Positions 1 through 64,000 of a DNA stretch of 64,000 bases are shown here, one piece after another (the first letter of the stretch is position 1; each line of letters starts with the position of its first letter). The position numbers and the translations under genes were made by a program. Source of the stretch: an uncultured Gammaproteobacteria bacterium. Its GTDB lineage: Bacteria > Patescibacteriota > Microgenomatia > UBA8517. The notes under the pieces were generated by a model that saw nothing but the letters and a program-made list of their open reading frames with translations, did not search any database and was not told where the DNA came from. Where the stretch lies: the NCBI GenBank assembly GCA_964396785.1, contig CAYNFU010000001.1:943-64942 (forward strand). Direction: 5' to 3'.

Positions 1-304
1 GTGCTCCTACTGCGTGGGCCGGTCCCGTGTCGCGCCTTGCTGGCTCGACTATTATGTTATCAGGGGATAAATGACTTTCTTCCCTGAGAATTTCCTTTTT
101 ATAGGCTTCTGAAACCGTAATCACAAATATTTTCTCCCAAGGCAGAATCTTGTTTAATCTTTCGAGAGTGATTTGGGTGAGGGTTTTTTCTCCAAAAAGT
201 TTGAGAAATTGTTTTGGAGTTTTCTCACGAGATTTCGGCCAAAGTCTTGTACCACCACCTCCAGCGAGAATGAGCGCGAATAAATGTTCTTTGTAACTAT
301 CCAT
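1..304 (-). CDS. NDP-sugar pyrophosphorylase, likely mannose-1-phosphate guanylyltransferase (ManC/CpsB-type). N-terminal fragment only; the gene runs off the left edge.
   Basis: Reverse-strand translation from ATG at 304..302 reads MDSYKEHLFALILAGGGGTRLWPKSREKTPKQFLKLFGEKTL...IVEPARRDTGPAHAVGA. It contains the G-G-x-G-T-R-L-W-P nucleotidyltransferase signature and the EPxxRxTxPA motif typical of GDP-mannose pyrophosphorylases. It is not in the supplied ORF track because it is truncated. Confidence 0.7.
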   Translation of the reverse strand, partial: MDSYKEHLFALILAGGGGTRLWPKSREKTPKQFLKLFGEKTLTQITLERLNKILPWEKIFVITVSEAYKKEILREESHLSPDNIIVEPARRDTGPAHAVGA

Positions 305-1394
305 TAATATTATTGATAAGCTTTAACAATCTCTTTTTAAAGACATCCTTTGAAAATCGCTCGGCGGATTTAACTATTTTACCTCTATTAAACGACATTT
401 TTTCAAATTTCTTTATGGCTTCGGTCAGACTTACCACCGACTGTTTTTCAAAAAAGACTCCATTTACGCCTGGCAAAATAGTATCCTGCGCACCCCCTAC
501 TTTATATGCAACCACCGGGGTACCGGCCGCATGGGCCTCGACAACCACTTTTCCAAAGTCTTCCTCCTGCGGGAAAATCAATGCCCGTGCCTTACTATAG
601 TAGTGAGAAAGCTCTCTATCTGTCAATTCTCCTATAAACTTGACGTTGCCTTTTGCCATCTTTTTTAGCCTACTTTCCTCGCTCCCCTTTCCAATGATAG
701 TAAGTGGTAGACCAAGCTTATTAAAAGCTCGAACCGCCAGATCCACCCTCTTGTAAGGAGTAAGGCGGCCAACCAAAAGATAAAAATCTGACTCATTTCT
801 TTTCCCTTTGAATTTCTCAATATCTACAGGGGGGTATATAACTTCTGACTCGCGACCATAGTACTTTTCGATCCTTTTTTTGACGACGCTTGATATGGCT
901 ATCATCAAATCGGGCCTAGCGCTTGCAATCTTGTCCCAATTCCTAAGATAGCTAACCAGCGGCCTTGAAATGCCCCTAAAGAAGGGGAACGTTTTAAATT
1001 TACTCGGGGGGAACCTGAAATAAAAATCGTGGGCACTCCAAAGGTAGCGCGTGGGCGTAAGGCAATAACAAATATGAACCGTTCCTGGTTTTGTTATTAT
1101 TCCCTTGGCAGCCTCAGAAGTTACTGAAATAACCAAGTCAAAGGCAGAAAAATCGAAACTTTCAAATGCAATAGGAGTAAAAGCTCCTAAAAATTCATGA
1201 TTGGTTTTTGTTAAGGGAATTTTTTGCAAAAAGGAGGGAATAACCGAAGGAAAAACTTTCGCCCAAGGAGCGTCTTTGGGGGAATAAACCGATGTATAAA
1301 GTGGAGCATCGGGGAAAAGTTCATGCAGGGTGAGTAAGTCGCGCTCGGCCCCACCCCATTTGTTGACTCTATCGTATACGAGCGCAACTTTCAT
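297..1394 (-). CDS. Glycosyltransferase, GT4 / group 1 family (GT-B fold)
   Basis: 365 aa. The N-terminus has the GGAER motif. The C-terminal EDFGKVVVEAHAAGTPVV stretch is the EX7E-type nucleotide-sugar binding signature of Glycos_transf_1. Confidence 0.8.
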   Translation of the reverse strand: MKVALVYDRVNKWGGAERDLLTLHELFPDAPLYTSVYSPKDAPWAKVFPSVIPSFLQKIPLTKTNHEFLGAFTPIAFESFDFSAFDLVISVTSEAAKGIITKPGTVHICYCLTPTRYLWSAHDFYFRFPPSKFKTFPFFRGISRPLVSYLRNWDKIASARPDLMIAISSVVKKRIEKYYGRESEVIYPPVDIEKFKGKRNESDFYLLVGRLTPYKRVDLAVRAFNKLGLPLTIIGKGSEESRLKKMAKGNVKFIGELTDRELSHYYSKARALIFPQEEDFGKVVVEAHAAGTPVVAYKVGGAQDTILPGVNGVFFEKQSVVSLTEAIKKFEKMSFNRGKIVKSAERFSKDVFKKRLLKLINNING

Positions 1395-2499
1395 AGATTT
1401 TAAGTGTCTCTTGCGCCATTTTATTCCAAGAGTATCTTTTTACAAAATCGCGTGCTTTAGCAATCCTTTCCTCCCGGGCTTCAGCTCCTATTTCTAAAGC
1501 CAGCTCCATTGTTCTGGCAATTGATGAGAAATCAAAGGGATTAAAATAAATCGCGTGCTCTTTGTAAACCTCCTTAAGAACCAAAATTTCGGATGCCAGT
1601 ACTAAAGTTCCCACCTCCATCGCGTCAAGACCCGGTATCCCAAATCCTTCGGATAAAGTAGGAAAGACAAATGCGGCTGAGTGCCTGTAAAGTGTTCCCA
1701 CCTCCTCATCTGGCAAAAAGCCTAGAACTTTGACAAAAGCGCCAGCTCCCATTTCGGAAATTAACTTCTCAAGTTTTTTGACAAAGAAATTCCTAGCAGA
1801 AACTATTACCAAGTGTGCTTTTATTCTGCGCTCTGTATTAAGAGAGATAATCGCTTCAATTAATCTTTTCAAATTCTTATGGGGATAGGCGTTTCCTGTG
1901 TATATAAAGTAGGGTGTTTCAATACCATACTTTTTCAAAAGCGGGGTAACAGCGCCCCCTCCAGATAAATCACTTACTCCTTCAGGCGTGACTGAAACTT
2001 TATCTGGGTCAAGGCTGTAATAGTCTACCAGTTCTTTTTTGACCGCATGGCTGGGAACAATAATTTTTACGGGCTTTTTAACCGCCCTATCAAATACGGC
2101 TCTATAGCCCAGTCGTTTAATAAGGTACACGATGGGAGCAAGTGTGGTTGCTTCAAACCCTTTTTGCTTATGCATAAGTAAATCGTGAATTGTTACAACA
2201 TAATCTCCTCGATAGAGAATGGGTACGTTGAAGTGGGGAAAATGAACCAAATCGGGCTTCTCATTTTTTAATATCTTGGGAAGAGAAATTTGTTCGCTAA
2301 ATGAATATTGGCGAAAGTCTCCCTTAATTTTCTTGAAATTCGCGGGTAAAGATAAACTTTTAAAATAGTTATTTCTTAAAATGAGAGTGTAATCGTTTTT
2401 TCTGTCAATTTTTGCAAGATTTTGAGTTAGCTCCATAACATACCTACCTATTCCGGTATGTTCAATTCCATACATTCTGGCGTCGATTACGATTTTCAT
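1369..2499 (-). CDS. Glycosyltransferase, GT4 / group 1 family
   Basis: 376 aa. N-terminal MKIVIDARMYGIEHTGIGRY matches the GT4 N-domain. C-terminal FPTLSEGFGIPGLDAMEVGTLVLAS is the EX7E region. Confidence 0.8.
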   Translation of the reverse strand: MKIVIDARMYGIEHTGIGRYVMELTQNLAKIDRKNDYTLILRNNYFKSLSLPANFKKIKGDFRQYSFSEQISLPKILKNEKPDLVHFPHFNVPILYRGDYVVTIHDLLMHKQKGFEATTLAPIVYLIKRLGYRAVFDRAVKKPVKIIVPSHAVKKELVDYYSLDPDKVSVTPEGVSDLSGGGAVTPLLKKYGIETPYFIYTGNAYPHKNLKRLIEAIISLNTERRIKAHLVIVSARNFFVKKLEKLISEMGAGAFVKVLGFLPDEEVGTLYRHSAAFVFPTLSEGFGIPGLDAMEVGTLVLASEILVLKEVYKEHAIYFNPFDFSSIARTMELALEIGAEAREERIAKARDFVKRYSWNKMAQETLKIYESCARIR

Positions 2500-3695
2500 T
2501 TGGAGGAAATTACACTTGCGTAAATAGGGTCGTGAAGTTTAACAACCTCTTTCCAATCAAAGTATCTGTGAACGTGGTTTTGACCTTTTTGTCCTATACG
2601 ATTTGCCAAATCTGGGTTTTTTAGTAGTTTGATAGCTTCCCTGGCAAGGGCTTCATCACTATCTGCAATGAGCGCTTGTTCCCCCTGAGTGATATTAAGA
2701 CCAGCGACTCCAATTGACGTCGAGACAACAGGAAGCCCGGCGGCCATGGCTTCTAATATTTTTAAGCGGGTTCCCCCCGCTCCTTTTATTGGAGCAACCA
2801 TTATGCTCGCACTTCCGTAAGCATCTCTTGCATCAGGAATATTTTCGGTTATTTCAATGCTTTCATCACTTTCTGAAAGTCTCTTAATCCATTCTGGAAT
2901 TTCTCTGCCTACAATCCAAACCTTAGCATTTGGGACCTCCTTTTTAACCTTAGGCCATATTTTTTTTATCAATATTTCTGAAGCCTCTTGATTTTGAAGC
3001 CACTCAAAGTTGCTTACACCATATAATACTTTAGGGGGCAATTTCCTTTCCATCTTTTTTGCCGCATAAAACTCGGTATCAACCCCGTTAGGAATAATAT
3101 CGACTTTTACCCCTGGAATTAGCTTAATCATTTCACTCCTGTCCTCGGCCGAAACTGCCACTAATTTGCTTGCTTTAGTCCAGTAATGTTTTTCCCAATA
3201 CTTAACCTTTAAAACGTCATACATATAAAAAGGCCTCAAGATTCTAGGTACCTTTGTCTCTACGTGGTGTTTATAAACATCGTGCCAAATAGTTTGCTCG
3301 ACGAGTATTGTGGGAACGTCGGTGCGGGCTAAATGCGGCATAACATAGAAAGTCTCGGCGTGGATCAAATCATATTTCTCATTGGCGAGTTCCAGCGAAA
3401 CCGCCCGCCTTTCCTTTAAAGACAAATTTCTAATAACCATAAGCGGGAATGGCCCGAAAAGAGAAAGGAGCACATTTCTTACGGTCCAAGGCTTTTTTGG
3501 CCTATCAAAAACCATTACTTTTTTGCAGTATTTCCTAAGCTCCGGAATGAATTTCTCCTCAGATGTATCTTTTGCGAGGGAAAAAAGGGTAATATCGTGC
3601 TTCTTTGAAAGGTATTTGATTATATTGTACCAGCGTGTTTGTCCACCGCTGGTCTCAGGTTTTGGCAAATAGGGAACTAACATCAATATCTTCAT
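2496..3695 (-). CDS. Glycosyltransferase, GT4 / group 1 family
   Basis: 399 aa. Contains PETSGGQTRW near the N-terminus and APIKGAGGTRLKILEAMAAGLPVVST at the C-terminus. There is a 4-bp overlap with the upstream gene. Confidence 0.8.
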   Translation of the reverse strand: MKILMLVPYLPKPETSGGQTRWYNIIKYLSKKHDITLFSLAKDTSEEKFIPELRKYCKKVMVFDRPKKPWTVRNVLLSLFGPFPLMVIRNLSLKERRAVSLELANEKYDLIHAETFYVMPHLARTDVPTILVEQTIWHDVYKHHVETKVPRILRPFYMYDVLKVKYWEKHYWTKASKLVAVSAEDRSEMIKLIPGVKVDIIPNGVDTEFYAAKKMERKLPPKVLYGVSNFEWLQNQEASEILIKKIWPKVKKEVPNAKVWIVGREIPEWIKRLSESDESIEITENIPDARDAYGSASIMVAPIKGAGGTRLKILEAMAAGLPVVSTSIGVAGLNITQGEQALIADSDEALAREAIKLLKNPDLANRIGQKGQNHVHRYFDWKEVVKLHDPIYASVISSK

Positions 3696-5197
3696 TTTAT
3701 GGGTTTATGTAAATCTGCTATTAAATAAGTATTTGTTTTCTCAACTACTTCAAACCTTGCAATAACGTCTAGAGTATCTGGGTCATTTAGGCTAACAGTA
3801 ACGTAATAATCCGCCCCTTTTTGAATTATTTCATCCACCGATGAATCAATTACCGGCCATCCCCTTCTTTTTGTCTGGTAAAGAAATGCAGTATCCCCAT
3901 TGTAGGGTGCAATTACTATCGCATCCTTGGGAGTCAATCTATCAACGGCTGCCCCTGCCTCCATAATTTCCGGGTGGTTAACTTTATAAAACTCTCTAAC
4001 TTCGGAGGCTCCTGTTGTAAACATAATGAGTATCGAGAATATTGCAACAGATCTGGTAGCTACGAGCGGAAAGTCTCGGGAATTCCACAAATAAATTAGC
4101 CCCTCTGCCAAGGTTAAAGAAATTGCCGGAATAGCAATCGCCTGATAGTAATCGTGCCTTACGTTGGCTGTGGCAAAGACGACAACATAAATGAGCATCC
4201 CTAGTAAAAATGCATGTGTAAATAGGTCTTTCTTGGGTTTAAGAAGTCCAAAGACAAATATTATAATTCCCCAGAATCCCAAAATAAGTTTTGTTAGTCT
4301 CTCCCCAAAAATCCAGCGAAAAAAAGCGGGTTTTAAGCGGATTCCGTCACCATTGAACATCCAAGACCATCCGGGGATGCCTGCTGGAAATTTACTAATC
4401 CAGGCCCGCCAGACAAAGAAAGGAACCAAAATTATATCTACAAAAATAAGGAGTTTAATTAAGAGTTTGGGATTTTGGAAAATTTTCTTAAAAGAATATT
4501 TCTTTGATATTAAATAAATTAAAGGAACTGTATAAAAAATAATAAAGGGCTTAATTAAAAGTCCAAGAGCGATGGAAACCCCTGATAGATATAAAAAGTG
4601 TGCTTTATCTTTGTCGATAAAAAGAATAAAAAGCCAAATTCCCAACAGGCCAAAAAATATTGCCGTAGGTTCGGGCAGTATTACTCTGGTGAAATAAATG
4701 TTAAAAGGCAAAAAGAGGAAAAAAAATGAAGCTAAAACCCCACCCCACTTATTCATAAATCTTGCTCCCAGAAAGTAGAGAATAAACCCTGAACCTAAAG
4801 TAAAAATAATCGAAACTAGCCTCCCCCATACTTCAAAGGACACAACGCCAATATTTTTGGCTAAAACTGCGTGTATTGCGTTATAGAGAGGGAACTCAAC
4901 ATATCGATAGCCTTCTGGGTTTAAAATTCGAGACTGGGTTGAGGATAAATCGTAGTAACGTGGATAAAGTATATTAACACCGTTTTCCACGTAAAGCCTG
5001 GCAACGGCCGCTGTGTCAGCTTGCCTAAAAGAATGCCAATCTGCAATCGGATTATCTATTTTATATAACCTGACTATAAAACCACCAACAAGTATTAATG
5101 CTAACAAATAGTACTCAATACGCTTAACTGAAATAACTCGCGCAACTAATTTATTCAATATATTTCTCATTTCGTACCAGTCCCACCAAAACACCAA
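3692..5197 (-). CDS. Polytopic membrane protein, putative GT-C-fold (ArnT/PMT-like) glycosyltransferase. The start codon is uncertain because the ORF-track start overlaps the upstream gene.
   Basis: 501 aa. The first approx. 400 aa contain more than 10 predicted TM segments, and the first extracytoplasmic loop is WHSFRQADTAAVARLY. The approx. 120 aa C-terminal domain is soluble. This architecture resembles the GT39/GT83 families. Confidence 0.5.
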   Translation of the reverse strand: MVFWWDWYEMRNILNKLVARVISVKRIEYYLLALILVGGFIVRLYKIDNPIADWHSFRQADTAAVARLYVENGVNILYPRYYDLSSTQSRILNPEGYRYVEFPLYNAIHAVLAKNIGVVSFEVWGRLVSIIFTLGSGFILYFLGARFMNKWGGVLASFFFLFLPFNIYFTRVILPEPTAIFFGLLGIWLFILFIDKDKAHFLYLSGVSIALGLLIKPFIIFYTVPLIYLISKKYSFKKIFQNPKLLIKLLIFVDIILVPFFVWRAWISKFPAGIPGWSWMFNGDGIRLKPAFFRWIFGERLTKLILGFWGIIIFVFGLLKPKKDLFTHAFLLGMLIYVVVFATANVRHDYYQAIAIPAISLTLAEGLIYLWNSRDFPLVATRSVAIFSILIMFTTGASEVREFYKVNHPEIMEAGAAVDRLTPKDAIVIAPYNGDTAFLYQTKRRGWPVIDSSVDEIIQKGADYYVTVSLNDPDTLDVIARFEVVEKTNTYLIADLHKPIK

Positions 5198-6506
5198 TTA
5201 ATAACCAGAAGATTATAGCGAATTTTGACGCTTCAAAAACGTCAATAAAAACTGCATTAATTAATACACCAATGCTCCCTCCCAAAAGACCTGCAACAAT
5301 TGGCCTTTGAATTTCTGGTAGCTTTTCCAAGTTAGACTTCACATTTGCTAAAAACAACGATCCAATCCGAAGGAAAATTAAACAAAATGCTGCAAATCCC
5401 AAAATTCCTGTCTCTCCCAATGCCCTTAAATAATCGTTATCTGTGGCAAGTGTAATTGAAGAATAACCAGTACCAAGTAGTGGATTTTTTGCCAATGACC
5501 TTACCGCCCTCGGCCATTCTACATTTATCCTGATTGAAGAAGATCTATCTTCTATGACGGGTGGAGGTGCTGGTGTAGGAGTCACAAAATCTGTCCTTCT
5601 TTGTGGCACTTCCTCTTGTGCGTATACTGTCCATGACGCATCCCCCGTTCTTTTTTTAACCTCGTCAAAAATTCTTAAATATCTGGCCCTTAAGTCTGGG
5701 GAGAATGAGAAAAATATCAAACTAATGATAGTTACAACGAGAACCTCCTTATACTTTCTAAGGATTAGTAGTGCAACACTAACTCCCACCAAATATGAAA
5801 CGATAGAAATTCTTGATACTGAGGCGAGTAGTAACCAAAGGCCAGAAAAGATTGCCCCCGCAATTAATATTTTCCATAATTTCTGTTTGAGGGTATAAAA
5901 GAGAGCTATAAAAATTGGTAAAACGAAAACCAAAAAAGTGGCTAGATCATAGTGCCCTGCGAACGTGGAATTTATGTGACTTCCCGGTAGCCAGCGAAGG
6001 GCAATTCCTTTTGCATACTCTACGTTTTGTGTGACTATTACTGGCCAATAAAGGAAACGCTGCCCCAGTGCATAAACGAAGACAATAAATAATGTAAGTA
6101 AAAGAACCTTGATATAAAAACTCAAATTCTCTCTATTTCGTATTGCGAGAACTCCCAAGAAAAACCCTGAAAAATATTCAATTCTCCTTAAGAAGTGTAG
6201 AAGTCCAATCTCTGGCTCTACCGACTTTGTTATTAAAACTCCCGACAGCAAAGATAGAAGCCCAACTAACGAATAGATTAAAATAGATTTTTCGATTTTT
6301 AAAGAAAATATCCGAAAAAGTTTTGGAAGTAAATATATCCCGCAAATTCCAAAAACCGTCGCCATCAAAAAATCCTCCAATCTTACAGAAACTTGTATTC
6401 CGGGAATCCTAATAAAAGGAAACTTGGGATACAAAATTATTACCATAATAACTGCGGCGGTTAAGTATTTGAAAATGTTATCCGGTGACTTTAAAAGAGT
6501 TCGCAT
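5151..6506 (-). CDS. O-antigen ligase / polymerase family membrane protein (Wzy_C domain)
   Basis: 451 aa with about 10 TM helices. A large loop contains LGTGYSSITLATDNDYLRALGETGILGF, which matches the Wzy_C H/N-x-Y-L-x-x-L-x-E-x-G-x-x-G signature. A Pro-rich linker (PTPAPPPVIEDRSSS) is inserted upstream of the loop. Confidence 0.65.
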   Translation of the reverse strand: MRTLLKSPDNIFKYLTAAVIMVIILYPKFPFIRIPGIQVSVRLEDFLMATVFGICGIYLLPKLFRIFSLKIEKSILIYSLVGLLSLLSGVLITKSVEPEIGLLHFLRRIEYFSGFFLGVLAIRNRENLSFYIKVLLLTLFIVFVYALGQRFLYWPVIVTQNVEYAKGIALRWLPGSHINSTFAGHYDLATFLVFVLPIFIALFYTLKQKLWKILIAGAIFSGLWLLLASVSRISIVSYLVGVSVALLILRKYKEVLVVTIISLIFFSFSPDLRARYLRIFDEVKKRTGDASWTVYAQEEVPQRRTDFVTPTPAPPPVIEDRSSSIRINVEWPRAVRSLAKNPLLGTGYSSITLATDNDYLRALGETGILGFAAFCLIFLRIGSLFLANVKSNLEKLPEIQRPIVAGLLGGSIGVLINAVFIDVFEASKFAIIFWLLIGVLVGLVRNEKYIE

Positions 6507-6511
6507 AATTT

Positions 6512-7057
6512 TTATTTAAGCTCCTTTTTTATATCGATTGCCGCTTGGTAAAGATTCTTTGAAATAAGGAGAGTTAAGCCCAAAGTTAAAAACCCAATTA
6601 ATAGCCTTATTCCAAGGTTGCTCGGTACATATCTTACAATCACTTTTTGTCTCCAATCTTTTTCATCTATTTTTATTGCATCTTGAGCAAGTTTTGGTTC
6701 AAAACCGTTCACAAATATAGACTCTCTAAAAGGGTGTACTATCTCTTCGAGAAAAGTGCTTCTGGCTTGGTCGCGTATGAGAGTCTGCGCTTCTTCTGGC
6801 GGATAATTGAGCCGATAGGTGGGAAGGGGAACTTCAAAGAAGTTTGATTTATTAAACTCTTCCTGATAGTGGGCTAAAACCTCATTTCGCCCATAATCCG
6901 TATAATATCCTCTCCTTAACGGGGTTTCCACGTCCGCCGGTTCATTTGAAACGTACGCATCGTCTAGTTGTTCGGGAAATTCTGGTGAGGGCAAGTATAA
7001 ATAGAGAAGGAAACCTAGGCTGAGTAATAAAAATGCGATCTTTAATGCTACTTTCAT
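6512..7057 (-). CDS. Hypothetical bitopic membrane protein (TM at both ends, acidic extracytoplasmic middle domain)
   Basis: 181 aa ORF with an N-terminal hydrophobic helix (IAFLLLSLGFLLYLYL) and a C-terminal helix (LLIGFLTLGLTLLI). No family was recognised. It is co-directional and tightly packed in the operon. Confidence 0.5.
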   Translation of the reverse strand: MKVALKIAFLLLSLGFLLYLYLPSPEFPEQLDDAYVSNEPADVETPLRRGYYTDYGRNEVLAHYQEEFNKSNFFEVPLPTYRLNYPPEEAQTLIRDQARSTFLEEIVHPFRESIFVNGFEPKLAQDAIKIDEKDWRQKVIVRYVPSNLGIRLLIGFLTLGLTLLISKNLYQAAIDIKKELK

Positions 7058-7066
7058 TTCAAAGAG

Positions 7067-7669
7067 TTACTGGAAAAGCCTTGCCCGGCCCAGGCGATAA
7101 TGAAGATCCTTATGTTTTCTCTCTCCGATAACTTTTGCAGGAACTCCACCGACAATTTCGAAGTCTTGAACACTTTTTGTAACCACTGCTCCGGCTGCTA
7201 CAACCGCTCCTTTACCAATCTTCACACTGGGTAAAATAATTACTCTGGGTCCTATAAACACGTAGTCGCCTATTTCTACAGGAGCTTCAATTGGTGAAAA
7301 GTCGTCCTTCTCAAGGTCGTGCTCAGAGTTATATATCATTACTTCTGAGGCAATATCAACGTGTTTACCTATTATAAGGGGAGCTCTGCCATCCAGGAAA
7401 ACATGGTCTCCGATAATTGTATCTTCTCCAATCTTGATGTTTCGAGGCTGAAAAAATCTAGCCCACATATGAATTACACTATTTCTGCCAATTTGAACTC
7501 CTGCAAGCATATAAAAGAGGGACCTTAGCGAATGAAATGGGATATGGCCTACCCAACGAAGCAACATAAGTTCAAAATCTAGCCAGTAGTTATATAAGCG
7601 GTTTTTTATCTTGGGAAAGGCTTCGAAAAGCGTCAATTCCTTTCCCATTCTGTCCGTAAATAAGGCCAT
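7067..7669 (-). CDS. Hexapeptide-repeat (LbH) O-acetyltransferase, WcaF/colanic-acid acetyltransferase-like
   Basis: 200 aa with tandem [LIV]-G-x-x-x-x repeats: IGEDTIIGDHVFLDGRAPLIIGKHVDIASEVMIYNSEHD ... IGDYVFIGPRVIILPSVKIGKGAVVAAGAVVTKSV. Confidence 0.8.
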   Translation of the reverse strand: MALFTDRMGKELTLFEAFPKIKNRLYNYWLDFELMLLRWVGHIPFHSLRSLFYMLAGVQIGRNSVIHMWARFFQPRNIKIGEDTIIGDHVFLDGRAPLIIGKHVDIASEVMIYNSEHDLEKDDFSPIEAPVEIGDYVFIGPRVIILPSVKIGKGAVVAAGAVVTKSVQDFEIVGGVPAKVIGERKHKDLHYRLGRARLFQ

Positions 7670-7672
7670 ATT

Positions 7673-8803
7673 CTACTTTTGCACTCCTTCTAATACGCTT
7701 AGGGTCTTTCGGGCTGTTTTCTCCCAAGAAAAGCCTTTCACACGAGCTAAACCCTTCTTCACAAGATTATTATACTGCCTTTCTGAGGCGGAAAGCACTT
7801 TTTTAATGCCAGCTGCAATACTCTGAGTGCTATAAGGATCTACCAAAATCCCTGCATCACCAACAACTTCGGGTAAAGCACCCTTATTTGAGGCTACTAC
7901 GGGCACGCCGCAGGCAAATGCGTGCAGTATATCCATTCCGAACCCTTCCCAAAAGGATGGGAGTGTGAAAACCCTAGCTCCCCTTATAAGGGCGGGTTTT
8001 TCTTCTTCAGGGACAAAATCTGTAAAAATAATGTCTTTAGTTAGACCTAAGGCCTGAACTTTTTCAAATATTGACCCATAAAGCCACCCCTTTTTGCCGG
8101 CAACTACAAGAGAATAATTTGGATATTCCTCCTTTAACTGCCTCCAAGCAGTCAGTAGCCCCTCAACGTTCTTACTTGGCTTTAGGGTACTGAGGTATAA
8201 CACATAGTCCTTCACTATAGAGTATTTTTCCTTAATACGTCGCACATCGTCATTAGTGATTGACTGATTAAAGCGTGCACTATCGTATCCATGGTATACA
8301 ACGTGTATTTTTTTTGAGGCAAATGGATAGTGTCGTACAATGTCATTTCTTGTACTAGTTGATACAGCTATGATAGCTTTTGATATAAATATCGAATAAG
8401 CACTCCAATACTTCAGCTGCCAAAAGTCGTATTTTTTAAATTGTTCCGAAAATTCAAGGTAACCCAAGTCATGAATCGTACAAACTACCGGAACTGCCGA
8501 AAAAGGGGGAACATAGTGACTTGGAGAGAAAAAAACATCTGGTCTGGGCCGTCCTATAAAGAGTTCGGGAGTTAACCTCCTTATTATCCACGCCCCGCGA
8601 CCCGAAATTACCTTATAAAAGAAGTTTTTTGTGGCTTTTGGAAGAAATTCTTTAGGTTTTTCTCTTAAAAAGACAATAATCTTGTGTTTACCTTTCCACT
8701 CATCCTCTAGTTTTCGTATGGCGGTAAGAACCTCGAGTGAATATTGGTTAACTCCGACTCGACTTTCTATATTTGCTTCGTTACCGTCTATTCCAATTAT
8801 CAT
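7673..8803 (-). CDS. Glycosyltransferase, GT4 / group 1 family
   Basis: 376 aa. N-terminal MIIGIDGNEANIESRVGVNQY. C-terminal LPSFWEGFGMDILHAFACGVPVVAS carries the EX7E motif. Confidence 0.8.
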   Translation of the reverse strand: MIIGIDGNEANIESRVGVNQYSLEVLTAIRKLEDEWKGKHKIIVFLREKPKEFLPKATKNFFYKVISGRGAWIIRRLTPELFIGRPRPDVFFSPSHYVPPFSAVPVVCTIHDLGYLEFSEQFKKYDFWQLKYWSAYSIFISKAIIAVSTSTRNDIVRHYPFASKKIHVVYHGYDSARFNQSITNDDVRRIKEKYSIVKDYVLYLSTLKPSKNVEGLLTAWRQLKEEYPNYSLVVAGKKGWLYGSIFEKVQALGLTKDIIFTDFVPEEEKPALIRGARVFTLPSFWEGFGMDILHAFACGVPVVASNKGALPEVVGDAGILVDPYSTQSIAAGIKKVLSASERQYNNLVKKGLARVKGFSWEKTARKTLSVLEGVQK

Positions 8804-9888
8804 TTTAATTTGCTCCCTGCCCTTTGGTAAACTTTAATAGTACTTTCGGAAACCCGCGTCCAAGAAAATTCTTTAACTTTCTCTTTCCCTTTTTTTACGA
8901 GATCTTCCCTATCCTTTATGGCACTTTTCACGCCCTCCGAGATAGAATCAACATCCTCCGGGTCAACCAAAACCGCTGCACCATGACCCAACTCCTGCAT
9001 TGTTCCTACTTTTGAAGTGACAACTGGAGTTTCACAAGCAAAAGCCTCGAGGATTGGAAATCCGAAGCCTTCATATAGTGACGGATACAAAAGTGCTTTA
9101 GATCCTGAATACAAGGCAGGAAGGTCGGAAGAGGCAACATGTCCTAGAATTTTCACACCGCGCGTAGGCTCAATTTTCATGAATGGATGGCCCACAATAA
9201 TAAGCTTCATGTCCATTCCCGGCCTTACTTTTTCGAATGCTCTTACTATCCTTTGGGTATTCTTTCTGGGATTGACCCCGATTGACAAAAGATATGAGCC
9301 GCTTATTTGATACTTTCTTTTTACCTTTTCAATTTCGACTTGTGTGGTACGTTTAAAGGCCTGATCCGGAGCTTCTGGGATAACCACTATTCTATCCGTC
9401 TCTACATTAAGCCTCATAATATCATTTTTTGTAGTTTCTGAAGGAACTATAATCACATCTACTTCATTAATAACCCATTTGAGGCGAGCTAGATGTGTTT
9501 TAACTATCTTTGGGTGTGTAAGCTTGGGAAAAAGTAAAGGAAACAAATCGTGTACCGTGGTTACTTTGAAGGCCTTGGAGGGTGGCTGGGTCCAATCGGA
9601 AGAATGAAAAACATCGACCTCCCCGACCAATCTTTCGACCGGCAGGATATGGAGCCTGTTCCAGACAATTGCGGCAAGAGTGGGTGGAAATGGAAAGACC
9701 TTGTCTGTAAAATTACCTTTTAGTGAATTAAAGAAAGCCTTCAGCGTCCCCATTTGCCTAAGGGATCCACCAAATAAGATATAGTCATTTTTGTCGTCAA
9801 ACCGTAATAAGTTCTCACAAAGAAGCTTCGTATAAACAGATACACCGGTGCCGTAGACAACTTGGGAAACGTCAATTGCAATCTTCAT
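8800..9888 (-). CDS. Glycosyltransferase, GT4 / group 1 family
   Basis: 362 aa. C-terminal YPSLYEGFGFPILEAFACETPVVTS is an EX7E motif. There are 4-bp overlaps on both sides. Confidence 0.8.
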   Translation of the reverse strand: MKIAIDVSQVVYGTGVSVYTKLLCENLLRFDDKNDYILFGGSLRQMGTLKAFFNSLKGNFTDKVFPFPPTLAAIVWNRLHILPVERLVGEVDVFHSSDWTQPPSKAFKVTTVHDLFPLLFPKLTHPKIVKTHLARLKWVINEVDVIIVPSETTKNDIMRLNVETDRIVVIPEAPDQAFKRTTQVEIEKVKRKYQISGSYLLSIGVNPRKNTQRIVRAFEKVRPGMDMKLIIVGHPFMKIEPTRGVKILGHVASSDLPALYSGSKALLYPSLYEGFGFPILEAFACETPVVTSKVGTMQELGHGAAVLVDPEDVDSISEGVKSAIKDREDLVKKGKEKVKEFSWTRVSESTIKVYQRAGSKLK

Positions 9889-11294
9889 GGCCGTTTCAGG
9901 TATCTTATAATGCCAACTCCGGGAAAATCAAAGGAAGAAGCTTCAATAAAGCCTTCCTCACCTAAACTTGTCGCTACAATCCGCCCAGGGTCGTGGAGCT
10001 CCCACAAATACTCAAAATAATAAACCCCTTTTGAGTTTAGAGTTTTATCGGTAACTTTTTTCCTTGTGGGAATGGGATTTGCGGCTATTGAATCTGTTAA
10101 GCCTTCGGCATTCATGCTTTGGTTACTATACCATTGGTAGGGTGCAAATGGCTCTGTAAAATTAAAAACAACCATCTCATCACTTGCTACCCTTGATTCT
10201 ACGAAGTGAACTGCCTCTCTCCACTGCTCTCTTTTCTGATAAGGGTCGGTTATATAAATGAGCCAGGAGAAAATATTTCCAAGAATAATTATTCCCAAAA
10301 GAAGTAATTTATTCTTACCTTTATGTTTTTCAATCCCCCAAGCGGCTAAAAGAAAAAAGGCTGGCAAAACATACAAAAATCGGAAATAAATAAATGCCGG
10401 AAAAAATAAAGAGGTGAAAAAACCAAGAAAAATCGGGACAATAAGGTAAAGCCGTACGGGAATGACTTCCCTTCTTTTCCGCCATGCCGCAATAAAAGCG
10501 AGAGCGTAGGGGATAGAGAAAATACCGATAAGAGAATAATACAAAGTCTTATCGGTGATTGATATCCTGCCAAAGACAAACTTTGCCCAAACTAACCCCA
10601 GCTGTTTGGGGGTCGCCCCACCCGCCACTTTTGCCCATGCCGGAAGAGTCTCTAAAAGCCATCTTCCACCTTGGGACTGGATTAAAAAGGTTGGAATCCA
10701 CAAAATTCCTAAAATCAGAAGGGGTAGGAAAGATATAGCCATCTTTTTCCACCAAATTTTTCCTTTCTTTGAAATAAATCCTATTAGCCAAAAAACTGGG
10801 AGAAGAAATACGGGCATATAATCGGTAAATACCAAAGCAACTATTGTTAGGGAAAAGGCCTTCCAGTTCTCTTTAAGGAAGAGGTAGAACGCAAGCGCGG
10901 CTAAAAAGGCCGCCATAGAATACATTCTGGCTTCTTGAGAGTAATAAATATGAAACGGAGATGTGGCTATAAGAATTGCCGCAAGAGCCCCCAAGCGCTT
11001 GCTAAATATGTTTCCTATCTTATATACCATGTAGATGGTTCCAATACCAAAAATGACTGACAAGCTCCTAAGGGCAGCTTCCGAATATCCAAATAGACCA
11101 CTCCAGAGCTTAAGGGTTAAGTAATATAAAGGGGGGTGATTATCGTGCGTAGGAAACTCTGACAAAATCTGCCAAAATGTCTGATTTTTTACTACAAGTG
11201 CCCCTATGCTCTCGTCCAGCCAAAGAGACTGGTTAATTACAACTAGCCTTAAGGCTAGTCCCACAATAAGTATCAAAAGAATGTACTTTTTCAT
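9885..11294 (-). CDS. GT-C-fold membrane glycosyltransferase, GT39 (PMT/ArnT)-like
   Basis: 469 aa with about 11 TM segments. The first loop has WLDESIGA (DE motif) followed by HPPLYY, as in PMT_2 family proteins. The C-terminal soluble domain (EQWREAVHFVESRV...) is homologous to the C-termini of the tandem paralogs at 46.5-64 kb. Confidence 0.7.
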   Translation of the reverse strand: MKKYILLILIVGLALRLVVINQSLWLDESIGALVVKNQTFWQILSEFPTHDNHPPLYYLTLKLWSGLFGYSEAALRSLSVIFGIGTIYMVYKIGNIFSKRLGALAAILIATSPFHIYYSQEARMYSMAAFLAALAFYLFLKENWKAFSLTIVALVFTDYMPVFLLPVFWLIGFISKKGKIWWKKMAISFLPLLILGILWIPTFLIQSQGGRWLLETLPAWAKVAGGATPKQLGLVWAKFVFGRISITDKTLYYSLIGIFSIPYALAFIAAWRKRREVIPVRLYLIVPIFLGFFTSLFFPAFIYFRFLYVLPAFFLLAAWGIEKHKGKNKLLLLGIIILGNIFSWLIYITDPYQKREQWREAVHFVESRVASDEMVVFNFTEPFAPYQWYSNQSMNAEGLTDSIAANPIPTRKKVTDKTLNSKGVYYFEYLWELHDPGRIVATSLGEEGFIEASSFDFPGVGIIRYLKRP

Positions 11295-13120
11295 AGTGCG
11301 GGTACGGCAACCCTAGGATCATGGGTTAGCACCCAGCTTAAGTGTAAAACAAAAAGGAGAGCCAGGAAACTCAATATGGTCAATTTGGACTTTAAGGAAG
11401 ATTTTCTCACAAGCCTATAAATAATTAGCCCCAGGACAATGTGGAGAGCAGGATAGACAATAAAGGTTAAATAGGGGCTTCCCCATACCTTATCAAAATT
11501 AAATCTAAGAAGTGATGAGGCTACATCATTTGGGAAATCCTGGTTAACAAACCTTACTTTGAAAGGTTCTTGGAATTTTAATCCAACGAGCCTTAGAGCA
11601 TCCCAAGCAAAACCAAGATACCTACTTCCGGAAATCTCGGTGTATCTAAGACGGACAACGAGTGCATCGAGCCCAAATGTCAAAGGAAGAATCAGGGACA
11701 TAAGACCTGGTCTTAAAAAATAGAATCCGGCAAAAACTCCAAAAACCAAAAGTGACTGAACTATCTCAAGATTTTGAAATACTGGTCCAAAGTAGACTAT
11801 CCACCCGAATTGCTCGGTCGACCTTAACAAAAGGCCAAAGCCGGCTATTAAAAAAAGTGTTGCTAAAATAGAGTTTAATACTTTCTTTTTAAGGATAAAT
11901 AAAACCGACAACGCCCCCCAGACCAACAGGTAATAGGGGAAATATCTGCCACCCGAGCTAGGCGGGTTCGTTCCAAGTCTTCTATCCAAAAAGTTAGAGG
12001 TATCGGCGACAAAATAATCGGAAAAGGCGTCCTGGGAGTTATAGAAAATTTCATCTCCTAATTTTTGATTCATCCTTTTTTGAGGAGTTAAAATCCACTC
12101 AAAATCTCCACCCTTGAGCCTAACAACATCTGGATTTTGAGAATAATAAGCCATATAACTTTGGGCAAAATCGCTCATCGTTACAAACATCAGGCCCTGA
12201 ATCTTACTAAGGGTAAGAAGTTGGTTCCCATATTCCTCAATAAATGTAGCCCCCTCAATTCCGGTCTCAAGGCCGACTGTGGCCTGTCCTATCTCATTTC
12301 GACAGTCAAGATAATTCCTTACAAGTGTGTCAAAATAATCGGTATTTTTTCCTAAACTCGTGTAATCATTTGCTTGCATTGAATAATTGGAATATGCCGG
12401 CCCTTCCCCATAGGCCAAAGTTAAGTCTCTCTGTGCCCACTGAATAACAACTAAATCCATTTGACTCTCTTTAGAACCCGCCGGAGTTAAAACATTAGCC
12501 TTGCTCGGATAATAGGGAATCCCCCACCACTGACCCCAAACTCCATAGTTGTCGGTAGTTTTTTGGTCGGAAACTATCATGGCGGATACTACTCCATACT
12601 TTTTACTCAAATAGTTCAGGGAGTAGGAATCAATCCACCAGGCTCCCACGGACTTTGGATAATAGCCGAAAGTGTCTTTAAACCGTCTAAAGGTAGTATC
12701 AAGAAGCTTTCTTCGCTCGCTTTCTTGATATCCGGACAAAAACACTGCCCTGGGACTCGCCCAGGGGGTAAATGCAGGATAAATAACCCTCGAATCCCTC
12801 GCAAGATCCGTACTTACCTCAAGAAGTAGCCCAAATTCTTGGTTTGGGCTAAATCCGCGGACCTCAGAAATAACTTCGGAGTCAATGAGCGCGTCGTACT
12901 GCAAAAGCCATGTGGCGGGATACGAATACTTACTTGACAGACTATATTGGTTGAGAAGCGGGTTCACAGACTTGTCGCTCCAAAGCTCCCTTCCGCGTAC
13001 GGGATTTACCAAAGTCAGGTAGCGTCTTTGACAAGAAATATTTTGCTCCTGAGCAAATAAATTTCCGGGAAATACCAGAAAAAGTAAGGCAGTCAAAAGA
13101 AGCGTCCAAAAAAACCTCAT
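11291..13120 (-). CDS. Hypothetical secreted, membrane-anchored protein. It has an N-terminal signal peptide, an approx. 380 aa Trp/Tyr-rich extracytoplasmic domain and a C-terminal multi-TM anchor.
   Basis: 609 aa. MRFFWTLLLTALLFLVFPGNLFAQ is signal-peptide-like. The middle domain contains WWIDSYSLNYL...YGVWGQWWGIPYYPSKANV and many aromatic residues; it is possibly carbohydrate-binding or carbohydrate-modifying. About 5 TM helices lie in the last approx. 200 aa. No family was assigned from memory. Confidence 0.55.
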   Translation of the reverse strand: MRFFWTLLLTALLFLVFPGNLFAQEQNISCQRRYLTLVNPVRGRELWSDKSVNPLLNQYSLSSKYSYPATWLLQYDALIDSEVISEVRGFSPNQEFGLLLEVSTDLARDSRVIYPAFTPWASPRAVFLSGYQESERRKLLDTTFRRFKDTFGYYPKSVGAWWIDSYSLNYLSKKYGVVSAMIVSDQKTTDNYGVWGQWWGIPYYPSKANVLTPAGSKESQMDLVVIQWAQRDLTLAYGEGPAYSNYSMQANDYTSLGKNTDYFDTLVRNYLDCRNEIGQATVGLETGIEGATFIEEYGNQLLTLSKIQGLMFVTMSDFAQSYMAYYSQNPDVVRLKGGDFEWILTPQKRMNQKLGDEIFYNSQDAFSDYFVADTSNFLDRRLGTNPPSSGGRYFPYYLLVWGALSVLFILKKKVLNSILATLFLIAGFGLLLRSTEQFGWIVYFGPVFQNLEIVQSLLVFGVFAGFYFLRPGLMSLILPLTFGLDALVVRLRYTEISGSRYLGFAWDALRLVGLKFQEPFKVRFVNQDFPNDVASSLLRFNFDKVWGSPYLTFIVYPALHIVLGLIIYRLVRKSSLKSKLTILSFLALLFVLHLSWVLTHDPRVAVPAL

Positions 13121-13938
13121 TTTGTCCTCTTGCCCGTAAGAATCATCTCTAGTATCCCAATCAAAATACCAAAGTCATATACCAGCTTGAATACCAAAAA
13201 TTGAGGTAACATGTTTATAAATGCCTTAAATGTGCCGACCATGAAAGATACTGCTAAAGACGCACGGACTATGCCAATCGTCTGTCCAAAGGCCCCAAGC
13301 TTATATCCTCTTTTGCCCACCCACCTGGCGTGATTAAATACTTCTTTTAAGGAAGAAGGATTTTTGTGATAAAAGATGACTCCTGGGGTTGAGACGGCCA
13401 TGTATCCTAATTTGTCATAGAGGCTGTAGTCGTCGGTGTAGCCACCGGGGGTAAAACCCTCAACCTTATCAAATTCTTTTTTTAGAATTGCCCTAAATAC
13501 TTTTTGTTTATCGGGGTAATTTCTGGGATGGCGTTTCCTTTCTTCCCAATTTTGATTAATATTCCAGCACCTTGCCCAAACATTCTCCCAGTTACTTACG
13601 TATTCGTATTTTGAAAAAGTTCCCTTTGCGGATCCCGAAAGAATTGGTTTAACTAGGTTTTTTAGAAAGTTTTTGTCAAAAGTCATGTCAGCGTCGACAA
13701 AAACCAAAATTTCGCCGCTTGCACGCTTTACCCCCAAATTCCTCGCCGCTCCAGCCCCAAGGTGGTTCTGGTGAAGCGTAGTAACTCGTGAGCTTATCTT
13801 TTCAGGGGTTTCGTCGGTAGAGCCGTCATCGACAACAATAATCTCGAAATCGTGATAAGTTTGTTTAGCGAGAGACGCTATACATTCTCCAATTGCGTTA
13901 GACTCATTGTAAGTCGGAATAATAACCGAGATTTTCAT
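13117..13938 (-). CDS. Glycosyltransferase family 2 (GT-A fold)
   Basis: 273 aa. MKISVIIPTYNESNAIGECIASLAKQTY...EIIVVDDGSTDET...GAGAARNLGVKRASGEILVFVDADM is a canonical GT2 N-domain with a DxD motif. Confidence 0.8.
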   Translation of the reverse strand: MKISVIIPTYNESNAIGECIASLAKQTYHDFEIIVVDDGSTDETPEKISSRVTTLHQNHLGAGAARNLGVKRASGEILVFVDADMTFDKNFLKNLVKPILSGSAKGTFSKYEYVSNWENVWARCWNINQNWEERKRHPRNYPDKQKVFRAILKKEFDKVEGFTPGGYTDDYSLYDKLGYMAVSTPGVIFYHKNPSSLKEVFNHARWVGKRGYKLGAFGQTIGIVRASLAVSFMVGTFKAFINMLPQFLVFKLVYDFGILIGILEMILTGKRTK

Positions 13939-14957
13939 TTGATTAGACTTTTGAATAAATCTTCATATTGTTTTGCGATTTTATCCCAATTAAACTTCTC
14001 GGCCTGCTTCCTTGGTTTATCTCCCCAATCCTTGTCTAAAGCTATCTTCAAGGCTGAAGCGTACTCTTTTGAATCTGTCGGGTCAACAAAGCTACCTGCA
14101 TCTCCTACTATTTCTTTCCTTATGTCGTCGTCGTTAACTACCACCGGCAAATTTGTTGCCATGGCCTCAACTATTACCATTTCGAAGGATCTGTACCAAG
14201 GAGAGGCTAGCGTAAGGACGTCCGCTCCCCGATAAACCTGGGGCATCTTATTAAAGTCAAAAGAAGTAATTAGAAACCTCCCTTTAAGAATGCTTTTTGC
14301 CAATCTCTCAAGCTCCAACCTAAGTGGTCCCTTGCCTACAATCACTAAACTTCCTTTTGGCACCTGTGACATTGCCCTTATGACAAGATCCATCCTTTTA
14401 TCTCTATCCAAAGCTCCCACCGCTATAACTACCGGTCTTTCTAATTTGAAATCCATTTTTCCCCCATCGGGCCTAAATACATTGGTATCTACCCCGTTTG
14501 GTATATATTCGATTCGCTTCAAGAGCGGGTTTACTCCCTTTGCCCAATTCATGAGTTTTGTGGAAAGAGCTACAAAGGTATTTGGAAAGCACCAAAGATT
14601 ATTCCTATCGTCCCACCCCTTCCCTGACTGGCCGGAAATAACTATCTTTCCTCCATAAAGCCAGGTAATAATTCTTACGAATGCCGGTTGCCACCCTCCG
14701 TCAATTGGAATAACAACATCATATTTCTCCCTCCACAGCCTACCCAGATTCTTTAGAGTGAATATTGTTACCTGAATTCCAAATGGATCAAGATAAGTAC
14801 GCCAGACAATTGGCCAGCGTACTTTGTATGGCTTATTCGCCGAAATTATATCTACACCAATCCCCTTTTCTTTAAGTCTTTTTGAGAGTTCGTCTACAAA
14901 TCTCTCAGCCCCTCTTTCAACGACCCCGTAGGAAACATTTAGAAAAGCTATTTTCAT
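13935..14957 (-). CDS. Glycosyltransferase, GT4 / group 1 family
   Basis: 340 aa. N-terminal MKIAFLNVSYGVVERGAERFV. C-terminal LTLASPWYRSFEMVIVEAMATNLPVVVND carries the EX7E motif. Confidence 0.75.
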   Translation of the reverse strand: MKIAFLNVSYGVVERGAERFVDELSKRLKEKGIGVDIISANKPYKVRWPIVWRTYLDPFGIQVTIFTLKNLGRLWREKYDVVIPIDGGWQPAFVRIITWLYGGKIVISGQSGKGWDDRNNLWCFPNTFVALSTKLMNWAKGVNPLLKRIEYIPNGVDTNVFRPDGGKMDFKLERPVVIAVGALDRDKRMDLVIRAMSQVPKGSLVIVGKGPLRLELERLAKSILKGRFLITSFDFNKMPQVYRGADVLTLASPWYRSFEMVIVEAMATNLPVVVNDDDIRKEIVGDAGSFVDPTDSKEYASALKIALDKDWGDKPRKQAEKFNWDKIAKQYEDLFKSLIK

Positions 14958-16312
14958 TTCAGCATCCAGATTTCATAACCATCGATTTTATCGGTTAGTT
15001 CATAATTTTCCGAGATAAATTTATTCAGATGAGGAGGCTTATAGGACCCTAGCCCAGACTCTTGATACTCTCCTTGGACTATTAGTTTGGGTTGCGAGAT
15101 CTCCAAGCTCACCGCCATCGCATCCTGAATGAACGGAATTTCCAAATACCAAGGAAGATAGGGCACGTGTGGCCTCGTTCCCGGAATTGTATCGGTTAGT
15201 ACATAAAGACTATCCCAAGCATTAGCCACATAAATTTCATCGTCGCTTTCTGAATTCTCTCGTATGTAGGCTGCTACTTTGAGAACCTCCGCCTCATAAA
15301 AACGAGTTCCTCCACGAAAATCTCTCACAAACTGTCGCGAAATAAAAACTAAGATTAGCGCAAGTCCTATGTAAAATATTGTCCGTTCGATAAACTTCAG
15401 TTTCGACAGATGGAAGAAGGTGATTGCTAAGCCAAGAGCTAAGAAGGGTAAAGCAGGTTGGAAATGAAACAGTCCCCAGCGGGGAAATACGCCTAGCCCA
15501 GCAAATAATACCCAGACTAGAATTAGCCTCGTTTGTTTCAACCTCAAACTGGTTAAAACGATGAGAAGAACGGGCATGATTGCAAGAACAAACTGTCTCG
15601 CTGTCGGAAAACTTATTTGACCGGAAGACGCCGGTAGTCGGGTAATCCCAAATTTAATAGCCCACAACCAAAAATCCCCCCAAATGCCAAGAAGTAATAA
15701 TGAAATAAAGGAGATAATTCCAATTAATCCCGCCCCAATGATAAATTTTTTAACCACCTTTAAGGGCTGCACCTTTAAAGGTGCTCGCAATACTGTAAAG
15801 GCAATTGGAATCAGAAACCAAAATGCGGTTTGTTTTGTAAAAAAAGAAATTCCCCACCAAATTCCAGTCCACAAATAATTTTTTCTTTCTAGGTTGTAAT
15901 AAATTAAAAGTGCTAATGGGGCTAAGGCCAAATCAAACCATAAACCATTTCCTTCATAAAAAATCTGCAAGGGTACATAGAAAAGTACAGCAAGAATTGC
16001 GATTTTTTTATCCCAAACTATCTTTGCCACCCAAAAAAGCAAGAAATCCGTGGCTAGAATTAGTAACCAGGTGTAGACTTTGAGCTGAACTAACCCCAAA
16101 CCGAATATCTTAAAAAAAATTGTTAAATCCGCTAAAAGAAGTGGGGTATGAGCAATTGCAATATCCCGATAAGGGAACCAACCTTTAAGCATCAAATAAG
16201 GCCAAAATGTCATCTCGGGCCAAGCAGTAAATTTGAGAGTTAGAAGTAAAATTAAATGAAATAGTAGGACAAAAAAAATAAGCCATTTAGCACTTAATAG
16301 GGCTTTCAGCAT
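14954..16312 (-). CDS. Polytopic membrane protein of unknown family with a C-terminal soluble domain (possible GT-C-like enzyme)
   Basis: 452 aa with about 11 hydrophobic helices in the first 320 aa. The C-terminal approx. 130 aa are hydrophilic (RFYEAEVLKVAAYIRENSESDDEIYVANAWDSLYVL...). This is the first gene of the minus-strand block downstream of the divergent intergenic region 16313..16380. Confidence 0.55.
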   Translation of the reverse strand: MLKALLSAKWLIFFVLLFHLILLLTLKFTAWPEMTFWPYLMLKGWFPYRDIAIAHTPLLLADLTIFFKIFGLGLVQLKVYTWLLILATDFLLFWVAKIVWDKKIAILAVLFYVPLQIFYEGNGLWFDLALAPLALLIYYNLERKNYLWTGIWWGISFFTKQTAFWFLIPIAFTVLRAPLKVQPLKVVKKFIIGAGLIGIISFISLLLLGIWGDFWLWAIKFGITRLPASSGQISFPTARQFVLAIMPVLLIVLTSLRLKQTRLILVWVLFAGLGVFPRWGLFHFQPALPFLALGLAITFFHLSKLKFIERTIFYIGLALILVFISRQFVRDFRGGTRFYEAEVLKVAAYIRENSESDDEIYVANAWDSLYVLTDTIPGTRPHVPYLPWYLEIPFIQDAMAVSLEISQPKLIVQGEYQESGLGSYKPPHLNKFISENYELTDKIDGYEIWMLK

Positions 16313-16380
16313 TACTCTATTTTAACCCTTTTAGCTTAATTTGACTAAGTAATAGCCAAGGGGCATTATTAGCTTAATTT
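16313..16380. promoter_or_regulatory. Divergent intergenic region between a minus-strand membrane-protein gene and plus-strand asnB. It contains a 12-bp direct repeat TTAGCTTAATTT (16331..16342 and 16369..16380) and a TAAAAT hexamer (minus strand, 16319..16324) 6 nt upstream of the minus-strand ATG.
   Basis: Read directly from the sequence. The second repeat copy abuts the asnB ATG. There is no Shine-Dalgarno sequence on either side. Confidence 0.4.
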
Positions 16381-18267
16381 ATGTGTGGAATAGCCGGAAA
16401 AATATATTTGGACTCAAGATCCGTTAGCCACGAGCATCTTAGGAAAATGTCCGAAAAAATCGTACATCGTGGACCGGACGACGATGGTGTATATATAAGC
16501 CGCGACAAAAAGGTAGGGTTAATTAACCGTCGTCTTGCAATCATTGACTTATCAAAAGCCGGACATCAGCCGATGCTATACAAGGGACGCTACGCAATTA
16601 CCTTTAACGGAGAGGTCTATAATTTCCAGGAAGAAAGACGCAAGTTAGAAAAAGAAGGATACCAATTTAAATCAAACACCGACACTGAAGTGATTTTAGC
16701 CCTCTATGACAAATACGGAGTGTCCTTTTTAAAAAGACTTAGGGGGATGTTTGCTTTTGCAATCTATGATGACAGGGAAAAAACAATTTTTCTTGCCAGA
16801 GATAGAATCGGCAAAAAACCTCTTAAGTATTTCATTAACGGAGGCACTTTTATTTTCGCCTCAGAGCTAAAAGCAATTCTTACCCAATCCGAAGTCAAAA
16901 GGACGATTGACTACAATGCAATTCAGTCTTACTTAGTCTACGGCTATACCCCTTCACCCCTTACTGGTTTTGAAGGTATAAAGAAGCTTCAACCCGGCCA
17001 CTACATAATAATGAACCTGAGGCGAAAAACATTTGAAATCAAAAGATACTGGGAACCGGTTTTCAGAAATAAGCTTCATTTAACCGAGAATGAATGGTGC
17101 GACAGAATTCTTAATACTTTAGAGCAGTCCACCCGACTCCGGATGATCTCGGATGTACCAATTGGGGCTTTTGTGTCGGGTGGGGTTGATTCAAGTGGCG
17201 TCATTTATGCAATGAGTAAATTCTCGGATAAACCCATAAATACTTTCACAATTACCTTTGACGATAAAAAGTGGAGTGAAGCCAAATATGCTCAAAATCT
17301 AGTCAAAAAATTCGGGACGAATCACCACGAGCTTCTGGCTAAACCCGAGAATGTCGAAATCCTTCCTGAACTCGCATACCAATATGAGGAGCCATTTGCG
17401 GATGCAAGCAATGTTGTAACTTATATGGTGAGTCGTCTTGCAAGAAAGTATGTCACTGTCATATTAAACGGAGACGGAGGAGATGAGAATTTTGCGGGTT
17501 ACCCAAACAGATACTTTAGACTTGGCCGTGACGTGAACTTTTACAATTGGATAAACACAATAAGGCCCTTGGCAGTTGCCGGGTTAAAGGCATTAGCTAG
17601 AGTTTCAAAAAGTACTCTTGTTACCAGGCCAACCAATTTTTTTGAAAAATCAAAGCTTCCTCTATATCAGCGCTTCGCCTCCTACAACCAAATATTTTCT
17701 TTTGACGAAATCGTAAGTATGTCAACGGGTGCCTTGGTCGATGTAAACAACACACAAAATCCATACACAATTGTAGAAAACTGTTTCAAAATGTTTAAAG
17801 GCAAAGATCTAAAGGACGCGGGGCTCAAATTTGACCTTTTATACTGGCTACCGGATGACCTTTTGGCCAAAGTTGACATCGCTTCCATGGCCAGCTCACT
17901 TGAAGCCCGCTCTCCTCTACTGGACCATCATATGATAGAGCTTGCAGGTAAAATTCCATTTAGATTAAAGGTAAAAAATGGAGAGAGTAAATATATCCTC
18001 AAAAAGGCTCTTGAGACAGTCATCCCTAGAGAAAATTTATACAGGCCCAAGATGGGCTTCGGAGTTCCCCTCCATCTTTGGTTCTCTGGAAAATTAAATA
18101 GCTATACTAAAGGAGTTCTACTTTCCAAAAAGGCAAAGGTTAAAGGGTTAATTAGACAAGATGCAATCAAAAATATGCTTGAAGGTCATTCGGAAACCAA
18201 CGATTTCGGCCCACGCCTCTGGGCACTACTTTCACTGGAGCTCTGGTTAAAGAGCTTCTTCAACTAA
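16381..18267 (+). CDS. asnB: Asparagine synthetase (glutamine-hydrolysing) family amidotransferase, AsnB-like
   Basis: 628 aa. It starts MCGIAG (Cys2 is the class-II GATase nucleophile). The central VSGGVDSS is the PP-loop ATP pyrophosphatase motif. It is one of only two plus-strand genes in the window. Confidence 0.9.
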   Translation: MCGIAGKIYLDSRSVSHEHLRKMSEKIVHRGPDDDGVYISRDKKVGLINRRLAIIDLSKAGHQPMLYKGRYAITFNGEVYNFQEERRKLEKEGYQFKSNTDTEVILALYDKYGVSFLKRLRGMFAFAIYDDREKTIFLARDRIGKKPLKYFINGGTFIFASELKAILTQSEVKRTIDYNAIQSYLVYGYTPSPLTGFEGIKKLQPGHYIIMNLRRKTFEIKRYWEPVFRNKLHLTENEWCDRILNTLEQSTRLRMISDVPIGAFVSGGVDSSGVIYAMSKFSDKPINTFTITFDDKKWSEAKYAQNLVKKFGTNHHELLAKPENVEILPELAYQYEEPFADASNVVTYMVSRLARKYVTVILNGDGGDENFAGYPNRYFRLGRDVNFYNWINTIRPLAVAGLKALARVSKSTLVTRPTNFFEKSKLPLYQRFASYNQIFSFDEIVSMSTGALVDVNNTQNPYTIVENCFKMFKGKDLKDAGLKFDLLYWLPDDLLAKVDIASMASSLEARSPLLDHHMIELAGKIPFRLKVKNGESKYILKKALETVIPRENLYRPKMGFGVPLHLWFSGKLNSYTKGVLLSKKAKVKGLIRQDAIKNMLEGHSETNDFGPRLWALLSLELWLKSFFN

Positions 18268-28574: not shown

Positions 28575-29648
28575 TTACATTTTCTCGGGCAGAGGATTTA
28601 TTAGGTGAGTCTTAATAGTCTCTATAAGAAAAATCCACATATCTAAAAGTATGACTGTGCCTGCCAATACTATTTCATATTTTAAATAATTGTCGGAAAG
28701 GTAGAAAAAAGAAATTATAGTGATTAAATTAACCATAATAACGATAAAAACCAGGGGCAATTTGTTAATCAATCTTACTATTTTACTTTCCTCTTTATTA
28801 ATAGCGAAGTTTAACATTTTTGCAGCCACAAGCGAGAATGCTAAAACTATTGCCAGCATAAAGAAAAGAAACGATAGACTAAATGAACGATTAAATAGTA
28901 CAATCGCCGTAAGAAAAAGGGCCGACATCGGCATTAATAAAGAATTCGGTTTGATAAGAACGATTGTCTTTAGATTTCGCCACCCGTCTGTAAATCTCGA
29001 CAATCTTGGGGGACTACCCCTCTTGTCTTTATAAAGACTAATAGGCACTTCAGCATACCTTCCTTTATTTAAGGATGTCTTTATTAGTAGCTCACTGTCC
29101 CATTCCATACCAGAGTTTCTCATGTGCAACTTTTCATAAAAGGATTTTTTAACAAGTCTCATTCCAGAGTTCGAATCGGTGGTGTTAATCCCATAGAGCT
29201 TGCGAATTAAAAAAGTAAGTATTGGGGTCCCAATATATCGATTCAAAAATGGCATTGCACCGGGGTGGATTTTCCCTTTGAATCGAGAACCTAACACCAA
29301 GTCGTATTTTTTTACCAAGAATTTCATAAACTTCCCCAGCTCATAAAAATCATAACTCATGTCAGCATCCGCAAAAAAAACATAAACACCACTCGAATTA
29401 AGTATTCCCCAGTGAAGTGCCGCCCCGTATCCCCTGATAGGAACTTTGACCAATTTTGCCTTTTTAGTAGATCTCACTATCTTTAGCGAATTGTCCGTGC
29501 TTCCATTATCGGCAACTATCAATTCGAAAGAATCATTAAAATATCTTTCGGCAGCAGTGTATGCCGCAAAAATCGCATCACGAATAGTCTTTTCTTCATT
29601 AAGGCAAGGAATTACAATTGACAAAATTATTTTTTTACGTTTTCTCAT
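28575..29648 (-). CDS. GT2 polyprenyl-phosphate sugar synthase (GtrB / ArnC / DPM1-like) with C-terminal TM helices
   Basis: 357 aa. ILSIVIPCLNEEKTIRDAIFAAYTAAERYFNDSFELIVADNGSTDNS is a GT2 domain of approx. 230 aa. It is followed by 3-4 hydrophobic helices (LFLTAIVLFNRSF...FMLAIVLAFSLVAAKMLNF...). Confidence 0.8.
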   Translation of the reverse strand: MRKRKKIILSIVIPCLNEEKTIRDAIFAAYTAAERYFNDSFELIVADNGSTDNSLKIVRSTKKAKLVKVPIRGYGAALHWGILNSSGVYVFFADADMSYDFYELGKFMKFLVKKYDLVLGSRFKGKIHPGAMPFLNRYIGTPILTFLIRKLYGINTTDSNSGMRLVKKSFYEKLHMRNSGMEWDSELLIKTSLNKGRYAEVPISLYKDKRGSPPRLSRFTDGWRNLKTIVLIKPNSLLMPMSALFLTAIVLFNRSFSLSFLFFMLAIVLAFSLVAAKMLNFAINKEESKIVRLINKLPLVFIVIMVNLITIISFFYLSDNYLKYEIVLAGTVILLDMWIFLIETIKTHLINPLPEKM

Positions 29649-30993
29649 TAATGAATTTTTCTACTCCCTTTCTTTTCTTATTCGATACTCTCGTAGTAAT
29701 AATGTTCAATAAGATAAAACCAGTTACGGGCACCAAATAGGAAGAGGACCTTGCCAATGATCTACCTACTGTTTCCCACCAATCTGTTTGGAATGATACA
29801 AAATATAGTTGAAATGTGTAGAGGGCTAGACTGAGAAGCACAATAAAGAATAGGAATAGTATCCCCCCGTTTCTTCTTATTTTATGCCAACCAAAAAGAA
29901 CCGCCGCCAAAGTAGTTAGGTGAATTAAAAGGGGAATTCCCCAAGACCTTAGAATGATGACTAAGACATTTACCCAGGACCCGGTAAAAATACCCACGAG
30001 GAGTTCAGTTAGATATAAGCCTGAAAAATTAAGGACACTCGGATTTTCACCTACAACCTTAATAAAATACGACCAAGTGAAATACTCCAATAAACAAAAA
30101 ACAGCTAATAAAATTCCGGGGATTAATACGTTTTTAATAGCCTTTCCTATGAGTGAAGTAATGATAAAGGAAAGTAGAACCACCAGCCAAACAGGTTCAA
30201 GAAATCTTATCCAAATTGAGGTGGAAATAAAAAAGGTCCCGAAAAGTAATTCCCAAAGCTTTTTGTTTCTTAGATAGTTAAAAATCAGGAATATTCCAAA
30301 AACCAGATGTAGTGTATAAGGTAGATTTGTGTATTCCCTTATTGAGATTAAAAAAATGACGTCGTTTGAGGCAACAATCAATGAAAGGAAGGCTGCAGTT
30401 TTCTCACCAAGACTCTTACGTGTCAAAAAGAATACTCCAATAGTAAGAAGCAGTAAGTTTAAAGAATAATATATTCCTACAGGAAACTTGCTTACGTCAA
30501 ATACCTTTTCCCAAAAAAAGTGTGCGATAGATGTATATGGAGGATAGAGAAGATAGTAATACTTATTTAAGTTATCAAAACGAGAAAGAGCTGGCATATC
30601 GGAAAACTTCATCCCAGCCTCTAAAAACTTTGCCCTTGCATCATAGAGGGCAACTGCATCCCAATGAATAGAGTCTTTATTAAGATTCAGATATACCGAG
30701 GTTCCCACGACGACAAAAGTTAAAAGAAGAAAAACCAAAGCCAGAATGTTTATTTTGAAAAAACCCTTTTTAAGCCACTTTATTTGTCCTATATGCAAAG
30801 TTTTAACAAACGCGTAAATACCAAAAATTGCGAGTCCCGCAAGGCTAACTAATTCAACCATTCCAGGAACACTCGAGGCATACTCATCTTCCAGATTAAA
30901 AAAGAATAACTTTTTAAAAAGCATTAAAAATACGATAAGTGTTGAGATAACAAATTGAGGCATACTAGAAATATACTTGATAAACCGAGCCAT
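29635..30993 (-). CDS. Polytopic membrane protein, unknown family
   Basis: 452 aa with about 12 TM helices. No recognised motif. It is co-directional in the operon. Confidence 0.55.
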   Translation of the reverse strand: MARFIKYISSMPQFVISTLIVFLMLFKKLFFFNLEDEYASSVPGMVELVSLAGLAIFGIYAFVKTLHIGQIKWLKKGFFKINILALVFLLLTFVVVGTSVYLNLNKDSIHWDAVALYDARAKFLEAGMKFSDMPALSRFDNLNKYYYLLYPPYTSIAHFFWEKVFDVSKFPVGIYYSLNLLLLTIGVFFLTRKSLGEKTAAFLSLIVASNDVIFLISIREYTNLPYTLHLVFGIFLIFNYLRNKKLWELLFGTFFISTSIWIRFLEPVWLVVLLSFIITSLIGKAIKNVLIPGILLAVFCLLEYFTWSYFIKVVGENPSVLNFSGLYLTELLVGIFTGSWVNVLVIILRSWGIPLLIHLTTLAAVLFGWHKIRRNGGILFLFFIVLLSLALYTFQLYFVSFQTDWWETVGRSLARSSSYLVPVTGFILLNIITTRVSNKKRKGVEKFINEKT

Positions 30994-31948
30994 CCTCAGT
31001 TTTCAAAACCGCATCTAGTCTTTCGTATTTAATTTCCGTTTTTTCGTCAAAAATAATCACTCTACTCTCTTCATGAAAGATAGGCCAATGAGTTGAATCA
31101 GACAAAGGGTCAATTTCAACAAAGTAGGCTACCTTTATTTGCTCTGCCAGCTCCTGATTATCCAAAAGTGCCCCACTTATTAACTCTCTTGGAAAGAGGA
31201 AATATCTCAAAACCGGCTGATTGCCTATTGCAGGCCATTTTTCTCCTTGAGGAGGGTGAATTACTTTTACATCTTCCGGTGAGTTTTCTTTCAAAAGAAC
31301 AATATATTTATAATGAACACCCATCCTACTTTCGAAACCCCCTTTTACTTCTCCCAGTAATCGAGTCCAGCTGACAAATGGAGAAAGAGAGAGAATTATT
31401 AATCCAGAAAGGCCGGTCAAAGCCAATAAAAATGAATATCCTTCCCTTCTTGCTAGCCCACTGGCCCCTTGACTTTTTTGTCTCAAAAGCTTGAAGGATC
31501 GATTGTAAACCAGCATAAATAAAAATACGAAAAGCTCAAGAGCCGTAACAAAGGACATGAGCTCCAATTGAGGAACAGTTAGTCCAAAGTGCCCATAAAG
31601 AAAATTGGGGTAATTCCTCTCCTCTAGAGCTAGAAGAAATCTTGCTAATGTTAAAAAGGTCACACTGGAAATAGAAAGAAAAATCAAAGTTTTTCTTTGG
31701 AGCACTGATATTTTTTTATCAATAAATCTCTTGAACCAAAGAACTATTATCAAAAGCACGATAGAAGAAATAAAAAAAGGAAAATAGTATAAAAGTGTAG
31801 AAAGACCAATTATTCGGAAGTTTTGAAAGTCTTTATTTACAACAAAATAAAGACGAAAGACACTTAAAAGAGGGGACAACAAAAAGGTGAGCCAAAGTAG
31901 CACCAAAAGGACATGACTATAAATAATACGTAGTATTTTTTCTTTCAT
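30965..31948 (-). CDS. Membrane protein with an approx. 130 aa C-terminal soluble domain, unknown family
   Basis: 327 aa with about 6 TM helices, followed by a hydrophilic domain (ESRMGVHYKYIVLLKENSPEDVKVIHPPQGEKWPAIGNQPV...). Confidence 0.5.
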   Translation of the reverse strand: MKEKILRIIYSHVLLVLLWLTFLLSPLLSVFRLYFVVNKDFQNFRIIGLSTLLYYFPFFISSIVLLIIVLWFKRFIDKKISVLQRKTLIFLSISSVTFLTLARFLLALEERNYPNFLYGHFGLTVPQLELMSFVTALELFVFLFMLVYNRSFKLLRQKSQGASGLARREGYSFLLALTGLSGLIILSLSPFVSWTRLLGEVKGGFESRMGVHYKYIVLLKENSPEDVKVIHPPQGEKWPAIGNQPVLRYFLFPRELISGALLDNQELAEQIKVAYFVEIDPLSDSTHWPIFHEESRVIIFDEKTEIKYERLDAVLKTEDGSVYQVYF

Positions 31949-33528
31949 ATTTCAAGGCTACGAATCTCCCAATAATATCTAAACCCTTCGTTTAAAAAGG
32001 GGGGATTTTTCAAGGTTTGAATTGGTCTGGACCCAAAATTATTCCTAAAGGCGTTCGGATCGATCCGAGAAACATGATAGGCTTTCGAATCTAAAAGAGT
32101 ATAGTTTGAGTTTGAAAGACTTTCTAAATTTATAACCGACTCCAAAGATGACCTGGTAAATAAATCTCCTTCAGAAGGGGGTGGTAGTTTAAGTCTCTCT
32201 ACCTCGGGTTTACCTCCATGGAAATAATTAAGATGCATTGGAATCTCATAAACTACTTCCCAGTTGTCAATTGTTTCCTTGGCGTTTAAATAAACGGTGC
32301 CCTCCTTAACTTTTGCTATTGCGTCGACCTGGTCTTTTTCAAACTGAATAAATGTTGCAAACCAGTTTCTGTAATTTAAAGTTCTTGCGATATTTAAGGG
32401 TGCTTCCACGAAAAAAAGGTTACAAAGGGTAAAAATTGCTAGAAACTGAAAAGCAACTTTCTTCCAACCTGAAAAAACACTCATTTTTTCAATCTCATTC
32501 ATCACTCTTGAAATTAGTATCGTTACCAGGATAGAAAATGCATAAATCGATGGAAGAAGATACCTATCTAGTACATATCTCCATGGAAATAGTATTACTG
32601 TAAATGAGACAAAAACCAAAAGCCAATAAACAAAATGGGATCCTGCTATCCCCTGCCGGAACTTTTTAATAATCAAGGTAAAAGGAGCTGCAATAAGAAA
32701 AATTTCAAAGAAGGGACTTAAGGAATTTGAAAGAAGTTTTAAGAAATTTAGGCCATTTTGAAGAATAAACAATAGGTTAAGCCTGTAATTACTTGAGTAG
32801 TTAGGTCCTGTCTGAGCTCCACCGAGGAACATTTTTACTAAAATAAATATTGCCCCCGATACAATTAACATGGTAATTAAAGCTTTTTTATGAAGTACTT
32901 TTGGAAATAGTATTCCCAAAATAAACACCGCAGGCAAGATCGCAATTGATGCTTCCTTAAGCAAAAGCAAAAAAATTAGAGTCAGACTCAAAATGATAAT
33001 TGCAGGTCCTCTCAACTTTTTAGATATATGCTCAAGATTCAAAAAAAGTAAGGAAAATATTCCCAAAAATAGCACCATATATGGCTCGATAGGGCCTAGC
33101 CTTATCATATTTTCGCTAAAAGAATAATTGGTGACAAAAAGGGCGGCACCCAAGGTAACGGCAATAGCATGGGATCTTGCCGAGAGCGCCGACAAGACAA
33201 AAAGTATTACCAGGGCAAGTCCAAATCCGTAAATCCTGAGTTCGTGTTGAAATTGTGCGTCAACTCTTGGAGGCTGATATAAAATACCTTGAATGAGCCA
33301 GTAACCAGTTCTTGATAAACCAACGTCTGGAAGTACTTCGATAATCTGAGACTTAAAACTAGTACATTTACGCTCGACTAAACATTCTCTTACGTAAATC
33401 CCATACTTAATTGATTGACCGTCGTCAATAAGAGAGAAGTTTTTGAAAATTTGGGGGCTCAAAACATACCTTGCATAAAAAAGATAAGCTAACGCTACAA
33501 AAATCAAGAAAAATATTTTTTTACCCAT
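31945..33528 (-). CDS. Polytopic membrane protein, unknown family. Paralog of the protein at 35013..36623.
   Basis: 527 aa. It shares NFSLIDDGQ, ATNYSFSENMIRLGPIEPY and a C-terminal EIPMHLNYFHGGKPEVERLKLPP region with the 35013..36623 protein (NFSLVDDGQ / ATNYSLSENIIRLGTNEPY / EVPIHLKFFYGIEPNLEILKETIP). Confidence 0.6.
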   Translation of the reverse strand: MGKKIFFLIFVALAYLFYARYVLSPQIFKNFSLIDDGQSIKYGIYVRECLVERKCTSFKSQIIEVLPDVGLSRTGYWLIQGILYQPPRVDAQFQHELRIYGFGLALVILFVLSALSARSHAIAVTLGAALFVTNYSFSENMIRLGPIEPYMVLFLGIFSLLFLNLEHISKKLRGPAIIILSLTLIFLLLLKEASIAILPAVFILGILFPKVLHKKALITMLIVSGAIFILVKMFLGGAQTGPNYSSNYRLNLLFILQNGLNFLKLLSNSLSPFFEIFLIAAPFTLIIKKFRQGIAGSHFVYWLLVFVSFTVILFPWRYVLDRYLLPSIYAFSILVTILISRVMNEIEKMSVFSGWKKVAFQFLAIFTLCNLFFVEAPLNIARTLNYRNWFATFIQFEKDQVDAIAKVKEGTVYLNAKETIDNWEVVYEIPMHLNYFHGGKPEVERLKLPPPSEGDLFTRSSLESVINLESLSNSNYTLLDSKAYHVSRIDPNAFRNNFGSRPIQTLKNPPFLNEGFRYYWEIRSLEI

Positions 33529-33552
33529 GGCTACCTAATTATGCAACAGGTC

Positions 33553-34197
33553 TTACTCCCTTGCGTATTGGCGCATGTTGCTTTTAGCCTTTTTCTTTTC
33601 GAGAACAAAAATTCCCAATCTGAATGGGAATCCTGCACAAATGAGTCTGAATTTTTCAAAATGCAAAACATTAAATTTTCTATTTTTGAATACATTAAAC
33701 CACCCCGCCTCAGTTTTATTGCTATGGGGGTGTCCCTTGAATTCCCAATTAACAATACTGTCTTCTATTAATGTAAGCCATTTTTCAACAGGGCTCTCGA
33801 AAAGATCTTCCATAATGATTATCCTCTTTGACGATACACGAATAGCCTCGTCTAAAACTGATAAAGGTTTCTTACAATGATGCAAAACTGCAATAAGTAA
33901 AGATGTATCAAAACTTTCATCGGGAAACGGGAGTTTCTTACCATCGTAAATTATCACTGGTATCGACTTGCACAAAGGATTTAAGCGAACGTCAATACAG
34001 GTAATATTCTTATTTTTCGCCTCCATAATCCCCTTAGCGACAAAACCTGTTCCGGTTCCAATGTCCAAGATTTTTTCTTTTTTGTCTATAAATGGAGAAA
34101 TTCTTTTGACAATTTGCTTTGCCCGCTTTTTATATTCATCCTCCATAATCTTGCGGGTGAAGGAAATTTTTTCTAAGAGGTAAAATGGAGAAGACAT
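33553..34197 (-). CDS. Class I SAM-dependent methyltransferase
   Basis: 214 aa. ILDIGTGTGFVAKGI (motif I), FDTSLLIAVLHHCKKPLSVLDEAIRVSSKRIIIME. Confidence 0.8.
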   Translation of the reverse strand: MSSPFYLLEKISFTRKIMEDEYKKRAKQIVKRISPFIDKKEKILDIGTGTGFVAKGIMEAKNKNITCIDVRLNPLCKSIPVIIYDGKKLPFPDESFDTSLLIAVLHHCKKPLSVLDEAIRVSSKRIIIMEDLFESPVEKWLTLIEDSIVNWEFKGHPHSNKTEAGWFNVFKNRKFNVLHFEKFRLICAGFPFRLGIFVLEKKKAKSNMRQYARE

Positions 34198-34224
34198 TTT
34201 TTAAAACCTTTTCTAATTCAATCT

Positions 34225-34911
34225 TTAGTTATTTTTTTCTTTGGTCACCAGATATCCCTGATGAATCATTAGATATTTCAAAAAACTAAATTTTTCGAAT
34301 TGATCAAAAAATGGGTTGGGTAAGATAAAGTTAAAATGATATTTCTTGGTAACTTTTCCTCTTCTTTCTAGTGCTCGCCTTATTTCCCAAGGATAGTACC
34401 AATATTCGTTTCCGTGATATGGCCTCACTCCGATACTGCATAGTAAGGTATATAAAGGCTTGAATAATTTATTTGGAGTAGTTAAGACAAGATAGCCGCC
34501 TTTTTTAAGCACCCGGAAAAGCTCACTTAATACCTTGTTCTGTTTGTTGACGTGCTCGATAACTTCAGTGCATAAAACTAAGTCGAAAGAATTATCTTTA
34601 TAAGGTAATTTTTGAGCGGGAGCTACAACAAACTTACCTCTTGGATATCTTTTGCTACTAATATTTATTAGCCTTTTTCCGATATCAATCCCGTGTACCT
34701 CTGCACCAAGTTTACCTGCTCGAAAAGCAAAATAACCTAGACCACATCCAACATCTAAAAATTTTTTTCCTTTTAGGGGAATTTCATCGAACAAAGTTTT
34801 ATAAACAACTCTCAATCTTTTATTTGTTTCGGGTTTATGGATCTTTTCTTCCCAATCTTCAGCAATACTGTCATAAAAAAGTTCTTTATTTTTGGTGCCA
34901 TTAATTTTCAT
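34225..34911 (-). CDS. Class I SAM-dependent methyltransferase
   Basis: 228 aa. FLDVGCGLGYFAFRAGKLGAEVHGIDIGKRLI, FDLVLCTEVIEHVNKQNKVLSELFRVLKKGGYLVLTTPN. Confidence 0.85.
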   Translation of the reverse strand: MKINGTKNKELFYDSIAEDWEEKIHKPETNKRLRVVYKTLFDEIPLKGKKFLDVGCGLGYFAFRAGKLGAEVHGIDIGKRLINISSKRYPRGKFVVAPAQKLPYKDNSFDLVLCTEVIEHVNKQNKVLSELFRVLKKGGYLVLTTPNKLFKPLYTLLCSIGVRPYHGNEYWYYPWEIRRALERRGKVTKKYHFNFILPNPFFDQFEKFSFLKYLMIHQGYLVTKEKNN

Positions 34912-35012
34912 TTTTTATGCTTAAACAATTTTTGAGCACGACTAACTATACCAGAAGGTATGGTCAAGAAACTACTGACAGATATTTCGCAGTAAAATAA
35001 CTGAAAATCTTA
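34912..35012 (-). promoter_or_regulatory. Candidate extended -10 TGGTATAGT (minus strand, 34945..34953) in the 101-bp gap upstream of the methyltransferase gene at 34225..34911
   Basis: The minus-strand sequence reads ...TTGACCATACCTTCTGGTATAGTTAGTCG...(approx. 30 nt)...ATG. It shares the GGTATA[AG]T core with the elements at 24926 and 38144. Confidence 0.35.
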
Positions 35013-36623
35013 TTAATCAACCTTTCCTATTTCCCAGTAGTACTCCTGATAATCACTGACAGGCGGGTTAATTATAGTAGAGATTGGCTGAGAAAAGAAT
35101 CTGCTACGAAATTCTAAAGGATCTATCCAGAGAACAAGATATTTTTTACTCTCTAAAACTTCATAACCTACTTTTTTCAGCTCATCCCCAGAATATTTTT
35201 TGTCAAAAGTAACCTGAGAAAAAATATATCCCTTACTCGGGATTGTTTCTTTGAGAATTTCTAAGTTAGGTTCAATTCCATAGAAAAATTTTAAATGAAT
35301 TGGAACCTCATAGAGCCACTCCCAATTGTTTATATTTTCTTTTGCATTAACAAATATTTTTTCTCCATTGTATTTTGCTATTAGCCTAACCTGTTCCCTT
35401 TCGAATTGTGTAACCAGAAGAAACCGGCTCTGATAGTTTACAGTTTTGGCCAGATTTAAAGGAAAACCCCTCAAAAAAAGTCCCAATACAATAACTATTA
35501 AAGCAGCATTGAAAAAAACACGCATTTTCTCATTTTTTACTTGGAAGAAATATTTCCGAAAGATTTTTACAGCTTGGTCAAACAAAAACATTGTAAAAAT
35601 AATTATTCCGAAAACCGCTACAAGCTGATATCTCTCCAAAACAAATTCCCACGGAAAAAGGATCACTGTAAAAAATAATGCAAAAAAACCCCAAAAATAC
35701 ACTCTGCCAACCTTAAATTCCACCCTCGCTGTTTTATTAAGCATTAAGAGTACTAACAAAATAAGGGATATCTTAAAAAATGGGGATAGAGAATTTGAAA
35801 GAAGCACCAAGTTTTCCTTTGATTTTGCAATAATTGCTCCCAAGCTAGTTACGTAGTTACTCGTATAGAGTGGTATCTCTGTTGAAATAGTCGAAGACAA
35901 AAATCTAGTAATAGTTATTCCTGCAAGAAGAATAATAAAAGGTATGCCAGCTAATAAACTTGCCCTTTTAAAAGCTTTTTTGCCAAAAACCAAGATTTCA
36001 GTAATGAAAATTGTCGGCAAAATGGCGATATTACTCTCCTTTATTAAAACAGTAATGGTTAGAATAAAAATCGGGACCCAAGGGATTTTAGTTCTTCTAT
36101 CTCTTCTCACCAAAGTGTGAAGATAAATAAGAGAAAATGCTGCAAGAAACAATATCTGGTATGGCTCATTTGTACCAAGACGAATTATGTTCTCACTAAG
36201 AGAATAATTAGTTGCAAATAGGAGTGCTCCGCCGATAACGAATACGGAGCTCACACTCAAATCGAGTAGGGCTAGTGACAGTAGTATTACTGCGGCATAT
36301 CCGACCACATATACTCTAAAAATGTGGTGCAGCTGAGCATTATTTCGAAACACCTCATAGACAATATTATTTATAAGCCAATAAGTCGGCCTGAACCGAC
36401 TTGTCCCGAACTCAAAAGTCTGGTCTATAAATTTGGAGCATTTTAATCTTAAAACACAATCTTCTAAATATGAGGAGCTTTGAATTAAAACTTGCCCGTC
36501 ATCTACCAGAGAAAAATTGGTGAGCTTCCATGGTTTAAGAAAAATCGATGCGTATAAGAAATAAAAAACTGTAATAATCATCAACACCAGAAGGTTATTT
36601 TTTACTAGAGGTGGAATTCTCAC
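35013..36623 (-). CDS. Polytopic membrane protein, unknown family. Paralog of the protein at 31945..33528.
   Basis: 536 aa. See the shared motifs listed for 31945..33528. It has about 12 TM helices and a C-terminal soluble domain. Confidence 0.6.
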   Translation of the reverse strand: MRIPPLVKNNLLVLMIITVFYFLYASIFLKPWKLTNFSLVDDGQVLIQSSSYLEDCVLRLKCSKFIDQTFEFGTSRFRPTYWLINNIVYEVFRNNAQLHHIFRVYVVGYAAVILLSLALLDLSVSSVFVIGGALLFATNYSLSENIIRLGTNEPYQILFLAAFSLIYLHTLVRRDRRTKIPWVPIFILTITVLIKESNIAILPTIFITEILVFGKKAFKRASLLAGIPFIILLAGITITRFLSSTISTEIPLYTSNYVTSLGAIIAKSKENLVLLSNSLSPFFKISLILLVLLMLNKTARVEFKVGRVYFWGFFALFFTVILFPWEFVLERYQLVAVFGIIIFTMFLFDQAVKIFRKYFFQVKNEKMRVFFNAALIVIVLGLFLRGFPLNLAKTVNYQSRFLLVTQFEREQVRLIAKYNGEKIFVNAKENINNWEWLYEVPIHLKFFYGIEPNLEILKETIPSKGYIFSQVTFDKKYSGDELKKVGYEVLESKKYLVLWIDPLEFRSRFFSQPISTIINPPVSDYQEYYWEIGKVD

Positions 36624-37378
36624 TTTTTTCTAAGAAATATTTGTACAGACCCTCCCAGGTATTTTACAAGAGGAATGAATTTAAGGTTATCGAATATTTT
36701 ATCAACTATCTTAAGAATACTTAGTGGTATAAATCTCGCAGGATATATAAACTCAGACATTGAAATATTGATAACTTTAAAGTCTTTAAAAACACTATTT
36801 AAACCTAGGGGATTAACTGCCCATTCGTCTTTCGAATCACCAACTAAACTTTTTAGCTTCCTATTAGACTTTATTATATAAACGACTGGGTTAAGGATGT
36901 TGGGTTCATAAAAAAATGCTAACCCCCTTTTTTTTAGAACTCTCAATAGCTCATTTTTAAATCGAGGTATGTCTAAATGATGTAAAACGTAGAATCCGAA
37001 GACTACGTCAAAAAAGTCAGATTTGAACCCGCTACTATATGCACTTCGGGCAAGAAACCGAACATTTTTGACTCCTGCGCATTTCTTCTTTGCCACCTGC
37101 AAAATCTTCTCAGAAATATCTATGGCAATAATTTTTGACTTGGGAAAGTAATTACATATTCTTTTGGTATACTCTCCTGTACCACACCCAATTTCAAGAA
37201 TTGATATCGGTTTGTTCCCTAAACTTCTTCGAATTGAACTGACAAATTCCAAAACTTTCTTGTCAATTTTGTATTTTGTAAAGTCACCTTCATACCCATA
37301 ATTTGTGTCGTAAGCCAGAGCGGCTTCATTAAAATGTTCTTTTTCGCGAGCTTCCAGTTTTTTAATATTTAATTTCAT
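36620..37378 (-). CDS. Class I SAM-dependent methyltransferase
   Basis: 252 aa. ILEIGCGTGEYTKRI, FDVVFGFYVLHHLDIPRFKNELLRVLKKRGLAFFYEPN. Confidence 0.85.
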   Translation of the reverse strand: MKLNIKKLEAREKEHFNEAALAYDTNYGYEGDFTKYKIDKKVLEFVSSIRRSLGNKPISILEIGCGTGEYTKRICNYFPKSKIIAIDISEKILQVAKKKCAGVKNVRFLARSAYSSGFKSDFFDVVFGFYVLHHLDIPRFKNELLRVLKKRGLAFFYEPNILNPVVYIIKSNRKLKSLVGDSKDEWAVNPLGLNSVFKDFKVINISMSEFIYPARFIPLSILKIVDKIFDNLKFIPLVKYLGGSVQIFLRKK

Positions 37379-38136
37379 GGGACGCTTAGCTTTGCAACAA
37401 CTGAAATTCCTAACGGATATTTAAAATATTTGACCATTCGAACCTCGCTGGTAAATAAAAACTTGAGTAATTCATTTATAAGACTCACGTGGGCGACGTC
37501 GAAATTAACACTATTATCATAGTTGCTTAAACTCCTTAAGGGTTTAAGTCTGCTCAAAAGCCTCATTGAAATTATTGGTAGGGAAAAAAGGAAATTGAAA
37601 TAACTAATAAAATCTACTTTCAATCCTGCTTTTTTCGCCAACATTCTAAACCTTCTTCTTGTGTATCTTCTCTCGTGTCCTTGATTAGTATCGTGCCCAG
37701 ACCAAATAAAGGGAAGTGCCGGGCTTGTAATAATAATTTTCCCTTTCTTCCTCAAAACTCTTGCCGCCTCTTTAACAACCCCAGCATCATCTTCAATATG
37801 TTCAATCACATCAAGAATTAACACTACGTCAAAGAAACCATTCTTGAAAGGTAAATTTAAAGCGTTAGCCTTAAAAATATTTTTGTGTCCCCTTTTTTTT
37901 GAAAACTGAATCGCTTTTTGAGAAGTATCAATGCCATAAAGTTCGGCTTTTGGAAATGAAGTTTTAAGGAATGAAAGAGTCTCACCAGTGCCACAACCAA
38001 CATCTAAAATTCTCTTATATTCCAATCCGCCAAGTAGTCCTTTAATTAGTTCTCGCCTACCTTCCCACCACCAATGAATTTTTTCAATCTCGTTGAATTT
38101 CTCAAGAAGGAAGTCGTCCATGCTCTTTGTTCTCAT
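37375..38136 (-). CDS. Class I SAM-dependent methyltransferase
   Basis: 253 aa. ILDVGCGTGETLSFL, FDVVLILDVIEHIEDDAGVVKEAARVLRKKGKIIITSP. Confidence 0.85.
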   Translation of the reverse strand: MRTKSMDDFLLEKFNEIEKIHWWWEGRRELIKGLLGGLEYKRILDVGCGTGETLSFLKTSFPKAELYGIDTSQKAIQFSKKRGHKNIFKANALNLPFKNGFFDVVLILDVIEHIEDDAGVVKEAARVLRKKGKIIITSPALPFIWSGHDTNQGHERRYTRRRFRMLAKKAGLKVDFISYFNFLFSLPIISMRLLSRLKPLRSLSNYDNSVNFDVAHVSLINELLKFLFTSEVRMVKYFKYPLGISVVAKLSVP

Positions 38137-38181
38137 AAAAAAGATTATACCGATAGAGCTACCAAGTTAGAAGAGGAGCGG
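38137..38181 (-). promoter_or_regulatory. Candidate -10 promoter GGTATAAT (minus strand, 38144..38151), 7 nt upstream of the ATG of the methyltransferase gene at 37375..38136
   Basis: The minus-strand sequence reads CTCTATCGGTATAATCTTTTTT-ATGAGAACA. 45-bp gap. Confidence 0.4.
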
Positions 38182-39666
38182 TTAATAACCTAAAAATTGT
38201 CTTGATTTAAGTCTGATGCCTCCTTCTTGAGAACCTTCTAAACTTGAATAACTTGCGCTAATTTCTCCTTTCCAAAACACTTCAAAATAATTCTGGTCGG
38301 ATAAAACTACTTTAAGCAATGCCGTAGGGCTCCAGGGCAAATCTCTATCTTCTTGAGTATCGTAAAAAGCAACACTCTTAACACCCGATACTAATTCCTT
38401 GTTTTTCAATAAGTAGTCATGCACATTTTTGGCAGTATAACCTCCTCTGGTAATCCAATGTGTTTTCTTTGTGAGACCAATTGTCATAAAAGAAAGTATA
38501 AGCCAGATAATCATAAATAGGGATGCAACAAAATACTGTCTTTTAGCGGTAAGGAGATAGGAAATAATGATTACTATTCCTATTAGGGGTAAGGTCAGAT
38601 AAAAGGTGAACTTGTGAAGGGGAAGAAAAAGAACAGGAAGCAAAGTAACAAAAAACCAGGCTATACAAAAGATAAACAAATTTAATAAATTGCGCTTTGT
38701 AAACAAATTCTTGATGTTCCTAAAAACTTTGTAGAGAAGAATTATTACTGCTCCGGAGAATAAAATAAAAATCGGAATTATCTCCTTTGACCAGAATTTA
38801 AAGAGATTGGGATTAAACTTTAGACCAGGTCCTACAAAATCCACGAGCATCTCAGGCAAATTGAATGCCCAGAGGCCGTACCAACCAAAGGTATTAAAAA
38901 GTCTTCTGATTGAGAAGTCCCAAAGGTAACTGTCTCCCGTGGCAAAGCCGTAATAGCTTACGCGCATATAGAGATAGACTGCAAGAATTAAGAGAAAGGG
39001 TATGAGTGAGGTCAGGAGTTCACCAAGCTTCAATTTATTTTTCTTTTGTTTTTTCATTAACCAATAAATAGGGATAAATATCATGGGCAAAACAACGGCG
39101 GTTTCCTTTGAAAGTAAGCTCAAAATAAATGTCATAATACTAAAAACTAAATGCTTTTTATCAGACTTCTCTAGAAATTCAATAAAAAATAATACCGAAA
39201 GAATGAAAAACAACGTCATCCCTAACTCCTGAAACGTGGCTAAATAATAAAGATGGCCGAAGTGGGAAGCACTTGTTGCATACAAAAACGCAGCAATTAA
39301 TGGGATTTTATCCGTTGTCCGAGGTTCGAAGTTAGACAATAACATTTTGGTCAATCTGTAGGTAAGATAGGTAACTGCAAAAAATACAATAAAAGAAATT
39401 ATATGAAGGCCGAGTGGATAAAAGTTAAAAAGCTTCCAAGCCAGAAAATAAAAAACTTGAGTGGTTAAAGGCCGATACATTCCCAAACCGTCTGGTCCCT
39501 GGGTCAGATTAAAGAAGTTCAAAAATTCTTTGAGAGAGCCTGCTTGGGAAATTTTGAGTAAGAAAAAATCGTCATGGGTGTAAAAAGTAAACAGTGAAGG
39601 AAAATAAAGAACAAAGGAAATGAAAAGGATAATAAATAGGTATTTAGTCGACCGAAAAAATTTCAT
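38182..39666 (-). CDS. Polytopic membrane protein, unknown family (possible GT-C-like)
   Basis: 494 aa with about 12 TM helices. The first loop is FYTHDDFFLLKISQAGSLKEF. The short C-terminal soluble domain is GEISASYSSLEGSQEGGIRLKSRQ. Confidence 0.5.
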   Translation of the reverse strand: MKFFRSTKYLFIILFISFVLYFPSLFTFYTHDDFFLLKISQAGSLKEFLNFFNLTQGPDGLGMYRPLTTQVFYFLAWKLFNFYPLGLHIISFIVFFAVTYLTYRLTKMLLSNFEPRTTDKIPLIAAFLYATSASHFGHLYYLATFQELGMTLFFILSVLFFIEFLEKSDKKHLVFSIMTFILSLLSKETAVVLPMIFIPIYWLMKKQKKNKLKLGELLTSLIPFLLILAVYLYMRVSYYGFATGDSYLWDFSIRRLFNTFGWYGLWAFNLPEMLVDFVGPGLKFNPNLFKFWSKEIIPIFILFSGAVIILLYKVFRNIKNLFTKRNLLNLFIFCIAWFFVTLLPVLFLPLHKFTFYLTLPLIGIVIIISYLLTAKRQYFVASLFMIIWLILSFMTIGLTKKTHWITRGGYTAKNVHDYLLKNKELVSGVKSVAFYDTQEDRDLPWSPTALLKVVLSDQNYFEVFWKGEISASYSSLEGSQEGGIRLKSRQFLGY

Positions 39667-40451
39667 CGAATCCCTAAAATGTTTAGAGTAATTATGCGTC
39701 CTAAATTATGTAAATAATGGAGCATAAGAATAACTTGATTACTAGTATGTTTCTCTACAATCTTCTCGTCCTCAAATAATATCTTCTTAAATTCGGTCGT
39801 CGATATTGAACCTCTTGAAAGACGAAAACCAGATAAAACGTTATCCAGTATTTTTGGCATCTTAGCTTTCCCCAATCTTAACCACATTTCATACTCCGTG
39901 ACTCCAGTAGCTGTTCCTGTAAAAGGTCCATAATTTTTATAAGCACTTTTACTTAAAAAGACAGATGGTTGAAAAAGGTAGTTGACACAAAGTAGCCAGG
40001 AATAATTATTTAGCTTCAAAAGATAATTTTTGTAGGAATCTACCCAAGAAGCAATTTCGTTCCCATTCTCGTCTATCGTTTTTCCCCTTCCTGCAAGCCA
40101 CAAGGTATTTGGATGTTTTGCAAAATACTCTCCAACTTCTCTTAAGACGCCATCCTGATAAACGTCGTCGGCATTAAGATAGGTTAATATTTCTCCACTT
40201 ACCTCCTTAAGTCCTTTGTTTATTGCATCCTTCTGCCCTTCTCCTCTCTTTTCTAGCCAGCTGATAAGTTTAGGGTATTTTTGAGCGTATTTTTTTATAA
40301 CTTCCTGGGTTCCGTCATTCGAGCCTCCGTCCCGGATTATTACTTCCAGATTTGGATATTTCTGGTCAATAATTGACTGAAAGGTAGAACCAATAAAGTC
40401 TACTTTATTAAATGAAGGAATTACTATAGAAATTTTGGGTAAAGCTGCCAT
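39663..40451 (-). CDS. Glycosyltransferase family 2
   Basis: 262 aa. ISIVIPSFNKVDFIGSTFQSIIDQKYPNLEVIIRDGGSNDGT ... YLNADDVY (DxD). Confidence 0.8.
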   Translation of the reverse strand: MAALPKISIVIPSFNKVDFIGSTFQSIIDQKYPNLEVIIRDGGSNDGTQEVIKKYAQKYPKLISWLEKRGEGQKDAINKGLKEVSGEILTYLNADDVYQDGVLREVGEYFAKHPNTLWLAGRGKTIDENGNEIASWVDSYKNYLLKLNNYSWLLCVNYLFQPSVFLSKSAYKNYGPFTGTATGVTEYEMWLRLGKAKMPKILDNVLSGFRLSRGSISTTEFKKILFEDEKIVEKHTSNQVILMLHYLHNLGRIITLNILGIR

Positions 40452-40454
40452 TCA

Positions 40455-40796
40455 TTACTCGTTCTTCTTTTTTAATCCCTTAAGGGCTTCTTTTCTAATA
40501 AATCTTTCGAATTTCTTTTCTATTCTTCTAGTCCTTACATAGGCTAATGCTACCATGGTAATCACCAAAACTAGCCCTCCCATTATCATTAGATCAAGAA
40601 GTCTTGAGATAAAAAACGTTTGAGCAATGCCCCGCAGTGTATCAGGAAAAAGAACCGTATAAAGGGCACTTCCCCATGCTCCCATCCAAATGGTTATCTC
40701 AATTTTATTTAGTTCTTTTCTCCTGAAGTTCACATAAGCTAAGTAGACCATGACCATGGCAAAAATTATCGCAACAAATTGTAGGCCTAATATCAT
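40455..40796 (-). CDS. Small membrane protein (2-3 TM) sandwiched between GT2 genes. DUF2304/GtrA-like candidate.
   Basis: 113 aa. MILGLQFVAIIFAMVMVYLAYVNF ... LLDLMIMGGLVLVITMVALAYV. It ends in a basic tail (RRIEKKFERFIRKEALKGLKKKNE). Its position directly downstream of a GT2 gene is typical of small accessory membrane proteins that partner polyprenyl-P-sugar synthases. Confidence 0.45.
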   Translation of the reverse strand: MILGLQFVAIIFAMVMVYLAYVNFRRKELNKIEITIWMGAWGSALYTVLFPDTLRGIAQTFFISRLLDLMIMGGLVLVITMVALAYVRTRRIEKKFERFIRKEALKGLKKKNE

Positions 40797-41440
40797 CTTA
40801 ATTTAAACTGAATAATTTCAAATATAATTCCAAACCCCTGTTCAATGCTTAAACCCTTAAACTTATCATAGTATAGTGTAGCCACGGGCACCTCGCAATT
40901 TTTGAGATGGTGTTTGCCAGTTAAAGCTACGATTTCAGTTTCGACACTATAACCCGAAGAATACCATCTAATTTTCTCGAAAGACCTCCTGGTAAAAGCT
41001 TTAAACCCACAGAGAATATCTTGGGCATTAATCCCATAAAGAATACTTACAATAGTAGTTATCAATTTGTTACCCAAGAGTCTAACCAGGGGGATTTTCC
41101 CAAAATTCCTTACCCCAAAAACAACGTCGCATATTTTAAGGGCTTTAACAAACTTCGGAAGATCGCTAGCCTTGTGCTGTCCATCTGAGTCCATAAGAAT
41201 AACTGCTTCCGCCCCAAGCTTAAATGCAGCCAGGCAACCCGTTTTTAATGCAGCCCCCTTACCAAGGTTAATAGAATGCCTTAGAACGTAGGGAGTATAT
41301 CTTTTAGCAATTTGCGAGGTTTTATCCTTCGACCCATCGTCTATTACAATAAACGGAAATTTCTGATCTTTAACATCTGATAACACTTTCCCAATTCTTT
41401 TCTCTTCATTAAATGCCGGAATTACAATAAATATTTTCAT
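40793..41440 (-). CDS. Glycosyltransferase family 2 (DPM1/GtrB-like soluble domain)
   Basis: 215 aa. MKIFIVIPAFNEEKRIGKVLSDV...FIVIDDGSKDKT ... VILMDSDGQH (DxD-Q motif typical of DPM1-like GT2). Confidence 0.8.
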   Translation of the reverse strand: MKIFIVIPAFNEEKRIGKVLSDVKDQKFPFIVIDDGSKDKTSQIAKRYTPYVLRHSINLGKGAALKTGCLAAFKLGAEAVILMDSDGQHKASDLPKFVKALKICDVVFGVRNFGKIPLVRLLGNKLITTIVSILYGINAQDILCGFKAFTRRSFEKIRWYSSGYSVETEIVALTGKHHLKNCEVPVATLYYDKFKGLSIEQGFGIIFEIIQFKLR

Positions 41441-42195
41441 TTCTTTAATCTAAAAAATAAGCCTACTGTGTCAATAAACATTTTTATAGAAGCACTAAAA
41501 ATCTTAGAAGAAGTGTCAAGGGTTGAAGACTTCTCCGCCTTAACCATTTTGACAAATATCGGGGCTTCATGAATTTTCTTATAACCCAAAATATTCGCCT
41601 GCATCAGTACCTCTATATCGAAAGCGAATCCGTTTATATGAAGACGGGGAAGTATTTTTTTAACTACACTTCCTTTGAAGATTTTTACTCCAGCTTGGGT
41701 ATCTGTCACCTTTGGCCTAAAAAGAATCTTAACCAGGAAATAATAAATAACTGAAATAATTTGCCTAAGGGTAGGATATTCAACTTTTGAGTTTGGGTGT
41801 CTTTTTGAACCAACAACAATATCAGCGTTTTCCTTTTTTTGAACCTCAAGAAGCTTAACTATACTTTCTGGATCTATCTCAAGTCCCGCGTCAATAAAAC
41901 CTACCAATTTCCCCCGAGCTTTCATCATTCCATATCTCACCGCATATCCCTTGCCCCTATTATTTTTATAACTCAAAACTTTGATTTTTCGATTTTTCTC
42001 AGTAAGTTCTTTTACCAAACTAAAAGTATCGTCAACTTTTCCGTCAACTACACAAATTATTTCGTAGCTATTCGTAAGCCTTCCCAGTACTAAATCAACT
42101 TCCTTAACACTTTTTACAATAAAGCTCTCGGCTTTATATGCAGGAATAATGATAGACAAGTGGGGCTTATGTAATAATCCCTTTCCCATGCCCAA
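41437..42195 (-). CDS. Glycosyltransferase family 2 (DPM1-like)
   Basis: 252 aa. LSIIIPAYKAESFIVKSVKEV...YEIICVVDGKVDDT ... GFIDAGLE. Confidence 0.8.
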   Translation of the reverse strand: MGMGKGLLHKPHLSIIIPAYKAESFIVKSVKEVDLVLGRLTNSYEIICVVDGKVDDTFSLVKELTEKNRKIKVLSYKNNRGKGYAVRYGMMKARGKLVGFIDAGLEIDPESIVKLLEVQKKENADIVVGSKRHPNSKVEYPTLRQIISVIYYFLVKILFRPKVTDTQAGVKIFKGSVVKKILPRLHINGFAFDIEVLMQANILGYKKIHEAPIFVKMVKAEKSSTLDTSSKIFSASIKMFIDTVGLFFRLKK

Positions 42196-42205
42196 AGTAT
42201 ATCAC

Positions 42206-43354
42206 TTAGGAAACCCAATAGCCTCGGCTGAAGAGAGCACAAGCGAGAGCAAGAAGGACTCCCGAAATGCAATATACTGCTATTTTTAACCCCCTCGGCT
42301 TTTTATTGAGCCAAATCGCCGAAAGTAAAAAAGCCGGAAAAAGAATAAGAACATAACGAGGAAAAGATGAAAAGCTTCCTGAAAGAGGGGGGATTAAATA
42401 TCCTACAGCAAAAAACAAAGAGTAACTAAGTCTTAATTTAAAAAACGACCATATTCCAAGAATCCCAAATATAATTCCAGAAGCAATCTCTAGATATGTG
42501 GTGAACACTATCGGAAAATAATTGTAATTAAGGTTTGGCAAAACCTTGAAAAAATATCTATAAAAAACTTGGGGTAAAAGAATTATCTCGCTTGAGCGCT
42601 GCTCGCCAAAAATTGAAACGTTGTGAAAAAATTCCAAAGGGTCTCCAACTGTTACATATAAATAGTACATATAAAGGATTAGTCCCATTGGAACAAGTGC
42701 TAATGATATGAGTGGTACTACCCAACTGCCCTTCCTATGCTTAAGAAACTTCCAAACTTCATAGCCAATAGCCGGAATTAAAGCAAGAGCTGTAATTCTT
42801 GTTGCTGTTGCAAAAGCTCCAAGAACTCCTGCAAAAATCCAACTGCCTTTTCTTGCAAAGAAAAAAGACCAAATAATCAGCGCAAATACCAACCCCTCAG
42901 TATAGAAGGCACCGAAATAAAATGACGTCGGAAAAAAGATTAGTAAAAGTATAGTCATTTTTGCAATATTCTCTTTATAATCCAGACGAATTAATTTCCA
43001 CAAGCCAAAAAGACCAATTAAAAACGCTAGGTTCGATACCAATAATCCCGATATAGCTATTGTTATGAATTCGCTACTTACCAAAAATGCAATCAGTCTG
43101 GTGAGAATTGGGAGGAGGGGAAAAAAGAAATAAGTCAGAGGCTGATAGCCTAGATGTGCAATTGCCGCATAGTGTTCTCCATCAAAGTTCAAAAAACTCC
43201 AAAAATAAGGATTTTGTAAATAGTTTGTTAGTCCCCCACCGAGGAAATCTTTTTGGAGAGGAAAAAGGGCAATCCCCAAAAATACAATCAAAAAAAGTGC
43301 TATCCTCCATAAGATAAAGGAGGTAAGAATGAATTTACTTCCCTCAAGTCTCAT
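42206..43354 (-). CDS. Polytopic membrane protein, putative GT-C mannosyltransferase of the PIG-V/GT76-like type
   Basis: 382 aa with about 10 TM helices. The first loop is WSFLNFDGEHYAAIAHLGYQP, which resembles the W-x-x-F-D-x-x-H-[FY]-x-x-I-A-x-x-G-Y motif of Mannosyl_trans2 (PIG-V) proteins. It lies immediately downstream of two DPM1-like GT2 genes. Confidence 0.5.
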   Translation of the reverse strand: MRLEGSKFILTSFILWRIALFLIVFLGIALFPLQKDFLGGGLTNYLQNPYFWSFLNFDGEHYAAIAHLGYQPLTYFFFPLLPILTRLIAFLVSSEFITIAISGLLVSNLAFLIGLFGLWKLIRLDYKENIAKMTILLLIFFPTSFYFGAFYTEGLVFALIIWSFFFARKGSWIFAGVLGAFATATRITALALIPAIGYEVWKFLKHRKGSWVVPLISLALVPMGLILYMYYLYVTVGDPLEFFHNVSIFGEQRSSEIILLPQVFYRYFFKVLPNLNYNYFPIVFTTYLEIASGIIFGILGIWSFFKLRLSYSLFFAVGYLIPPLSGSFSSFPRYVLILFPAFLLSAIWLNKKPRGLKIAVYCISGVLLALACALFSRGYWVS

Positions 43355-44397
43355 TTGGTTAAAACTTTTTTGTATACTTCGAGTGTCTCTTTGGCTGTTT
43401 TATCCCAAGAATAATTTTTAACTAATGCCTTGCCTCTTTCTACCAATTGGTCCTTGAGCTCTCTATCATTCGACACTTGAGAAATTTTTTCTGCAATATC
43501 TTTTGGGTCTTTGGGGTCAGCAAAGTAAGCCGCTGGTTCTCCTATCTCAACCAAAGCCTGGGTTCTGCTCGCAACCACAGGGCATTCGGAAGCATATGCC
43601 TCAAGTACCGGGAGTCCAAATCCTTCATAAAAAGATGGCTGGCAATAGAGGCTTGCCAAATTGTAAATGGCAGCCAAATCATCATCCGGCACAAAACCCA
43701 CCCTCATAATATCTTTATCCTCCCCGTACTTTTGTAGAAGATTAGCTAATGGTTTATTTTCGGGGTGATTCCTATCGAAATCTTCTTTTGCCGCCTGCTT
43801 ACCGGCAATCACAAGCGGAATTTTTGCAATTTTGCACGCTTGGGCTAGTCCCAACAAATTTTTATTGTAATTAACGTCACCCACGTAAAGCACGAATTTT
43901 TGGGGGAGTTTATATTTCACTACGATACTACTTAATATCGTAGTATTTGTCATCTTCTTGAAAATTTCTCGTGGGGCTAAGTAGACCACATGAATTTTTT
44001 CTTGGGGAATACCCAAGAATCTGACTATATCTTTCTTTGAAGTTTCTGAAACGGTAATTATGGCATCCATCTTCTTAACCAGCTCCCTTTGAATTAAAAA
44101 TCTTAATTTACCCTTGATTCCCGCTGGATAGTGTTTAGGATAAATAAGATAAATCAGGTCGTGGATGGTAAGAATAGATGGAATGGATTTTGTGAAGGGA
44201 ACGCTAAAAAAATAGGGGTGAAATTTTTGATAATGGACGATATCGTACTTTGTTAAATCGTTCCTGGCCGCATCTACCAAATCCAAATCAACATCTTTTA
44301 ATTTTTTAAGATGTTTAACCAACTGCTCTGTGTAGAAACCTATTCCCCTCCCCACATCGCCTTTTGACATGGGTCCGGCGTCAATTGCTATCTTCAT
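43351..44397 (-). CDS. Glycosyltransferase, GT4 / group 1 family. The start is reassigned to the internal ATG (MKIAIDAG) so that it overlaps the upstream stop by 4 bp.
   Basis: The ORF track gives 43351..44517, but the first 40 codons overlap the upstream gene. MKIAIDAGPMSKGDVGRGIGFYTEQL is a typical GT4 N-terminus. C-terminal CQPSFYEGFGLPVLEAYASECPVVAS carries the EX7E motif. Confidence 0.75.
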   Translation of the reverse strand: MKIAIDAGPMSKGDVGRGIGFYTEQLVKHLKKLKDVDLDLVDAARNDLTKYDIVHYQKFHPYFFSVPFTKSIPSILTIHDLIYLIYPKHYPAGIKGKLRFLIQRELVKKMDAIITVSETSKKDIVRFLGIPQEKIHVVYLAPREIFKKMTNTTILSSIVVKYKLPQKFVLYVGDVNYNKNLLGLAQACKIAKIPLVIAGKQAAKEDFDRNHPENKPLANLLQKYGEDKDIMRVGFVPDDDLAAIYNLASLYCQPSFYEGFGLPVLEAYASECPVVASRTQALVEIGEPAAYFADPKDPKDIAEKISQVSNDRELKDQLVERGKALVKNYSWDKTAKETLEVYKKVLTK

Positions 44398-45251
44398 TTT
44401 CTTAAATATCTTAGGTATGCTCGCGGAAATCTTAATGCCGAAAAAAATGAAAATATTATTCCCTGAAACCCATCCAAAATTCCTTTGTGTCGGAAAAGAG
44501 TAAGGAAAAACCACCAAATTGGTTTAACCAAAACATAATTTAAAAATTGCCAGACACTTTTCCCTAAATTCTCATTTTTCATATCGTCCGCTATTAAATC
44601 TATATAGTAACTATTTCTTTGTAAGTATCGGGAGAAAGTAGGATCCGCCATGTGTATAAGGTCGTTTTGAAGCCAGCCTACCTTTCCGTCAACTTTGATA
44701 AGTTCATGAACACTTTTTTGAGGAAAATGGGCTTTCTCCTTTTTAACTAATCTTATTACTCCGTCCGGATAAACCCCTCCGTAGCGCAAGTATTTGCCCA
44801 GAAAGTAATTTAGCCTGGGAATAAAAAATCCTGCGAACTCCCCTTCCTTAATAAATGCTCCGTCTCTTTTCTCAATTAACCTCTTGTGTCTCGCAAAAAG
44901 TCTCTGGTTTTTTAAAGTTTTTTGATATTCATCTATTTTATTATCCGGCATCTCAATTACTCTTCGGATTTCTTCGGCAAGCTTTGGTGTAACCCTCTCA
45001 TCCGCATCAAGCTGGAGTATCCATTCACCATTAGCTTCCTCAAGCGCCTTTTGTTTAGATATATGAAAAATTGGCGAGTGTTTGACCCTAATAATTTTCG
45101 CCCCAAAAGACCTCACAATTTCTATAGTATTATCTTTCGACTCCTCGTCCACCACAACAATCTCGTCGGCTGTCCCTTTGATCGAGGAAAGGCACTCCCC
45201 AATGTTTTTCTCTTCGTTTCTCACTGCCAAGACTACGGATAATTTCGTCAT
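44394..45251 (-). CDS. Glycosyltransferase family 2
   Basis: 285 aa. LSVVLAVRNEEKNIGECLSSIKGTADEIVVVDEESKDNT ... LQLDADE (DxD). Confidence 0.75.
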   Translation of the reverse strand: MTKLSVVLAVRNEEKNIGECLSSIKGTADEIVVVDEESKDNTIEIVRSFGAKIIRVKHSPIFHISKQKALEEANGEWILQLDADERVTPKLAEEIRRVIEMPDNKIDEYQKTLKNQRLFARHKRLIEKRDGAFIKEGEFAGFFIPRLNYFLGKYLRYGGVYPDGVIRLVKKEKAHFPQKSVHELIKVDGKVGWLQNDLIHMADPTFSRYLQRNSYYIDLIADDMKNENLGKSVWQFLNYVLVKPIWWFFLTLFRHKGILDGFQGIIFSFFSALRFPRAYLRYLRK

Positions 45252-45252
45252 G

Positions 45253-46530
45253 TTATCTCGATTGTATCACCATATTTGCTACTTTTTCTCCAAGCTCAAC
45301 TGCATAATTGGTCCCTCTATCCCAAGGATAAACCTGCTGGATATTTGCAAGATATAGTCCCTCAATAGGAGTTATCATTCCTGGCATGAATTTTGAGTAA
45401 TTTAAAGGAATTACCGGTTGGGCGAAGGGGGCCATAAACTTATTGGCTTCTATTACCCAATTTTGCCTAAACTCCGGGTTTATCTTCTGCAAATAGGGTA
45501 AAAATAATTCAAGAAGTTCTCCCGGCTCTTTGGAGTAGAAAGGATGGTCGTGGGGAAGGTAGTTTCCAACATAGATAATGTGATCACCTCCGTAATACCT
45601 CTTATCCATAAAATTGGTGTGCTCCACAACCGCCAAAAAAGGAAACTTTTCTTCACCTACATTTAGCCAATATGTGCCGTTTTTAAGAAACTCTCTCTTT
45701 AGAATAAGCATCAGGTTAACCGCCCCAATTGCTTTAAAAGAAAGAAGTTTCTGAAGATAATCATCAGGAAAGCCCTGCACGATTTTTGCAAAAGGGGCGT
45801 AGGGAAGCGTACAGATAACTTTGTCAAATTCGAATCTTCCTTTATCGGTCAAAATTTCCAGTTTAGAATCCACCTTGGTTATTTTTTCAACCCTGGTATT
45901 GTATAAGATCCTTCCTTTATTCTGCCTGATTAATGCGTCAAGCCGCATCGCAAATTTTAAAAATCCTCCCTCGGGGTATCCAAGATTTGAGCTTCTTTTT
46001 TTAATTCTTGCCCAAAACCACGAGGCTGGTATCTGGTCTGCAAAATGACTGAATTTTTTTTCAAAAAGTGGCCTCCATAGCGTATCCCAGGCTTTCTTGC
46101 CATTATATTTTGTCAGAAACTCCTTCGCGGTTACTTTTTCAAGAGGTTTCCAAAAAGGGGTAAGCTTTAAATAAGCCAAAATTGCCCCCGTGCGAATTCT
46201 ATCGGGAAGTGACAGCTTATCAAATAGCATAAGGCTTTGAGGGGAGTCTATCTGGTAGATTGAGCCGTCAATGAAGGTCGAAGTTTTAGTCGGCAAATAA
46301 ATATATTTCTGTCCCGTCTCTTTAGCCAAATTTCGAATTGCGAAGTCCGAATAAAACCAATGATGATAATGCTTCTCCAAGCTCCATTTCCAACCCTTCT
46401 TAGTAAAGCCCACTGCAAGTCCGCCGGGATATCCTTCCCCTTCAAAGATAGTTACGTCAAGTCCTTGCTTAGTTAGTCTATAGGCTGCGGCCAACCCAGT
46501 GAATCCCGCACCGATTATTCCAATATTCAT
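45253..46530 (-). CDS. FAD/NAD(P)-binding oxidoreductase (amine-oxidase / protoporphyrinogen-oxidase-like fold)
   Basis: 425 aa. N-terminal MNIGIIGAGFTGLAAAYRLTKQGLDVTIFEGEGYPGGLA is the GxGxxG dinucleotide-binding fold followed by the GG motif of flavin amine oxidases. The substrate is unknown. Confidence 0.7.
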   Translation of the reverse strand: MNIGIIGAGFTGLAAAYRLTKQGLDVTIFEGEGYPGGLAVGFTKKGWKWSLEKHYHHWFYSDFAIRNLAKETGQKYIYLPTKTSTFIDGSIYQIDSPQSLMLFDKLSLPDRIRTGAILAYLKLTPFWKPLEKVTAKEFLTKYNGKKAWDTLWRPLFEKKFSHFADQIPASWFWARIKKRSSNLGYPEGGFLKFAMRLDALIRQNKGRILYNTRVEKITKVDSKLEILTDKGRFEFDKVICTLPYAPFAKIVQGFPDDYLQKLLSFKAIGAVNLMLILKREFLKNGTYWLNVGEEKFPFLAVVEHTNFMDKRYYGGDHIIYVGNYLPHDHPFYSKEPGELLELFLPYLQKINPEFRQNWVIEANKFMAPFAQPVIPLNYSKFMPGMITPIEGLYLANIQQVYPWDRGTNYAVELGEKVANMVIQSR

Positions 46531-46535
46531 TTTTT

Positions 46536-48149
46536 CTAGTTAGCGACAGCCTCGAAATAAAGATATCCGTTTTCTCCGTATATCCTTTTAACAATATTTG
46601 CCTCATTCGGTATTTCCTCGTCGGTTCCGACAATTAAGCTTCCTAGGTTTTGGGGCTTTAGGCTGTCAAAGTCTATCGGGACAAATTCGTAATTACCAAA
46701 ACTCCTCACCGTTGAAAATCCATATTTATCTTTGGCCGAAAGGCTATGCTCCTCCTGGAATCTTTGGGGTGGGTATTTTAAATAAAAAAGAAAAAGAATA
46801 TAAGGCTGGTCGTAGCGATCCGTAACTATTATCTTCTGGTTCTCTTTCTCCTTAATATAGTCTACCAACTCCTTTACCCCATACTGCGAGGAGAAGGGAA
46901 ACTCTTTGGCCATATGGACCCAATACATGTGTTCGTACCTAGCAAAACCCCAGATAATAAGAAGGGAAAGCGCCAAATAACCCCAAGATCGAATTTTCCT
47001 AAGGCCCCTAAACCATGAGAGGATTGTAATAAGCCCGTATGCACTGATTACTGTTAGTGGAATCACCATGTTTTGGGCTCTTAGGGCGTGGGGAGATTGA
47101 AAAGTGAGAGCAGCTGCCGTTGGAGCCAGAACTAGCCACATCAAAATCGCTCCCCACCCTCTGGGTCTAACGGCAATTGCCATAAGACCGAAAGTTAAGA
47201 AAATTAAGTCAAATAAATACATCTGCCCGGTCTCGGGCACCTTATTTCTCTCTATTTTATCCCCAGTAAGAAATAGAAATTCACCCCAGAAATGCTGTGA
47301 ATAGTTTAAGCCGAATGCCAATGAATAGTTAACCACCTTGTTGTGAAGGACTTTTGGCAAAAGAGCTAAATAGTCTGGGTGTTCCCCTCGCTGTTCATTT
47401 ATTCTTGCAAGTGGCCCAGGGTCTGCAAAAAGCCCAACCCCTGCCGCACGCGACCTGACCTCACCTTTGGCAAAATCGGCTCCTAAAGGAAGAAGCAGGA
47501 TAAGCGCAACCAAGCCGGAAACGGCAAATTTTCTGATATTGGGTTGTATTTCCTTTCGATAAATAAAACTAAGTCCGATAACAAGGAGAGGCACAACTAC
47601 TCTTGCGGCGTGGTAGGTATAGAAAGCGCTTACGAAGGCGAGTGTGCTAAAAACATATAATTTTGGATTATTTAAGGCCTTTAAAAATAACCATAAGCCT
47701 AGTGTAATGAAAAAAGTCGCAACATTAACCTCCCAGGCTCCTCTTGAGAAATGAATGTGCCAAGGAGAAATTGCCAGGAACAGGCTTGAGGCGAGTGCAA
47801 GTTTTTCATTTTTGAAAAGCTCCTTTACCAGAAGATAAAGGATTAGTACCGTCCCTACCCCAAGTGCTGCCCCCGGAATCCTAACCGCCCACTCGTTTAA
47901 TCCCAACACTTTTACAAAAGGCAGAACAAGATAAAAATAAAACCCTGGTTTGTAATCGTTGAACGACTGAAAATGGATGGGCCAGGCATTCCCGTGCTCG
48001 TCTTTTCCTGTTTCTACTAGAGAGTAGGCATTATAGCCAATTGCAGCCTCATCTGCGTTAAGTGCCGGAAAAGAATCAAGCCTCCAAAACCGTAAAAAGG
48101 AAGCTAACAGTAATATTAAAAAAAGTAGTAACCTTGTTTTTCTTAACAT
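46536..48149 (-). CDS. GT-C-fold membrane glycosyltransferase, GT39 (PMT/ArnT)-like. Tandem paralog 1.
   Basis: 537 aa with about 11 TM helices. The first loop is NADEAAIGYNAYSLVETGKDEHGNAWP. The conserved C-terminal soluble domain is WVHMAKEFPFSSQYGVKELVDYIKEKENQKIIVTDRYDQPYILFLFY. Confidence 0.75.
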   Translation of the reverse strand: MLRKTRLLLFLILLLASFLRFWRLDSFPALNADEAAIGYNAYSLVETGKDEHGNAWPIHFQSFNDYKPGFYFYLVLPFVKVLGLNEWAVRIPGAALGVGTVLILYLLVKELFKNEKLALASSLFLAISPWHIHFSRGAWEVNVATFFITLGLWLFLKALNNPKLYVFSTLAFVSAFYTYHAARVVVPLLVIGLSFIYRKEIQPNIRKFAVSGLVALILLLPLGADFAKGEVRSRAAGVGLFADPGPLARINEQRGEHPDYLALLPKVLHNKVVNYSLAFGLNYSQHFWGEFLFLTGDKIERNKVPETGQMYLFDLIFLTFGLMAIAVRPRGWGAILMWLVLAPTAAALTFQSPHALRAQNMVIPLTVISAYGLITILSWFRGLRKIRSWGYLALSLLIIWGFARYEHMYWVHMAKEFPFSSQYGVKELVDYIKEKENQKIIVTDRYDQPYILFLFYLKYPPQRFQEEHSLSAKDKYGFSTVRSFGNYEFVPIDFDSLKPQNLGSLIVGTDEEIPNEANIVKRIYGENGYLYFEAVAN

Positions 48150-49004
48150 CTATTTGACTAACAATAAACCCAAAAAACCCAAAAAGGATCCTGCAATCTT
48201 CCAAATAATTCTCTTTCTTTCATTAAGAAAAAGAATCGCAAAAATCACAGTTACAACAACACCTATGGAATTTAAAGAAATTACTTGTGATGAATTTTCC
48301 GCAATCTGCAACGCATAGAAAAACAAAATTGCAGACGCTGCATAGAATAAACTTAAAGTCGCCATTCTAACAAATGTCCCCTTCACTAGAAAAACTTTCA
48401 TTTTTTTAATACTGCCGGAGTAAAATACTAGAACCGACAATGCTGGAAGGACAAATGCAAGGAATGAGTAAGGGAAAACATCAAAGTGCCCAAGGAGAAA
48501 TCTGTCGTTAACCACAGAGAACCCGAAAAACATTGCAGCCAGAAGAGAATAAATTTCTTTAAAAGAGAATTTAATTTTCCTTTTTTCCAAAGATACAATT
48601 ACTGCAGCAGAAAGGATAAGCAACGTACCTATCCATTGTGAAACTGTAAGACTTTCTTTCATTAAAAGCGAAAAAGCCAAAATTGCAAAAATTGCTCTGG
48701 AACTAAAGATAACAGAAAATTTTGACGCTTCGGTTCTTTTTAGTGCTTTAAACACAAAAATATTACCAAGTGCATAAAGAACTATCATTATTAAAAAGTT
48801 TAATATCAAAGGCTTGAAATCAGGGTACTTCATTGTGGTAAATAAATATCCAAAAATCCCTATCATAAGGCCTGTTAAAAGTTGGAAGAAAGAAGCATAA
48901 GCCACCGGATCACTATCCTTCTCCCTGACCAGTATTCTCTGCAGTAATACAGAGATAGAATAACAAATAACGCTCAAGATAATTAGTATTTGCCAAGTCA
49001 CCAT
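48150..49004 (-). CDS. EamA / DMT-superfamily transporter (10 TM, two EamA repeats)
   Basis: 284 aa. The two approx. 140 aa halves each carry an EamA-type helix pattern (…ALGNIFVFKALKRTEASKFSVIFSSRAIFAILAFSLL… / …LFYAASAILFFYALQIAENSSQVISLNSIGVVVTVIFAILFL…). It lies inside the GT-C paralog array. Confidence 0.7.
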   Translation of the reverse strand: MVTWQILIILSVICYSISVLLQRILVREKDSDPVAYASFFQLLTGLMIGIFGYLFTTMKYPDFKPLILNFLIMIVLYALGNIFVFKALKRTEASKFSVIFSSRAIFAILAFSLLMKESLTVSQWIGTLLILSAAVIVSLEKRKIKFSFKEIYSLLAAMFFGFSVVNDRFLLGHFDVFPYSFLAFVLPALSVLVFYSGSIKKMKVFLVKGTFVRMATLSLFYAASAILFFYALQIAENSSQVISLNSIGVVVTVIFAILFLNERKRIIWKIAGSFLGFLGLLLVK

Positions 49005-50671
49005 TATTTGGCCTCCATTATTAAATATGCCAGTGACCCGTCTGGCCTAAGAACTTCTTTAAGAATTGAATAGTCGCTTATAACTTGTTTTCTTGGGGCA
49101 ACTATCTCATCGGCAACAACGATAGTTCCAGTCGGATACTTGTATGGCCAACTCAAATACTGAAACTTTAGGTGTTTAAACTCACTTACAAGCCCCACGT
49201 CGCCGACGCTGCTTGACTCATAAACTGCGCTCTCCCAAAATTCTTGAGGGTCCCTTTTATCGTAAAAAAGAAAATATATAAAGGGCTGGGCGTATGACTG
49301 CTGGAAAACTACTTGTCGTGAATTAAGGTTCGACTCTTTTAAATATTGAACCGCCTCCCTGTAACCGAATTCCCAATATTTAGCCCCGTGCTTTGGAAGA
49401 TGTACGTAATAGGAATCTAGGTAGTATATATAGTTAAGAAAATATAATGCCACAAATCCCCATATAGCAATTCTTTTCAAATAATTCTTAGACAAATTGG
49501 CAAATAAGCCATGAAGGGCAAGCGAAGAAATAATAATCAAGGGAATTGCCATATGAAGACTCCTTACCCCATGAACGGGGTCTCTCGACAATATTGAAGG
49601 AACGGGTGCCAAAACAAGCCACAAAAGGAGGAATAAGAAATATTTGTTCTTAAGGCTTCGGATAAATAATATAAGTCCTGCAAGAATTAGAACGGAGTCT
49701 GCCAGAAGAAACATTCCCATATTTATCGAATTGTGTCTCGGGTTATTCCAATCACCCTCAAAAAAAAGAAATCTTCCCGAAAAATGGTTAAACCACTTTC
49801 CCATTATTACCCTAACCCAGTTAAGAGACTCCGAATGAAAAGCCAAATAAGTAGCTCCTCCTGGCTTCTCGCCACCCTGCTCCAGTATTTCTTTTATATC
49901 TGTCTCACTTCTCGGATATGAGAATGTGCTTACCACCGTAAGCCTTCCTGCGTAACCGGTGTAAACGCTTATTAAAATTGGCAAACTAATAATAATTCCT
50001 ACCCCAAAAGACCCCAGAAGCACTTTTTTGTCAAATCTTATTAAATTTTTGAAAAATAGTAGTCCGAGAAGTAAAACTACAATTGGAGTTGAAAGCTTGG
50101 CCCCCTGATAGCTAATGAGTGTTAGTCCGAAAAAAATTGCAGAGGCAAAAAGAAATCTGTTCTTTTCAAAAGATTTCATGAAGAAATAAATGCCGATAAG
50201 GGTCAGGCAAAAGGCGAGGTTAGGTACCCAGGCACCTCTGGAAAAATGTATAAGCCAGGGGTTGGTAGCTGCCAAGAAACCGGAAAATAGGGCAATACTC
50301 TCGAAATTTTTGTATTTAGCCTTTTCAAAAATTATCCTGGCTAAATGGAAGACAAAATAAACAATTATTACCCCGAAAATGGCGTTAGGGAGCCGAACGC
50401 TCAATTCATTTAAACCCATCACCCCAATAAACGGTGCAGCCAAATAGACGTAGAGCCCCGGAGTGTAATCTCCAAAAGACTTAAACACGATTGGCAAAGA
50501 CTCTCCCCAGAAATCTTTGCCTGTTTTTAATATTGAATAAGCGTTATATCCCAAAGCTACCTCATCGGAAGTCAGATGAGGAGGTATCGTCCCCAACTTC
50601 CAAAGCCTAAGAAATGCCGCCAAAAAAAGTATAAATAGGAGAATGGTTGTTGTATTAATAAATCGCTTCAT
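49004..50671 (-). CDS. GT-C-fold membrane glycosyltransferase, GT39-like. Tandem paralog 2.
   Basis: 555 aa. The first loop is HLTSDEVALGYNAYSILKTGKDFWGESLP. The C-terminal domain is YVHLPKHGAKYWEFGYREAVQYLKESNLNSRQVVFQQSYAQPFIYFLFY. Confidence 0.75.
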   Translation of the reverse strand: MKRFINTTTILLFILFLAAFLRLWKLGTIPPHLTSDEVALGYNAYSILKTGKDFWGESLPIVFKSFGDYTPGLYVYLAAPFIGVMGLNELSVRLPNAIFGVIIVYFVFHLARIIFEKAKYKNFESIALFSGFLAATNPWLIHFSRGAWVPNLAFCLTLIGIYFFMKSFEKNRFLFASAIFFGLTLISYQGAKLSTPIVVLLLGLLFFKNLIRFDKKVLLGSFGVGIIISLPILISVYTGYAGRLTVVSTFSYPRSETDIKEILEQGGEKPGGATYLAFHSESLNWVRVIMGKWFNHFSGRFLFFEGDWNNPRHNSINMGMFLLADSVLILAGLILFIRSLKNKYFLFLLLWLVLAPVPSILSRDPVHGVRSLHMAIPLIIISSLALHGLFANLSKNYLKRIAIWGFVALYFLNYIYYLDSYYVHLPKHGAKYWEFGYREAVQYLKESNLNSRQVVFQQSYAQPFIYFLFYDKRDPQEFWESAVYESSSVGDVGLVSEFKHLKFQYLSWPYKYPTGTIVVADEIVAPRKQVISDYSILKEVLRPDGSLAYLIMEAK

Positions 50672-50680
50672 CGAATCATT

Positions 50681-52453
50681 CTAATTTTCTAAAATCTCAA
50701 AGGCGGGTTTGCCGTCTAAGAAATTTATGGTTTTTAGTTTATTCCAGTTAGCTCTGTAACTCCCTGGGCTTGTAATTAACAAACATCTGGTTTCTTGCGC
50801 CTTACAGCTGACAATTCCGCCACTTTCGAGCGTAAAATCATCATTTGGCCCGGGAGTAATTTGCCAATCGTTTACGAAATAAAATTTATCGAATCTATCC
50901 ACCCAATACCAGTCTGATTGATGAAATCGTATCAGATTTGGGTCAGCTTTATATTTGGCCGGGTCCCAAGGCCAAAAGAACAAGAAGAATTCGTGGGGTT
51001 CTCCGTATTTCTTTGTAATTATTATTTTATCGTACTTTTGATAATTGTCCCTAGCATAATCAACTGCTTGCCTATATCCGTATTGCCAGGACCAAGAATA
51101 TTCTTCGGGATAGAGAGTAAAATAGTTCGTTAAATAACTTTTGGCAAGGAAAAATATTCCGACACAATAAAGTGTAAAAAAAATAAACTTAGTCGCGGGG
51201 TTTCCCTTTTTAGTTATTAAATCGTAGACAAAAAATAACCCAATTGCGGCTAAGATCTGAGGTAAGGGAAGCATGACAGAGGCGCGAGTCACGGCAAAAT
51301 GTTCACTAGTTATACTTCCGGCAATAGGGGAAAGCGCAAGCCAGGCCAAAAGTAACAGGTAGTCTTTATCTCCCTTAAAAGATTTCTTAAGAAGAATATA
51401 AATTCCCAAATAAAAAAACGGCAAATTGATTAAATAGGAGAGACCTTTCCCAGGAAGGCTATATTGAAACTGTGTTCCGCCGGATAAAAAGAGAAACTGC
51501 GGCGATAAATATTCTAGATAATTACGGCTAAAATGATAAATAAGATAGGTTGGTCTGTTGTAAATAAGTTTGGGGAGGGGTTGAGGTAAGGAAGAGGAGA
51601 GCCTGCCTTCCTCAATACTTGCAATCGCCCCCTCATTTATAATAAAAAGCCACTTGGCTCTCGCTCTTGCGGAGGGTTCTAAAAGAATTGCCCCGGCCAA
51701 GACGAAAAAGGCAATTAGCGCCGATATAGAAACTATGGGGATGAAGCTTTCCCTTTTTATTAAATTTTTAAATTCGCCACGATATATAACCAGGGTCGCA
51801 ACTAGTATAAGTGGAGAAAATATTCTGGTTGAGTGATAGGAAAAAAGCGACAGAAAAAGAAAGGCAAGTGAAAGTGGAAGTAAGTATTTCTTTTTATCTC
51901 TATTAAAAAAGGCAGCCGCCGACGCAGTAAGCAAAAAAATCGAAAGGTTTTGTTGTAAAACTACTCTTGAGGTAAATAATGTCCACGGCTCAATAGCTAC
52001 TAGAAAAGAAGAAAGAAGGGCTAATTCCCTGCGTTTAGTTAGTCCCATTGCAAGGAAATACGTGGCAACTGTCGTAAGAACGCCTAAAACTGCATGGGGA
52101 AATCTGATTGCAAATTCGTTAAGCCCAAAAACCAGTATTGAAGGGATGGTCATATAGAGATTTAGGGGCAAAGGATAATCGCCGTAGGCTCGAAAATTGA
52201 CAACGGGTAAGGCCTGCCCCCATTCGTCTGCTCCCGTTTTCAATATCGAATAGGCGTTATAGCCGTGCGAAACCTCATCCCAATTAACTGCAGGGGGGAA
52301 ATCTGAAAGGTTAATGAGCCTAAGGGCGGCCGCCAAGACCAAGACCAGAAAAAGGAGCTTGTTTTCCAAAAACAAACCCCAACCCTTCTTAAAAAGAGTC
52401 CTCATAGCAAAATTATATCTTCGCAAAGTCAAAAAGTCGAAGAAGTAGTACAA
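50681..52453 (-). CDS. GT-C-fold membrane glycosyltransferase, GT39-like. Tandem paralog 3. The true start is probably the internal ATG (MRTLFKK, approx. 52405).
   Basis: 590 aa ORF. The first loop is NWDEVSHGYNAYSILKTGADEWGQALP. The C-terminal domain is YPEEYSWSWQYGYRQAVDYARDNYQKYDKIIITKKYGEPHEFFLFFW. The ORF-track start overlaps the upstream gene by 25 nt. Confidence 0.75.
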   Translation of the reverse strand: MYYFFDFLTLRRYNFAMRTLFKKGWGLFLENKLLFLVLVLAAALRLINLSDFPPAVNWDEVSHGYNAYSILKTGADEWGQALPVVNFRAYGDYPLPLNLYMTIPSILVFGLNEFAIRFPHAVLGVLTTVATYFLAMGLTKRRELALLSSFLVAIEPWTLFTSRVVLQQNLSIFLLTASAAAFFNRDKKKYLLPLSLAFLFLSLFSYHSTRIFSPLILVATLVIYRGEFKNLIKRESFIPIVSISALIAFFVLAGAILLEPSARARAKWLFIINEGAIASIEEGRLSSSLPQPLPKLIYNRPTYLIYHFSRNYLEYLSPQFLFLSGGTQFQYSLPGKGLSYLINLPFFYLGIYILLKKSFKGDKDYLLLLAWLALSPIAGSITSEHFAVTRASVMLPLPQILAAIGLFFVYDLITKKGNPATKFIFFTLYCVGIFFLAKSYLTNYFTLYPEEYSWSWQYGYRQAVDYARDNYQKYDKIIITKKYGEPHEFFLFFWPWDPAKYKADPNLIRFHQSDWYWVDRFDKFYFVNDWQITPGPNDDFTLESGGIVSCKAQETRCLLITSPGSYRANWNKLKTINFLDGKPAFEILEN

Positions 52454-54108
52454 TAAATGCTTTTGACCTTTTCTGATTTACATTTTAGGAAAGGATTTGT
52501 CCTATAAACTTGGAAGACAACTTCCCCAAGAGGCTCCTTAATCTCAAGTGCTTTTTCGAGCTTGTGTTCTTGGGCCTGCTCTGGGGAAATTGCAAGACTA
52601 TCCCCCACTAAAAATTGCTCTTTATAAATATCTTTTTCCCAAATAATTGCCCTTGTTTCTATATTCGCAAACTTAAAGTTTTGATCGAAAGGAGGGTTTT
52701 CATAATAGTTTTTTCTGATTGTGGGATCTACCGAATTCTGAAACTCCTGGGGTGGAACCTTGAGGAAAAACGCCAACTCTATGTAGGGGATGGGAATCCT
52801 TACCCTATCAATAACAAAATGCGAGTCGGGATTCTTTTTGATAAATTGAGATAGTTCTGCGTATCCATATGCCCAATATTTAGCCTTTTCAACGGGAAAA
52901 ATTACAAAATAAGACCGCCAAAAAAGTATTAGGGAAAAACAAAATACGACTATTCCCAAGATTACCCAAAAACCCCGGTTAATAAGTTTTCTTTTGAATA
53001 TTTTTGTCGAAATTATCTTATCTAATCCCAAAGCTATAGCTAAAAAGATGGGAAGAATAAGGGCTAATGTTCGATGAACAGGAAACGGGTCCTTGGTAAG
53101 CGATGCTGTGATTGGTGCTGAGAGGGCCAATAGAAAAATAAATTTTGAACGATCGCTCTGCCTTTTCTTCCACAGTAAATAAATTCCAATTAAATAAGGA
53201 ACAAGCATCCATTGATAAAAAAGCGTAAGACCCGGCAGGTCTTTGTAGCCAGCTAAAAATAGCGATTTTGGCGAGAAATAATTCGCAAACTGTGATGAAA
53301 ACTCCCTAATAAAGGAAAGTAAAATGGCTAAAGGGGCAGGTATGAAGCCTTTCAATTTTTCGGATTGCATCAAAATATTTTGAAGTCCTGTTTCTTCGGT
53401 TTTAGGCAAAAATACAGGGGTAGTAAGAAGGTACAAATGCGGAATCTGAGTCAAAATTAAAACCCCTAAAGCGTACAAGAAATTTTTCCTGTTCGATTGA
53501 GCTAAAAGGAGCTTTCTAAAAAATAAAAAGTAAAAGACAAGCACAAAAGGAACTGTAAACCTTTGGGCATACGCGGCGTAAGTTGAAAGGGAAAGAACAA
53601 AAAATGCTGGGATGAGCCAATTTTGTTTTTTTACAGACAACCAGAGAAAATAACTTCCCAAACAAAAAAGTGTGAATGCTAGACCTATCTCGTCTCCAAC
53701 TCTCGCACGAAATACAACCACGGGTGTTATCGCGAAAAACAAACTTCCGATAGTTGAGATTTTCATACTTTTCAAAAAAGCATAAATTATGAATATTAAG
53801 GCTAAGCCCGAAAGCGCCGCGATACTCCTTACAGAAAAAGCAGTCAAACCCCATATCTTGATTGGCAAAGTAGTGAGGTATACATAAAGAGGTTCATTGT
53901 AAGAGCCATACATTCGAAAGACCATAGGGAAGGCTTTTCCATATTCGTCTTTCCCGGTTTCTAAAATCGAATATGCCGAATACCCGTGTAAGGCTTCGTC
54001 TACATAAAAGCCTGGCGGGATTACATCGAGTTTATGAAAGAACATAAAAATCCCGACTATAAGAAGTAGCGATAAAAATATTATTTGTTTAAAAGAAATT
54101 TTCGGCAT
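52429..54108 (-). CDS. GT-C-fold membrane glycosyltransferase, GT39-like. Tandem paralog 4.
   Basis: 559 aa. The first loop is FYVDEALHGYSAYSILETGKDEYGKAFP. The C-terminal soluble domain is VIFPVEKAKYWAYGYAELSQFIKKNPDSHFVIDRVRIPIPYIELAFFL. Confidence 0.75.
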   Translation of the reverse strand: MPKISFKQIIFLSLLLIVGIFMFFHKLDVIPPGFYVDEALHGYSAYSILETGKDEYGKAFPMVFRMYGSYNEPLYVYLTTLPIKIWGLTAFSVRSIAALSGLALIFIIYAFLKSMKISTIGSLFFAITPVVVFRARVGDEIGLAFTLFCLGSYFLWLSVKKQNWLIPAFFVLSLSTYAAYAQRFTVPFVLVFYFLFFRKLLLAQSNRKNFLYALGVLILTQIPHLYLLTTPVFLPKTEETGLQNILMQSEKLKGFIPAPLAILLSFIREFSSQFANYFSPKSLFLAGYKDLPGLTLFYQWMLVPYLIGIYLLWKKRQSDRSKFIFLLALSAPITASLTKDPFPVHRTLALILPIFLAIALGLDKIISTKIFKRKLINRGFWVILGIVVFCFSLILFWRSYFVIFPVEKAKYWAYGYAELSQFIKKNPDSHFVIDRVRIPIPYIELAFFLKVPPQEFQNSVDPTIRKNYYENPPFDQNFKFANIETRAIIWEKDIYKEQFLVGDSLAISPEQAQEHKLEKALEIKEPLGEVVFQVYRTNPFLKCKSEKVKSIYCTTSSTF

Positions 54109-54957
54109 TTAGGGTCTAGTATTTAAAAATATCTGAATGACTATTAGAAAATAAAAGAGAATAAATACTGAAGTTGCTGCAATCTTTAGCCTCGTATTTT
54201 TATTTTTCAACACTAAAGACGAAACGTATTCAATTCCCAAAATCCCACAAGCCGCAATGAAGGGGAACAAAATAAAAGGCTCTATATTTGGAGAAAAGTT
54301 CCCTACTACTAAATATATAATTGGTAAAACAAATCCCAGAGCTATCAAACTTAAGTTTTTTCGAAAGTTAATTGCGAAAAATCCAATAAGAAAAAGGGGT
54401 AGGAGTATATACGGAAATTTTTCCAACTCGGTAATCCCCACTCTCTCATTGGGATGGTTTGCAAAAAAATATAAATTGGGATCAAGAACCTCACCCAAAT
54501 TATGTTGAAGTCGATAAAAAGTTAGGGTCTCTGGCCTTTCTTCCAACCAATGGGCGGCAGGGATCCAAATGGTTCGTGTCCCGATTGTTATTTTTACAGG
54601 AGGATATAATTTAAGTCTTTGTATCTGCAAGACTTCCTGTTGTTTATTAAGCTTAGTAAGACTTGTAAGATTTAAACCCTTTAGGCTAAAGAGAAAAAGA
54701 ACAAGATAACAAATAATTAAGAGTTTATTTAGTTTTGATTTACCTAAAGAAGTCAGTATTAAGTATGTCGATAAAATAAGGATAACTCCCACAATAAAAT
54801 TAAGAGTAAATATTCTCCAAATCCAGATGTTTCCCAAAACAACTAGAGGAAAAACGGGAGTGATACCAAGTTTTTTTACTTTCCCAAGAAAACTAAAGTT
54901 CATTTGCGTCAACAAGAATGTATGAAGGTGCGCCGTCCAGGTAGGTAAATGTCGCAA
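54109..54957 (-). CDS. Hypothetical membrane protein (approx. 6 TM) inside the GT-C array. The start is probably the internal ATG near 54903.
   Basis: 282 aa ORF. It has hydrophobic helices at both ends and a loop containing TIGTRTIWIPAAHWLEERPETLTFYRL. The ORF-track start overlaps the upstream gene by 65 nt. Confidence 0.45.
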   Translation of the reverse strand: MRHLPTWTAHLHTFLLTQMNFSFLGKVKKLGITPVFPLVVLGNIWIWRIFTLNFIVGVILILSTYLILTSLGKSKLNKLLIICYLVLFLFSLKGLNLTSLTKLNKQQEVLQIQRLKLYPPVKITIGTRTIWIPAAHWLEERPETLTFYRLQHNLGEVLDPNLYFFANHPNERVGITELEKFPYILLPLFLIGFFAINFRKNLSLIALGFVLPIIYLVVGNFSPNIEPFILFPFIAACGILGIEYVSSLVLKNKNTRLKIAATSVFILFYFLIVIQIFLNTRP

Positions 54958-56578
54958 GGGGGGCTACATGAGATGGAAATTCTTCGGGCCGGCCCACAAC
55001 CAAATAGTTCATACCTTTAAGGTCCGAAATCACGATATCTCCGAAAGTAAATTCAGCCATAGAATATTCGTTCAACTGGTCCAAATATTTTATTCCTAAT
55101 TTCTCATATCTTAACCAAACACGAGACGCATCTTGAACTTCGCTTGGGTCGACCTGCATATAAAACTGAGCCCAAATGTTGGGAACAGAAAGGGTCCTAC
55201 TTAATACCACTCCTTCATAATTTCCCTCGATACTATTTATAGTAGCCATTATGTCCTTCATGCCGTATTGCATGGCCTTAGAAGCCCTGAGCGGAGCGTG
55301 ATAGCGGTAATCTTCCAAGAAACCGGCCAGGGAACCAAGTAAAATAATTAAAACTCCCCAAGCAAACCCTTTTGCCAAGCCGTTGCCGTACCTCCCTTTC
55401 AGCTTCTCATAAAGATATACTCCACCCCAGACTGATATTACCTGTATCGCTGGTATCATTACGGCAGCGCGGTTTGCCGCAAAGCCAGGGCCCTTGGTAA
55501 GAGCAGCGGCAATGGGAGAAATCAAAATCCAAAGAAGAAATAGCCCCATTTTGTTAAACCCTTCCTTTTTGGCAAAAGAAAAAATGGCGGCTAAAACAAA
55601 AATCACCTCAAAAACGTAAAGTACTCCCCTTCCGGGTATTAATCCATAGCTCCATTCTCCGGCTCCCTCGCTAAATAGAAACGAGGATGAAAAATATGAA
55701 AGGTAATTTTTGCTGAAGGTCTCAAAAACATAACTTACTTTGTTGGAAAATATTCGAGCGTAAAAATCAGGGAAGCCCTGAAGTGTAGCCTCATAGCGCC
55801 TGTCGGCAACCGCAGCCCAATTGTCGGTAGGGCTAATAATTGTAATATCCAAACCCCTTTTGGCCCCACCCGTAAACATGGTAAATATAGCGGTTGCCAA
55901 GAAAACACTGAATATAAGTAGCCCCCATTTATACTTGGACAATATTATCCCTTGTACCTTTGCCCCCATTTGTTTTAATTCCTTTAAGTAACTTCCAACT
56001 AGAACAAGGATAAGTACTGGGGTAAAAAGTCTTGCGGAATGGTAAGAAAACAAATTTAGGCCAAAGGAAATTGCCGCCAAGACCATAAAACGGGGTTTTT
56101 CGATGGCTGTAACAAATGCCCAGACGCCCAAGGGAATAAAAAAGGTTGTCAAATTGGCCTCAAACGCGCCCCTAGAAAGACCTATATGCCAAGGTGAGAC
56201 CGCCAGAAAAAGAGCTGATAAAAGACCAAGCTCCTTCCTTTTGGTTATTTTGGAAACCATAAGGAAAGTGGTCAGAACCGCCAATGAGCCTAAAATAGCG
56301 TTGGGAAGCCGCACGCTAAATTCGTTCAGTCCTAATAAATAAACCGAGGGGATTGCTAAATATGAATAAAGGGGCATTTTAAAGTCCCCGAAAGAGCGTA
56401 AAACCAAAGGCAGAGACTTTCCCCATTGGTCCTTGCCGGTAAGGAGCAGTGAGTATGCGTCGTATCCCAAGCCCGCCTCGTCCTGGGTAAAACCCACGGG
56501 GAAGGAGGAAATGCCAACGACCCTCAAAAGAAGGGCTCCAATAAAGATGAAGGATAAAAGTATTAAGTATTTTTTCAT
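54893..56578 (-). CDS. GT-C-fold membrane glycosyltransferase, GT39-like. Tandem paralog 5.
   Basis: 561 aa. The first loop is FTQDEAGLGYDAYSLLLTGKDQWGKSLP. The C-terminal domain is YHAPLRASKAMQYGMKDIMATINSIEGNYEGVVLSRTLSVPNIWAQFYM. Confidence 0.75.
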   Translation of the reverse strand: MKKYLILLSFIFIGALLLRVVGISSFPVGFTQDEAGLGYDAYSLLLTGKDQWGKSLPLVLRSFGDFKMPLYSYLAIPSVYLLGLNEFSVRLPNAILGSLAVLTTFLMVSKITKRKELGLLSALFLAVSPWHIGLSRGAFEANLTTFFIPLGVWAFVTAIEKPRFMVLAAISFGLNLFSYHSARLFTPVLILVLVGSYLKELKQMGAKVQGIILSKYKWGLLIFSVFLATAIFTMFTGGAKRGLDITIISPTDNWAAVADRRYEATLQGFPDFYARIFSNKVSYVFETFSKNYLSYFSSSFLFSEGAGEWSYGLIPGRGVLYVFEVIFVLAAIFSFAKKEGFNKMGLFLLWILISPIAAALTKGPGFAANRAAVMIPAIQVISVWGGVYLYEKLKGRYGNGLAKGFAWGVLIILLGSLAGFLEDYRYHAPLRASKAMQYGMKDIMATINSIEGNYEGVVLSRTLSVPNIWAQFYMQVDPSEVQDASRVWLRYEKLGIKYLDQLNEYSMAEFTFGDIVISDLKGMNYLVVGRPEEFPSHVAPLATFTYLDGAPSYILVDANEL

Positions 56579-58266
56579 TGGCTTTTTGAGTAGATGTAAA
56601 AAAGCGGCGTATGTTCTGGAGAATAAATAATGTCTAACAAAGTGAGCTCGGGGTTATCAAAAATGTAGGGGTTACTCACGTCTTTTTCAGTGGATGCAAC
56701 TATCAAATTTCCTTCTTTCGCCAGAGTCTCGATAGGTTTAACCAGCTCCCCAAAATAATATTTTTCTCCAAGCTTGAATCCATTAAACCCCGGGTATATG
56801 CCTCCGATGTGTTTATCGTCCTCAAAAGTTTTCTGGAAAAGTTCCATATCATATCCGTACCAAAATAAAAATCGGGTCAGCATGGGTTCGTAGGTGTTGT
56901 TTAAAAACACCCTTTCATATCTTCCCTCATTTGCCCTAACATAGCTTCCAACCTCCTTAAATCCATACTGCCAGGCCCGCCAGCTCTCCTTAGGCCAAAT
57001 CACGAAAAAGCCGTGGAAAAAACGCGATACTTCATAAAGCATTAAAAGAATAAATACCCCTAGCAATAACTTTCCTTTAAGTTTACCGGAGTACCCAAGG
57101 ATTGAGCTAAAACCCAAGGCAGAAAGGGCGATCAAAGGAGGCAACATGAGTATCAGCCTCGACGCGTGGGTTCCACCTCCTTCGGTTAGAACAGATGGAA
57201 GTGGGGCAAGAATTAACCATATGCCGATAACTTTAAAAATTCTCTTTTTTTCCTCAGATAGCTTCGAATGGGTGGAAGCCCATATGAAGAGCCCAATAAG
57301 AATAAGAACTAGGTCGAAATAGTAAAAAACTCCGTAGCCCTTAACCGATTGTCTCGGGTTGGGATCCCCTTCCGAGAAAAGAAAACTCGGGGAGAAAGAC
57401 TTAAGATAATTTTGAAGGATTCTTTCTGTAACCACTGTCGCTTTATTGTTAAAAATTCTCGAAAGGGTCGTGTTTGAGAATTTGCGCCCTTCCTCAACCT
57501 CAAGAATAATATCCCTCTTGGGAGCAATTGTAATATAAGAAAACCTCTGGGTTGTTCTACCGCTGACTGACTGGGCGATGTATGGAGCTAGAAGAACCAG
57601 CGAGACAAAAGCCAAAGACAGAAGCTTTTTTGGTCCATATGCAAAAATTTTCTTTCTATAAATGGCAACTAGAAAAAGAACAAAAAGAGGGACAAATAAT
57701 GAGGCTATCGCATAGGTATAAATCCCGAGAGCAAAAAAAACTGCAGAGAGTATCAGGAATTTAAACTCTTTTACTCCTTTAACAAAATAGAGCGTTCCCA
57801 AAATTATAAAGGGGAGAAGAATTCCTGCGTCATTTGCCTGCCTTGAATAAAGAAAATGCCAGGGAGAAATTGCCAAAAATATCGCGGCAACTGTCGCCAC
57901 TTTCTTGTCAAAAAATTCTTTTACCAAAAAATATAAGGCAATAATTGAGATAAAACCCATAATGACCGACGGGGCCCTTACCCCCCACTCACTTAGTCCC
58001 AAGATTTTAATAAATGGGGCGTCTAAATAAAGCTGCATTGGGAGCCTATATTCGGCAAAGCTGTGGAATAAAATGGGCAGCTTATTTCCGAAATAATCCC
58101 TGCCGGTTTGGGCAATCGAATTCGCCTGAAGGCCGACGTCAATCTCGTCTCCAAATAACGAAACGGGGACTTTATCAACCTGCCAGAATCGCAAAAAAAT
58201 CGCTACAAAAAAAACAAGCGCTGCAAAAATAAAGAGAGGATTTTTAAGATATTTCCTCATACCCAA
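56575..58266 (-). CDS. GT-C-fold membrane glycosyltransferase, GT39-like. Tandem paralog 6.
   Basis: 563 aa. The first loop is LFGDEIDVGLQANSIAQTGRDYFGNKLP. The C-terminal domain is WPKESWRAWQYGFKEVGSYVRANEGRYERVFLNNTYEPMLTRFLFWY. Confidence 0.75.
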   Translation of the reverse strand: MGMRKYLKNPLFIFAALVFFVAIFLRFWQVDKVPVSLFGDEIDVGLQANSIAQTGRDYFGNKLPILFHSFAEYRLPMQLYLDAPFIKILGLSEWGVRAPSVIMGFISIIALYFLVKEFFDKKVATVAAIFLAISPWHFLYSRQANDAGILLPFIILGTLYFVKGVKEFKFLILSAVFFALGIYTYAIASLFVPLFVLFLVAIYRKKIFAYGPKKLLSLAFVSLVLLAPYIAQSVSGRTTQRFSYITIAPKRDIILEVEEGRKFSNTTLSRIFNNKATVVTERILQNYLKSFSPSFLFSEGDPNPRQSVKGYGVFYYFDLVLILIGLFIWASTHSKLSEEKKRIFKVIGIWLILAPLPSVLTEGGGTHASRLILMLPPLIALSALGFSSILGYSGKLKGKLLLGVFILLMLYEVSRFFHGFFVIWPKESWRAWQYGFKEVGSYVRANEGRYERVFLNNTYEPMLTRFLFWYGYDMELFQKTFEDDKHIGGIYPGFNGFKLGEKYYFGELVKPIETLAKEGNLIVASTEKDVSNPYIFDNPELTLLDIIYSPEHTPLFYIYSKSQ

Positions 58267-60086
58267 TTATCGAGCCAGCCAGATAACATTACAAGCATCC
58301 AGATAGCCCCCGCATTATTTTCTTTCCCTTTCTGATGGGCAGTCCAAATACTCTTAATTTTTTTTTTCTCGACATAGTTTTCGAGTTTCTTATTCATAAG
58401 TATTGTATACGCAAAATCTTTTAGTTCATTTCGTAACCATTTTTTTAGTGGTATTCCAAATCCTTTCTTTGGTCTTTTGGCTACTTCCGGAAGCCTACTC
58501 TCCAAAAGCTTTCTAAGTTGAAGTTTCGTTTTAAATAAGTTCAAATGGGGCTCTCGGGTTGAAAATGCCCAGGCAAGCACATTGTTATCTAGATAGGGAA
58601 CTCTAACCTCGAGACTATTAAGCATCGAAGCGCGGTCTGTTTTAACCAAAAAATCGTCGCGCAGGTAGGTATAAAAATCGACAACTTGACCTACACGACT
58701 TTTATCAAATCTATCTAAATTCGGTATCATTTTTGATAAAAATGACATATCGGGTTTTTCAAATAAATTGTTCTCTCCAATAAAAAACGTCCTCATCCAA
58801 TAAAGTTGTCTTTCCAAATCGCCAAATTTCATACCCTTAAGGACTATTTTCGCAAGATGCTTTTTGGGGTAGTCTTTGAATGACGTCGGAAATAGGTTAA
58901 CGACAGATTCGGGTAATCCCTCAAGAAGTCCCGAAAGAAGGGTATTCGGTAAAAATTTAAGTAAATTAGCATAAAGGTGGGCTTGGTGGGTCGGATATCC
59001 CCCAAAAAGCTCATCGCCCCCGTCACCCGACAGGGCAACGGTCACATGCTGCCTTGCCAGCTGACTCACCTTATAAGTCGGGAAGAGTGACGCATCCGCT
59101 AGTGGCTCATCCAATTTCGGAATTATTTTCTCATAAATATCGACGACGTCTTTTGGGCTAAATTCATCACTAAAATGCTCTGTCCCTATTTTTTTAGCAA
59201 CACTGTGCGCGTATTTTGCTTCGTCAAAACCTTCTTCTTTAAAACCTATCGAGAAGGATTTGAGTTTTTTAAATTTGGCTACATAGTAAGCTATTAAACT
59301 TGAGTCGAGGCCCCCGCTCAAAAAAACGCCAACTGGAACGTCGGAAACAAGCTGGCTTTTAACTGCGGTCTCTAATAGTTTGTCTATATTGTCAGTTTTA
59401 TTTTCCGAGCTGGAATTAAGTTCAAAATACTTAGCAACTTTCATTCCAGATTTCTTGAAGCTCAAGGTATGTCCCGGAAGCAGCTTTTTAATTCCAGAAA
59501 ACATGACTTGGTCTCCAGGAAGAAATCCTAGATAACCATACATGCTAAGGGCCTTACTATCTGTTTTCTTTTTATATAAAGGGTGGGAAAGAATTACTTT
59601 CGGTTCAGAACCAAATATCAAAAGATTTGAGGCTACATAATAATAAAGAGGTTTTATCCCAACTCTGTCACGTCCCAGAAAAATCTTGTGCCCCTTCTCG
59701 TCCCAAAGAGCAAAGGCAAACATACCGTTTAATTTAGGAACAAAGCCTTCACCGTATTCTTCATATCCGTGTACCAAGACCTCGGTGTCGGTTTGGGTTT
59801 TAAATTTATGTCCCCTTTTCTCGAGTTCCTCTCGAAGCGGCTTATAATTATAAATTTCTCCGTTATAAATAACGACGACGCTCCCGTCTTCATTTTTAAT
59901 CGGCTGATCCCCAGTTGTTAGGTCAATAATTCGAAGTCTACGAATTCCAAGTGCGGCAACATTATCTCGACTCCTATATATTCCTGTCGAATCCGGTCCC
60001 CGATAAATAATCTTTTTCGTCATTTCGCCAATGACCGAAGGACCCGTTCTTCCTGAAAAATCAACGTACCCGGCAATCCCGCACAT
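58257..60086 (-). CDS. asnB: Asparagine synthetase (glutamine-hydrolysing) family amidotransferase, AsnB-like. Second copy.
   Basis: 609 aa. It starts MCGIAGYV (Cys2 nucleophile). LSGGLDSS is the PP-loop. It is embedded in the glycan locus between GT-C paralogs. Confidence 0.9.
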   Translation of the reverse strand: MCGIAGYVDFSGRTGPSVIGEMTKKIIYRGPDSTGIYRSRDNVAALGIRRLRIIDLTTGDQPIKNEDGSVVVIYNGEIYNYKPLREELEKRGHKFKTQTDTEVLVHGYEEYGEGFVPKLNGMFAFALWDEKGHKIFLGRDRVGIKPLYYYVASNLLIFGSEPKVILSHPLYKKKTDSKALSMYGYLGFLPGDQVMFSGIKKLLPGHTLSFKKSGMKVAKYFELNSSSENKTDNIDKLLETAVKSQLVSDVPVGVFLSGGLDSSLIAYYVAKFKKLKSFSIGFKEEGFDEAKYAHSVAKKIGTEHFSDEFSPKDVVDIYEKIIPKLDEPLADASLFPTYKVSQLARQHVTVALSGDGGDELFGGYPTHQAHLYANLLKFLPNTLLSGLLEGLPESVVNLFPTSFKDYPKKHLAKIVLKGMKFGDLERQLYWMRTFFIGENNLFEKPDMSFLSKMIPNLDRFDKSRVGQVVDFYTYLRDDFLVKTDRASMLNSLEVRVPYLDNNVLAWAFSTREPHLNLFKTKLQLRKLLESRLPEVAKRPKKGFGIPLKKWLRNELKDFAYTILMNKKLENYVEKKKIKSIWTAHQKGKENNAGAIWMLVMLSGWLDNWV

Positions 60087-60131
60087 ATGTAGATTATCTC
60101 AATATTTAGTAGAATATACTACTTATAAGCT
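60087..60131. promoter_or_regulatory. Divergent intergenic region between asnB (minus) and the HD hydrolase gene (plus). GATAAT (minus strand, 60093..60098) lies 6 nt upstream of the asnB ATG. TATACT/TATAAG hexamers lie on the plus strand upstream of the HD gene.
   Basis: The minus-strand sequence reads AAATATTGAGATAATCTACAT-ATGTGCGGG. The plus-strand sequence reads TAGAATATACTACTTATAAGCT-GTG. Confidence 0.35.
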
Positions 60132-60731
60132 GTGAAAAAGAAATATCTAAAAATTTTTCTCTTAGCCTCACCATTCTATCTCAAGGGAAGAAGCGCCGAT
60201 AAGTTGCACCACCTGGTCGTAGCCAGAATGATGGAAAAAATCCTTAAAGAAAACCCCAAATTAGATTCTGATGTAATGATGGCTGTTGCTCTACTTCACG
60301 ACATAGGCTATGCCAAAATTCCAAAGCATAAAATTGGGAGTTTCTGGGCAAAAAAGATAAAAAAGGACCATATGAGGTTGGGAGCAGAGCTTGCACAAGA
60401 TATCTTAGGCAGGATCAATTTCCCTCAAGGAAAAATAGAAAGGGTTTGCGAAATCATCGCAACTCACGATAATCCCGAATTGGGCCTACCGATATACTCT
60501 TATGAAGCGGAGGTTCTAAAAGAAGCAGACATTCTTTGGATGACGACCGAAGAAGCATTTTGGCTGGATATTGGCAGAAGGCAAATTCAACCAGAGGAGT
60601 GGCTTACTACTTTAGAAAAAAGATTCAGCAAAGATCCTGAGTATAAGCCCTATATTAAGACAAAATTTGGCAAAGGCCGAGTCAGGAATTTTCTAAGGCA
60701 AATGCGAAAGAAATTAAGGGGACAGCCTTAA
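60132..60731 (+). CDS. HD-domain metal-dependent phosphohydrolase. GTG start as in the ORF track; the true start is uncertain.
   Basis: 199 aa. It contains H...HD...H...D elements: KLHHLVVAR, AVALLHDIGY, IATHDNPE, LKEADILW. It is one of only two plus-strand genes. Its stop overlaps the stop of the convergent GT2 gene by 4 bp. Confidence 0.65.
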   Translation: MKKKYLKIFLLASPFYLKGRSADKLHHLVVARMMEKILKENPKLDSDVMMAVALLHDIGYAKIPKHKIGSFWAKKIKKDHMRLGAELAQDILGRINFPQGKIERVCEIIATHDNPELGLPIYSYEAEVLKEADILWMTTEEAFWLDIGRRQIQPEEWLTTLEKRFSKDPEYKPYIKTKFGKGRVRNFLRQMRKKLRGQP

Positions 60732-61684
60732 AACTTCTCAATATCTTTAACTTCGTAAATAGATTTTCCTTGGGATTCGAAATAGGTACGCACCTGAAGT
60801 TCAGCCAAAAATCCCATTAGCATAAATTGCACCCCCAAAAAGCCCAAGAAAATGGCTATTAGAAAAACCGGATTCCTATGGACAAAAACTCCAAGGAAGA
60901 GCTTTTGATAAGTGGTCAAGATTAAGGCCAAAGCCCCGAGCGCCATACTCCCCAACCCGAACGACCCAAAAACATAAGCCGGTTTGGTTCCGTAAGAGCT
61001 TATAAATTTCACTGTAATAATGTCAATTAACGTCTTTACTATTCGGTTAAATCCGTATTTTGACTGACCCGCCATCCTGGGTCTATGCTGTACCACAATC
61101 TCTCCAATTTTTGCTCCCTTAAGGTATATGAGTACTGGGAGTATTCGGTGGAGTTCCCCGTAGAGTGGCATATCTTTCAAAAAGGACCTTTTGACTACCC
61201 TCGCAGAACAACCCACATCGTGGTAGGGATATGAGAATACAAAATTAATAACTCTATTAGCTGCACCTGAATAAAAACGTCTCGCTCTTGAGAATTTTTT
61301 TTCTTTGCGCCAACCAAAAACCGCGTCGTACCCTTCGTCCATCTTCTCTAAAAATCTAGGAATGTCGAAGGGATCGTTTTGTAAGTCTGCGTCCAAAAAA
61401 GAAATTAAATTACCTTCAGAGTTTTCTATTCCTGCGGCAACCGCACCTGTTTGGCCAAAGTTCCTAAGAAGTGTGACCACCTTGACAGAAACTTTTCCAT
61501 TTCCCTTTCTAACTGCTCTTTTTACTTCTTCGGCGGATGAATCGGTACTCCCGTCATTTACATATATTACCTCCGAGGGGGAAGAGAGGCCTTCCAATAC
61601 TTTTACGAGCTCTTCGTGAAGCTTAGGTAAATTACTCTCTTCATTAAAAAAAGGAACTACCACCGAAAGGTTAATGTTACTCAT
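60728..61684 (-). CDS. GT2 polyprenyl-phosphate sugar synthase (GtrB / ArnC / DPM1-like) with two C-terminal TM helices
   Basis: 318 aa. LSVVVPFFNEESNLPKLHEELVKVL...VIYVNDGSTDSS, FLDADLQND (DxD). C-terminal PAYVFGSFGLGSMALGALALILT...FLIAIFLGFLGVQFMLMGFLAELQVR is typical of the GtrB family. Confidence 0.8.
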   Translation of the reverse strand: MSNINLSVVVPFFNEESNLPKLHEELVKVLEGLSSPSEVIYVNDGSTDSSAEEVKRAVRKGNGKVSVKVVTLLRNFGQTGAVAAGIENSEGNLISFLDADLQNDPFDIPRFLEKMDEGYDAVFGWRKEKKFSRARRFYSGAANRVINFVFSYPYHDVGCSARVVKRSFLKDMPLYGELHRILPVLIYLKGAKIGEIVVQHRPRMAGQSKYGFNRIVKTLIDIITVKFISSYGTKPAYVFGSFGLGSMALGALALILTTYQKLFLGVFVHRNPVFLIAIFLGFLGVQFMLMGFLAELQVRTYFESQGKSIYEVKDIEKF

Positions 61685-61685
61685 G

Positions 61686-63002
61686 TTACCTCTTTAATGT
61701 TAGCACGTGAGACTCTTGCTTTCTTCCAGATATAGAAAATCTACTTGCCATTAAATACTTTTTATACATGGCAATATAAATCATAAAGCTACCTAACCCC
61801 AAAACCCTCGTTGCCAGCCTGTCTTGGTACGAAAGCAGTCGTATCAATAAGTCTATTTTCGGAATCCACCAAAAATTATATAGATTCAAAAGGTTAATGG
61901 CACTAAGAAGATAGTAGTACACAGAAGCTCCTTTCTCCAAAACCGCTACAACTATAAAGGTAGTAAAAAATGGATATAAGTACCTTTCGTGCATGTTTGT
62001 AAGTAGCATAAATGAGGAAAGAGTAACTATCGAAAGGGACCAAAAAGTGGACGTAGTATCCTTTTTCTTGGCTAAAACAAAAAGTACAGGGATGTAGCTT
62101 AAGAAAAATAAGATATATCCCCAAATTTTAAATGGTAGAGGTCCAAATAATAGATCATGGGGGCGCGCATGTATTCCTTTTATGGCAGCCCAAATATTAA
62201 ACGCATTGGCTGTAATAAGTTGTAATTGCTCAGTCATGACTTTACTTTTGTAGAAATCGTAAATCCAATAGAAGGTATTATTTTTGGAAAAGGGCAGAAA
62301 AAGAAGAAATACAGTAACTAAAATCACAATTAAAGCAGTAAAATACTTTCTCGGTTTATATTTCTGGGCTAAGGCCACAATAAGAAAAACAGGAACGTAG
62401 ATTAATAATGAAATTTTTATATAAAGTGAGATTATTAGAGAAACTATTGCCCAGTTGAGGTTCTTTCTAAATAACAAATAAAAGGCAAGAACCGCAAAGA
62501 AATTGTTTACCGATTCATACTGACCCCAAACGACCGAGTTATAAATTATTACCGGGTTTAACAAAAATAGGAGTGCTCCAATTTGGGCCTTTTTCTTATC
62601 TGAAAGCTTTAATATTATTTTGTAAATCAAGAGGGCTATTCCGAAATCTGCCAATATTGTAGGTATTTTTGCCACAAAGTAGATAAAGTCCCTCTCGAAG
62701 TAAAACATCAAATTCGAGGGAAATACTGGGATATTAACATTTAAAAACCAGAAGAAAGAATAAAAAAGTTCAAATAATTTTCTAATTCCCGCGTAAAGAA
62801 GAATCGTACCCGGAGGCTGGTTGGGCCAATCGAAGCTCCAGACGTTACTTTCAAAGAATAGTTTTGGGCCATACTGCCAAAACCTGGTCCCCCAGTCGAG
62901 TGAGTTTCTTAAATCCGTATGGACTGGGGTTGGCAGTAAGGCAATTATTAGTCTTAATAGAAGGGCGGCGAGAATTATGTATAAAAACTTTTTTGCAGTC
63001 AT
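61686..63002 (-). CDS. Polytopic membrane protein, unknown family (possible GT-C-like glycosyltransferase)
   Basis: 438 aa with about 12 TM helices. The first loop is FWQYGPKLFFESNVWSFDWPNQPPGTILLY. No soluble C-terminal domain. Confidence 0.5.
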   Translation of the reverse strand: MTAKKFLYIILAALLLRLIIALLPTPVHTDLRNSLDWGTRFWQYGPKLFFESNVWSFDWPNQPPGTILLYAGIRKLFELFYSFFWFLNVNIPVFPSNLMFYFERDFIYFVAKIPTILADFGIALLIYKIILKLSDKKKAQIGALLFLLNPVIIYNSVVWGQYESVNNFFAVLAFYLLFRKNLNWAIVSLIISLYIKISLLIYVPVFLIVALAQKYKPRKYFTALIVILVTVFLLFLPFSKNNTFYWIYDFYKSKVMTEQLQLITANAFNIWAAIKGIHARPHDLLFGPLPFKIWGYILFFLSYIPVLFVLAKKKDTTSTFWSLSIVTLSSFMLLTNMHERYLYPFFTTFIVVAVLEKGASVYYYLLSAINLLNLYNFWWIPKIDLLIRLLSYQDRLATRVLGLGSFMIYIAMYKKYLMASRFSISGRKQESHVLTLKR

Positions 63003-64000
63003 TTAATTTTTTGTAAGAAATAAAAAGCGGGTTCACCGGATGGATATTGAACGACTTTAACGAGTTTTAATCCCTCGGGAGTGTATTGTGGTTCCATTAC
63101 CAAATTCCCTTTAATTTCTCTTGCGGAGGCTACATATAAAGTGTCATTATCTAAATAATCACCCAGACCACCCAGTCCGACTTTTCCATCTACCTGTCCA
63201 AAGTAAGTTTTAGCGAAGTACTCTAGCTCTCCAAACCCGTTTACCTTCTCTTTAGAAAGTCCTTTTTGCCACTCTTCGGGGTCAGCGAGGTAATAGGCAG
63301 CAAAAAATATTCTAGGATCGTCGTTCGCGTTTGTGAGAATAATCTTTCTATACTGCCCTTGTTTGTCTCTTAGGGTATCTACTACTTCCTTATACCCGGC
63401 ATGCCAGGAACGCTCAGAATACCAAATGTTGTGCGTCCAGTAGTTATGCTCGTAATAGACAAAACTTATAAAATACAGAAAAACGAAACTTGCGGTGAGT
63501 ATTATGCGCTTTTTACCTAACAAGGAGTGAAATGCTTCGAAAATGCCATAGGAGATTAAAAAAACCAAAGGGGGCAAAATAATAACAAGTCTTGTAGCGT
63601 GGGTTCCCCCGTCTCTTGTTATTGCTGAAGGTAAAATCCCTATGAAGATCCAAAACAACATCAAGAATTTAATCTTTCTGTCTTTGAATCTGGTAAAAAA
63701 CAAAGCAACACCCAATAAAAGCGCCACTACCTCAAACTTATAAAACTGTCCCATCCCCGCAATTGAATGTCTTAGGTTTGGATCTCCCTTTAAAAATAAA
63801 AATTCGAAGGATAAAGAAGAAAGGGAGTTATTGATAACCTTGGAGCCCCAAAAGCTAAATTTGTTATGAATAACCCTTGTTAATACTTTCGAGACAATAC
63901 CCCCACCATAAACATTTCTTACCTGGGCGTCATATAAAATTGAGTAATCGACTTCGGATTTCGTGGTGGGGTCGGTAAAAATACTCAAGTATTCGGCACG
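62999..64000 (-). CDS. C-terminal part of a further GT39-like GT-C paralog (tandem paralog 7). The 5' end lies beyond the right edge of the window.
   Basis: The reading frame is open to the window edge. The translated region (…FLFLKGDPNLRHSIAGMGQFYKFEVVALLLGVALFF… ERSWHAGYKEVVDTLRDKQGQYRKIILTNANDDPRIFFAAYY…) aligns with the last TM helices and the C-terminal soluble domain of paralogs 1-6. Confidence 0.6.
   Translation of the reverse strand, partial: RAEYLSIFTDPTTKSEVDYSILYDAQVRNVYGGGIVSKVLTRVIHNKFSFWGSKVINNSLSSLSFEFLFLKGDPNLRHSIAGMGQFYKFEVVALLLGVALFFTRFKDRKIKFLMLFWIFIGILPSAITRDGGTHATRLVIILPPLVFLISYGIFEAFHSLLGKKRIILTASFVFLYFISFVYYEHNYWTHNIWYSERSWHAGYKEVVDTLRDKQGQYRKIILTNANDDPRIFFAAYYLADPEEWQKGLSKEKVNGFGELEYFAKTYFGQVDGKVGLGGLGDYLDNDTLYVASAREIKGNLVMEPQYTPEGLKLVKVVQYPSGEPAFYFLQKIK

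Follow-up and report, generated by a model that had tools for sequence, protein, structure and literature searches.

PIG-V/Gpi18 (Pfam PF04188 Mannosyl_trans2, CAZy GT76) is the GPI mannosyltransferase II, which transfers an alpha-1,6 mannosyl residue from Dol-P-Man to a GPI intermediate. To our knowledge, biochemical characterization or activity data exist for none of its bacterial relatives. PimE (GT87), a mannosyltransferase of PIM synthesis in mycobacteria that depends on polyprenyl-P-mannose, is another of the closest systems, and the mycobacterial counterpart of the streptococcal Gac system is PpgS/Rv3632/Rv3779.

The catalytic motif of PIG-V is a D/ExE between TM1 and TM2 (PMC6056205, Table 1). 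In the Gac system, GacI, GacJ (DUF2304), GacK (Wzx) and GacL (GT-C) carry out side-chain glycosylation of the streptococcal group A carbohydrate; GacJ, a 113-aa DUF2304 protein, binds and stimulates GacI, as Rv3632 does for PpgS, and GacI/GacJ and PpgS/Rv3632 make GlcNAc-P- and GalNAc-P-polyprenol (bioRxiv 10.1101/180810). Three-component systems, including Gtr (GtrA/GtrB/GtrC), combine a polyprenyl-P-sugar synthase, a flippase and a GT-C enzyme for extracytoplasmic glycosylation (PMC11127046).

We analyzed a gene, referred to as the target, on a stretch of 64,000 nucleotides (the window) from an uncultured Woesebacteria-type bacterium, where it is part of a conserved operon. The target probably encodes an integral-membrane glycosyltransferase of the GT-C fold, belonging to the branch of bacterial enzymes that is nearest to eukaryotic PIG-V/Gpi18.

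Results

The target ORF is a genuine gene and not a chance ORF, because it has 1302 database homologues (best E 2e-236) and its family profile matches 14,860 50%-identity clusters at E ≤ 1e-3. An earlier note on this DNA had proposed the ORF and quoted a peptide as its first loop, and both were borne out. The peptide, WSFLNFDGEHYAAIAHLGYQP, corresponds to residues 52–72 (window 43139–43201); with the first TM helix (about residues 8–30) on one side and the next membrane helices on the other, it is the first loop. The target had also been placed downstream of two GT2 genes, which is true only in plus-strand coordinates. All genes here are on the minus strand, the target is therefore transcribed first and both GT2 genes after it. 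Its start ATG shares four nucleotides (ATGA) with the stop codon region of the preceding GT4 gene, for which the start is probably the ATG at 44397 and not the listed TTG at 44517. On the other side, the first GT2 gene begins 11 nt past the target stop on the same strand (Table 1).

Table 1. Features of the target locus, in window coordinates.
Feature	Position	Strand	Properties
GT2, 285 aa	44394..45251	minus	best solved relatives GmaR and SunS; not DPMS-like
GT4 (retaining GT-B) glycosyltransferase	43351..44397	minus	Pfam Glycos_transf_1 E 2e-30; stop overlaps target start by 4 nt
Target, GT-C-fold glycosyltransferase, PIG-V/Gpi18-like (PF04188-related) lineage (probable)	42206..43354	minus	382 aa, ATG start
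NFDGEHY block, residues 56–62, first extracytoplasmic loop (predicted)	43169..43189	minus	invariant in 35 close homologues
Other conserved outer-loop/outer-leaflet residues	42341..42934	minus	A2 column counts
GT2, 252 aa, DPMS/GtrB-like candidate polyprenyl-phosphate sugar synthase	41437..42195	minus	PDB matches
GT2, 215 aa, PpgS/AglJ/DPMS-like candidate polyprenyl-phosphate sugar synthase	40793..41440	minus	NCBIfam and PDB matches
DUF2304 small membrane protein, GacJ/Rv3632-type	40455..40796	minus	113 aa; PF10066 E 1.8e-14
GT2, 262 aa	39663..40451	minus	travels with the GT2(215 aa)+DUF2304 pair in related loci
Second GT-C, PMT_2-like	38182..39666	minus	494 aa; PMT_2 25.7 bits

The two GT2 proteins encoded after the target had been described as DPM1-like. 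Indeed, the Dol-P-Man synthase of P. furiosus (5mlz) was the best solved relative of both, with 60 bits over residues 12–224 of the 252-aa protein and 42.6 bits for the 215-aa protein, followed by GtrB or ArnC (for the 252-aa protein GtrB with 55 bits, and ArnC). The 215-aa protein moreover scored 115 bits with NCBIfam PpgS and 99 bits with AglJ, both under the equivalog cut-offs, and by analogy to GacJ and Rv3632 the DUF2304 protein would be its partner. The GT4 protein gave generic MshA-type C-terminal-domain matches in the PDB with no PimA among the matches listed, which lends no support to a PIM- or GPI-like acceptor. The window showed no GDP-mannose or inositol-lipid genes.

The 494-aa GT-C gene is often found beside the GT2(215 aa)+DUF2304+GT2(262 aa) module (loci L001, L003, L004, L006, L036, L047 and L056), and its product may be an alternative user of the lipid-linked sugar from this module. 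The 64-kb island holds at least 10 GT-C genes besides the target as well as several DPMS-like GT2s, and the pairing of donor and enzyme is hence not unique. No flippase gene lies beside the target in the window, the nearest candidates being an EamA transporter (48150–49004) and a divergent Wzx-like gene (21324–22604). A tblastn search of the window with the Wzx of a relative gave no match; that the window lacks Wzx altogether was nevertheless rejected, as Pfam shows Polysacc_synt in the latter gene.

In 80 Microgenomates genomes the gene order is GT2-GT4-target, followed by one of two modules, i.e., a Wzx-like gene with a DPMS-like GT2, or a DPMS-like GT2 with DUF2304 (GacI/GacJ type). These 80 related loci and the window make up the 81 family sequences. 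Among related loci, the GT4 gene immediately precedes the target in 73 of 75, and the 285-aa GT2 gene precedes GT4 in 61 of 67. Orthologues of the 252-aa GT2 (44–51% identity) follow the target in at least 57 of the 81 family sequences. A DPMS-like GT2 is found within 3 kb downstream in 74 of them, and six of the other seven reach a contig end before. A Wzx-like (Polysacc_synt) gene overlaps the target stop in 61 of 81 family sequences and is absent from this position in the window. The conserved core is GT2(285 aa)-GT4-target-(Wzx)-GT2(252 aa); it is larger than the “self-contained” module of the earlier note and, in the window, sits among the other GT-C genes of the island. At the same position, the Wzx+GT2 pair has been swapped for the GT2+DUF2304 pair several times independently. 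This repeated exchange of two donor-supply modules is good genetic evidence that the GT-C enzyme needs a locally made polyprenyl-P-sugar. Fusion proteins in the family (P0175, P0225, P0228, P0243) were rejected as Rosetta-stone linkage to GT2 or GT4; their partners are other membrane domains, either PTPS_related or unassigned.

The target is a GT-C protein (Pfam clan CL0111) with a polytopic membrane domain superposable on solved GT-C enzymes, and its best Foldseek matches were STT3, AglB and PglB. These GT66 enzymes are marked by a C-terminal extracytoplasmic domain with WWDYG, whereas the target ends six residues past TM11, with no C-terminal soluble domain and no WWD in its sequence. From AF2 helices and the positive-inside rule, we predicted 11 TM helices with the N terminus inside, in agreement with the PIGV model (11 TMD, N-in; PMC6801728). 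K+R density in the N-in model was 0.275 for inner loops vs 0.070 for outer loops (mean of 44 members). The first loop, with an acidic residue after TM1 as in GT-C enzymes, is thereby predicted to be extracytoplasmic. The earlier note would have given up its assignment for a cytoplasmic loop or for lack of any PF04188 or GT-C match, and we found neither.

Residue conservation was taken from a diverse, profile-selected set, A2 (n = 44); the 80 genome loci were gathered using the patterns NFDGEH and FPTSFYF and are biased for motif counts. In A2, F57 was conserved in 42 of 44 members, H61 in 38 and Y62 in all, and position 58 was always acidic (43 D, 1 E), so that the FDxxHY block singled out in the earlier note is conserved among homologues. 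We regard D58 as the putative catalytic or donor-binding acid. E60, the second acid of the D-x-E, was retained in only 8 of 44. Further conserved residues are E153 (EL2), R186 (EL3), D238, R253, Q262 and R266 (EL4), E289 (TM8) and, in EL5, the stretch GSFSS-x-PRY including R333.

As comparator we used a PIG-V sequence of 493 aa, which we take to be human PIGV but which may differ from Q9NUD9; checked with Pfam before use, it matched PF04188 over its full length with 710.6 bits. Against this sequence, NFDGEHY of the target aligned to W66-D67-A-E69-H-F, which puts D58-G-E60 opposite D67-A-E69 of the D/ExE motif.

Within GT-C, sequence comparison suggests that the target is nearest to PIG-V/Gpi18, at the edge of the family. 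A search with PF04188 bore this out for homologues only. Five homologues examined singly scored 26.4–39.6 bits (gathering threshold 22.4 bits), and PF04188 matched 14 of the 35 sequences of alignment A1, i.e., the window protein and 34 homologues 52–84% identical to it. The window protein itself, in contrast, matched neither PF04188 nor any other Pfam or NCBIfam model, even at E ≤ 1. All PF04188 matches of the homologues span only profile positions ~44–239 of 443. With hhalign, the family profile aligned to the comparator with 85% probability (E 6e-6, 141 columns), pairing target residues 56–197 with comparator residues 65–214 and FDGEHY with WDAEHF. No PIG-V likeness was detected by hhalign in the C-terminal 185 residues, and the target hence shows homology to PIG-V over its N-terminal 40% and not over its full length. 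PDB sequence searches with the single sequence and the profile gave no useful match and no PIG-V chain, and KrKA (E 0.6) was dismissed as a chance match. Our literature search on GT-C glycosylation in CPR/Patescibacteria found nothing specific.

Discussion

The target resembles PIG-V in its GT-C fold and 11-TM N-in topology, in close homologues that pass the PF04188 gathering score and in the presence of a DPM1-like donor synthase. Residue-by-residue alignment extends through the EL1 block [WF]-D-x-E-H-[FY]-x-x-I-A-x-x-G-Y...FFP, and the later (F/S)P...Y(T/S)E and (T/G)xR blocks align too. It differs in that the window protein stays below PF04188 with only ~140 residues detectably similar, in its length (382 vs 493 aa) and in the second acid of D-x-E, which is not kept across the wider bacterial family. 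Moreover, nothing points to GPI in the CPR bacterium that hosts the gene, and the lipid carrying the donor sugar would be bacterial polyprenyl phosphate.

The genetic logic of the locus is that of the Gac system, in which a GT-C transferase is combined with a Wzx-like flippase and with a DPMS-like GT2 that has a DUF2304 partner of 113 aa. Of these parts, the GT2+DUF2304 pair is present in the window, and a Wzx+GT2 pair stands beside the target in most relatives. For the target itself, the comparison draws on this gene logic and on the GT-C fold of GacL; unlike the Gac system, the window has two DPMS-like GT2s and two nearby GT-Cs. Gtr is linked to the locus by GtrB, which ranks second among the solved relatives of the 252-aa GT2. 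Here, however, the flippase is Wzx-like or absent instead of GtrA/SMR or MATE, and the target system is fixed in a conserved chromosomal operon with GT2 and GT4, whereas Gtr is a phage-borne seroconversion cassette. By the similarity of the adjacent GT2s to 5mlz, GtrB and PpgS and by its synteny, the locus fits a three-component extracytoplasmic glycosylation system of the Gtr/GacIJKL type.

We infer the donor class of the target, its pairing with a particular GT2 and its acceptor. The adjacent DPMS-like GT2 genes point to a polyprenyl-phosphate-linked sugar as donor, and the best explanation of the whole, which we consider likely, is a GT-C enzyme of the PIG-V branch that transfers a GT2-supplied, polyprenyl-linked sugar at the outer face. 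At the cytoplasmic face, polyprenyl phosphate would receive the sugar of a nucleotide sugar through a DPMS/GtrB-like GT2, for which the conserved 252-aa partner is the most likely candidate. The lipid-linked sugar would then be flipped across the membrane, in most relatives by the Wzx-like protein encoded between both genes. On the outside of the cytoplasmic membrane, the target would use Asp58 of the first extracytoplasmic loop together with E153, R186, D238, R253, R266 and R333 to pass the sugar on. The acceptor would probably be a glycolipid or a lipid-anchored glycan that the upstream, translationally coupled GT2(285 aa)/GT4 pair has begun. Mannose, assumed by the earlier note, is possible but unsupported, and nothing identifies it. 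The 215-aa GT2 is paired with a DUF2304 protein; characterized GT2+DUF2304 pairs make GlcNAc-P- or GalNAc-P-polyprenol.

The target might instead be an oligosaccharyltransferase, ligase or polymerase using a polyprenyl-diphosphate oligosaccharide, with GT2 and GT4 building a repeat that Wzx flips and the target transfers en bloc. The Foldseek matches to STT3, AglB and PglB, the genes for cytoplasmic GT2 and GT4 enzymes that immediately precede the target in nearly all loci and the Wzx-like gene overlapping the target stop in 61 of 81 family sequences would suit such an enzyme. We nevertheless find this unlikely, given the missing C-terminal soluble domain and WWD and the DPMS-like GT2 downstream in 74 of 81. 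Neither the window nor the annotated related loci showed an initiating phosphoglycosyltransferase. In addition, Wzx is interchangeable here with a GacI/GacJ-type pair characteristic of monophosphate-linked single sugars, and GacK is a Wzx-like protein that serves a polyprenyl-P-monosaccharide system too.

Some homologues match PF13231 (PMT_2), marginally, with 24.9–31.9 bits vs a cut-off of 26.1, and the target could be one more divergent PMT_2/ArnT-type (GT39/GT83-like) paralogue of the island with no specific tie to PIG-V. The window protein is without a PF13231 match, and more homologues match PF04188 than PMT_2, with better E-values (3.9e-11 vs 1.8e-7). The hhalign probability of the family profile was 0.3% and 1% against two PMT_2 proteins of the same window vs 85% against PIG-V, and the EL1 block NFDGxHY-IA-GY-FFP matches PIG-V residue for residue; we therefore deem such a paralogue quite improbable. 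A non-catalytic GT-C-like scaffold that binds or presents a lipid-linked glycan, as PIG-U does in the GPI transamidase, seems very improbable indeed: PIG-U lacks the acidic EL1 motif (PMC6056205), whereas here all 44 members have an acid at position 58 and the target family has an invariant set of charged outer-loop residues.

The GT-C enzyme of the PIG-V branch is a fairly ordinary member of a family already recognized by annotation pipelines. It reveals no new kind of system, as fold, motif and three-component logic were established before. Yet the family is very large, its operon is strictly conserved in Microgenomates, where cell-surface chemistry is essentially unknown, and synteny supplies a five-gene set for testable reconstitution. 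A more far-reaching reading, which we hold improbable, is that the Microgenomates (CPR) cassette GT2-GT4-[PIG-V-like GT-C]-flippase-[DPM1-like GT2] builds a membrane-anchored surface glycolipid or lipoglycan in GPI/PIM-like order. GT4 would start the glycolipid inside and, after flipping, the PIG-V-like enzyme would extend it outside from a polyprenyl-P-sugar; gene order and N-terminal homology are the sole points in its favor. If it were true, the GPI mannosyltransferase II lineage would have its prokaryotic sister or its source in this bacterial family with its 14,860 clusters.

PIG-V-like features of a GT-C membrane protein

The target open reading frame starts with ATG, and the peptide quoted in the earlier note forms residues 52–72 of its 382-residue product; the note had observed this gene correctly. 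An ATGA is shared by the target's start and the end of the upstream GT4 gene, and 11 nt separate the target's stop from the start of the next gene, a GT2. We found 1302 homologues at E ≤ 1e-3 among 8000 candidates scored (top identity 97%); of 1.84 billion cluster representatives searched with a family profile, 14,860 matched at E ≤ 1e-3 and 2053 at E ≤ 1e-30. Judged from these sequences, the target is a real gene.

Among genomes, Candidatus Woesebacteria bacterium RBG_16_42_24 (locus L003) comes closest, and record title or similarity places each of the 80 genome loci we recovered in the Microgenomates-type Patescibacteria. Many TPA_asm MAG entries (loci L006, L008, L009, L012 and L013 among them) are labelled "uncultured Gammaproteobacteria bacterium"; they carry this Microgenomates-type operon at 41–58% protein identity and in the gene order of named Woesebacteria and Daviesbacteria, and the label looks like a placeholder or a taxonomic error. 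In four family proteins of 606–1033 residues (P0175, P0225, P0228, P0243) the family member is the C-terminal domain, preceded in P0175 by a PTPS_related membrane domain and in the other three by an unassigned part; they could be GT-C enzymes fused in tandem, or else products of faulty gene calling.

An AlphaFold2 model of the target, based on a 35-sequence alignment, had a mean pLDDT of 89.4 and a pTM of 0.91. Its 38 best Foldseek matches in the PDB were all GT-C proteins, including STT3, AglB, PglB, PIG-U, ALG12, ALG9, AftA, EmbB, ArnT, ALG3, Pmt1/2, GPI-MT-I, ALG6 and PimE, which supports the proposed GT-C fold. The model helices give 11 membrane spans. With the N-terminus inside, all strongly basic loops become cytoplasmic (residues 1–7, 120–128, 167–172, 200–212, 305–309 and 350–356), with a mean K+R density per residue in 44 diverse members of 0.275 versus 0.070 in the proposed outer loops. 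Because the basic loops fall inside in this model, residues 31–95 with the NFDGEHY block are predicted to be extracytoplasmic; the loop is not placed on the cytoplasmic side, which would have spoken against the earlier proposal. The same 11-span, N-in topology has been proposed for PIGV (PMC6801728).

Pfam and NCBIfam searches with the target protein gave no match, E ≤ 1 included, and PDB sequence searches with the target alone or a 35-sequence profile gave nothing meaningful and matched no PIG-V chain. The PF04188 check proposed in the earlier note was thus negative for the target itself and positive for some of its homologues: among the target and 34 homologues, each 52–84% identical to it, 14 sequences matched PF04188 (best E 3.9e-11), 12 PMT_2, five GT87 and three ALG10, all four in the GT-C clan. 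Five homologues taken singly scored 26.4–39.6 bits on PF04188 (gathering threshold 22.4), always over their residues ~34–216 and profile positions ~44–239 of 443. Several homologues are named "Gpi18-like mannosyltransferase" (JGI) and some "mannosyltransferase family protein" (NCBI).

As PIG-V comparator we used what we take to be the human PIGV sequence, which may differ from the UniProt entry. It has 493 residues and a full-length PF04188 match (710.6 bits, E 1.5e-213), in line with the 493 residues and E of 4e-216 reported for PIGV_HUMAN (PMC6056205). Aligning the family profile to it with hhalign gave 85% probability (E 6.1e-6, 141 aligned columns, 26% identity), pairing target residues 56–197 with PIG-V 65–214 through the blocks NFDGEHYaaIAhlGY...FFP with HWDAEHFlfIAehGY...FFP, FPTSFYFgafYTE with SPANVFLaagYSE, and TATR with TGVR. 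Two PMT_2-type GT-C proteins of the same window, used as controls, reached 0.3% and 1%. Since the profile separates PIG-V from these proteins, the target's likeness within the GT-C clan is to PIG-V specifically, but it is confined to the N-terminal ~40%, and PIG-V stands as the nearest family.

N56-F57-D58-G59-E60-H61 was invariant across 35 close homologues; the 80 genome loci agree but were left out of this count, having been retrieved with that very pattern. The FDxxHY block also persists in a profile-selected set of 44 sequences, where the other 43 members are 30–53% identical to the target: F57 is kept in 42/44, D58 in 43 (E in one), H61 in 38/44 and Y62 in all. E60, the second acid of the D/ExE motif of PIG-V (PMC6056205), occurs in 8/44 (V in 21, I in 8) and is a feature of the target's subclade only. 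Further charged positions that are invariant or nearly so (E153, R186 or K, D238, R253, Q262, R266, E289, R333) map without exception to predicted outer loops or to the outer leaflet, in line with the conserved motifs that GT-C enzymes generally carry in extracytoplasmic loops 1, 2, 3 and 5 (PMC6801728).

A putative polyprenyl-phosphate-sugar synthase beside the target

We called open reading frames in 82 related loci and gave each the identity of the window protein that it matched best. Of the 75 loci with sufficient flanking sequence, 73 have the GT4 gene directly upstream of the target, mostly with the same 4-nt overlap; the 285-aa GT2 and PMT-type GT-C paralogues are upstream in 61/67 and 59/67 loci, respectively. 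The mechanical GT4 frame overlaps the upstream GT2 by 124 nt from a TTG at 44517. An ATG at 44397 (MKIAIDAG...) would give 348 residues and a 4-nt overlap with the GT2 stop, fitting orthologue lengths of 349–353 aa in loci L001 and L002.

Downstream, among 81 family sequences (80 related loci and the window), two arrangements were found. In 57 (plus four truncated at a contig end) the target stop is overlapped by a Wzx-like Polysacc_synt gene, after which comes an orthologue of the 252-aa GT2. In 11 (plus one) the target is directly followed by the 215-aa GT2 and DUF2304, with the 262-aa GT2 and often the 494-aa GT-C. A rough neighbour-joining tree of target proteins places the GT2+DUF2304 arrangement in at least four separate positions within the Wzx+GT2 background. 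Both GT2 types occur together in L061, L003 and the window, and the latter two have them back to back without Wzx. A putative polyprenyl-P-sugar synthase and a small or large membrane partner always lie beside the target, though the genes are swapped. Of the contextual evidence for the target's consuming a locally made polyprenyl-P-sugar, we give this constancy the most weight; it also matches the GacI/J/K/L and Gtr three-component paradigm. The earlier note had placed the target downstream of the two GT2 genes, which is the wrong order, and its "self-contained" module is too simple.

The 215-aa GT2, DUF2304 and 262-aa GT2, often with the 494-aa GT-C, behave as a portable module, also seen in L001, L004–L006, L026, L028, L036, L047, L056, L059, L061 and L075. 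On the target tree it has displaced the pair of Wzx and 252-aa GT2 downstream of the target several times; the window and L003 retain the 252-aa GT2 alongside it.

Both GT2s match the P. furiosus Dol-P-Man synthase 5mlz best among solved structures, the 252-aa protein with 60 bits over residues 12–224 (then GtrB, 55 bits, and ArnC), the 215-aa protein with 42.6 bits (then ArnC). "DPM1-like" is hence a fair name at the level of enzyme class, i.e., putative polyprenyl-phosphate sugar synthases; either of the two may serve the target, and either the 494-aa GT-C. In NCBIfam the 215-aa GT2 scored 115 bits for PpgS and 99 bits for AglJ, both well under equivalog cut-offs. It is followed by a gene for a 113-aa DUF2304 protein. 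GacJ of S. pyogenes, also a 113-aa DUF2304 protein, binds the GlcNAc-P-undecaprenol synthase GacI and stimulates it, and Rv3632 acts likewise on the GalNAc-P-polyprenol synthase PpgS (bioRxiv 10.1101/180810). By analogy, this precedent points away from mannose for the 215-aa GT2. No nucleotide-sugar synthesis genes, GDP-mannose included, were seen in the 64-kb window, and mannose as the target's sugar is unproven.

Acceptor, flippase and alternative functions

Best solved relatives of the 285-aa GT2 were GmaR and SunS; the GT4 had generic, MshA-type matches only. Tight coupling to these two genes suggests an acceptor glycan or glycolipid whose synthesis may start in the cytoplasm. Flippase candidates in the window are an EamA transporter and a divergent Wzx-like gene. 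The former is flanked on both sides by PMT-type GT-C genes, and its L003 counterpart is 90% identical. ArnE/F provides an analogy for an EamA/DMT transporter as polyprenyl-P-sugar flippase, and this one might stand in for the Wzx absent beside the target in the window's lineage. The Wzx-like (Polysacc_synt) gene and a Wzy_C gene (O-antigen ligase/polymerase-type) are 20–37 kb from the target; tblastn of a relative's Wzx against the window did not detect the former.

The Wzx neighbour, together with STT3 and PglB among the Foldseek matches, suggested that the target might instead transfer a diphosphate-linked glycan en bloc. However, the target has neither a C-terminal domain nor a WWD motif, no initiating phosphoglycosyltransferase was seen in the window or the annotated related loci, and a GacI/J-type pair is interchangeable with Wzx. 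The hhalign controls contradict a plain PMT_2 paralogue; a non-catalytic, PIG-U-like scaffold is at odds with the invariance of the acid and with the charged residues of the outer loops.

The surrounding glycan-biosynthesis island

The whole 64-kb window is one co-directional island, almost entirely on the minus strand, with ~8 GT4 genes, ~10 GT2 genes, at least seven methyltransferases and a GT-C paralogue array that is unusually large for a small CPR genome. Ten proteins of 282–609 aa had no Pfam match (E ≤ 1e-4 or 1e-5); the sequence of one (35013–36623) resembles that of a polytopic membrane protein, which might be another GT-C-like enzyme that has gone unrecognised. Just upstream of the GT2–GT4–target core, and in 11/67 related loci, lies an FAD-dependent amine-oxidase/phytoene-desaturase-like oxidoreductase (NCBIfam PRK07233 "hypothetical protein", 418 bits, above cut-off; HpnE weakly); one idea is modification of an isoprenoid lipid carrier. 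Amidotransferases, one of them the only large plus-strand gene, a carbamoyltransferase and an acyltransferase suggest that the product's sugars are amidated, carbamoylated, acylated or methylated.

Window positions of the target and other island features
Feature	Position	Strand
Island	297-63988	nearly all -
Target	42206-43354	-
Peptide, residues 52–72	43139-43201	
GT4, mechanical frame	43351-44517	-
285-aa GT2	44394-45251	
252-aa GT2	41437-42195	
215-aa GT2	40793-41440	
262-aa GT2	39663-40451	
Portable module	38182-41440	-
Oxidoreductase	45253-46530	-
EamA/DMT transporter	48150-49004	-
Wzx-like	21324-22604	-
Wzy_C	5151-6506	-
PMT or PMT_2 matches (ten; 494-aa GT-C is 38182-39666)	3692-5197, 9885-11294, 18247-19719, 23375-24919, 38182-39666, 46536-48149, 49004-50671, 50681-52453, 54893-56578, 56575-58266	
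Pfam-negative proteins (ten)	35013-36623, 31945-33528, 30965-31948, 29635-30993, 24967-26790, 52429-54108, 54109-54957, 61686-63002, 11291-13120, 14954-16312	
Asparagine-synthase-type amidotransferase	16381-18267	+
Asparagine-synthase-type amidotransferase	58257-60086	-
Carbamoyltransferase	26783-28558	-
Hexapeptide acyltransferase	7067-7669	-

The target's family is already labelled by public annotation pipelines. That CPR bacteria make a surface glycolipid by a GPI/PIM-like pathway, as gene order and partial homology might evoke, seems to us improbable. The target is probably the GT-C component, of the PIG-V-like branch, in an extracytoplasmic glycosylation system of the three-component type.

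What the first reader, a model, noticed from the sequence alone, without database searches (positions are those of the whole stretch)
46536..64000. Tandem array of at least seven PMT/ArnT-like GT-C glycosyltransferase paralogs with a shared loop-1 signature and a conserved C-terminal soluble domain
Seven consecutive genes of approx. 540-590 aa run head-to-tail on the minus strand, interrupted only by an EamA transporter, a small membrane protein, asnB, an HD hydrolase, a GtrB-like GT2 and one unclassified membrane protein. They are at 46536-48149, 49004-50671, 50681-52453, 52429-54108, 54893-56578, 56575-58266 and 62999-edge. All share a first-loop motif of the form [DS]-E-[AVI]-x-x-G-[YL]-x-A-[YN]-S-[ILV]-x-x-T-G-[KR]-D-x-[WFYH]-G (for example NADEAAIGYNAYSLVETGKDEHG, TSDEVALGYNAYSILKTGKDFWG, TQDEAGLGYDAYSLLLTGKDQWG). 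They also share a C-terminal hydrophilic domain of approx. 150 aa (W-x-x-G-[YF]-[KR]-E-[AV]-x-x-[YF]... [FY]-[LF]-[LF]-[FY]). An eighth copy (9885-11294, WLDESIG + HPPLYY) and three more distant candidates (3692-5197, 23375-24919, 24967-26790) lie elsewhere in the window. The Asp-Glu pair in the first extracytoplasmic loop is the catalytic signature of protein O-mannosyltransferases (GT39) and of ArnT (GT83), both of which use polyprenyl-phosphate-linked monosaccharide donors. A single locus with 8-11 such enzymes is very unusual. It implies stepwise, paralog-specific extracytoplasmic glycosylation: of a surface or S-layer protein, of a lipid, or elongation of a glycan one sugar at a time outside the membrane. 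It could be an undescribed envelope-glycosylation system.
Basis: partly seen in the sequence, partly recalled or inferred. Interest (0 to 1): 0.85.

Follow-up and report, generated by a model that had tools for sequence, protein, structure and literature searches.

The report
Conserved GT-C glycosyltransferase array in Microgenomates
Seven related membrane sugar-transferase genes sit in a row in this uncultured groundwater bacterium, and the same ordered row recurs across its whole lineage, which suggests an unstudied pathway that builds a cell-surface sugar polymer outside the membrane.

Summary

The window comes from a Microgenomates (CPR, Woesebacteria-like) groundwater genome. The array is not a one-off. 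In 60 Microgenomates loci with enough flank, the order g3-g2-g1 occurs in 87% and g5-g3-g2-g1 in 60%, and each window paralog has its own orthologs. D33, E34, D50, R90 and R357 are essentially invariant in 348 members.

The conserved unit also includes a PIG-M/ALG6-like GT-C, a PIG-V-like GT-C, a GT2 and a GT4. In this window there are also ArnC-like and PpgS-like (with DUF2304) polyprenyl-phosphate sugar synthases.

The C-terminal domain is a small alpha/beta domain with no strong structural match, so it is not a recognisable carbohydrate-binding module.

Best reading: an extracytoplasmic glycan assembly line fed by lipid-linked sugars, functionally analogous to mycobacterial LM/LAM/AG synthesis. 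The acceptor is unknown. I found no published description.

The parts
46536..48149 (-). g1: GT-C glycosyltransferase (537 aa). It is the last and most conserved member of the array.
48150..49004 (-). EamA/DMT-family 10-TM transporter, a candidate lipid-linked sugar flippase. Lineage-specific insertion.
   Evidence: PF00892 3.2e-26. Found at this position only in the closest relatives.
49004..50671 (-). g2: GT-C paralog (555 aa).
   Evidence: PMT_2 3.8e-8. A g2 ortholog lies immediately upstream of g1 in 87% of loci.
50681..52408 (-). g3: GT-C paralog (575 aa from the ATG; the ORF extends to a TTG at 52453).
   Evidence: PMT 7.7e-11. A g3 ortholog is present in 60 of 60 loci with at least 8 kb of upstream sequence.
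52429..54108 (-). g4: GT-C paralog (559 aa), a variable member.
   Evidence: No Pfam hit itself, but 620 bits to the family HMM and the DE motif is present. Orthologs occur in 15% of loci.
54109..54903 (-). 264-aa six-TM protein of unknown function, possibly a truncated family relative.
   Evidence: No Pfam or NCBIfam hit. Weak hhalign match to family columns 288-411 (probability 11%). Conserved only in close relatives.
54893..56578 (-). g5: GT-C paralog (561 aa).
   Evidence: PMT_2 3.7e-10 and PMT 1.9e-7. An ortholog is present in 70% of loci.
56575..58260 (-). g6: GT-C paralog (561 aa from the ATG).
   Evidence: PMT_2 1.4e-19 and weak STT3 7.5e-5. ATGA overlaps with AsnB and with g5.
58257..60086 (-). 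AsnB-type glutamine amidotransferase, probably for sugar or glycan amidation. Not a conserved neighbour.
   Evidence: Asn_synthase 9e-87 and GATase_7. TIGR03108-like 2.8e-142, below its cut-off. A counterpart is found in 1 of 81 loci.
60132..60731 (+). HD-domain phosphohydrolase, the only opposite-strand gene in the array region.
   Evidence: PF01966 4.4e-12. Not conserved in other loci.
60728..61684 (-). ArnC/GtrB/PgfS-like GT2 with two C-terminal TM helices: a putative polyprenyl-phosphate sugar synthase.
   Evidence: NF007986 (ArnC) 1e-49 over 7-309 of 316 positions. PgfS 5.5e-37.
61686..63002 (-). PIG-M/ALG6-like GT-C (438 aa). This is the finding's 'unclassified membrane protein'.
   Evidence: A profile of 24 orthologs hits GPI mannosyltransferase 1 at 4.7e-9 and ALG6 at 7.2e-9 in the PDB. 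Present upstream of the array in 29 of 81 loci.
62999..64000 (-). g7: GT-C paralog, C-terminal 333 aa only (full length 573 aa).
   Evidence: 368 bits to the family HMM. The full-length sequence with the DE motif is in L087:1721-3442.
45253..46530 (-). FAD-dependent amine-oxidase-like oxidoreductase. Lineage-specific.
   Evidence: PF01593 3.7e-27. PRK07233 3e-125. A counterpart is found in 9 of 81 loci.
44394..45251 (-). GT2 (285 aa), the most conserved neighbour, directly downstream of g1.
   Evidence: PF00535 4.9e-18. A homolog lies just after the g1 ortholog in 76 of 81 loci, median identity 49%.
43351..44397 (-). GT4 (about 348 aa from the ATG), a conserved neighbour.
   Evidence: PF00534 2.3e-30. 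Found in 67 of 81 loci. ATGA overlaps with both neighbours.
42206..43354 (-). PIG-V-like GT-C (382 aa, about 9 TM), a conserved neighbour.
   Evidence: 11 of 25 orthologs hit PF04188 Mannosyl_trans2 (best 1.4e-10), 6 hit PMT_2 and 3 hit GT87. Found in 57 of 81 loci.
41437..42195 (-). GT2 (252 aa), PgfS/PpgS-like. Conserved neighbour.
   Evidence: PF00535 1.8e-24. PgfS 5.5e-18. Found in 48 of 81 loci.
40793..41440 (-). PpgS/AglJ-like GT2 (215 aa): a putative polyprenyl-phosphate sugar synthase.
   Evidence: NF058614 PpgS 2.7e-33 over its full length.
40455..40796 (-). DUF2304 (GacJ/Rv3632-like) small membrane partner of the preceding GT2.
   Evidence: PF10066 1.8e-14. GacJ stimulates GacI and Rv3632 stimulates PpgS (bioRxiv 10.1101/180810; PMC3485146).

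Best explanation
The seven genes encode catalytically competent GT-C (PMT_2-type) membrane glycosyltransferases in a Microgenomates (CPR) bacterium. They belong to an ancient, colinear operon, (g6/g7)-g5-g3-g2-g1-GT2-GT4-[PIG-V-like GT-C]-GT2, often preceded by a PIG-M/ALG6-like GT-C.

Proposed mechanism:
1. Cytoplasmic GT4 and GT2 enzymes prime a membrane-anchored acceptor.
2. ArnC-like and PpgS-like (with DUF2304) GT2 enzymes load sugars onto polyprenyl phosphate.
3. The lipid-linked sugars are flipped across the membrane. Candidate flippases are the EamA protein here and a Wzx gene elsewhere in the island.
4. Each GT-C paralog uses the invariant loop-1 Asp-Glu...Asp site to transfer one sugar in one specific linkage to the growing glycan on the outer face of the membrane.

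This is a serial assembly line, functionally like mycobacterial PIM/LM/LAM/arabinogalactan synthesis or the luminal ALG3/9/12 steps.

Shown: the fold, the family, the catalytic-motif conservation, the orthology and colinearity, and the adjacent donor synthases. Inferred: donor identity, serial rather than parallel action, and the nature of the acceptor (lipoglycan, wall polysaccharide or surface protein).
For: - Active sites intact in all paralogs: D33 and E34 in 340/340, D50 in 340/341, R90 in 342/343, R357 in 348/348 across 348 members. The DE pair lies just after TM1.
- Specialised, co-inherited paralogs: each window paralog has distinct orthologs, with the best bit score about twice the second best. 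g3-g2-g1 occurs in 87% and g5-g3-g2-g1 in 60% of 60 loci. g3 is in 100%.
- Divergence between paralogs is greatest in the long loop 229-276 and the C-terminal domain. Loop 1 and residues 124-138 and 337-351 are shared family-wide.
- Translational coupling through ATGA and TAATG overlaps.
- Co-conserved partners of a single pathway: GT2 in 76/81 loci, GT4 in 67/81, PIG-V-like GT-C in 57/81, GT2 in 48/81, PIG-M/ALG6-like GT-C in 29/81.
- Donor synthases: ArnC-like 1e-49, PpgS-like 2.7e-33, DUF2304, with experimental precedent for GacI/GacJ and PpgS/Rv3632.
- Precedent for many GT-Cs acting in series on one lipoglycan: PMC3485146.
Against: - No acceptor, glycan or donor has been identified. Nothing is experimental.
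- No initiating phosphoglycosyltransferase (PF00953 or PF02397) was seen in the 64 kb.
- No GtrA-type flippase is present, and the EamA gene is not a conserved neighbour.
- Colinearity and co-inheritance would also fit a hetero-oligomeric complex, or parallel glycosylation of several essential targets.
- Residue-level equivalence of the DE pair with the PMT or ArnT catalytic residues could not be shown. Sequence matches to PDB chains are marginal and do not cover loop 1.
- Extracytoplasmic placement of the C-terminal domain is inferred from homology, not computed.
Confidence: 0.5

Rival explanations
1. Parallel decoration. Each paralog independently adds a side-chain sugar from a lipid-linked monosaccharide to a different pre-formed envelope polymer or position. 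This would resemble the Gtr systems, or the multi-component transmembrane glycosylation systems that decorate LTA, WTA and rhamnan in Firmicutes.
For: PMT_2-type GT-Cs paired with a GT2 C55-P-sugar synthase are exactly the parts of those systems (PMC8035078). The window holds several candidate synthases and many other unrelated GT-Cs. The members at the 5' end of the array (g4, g6, g7) vary between genomes.
Against: In known decoration systems the GT-Cs are accessory, vary between strains, and are usually paired one-to-one with their own GT2. Here the core g5-g3-g2-g1 is colinear and retained across class-level divergence. It is translationally coupled and co-conserved with GT4, GT2 and two other GT-C classes.
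Confidence: 0.25
2. Protein O-glycosylation machinery. The paralogs act like PMTs or PgfM1/PgfM2 on secreted or surface proteins such as S-layer proteins, pilins or adhesins. They might work as hetero-oligomers, as Pmt1-Pmt2 does, with paralogs providing substrate or site specificity.
Against: There is no MIR domain and no PMT_4TMC hit. STT3, ArnT and ALG12 match as well as the PMTs do. No candidate acceptor protein lies in the window. The co-conserved PIG-M-like and PIG-V-like GT-Cs and the GT4 point to a lipid-anchored or polymeric glycan.
Confidence: 0.2
3. The proteins are not glycosyltransferases. They would be transporters, flippase-associated proteins (as the Agl23 name suggests) or inactive scaffolds.
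For: The best NCBIfam hit is 'flippase activity-associated protein Agl23', below its cut-off (45 bits against 126).
Confidence: 0.03

Closest known systems
Mycobacterial/corynebacterial PIM-LM-LAM and arabinogalactan pathways (GT-C enzymes PimE, MptA/B/C, EmbA/B/C and AftA-D, with the Ppm1 and PpgS/Rv3632 donor synthases)
   Same: Many distinct GT-C enzymes act outside the membrane on one envelope glycan, using polyprenyl-phosphate sugars. GT4 enzymes do the early cytoplasmic steps. A PpgS-like GT2 with a DUF2304 partner is present. Some of the GT-C genes are arranged in tandem, like embCAB (from general knowledge). EmbC, AftA, AftB, AftD and PimE all appear among the structural hits.
   Different: The sequence families differ: these are PMT_2-type, 25-33% identical paralogs of about 550 aa without the large Emb or AftD C-terminal carbohydrate-binding domains. 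The host is a Patescibacteria lineage with a genome of about 1 Mb. No DprE-type or UbiA-type arabinose donor genes were seen. The acceptor and the sugars are unknown.
Multi-component (three-component) transmembrane glycosylation systems (GtrA/B/C; CsbB-GtcA-YfhO; GacI/J/K/L; ArnC-ArnE/F-ArnT)
   Same: The parts list matches: a GT2 polyprenyl-phosphate sugar synthase (with a DUF2304 helper, as in GacI/GacJ), a candidate flippase and a PMT_2-type GT-C.
   Different: Those systems have one GT-C per synthase and add a single decoration. Here 4-7 paralogous GT-Cs plus two other GT-C classes are co-conserved in a fixed order. No GtrA is present, and the EamA and Wzx roles are unproven.
Eukaryotic and actinobacterial protein O-mannosyltransferases (GT39, Pfam PMT) and ArnT (GT83)
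ER-lumen ALG3/ALG9/ALG12 and ALG6/8/10, and the GPI mannosyltransferases PIG-M and PIG-V
   Different: This system is bacterial and the genes are clustered in an operon. There is no evidence for a dolichol-PP-oligosaccharide or for a GPI anchor.

Membership tests
GT-C glycosyltransferase superfamily (GT-C-A fold class) | Polytopic membrane protein whose fold is superimposable on solved GT-C enzymes | tested here: met
GT-C glycosyltransferase superfamily (GT-C-A fold class) | Conserved acidic (DxD or DE-type) motif in the first extracytoplasmic loop after TM1 | tested here: met
   The DE pair is at residues 33-34 of g1, right after TM1. D33 and E34 are conserved in 340/340 and D50 in 340/341 members. 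Residue-by-residue superposition on known catalytic residues was not possible.
GT-C glycosyltransferase superfamily (GT-C-A fold class) | Uses polyprenyl-phosphate-linked sugar donors on the extracytoplasmic face | not testable with these tools
   Context only: ArnC-like (1e-49) and PpgS-like (2.7e-33) GT2 genes plus DUF2304 lie in the same gene string.
Pfam PMT_2 (PF13231) / PMT (PF02366) | Score above the Pfam gathering cut-off | tested here: met
   g1, g2, g5 and g6 pass for PMT_2. g1, g3 and g5 pass for PMT. g4 and the partial g7 have no hit themselves, but the precomputed record for the g4 ortholog in L001 and for full-length g7 lists PMT_2.
GT39 protein O-mannosyltransferases proper | MIR domain in the large luminal loop, and the PMT_4TMC C-terminal module | tested here: not met
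   No MIR or PMT_4TMC Pfam hit in any paralog at E<=0.01. The protein is about 550 aa, against more than 700 aa for the eukaryotic PMTs among the hits.
ArnT (GT83) equivalogs | Match to a curated ArnT model | tested here: not met
   No ArnT NCBIfam model among the hits. The best hit is Agl23 TIGR03663 at 45 bits against a cut-off of 126. The profile against ArnT 5ezm gives only E=0.011.
Multi-component transmembrane glycosylation system | GT2 polyprenyl-phosphate sugar synthase encoded with the GT-C | tested here: met
   60728-61684 is ArnC/PgfS-like over its full length. 40793-41440 is PpgS-like and is followed by a DUF2304 gene at 40455-40796.
Multi-component transmembrane glycosylation system | Dedicated flippase (GtrA, Wzx, SMR or MATE type) | tested here: inconclusive
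   No GtrA hit. An EamA/DMT gene lies inside the array but is not conserved in other loci. A Wzx-like gene lies at 21324-22604.
Serial GT-C assembly line (LM/LAM/AG or ALG type) | Several non-redundant GT-Cs that are co-inherited and each needed for one step on a single glycan | tested here: inconclusive
   Distinct orthogroups, conserved order and co-occurrence are met. Stepwise dependence on one glycan cannot be tested computationally.

The most novel reading that the evidence does not exclude
The colinear GT-C array, together with the PIG-M-like and PIG-V-like GT-Cs, the GT4 and the polyprenyl-phosphate sugar synthases, is the biosynthetic core of a lineage-defining, membrane-anchored lipoglycan or wall glycan of Microgenomates. 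It would be an independent, CPR-specific counterpart of mycobacterial LM/LAM. It might be built on scavenged host lipids by a hetero-oligomeric GT-C machine, and it might be central to how these ultra-small episymbionts build their envelope and contact hosts.
Probability: 0.25. Interest if true: 0.8.

Novelty: new variant of a known kind. Interest (0 to 1): 0.6.

Why it matters
Almost nothing is known experimentally about the cell envelope of Microgenomates and other uncultured CPR bacteria. These organisms have genomes of roughly 0.6-1.1 Mb, judging from the chromosome-scale contigs. Here more than 64 kb is spent on glycan genes: about 16 GT-C, 8 GT2 and 7 GT4 genes.

A paralog array that has kept its order and its catalytic residues across the whole class marks a core, probably essential, surface glycan pathway. 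It gives concrete, testable targets for biochemistry and for glycan analysis of enrichment cultures. The paralog set could also be used to study how GT-C acceptor specificity evolves, because the catalytic loop is shared while the long external loop and the C-terminal domain have diverged.

Tried and rejected
- **PDB sequence searches.** The seven-paralog profile gave no hit at E<=1. The 20-sequence profile gave only marginal STT3 and ArnT hits that do not cover loop 1. A single-sequence g3 search gave noise. The DE pair could therefore not be aligned residue-by-residue to known catalytic residues.
- **Model coordinates.** They are not exposed, so I could not check whether D33, E34, D50, R90, R136 and R357 cluster in space.
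- **hhalign of the family profile against the two unclassified membrane proteins.** Insignificant (probability 6-11%). Ortholog profiles were needed to classify 61686-63002 and 42206-43354. 54109-54903 stays unclassified.
- **The 'eighth copy' and 'distant candidates' as family members.** Rejected by the phmmer all-against-all comparison.
- **EamA, FAD oxidoreductase, HD and AsnB as core parts of the system.** Rejected, because they are not conserved neighbours.
- **Literature searches.** Nine searches were run. Eight looked for a description of GT-C/PMT_2 arrays in Microgenomates or CPR and found none; one search was a PpgS/Rv3632 precedent search. The only related notes concern PIM-like genes in a saccharibacterium and multiple Dol-P-mannosyltransferase annotations in Peregrinibacteria.
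- **tRNA scan of the window.** No genes found.

Full report
**1. Observation**

The seven ORFs are present on the minus strand at the stated coordinates. They are 25-33% identical to g1 in a MAFFT alignment. An HMM built from them scores the seven at 368-738 bits, against 47 bits for the next-best ORF in the window.

The loop-1 signature is present in g1-g6. g7 runs off the window edge. Its full 573-aa sequence was recovered from a contig that encodes the identical neighbouring protein, and it carries SDELDVGYQAYSIIKTGRDYSG.

They are EamA (PF00892), a 264-282-aa six-TM protein, an AsnB-type amidotransferase, an HD hydrolase on the plus strand, an ArnC/GtrB-like GT2, and an unclassified membrane protein.

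The junctions are tight. There are ATGA overlaps at g7/61686, AsnB/g6 and g6/g5, and a TAATG overlap at g2/EamA. From 60086 down to about 35013 the co-directional genes are separated by at most about 45 nt.

**2. What the proteins are**

g1, g2, g5 and g6 score above the gathering cut-off for Pfam PMT_2. g1, g3 and g5 do so for PMT. NCBIfam gives only sub-threshold Agl23 hits and no ArnT model.

The DE pair lies directly after TM1. In 348 family members from 81 Microgenomates loci, the key residues are essentially invariant:

| g1 residue | Conserved in |
|---|---|
| D33 | 340/340 |
| E34 | 340/340 |
| D50 | 340/341 |
| R90 | 342/343 |
| R136 | 335/345 (10 are His) |
| R357 | 348/348 |

All orthogroups therefore look catalytically active. 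They are not true GT39 PMTs, because they have no MIR or PMT_4TMC domain, and they are not ArnT equivalogs.

**3. The C-terminal domain**

The domain is therefore best described as a divergent GT-C C-terminal extracytoplasmic domain, not a known carbohydrate-binding module. Its placement outside the cell is inferred from homology.

**4. Source and distribution**

g1 has thousands of homologs at 62-79% identity. Nearly all the named ones are Patescibacteria or Microgenomates (Woesebacteria, Curtissbacteria); one is labelled Candidatus Omnitrophica. Their annotations are 'GT39 family', 'ArnT family' or 'hypothetical'. The Woesebacteria assembly GCA_001792155.1 has the same gene order, with 60-88% identical proteins. 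Contig names point to aquifer groundwater, with sample labels that look like the Rifle site.

A scan of species-representative genomes found at least 552 matching stretches. All informatively titled loci among the best 80 are Microgenomates: Woese-, Blackburn-, Ames-, Collier- and Daviesbacteria. A profile search of 1.84 billion representative proteins finds 6,683 clusters at E<=1e-30.

**5. The array is ancient and ordered**

Within 10 kb upstream of the g1 ortholog, most loci carry 3-6 family members on the same strand, and the g1 ortholog is usually last (a few loci, e.g. L078, L083 and L084, have a further member downstream). Each window paralog has its own orthologs, with a best bit score about twice the second best, and the order is preserved.

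Among the 60 loci with at least 8 kb of upstream sequence:

| Feature | Share of loci |
|---|---|
| g3 present | 100% |
| g3-g2-g1 | 87% |
| g5-g3-g2-g1 | 60% |
| g6 or g7 present | 57% |
| g4 present | 15% |

There is thus a conserved core (g5, g3, g2, g1) and a variable 5' part. Divergence between paralogs is highest in the long loop at 229-276 and in the C-terminal domain. Loop 1 and residues 124-138 and 337-351 are shared family-wide. This pattern fits a common donor and catalytic site combined with paralog-specific acceptor surfaces.

**6. Conserved partners**

Homologs of the following window genes are found next to the array in the 81 loci:

| Window gene | Type | Loci with a homolog |
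|---|---|---|
| 44394-45251 | GT2 | 76/81 |
| 43351-44397 | GT4 | 67/81 |
| 42206-43354 | PIG-V-like GT-C | 57/81 |
| 41437-42195 | GT2 | 48/81 |
| 61686-63002 | PIG-M/ALG6-like GT-C | 29/81 |

EamA, the FAD oxidoreductase, HD and AsnB are not conserved neighbours.

Orthologs of 42206-43354 hit Pfam PIG-V (11 of 25, best 1.4e-10), PMT_2 and GT87. A profile of 61686-63002 orthologs hits GPI mannosyltransferase 1 (4.7e-9) and ALG6 (7.2e-9) in the PDB. Both are therefore additional GT-C enzymes of other classes.

Three candidate donor synthases are present:
- 60728-61684 matches ArnC (1e-49) and PgfS over its full length.
- 40793-41440 matches PpgS (2.7e-33).
- It is followed by a 113-aa DUF2304 protein. 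This family includes GacJ, which complexes with and stimulates the GlcNAc-P-Und synthase GacI, and Rv3632, which stimulates PpgS.

**7. Mechanism**

The best-supported reading is an extracytoplasmic glycan assembly line fed by polyprenyl-phosphate sugars. It is functionally analogous to PIM/LM/LAM/AG synthesis, where GT4 enzymes start on the cytoplasmic face and many GT-Cs extend the glycan outside (PMC3485146). It is also analogous to the ALG3/9/12 steps.

Rivals are parallel decoration of several polymers, as in the multi-component systems reviewed in PMC8035078, and PMT- or Pgf-like protein O-glycosylation, possibly by hetero-oligomers. The fixed order, the co-inheritance and the co-conserved GT4, GT2, PIG-M-like and PIG-V-like genes favour one pathway. 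However, the serial order, the donors and the acceptor are all inferred.

No initiating phosphoglycosyltransferase and no GtrA were seen in the window. The absence of a phosphoglycosyltransferase is compatible with a glycolipid primer, but it remains a gap.

**8. Novelty**

The individual genes are already auto-annotated as GT39 or ArnT-like. Eight full-text searches aimed at prior descriptions found no account of this array in Microgenomates or CPR. The nearest remarks are a proposed PIM-like pathway in a saccharibacterium and multiple Dol-P-mannosyltransferase annotations in Peregrinibacteria.

I rate it a new variant of a known kind: a GT-C-based extracytoplasmic glycosylation system organised as a conserved multi-paralog operon in an unstudied lineage.

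Noticed in passing
window 1-64000: The whole window is one glycan-biosynthesis island, almost entirely on the minus strand. It holds about 16 GT-C-type genes, 8 GT2, 7 GT4, 6 SAM methyltransferases, a carbamoyltransferase (26783-28558), Wzy_C (5151-6506), a Wzx-like gene (21324-22604), a hexapeptide acyltransferase (7067-7669) and two AsnB-type amidotransferases. No initiating phosphoglycosyltransferase and no tRNA were found.
   Followed up: partly
window 31945-33528 and 35013-36623: Two paralogous proteins of about 530 aa with 9-10 TM helices (phmmer E=1.6e-97 to each other). They have no Pfam or NCBIfam hit and are flanked by methyltransferase genes. They form a second, unclassified membrane-protein family in the island.
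   Followed up: no
Together with 3692-5197, 9885-11294 and 23375-24919 they are separate GT-C lineages, not members of the g1-g7 family.
   Followed up: partly
window 54109-54903: A six-TM protein between g5 and g4 shows a faint resemblance to the family's post-loop TM region (LYFFANHPNER against FLFxxGDxNxR; hhalign probability 11%). It might be a truncated paralog. It is present only in the closest relatives.
   Followed up: partly
window 11291-13120 and 24967-26790: Two large membrane proteins (609 and 607 aa) with no family assignment. Homologs of 11291-13120 lie downstream of the array in 8 of 81 other loci.
   Followed up: no
L086:8868-10004 versus L087:1721-3442: The g7 gene is called as 378 aa on one Rifle scaffold but as 573 aa on two other contigs that encode the identical downstream protein. 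This is probably an assembly or frameshift difference. Upstream of g7 the island continues with two methyltransferases, another PMT_2 gene, a GT4, a GT2 and a Polysacc_synt_3 gene.
   Followed up: partly
L008, L010, L012 and many other loci: Many MAG records titled 'uncultured Gammaproteobacteria' or 'uncultured Pseudomonadales' carry this Microgenomates-type array. Those titles look like placeholder or erroneous taxonomy labels.
   Followed up: no
window 45253-46530: An FAD amine-oxidase-like protein matches the NCBIfam equivalog PRK07233 ('hypothetical protein') at 3e-125. It sits directly after g1 only in a subset of genomes (9 of 81). Its role in a glycan locus is unexplained.
   Followed up: no
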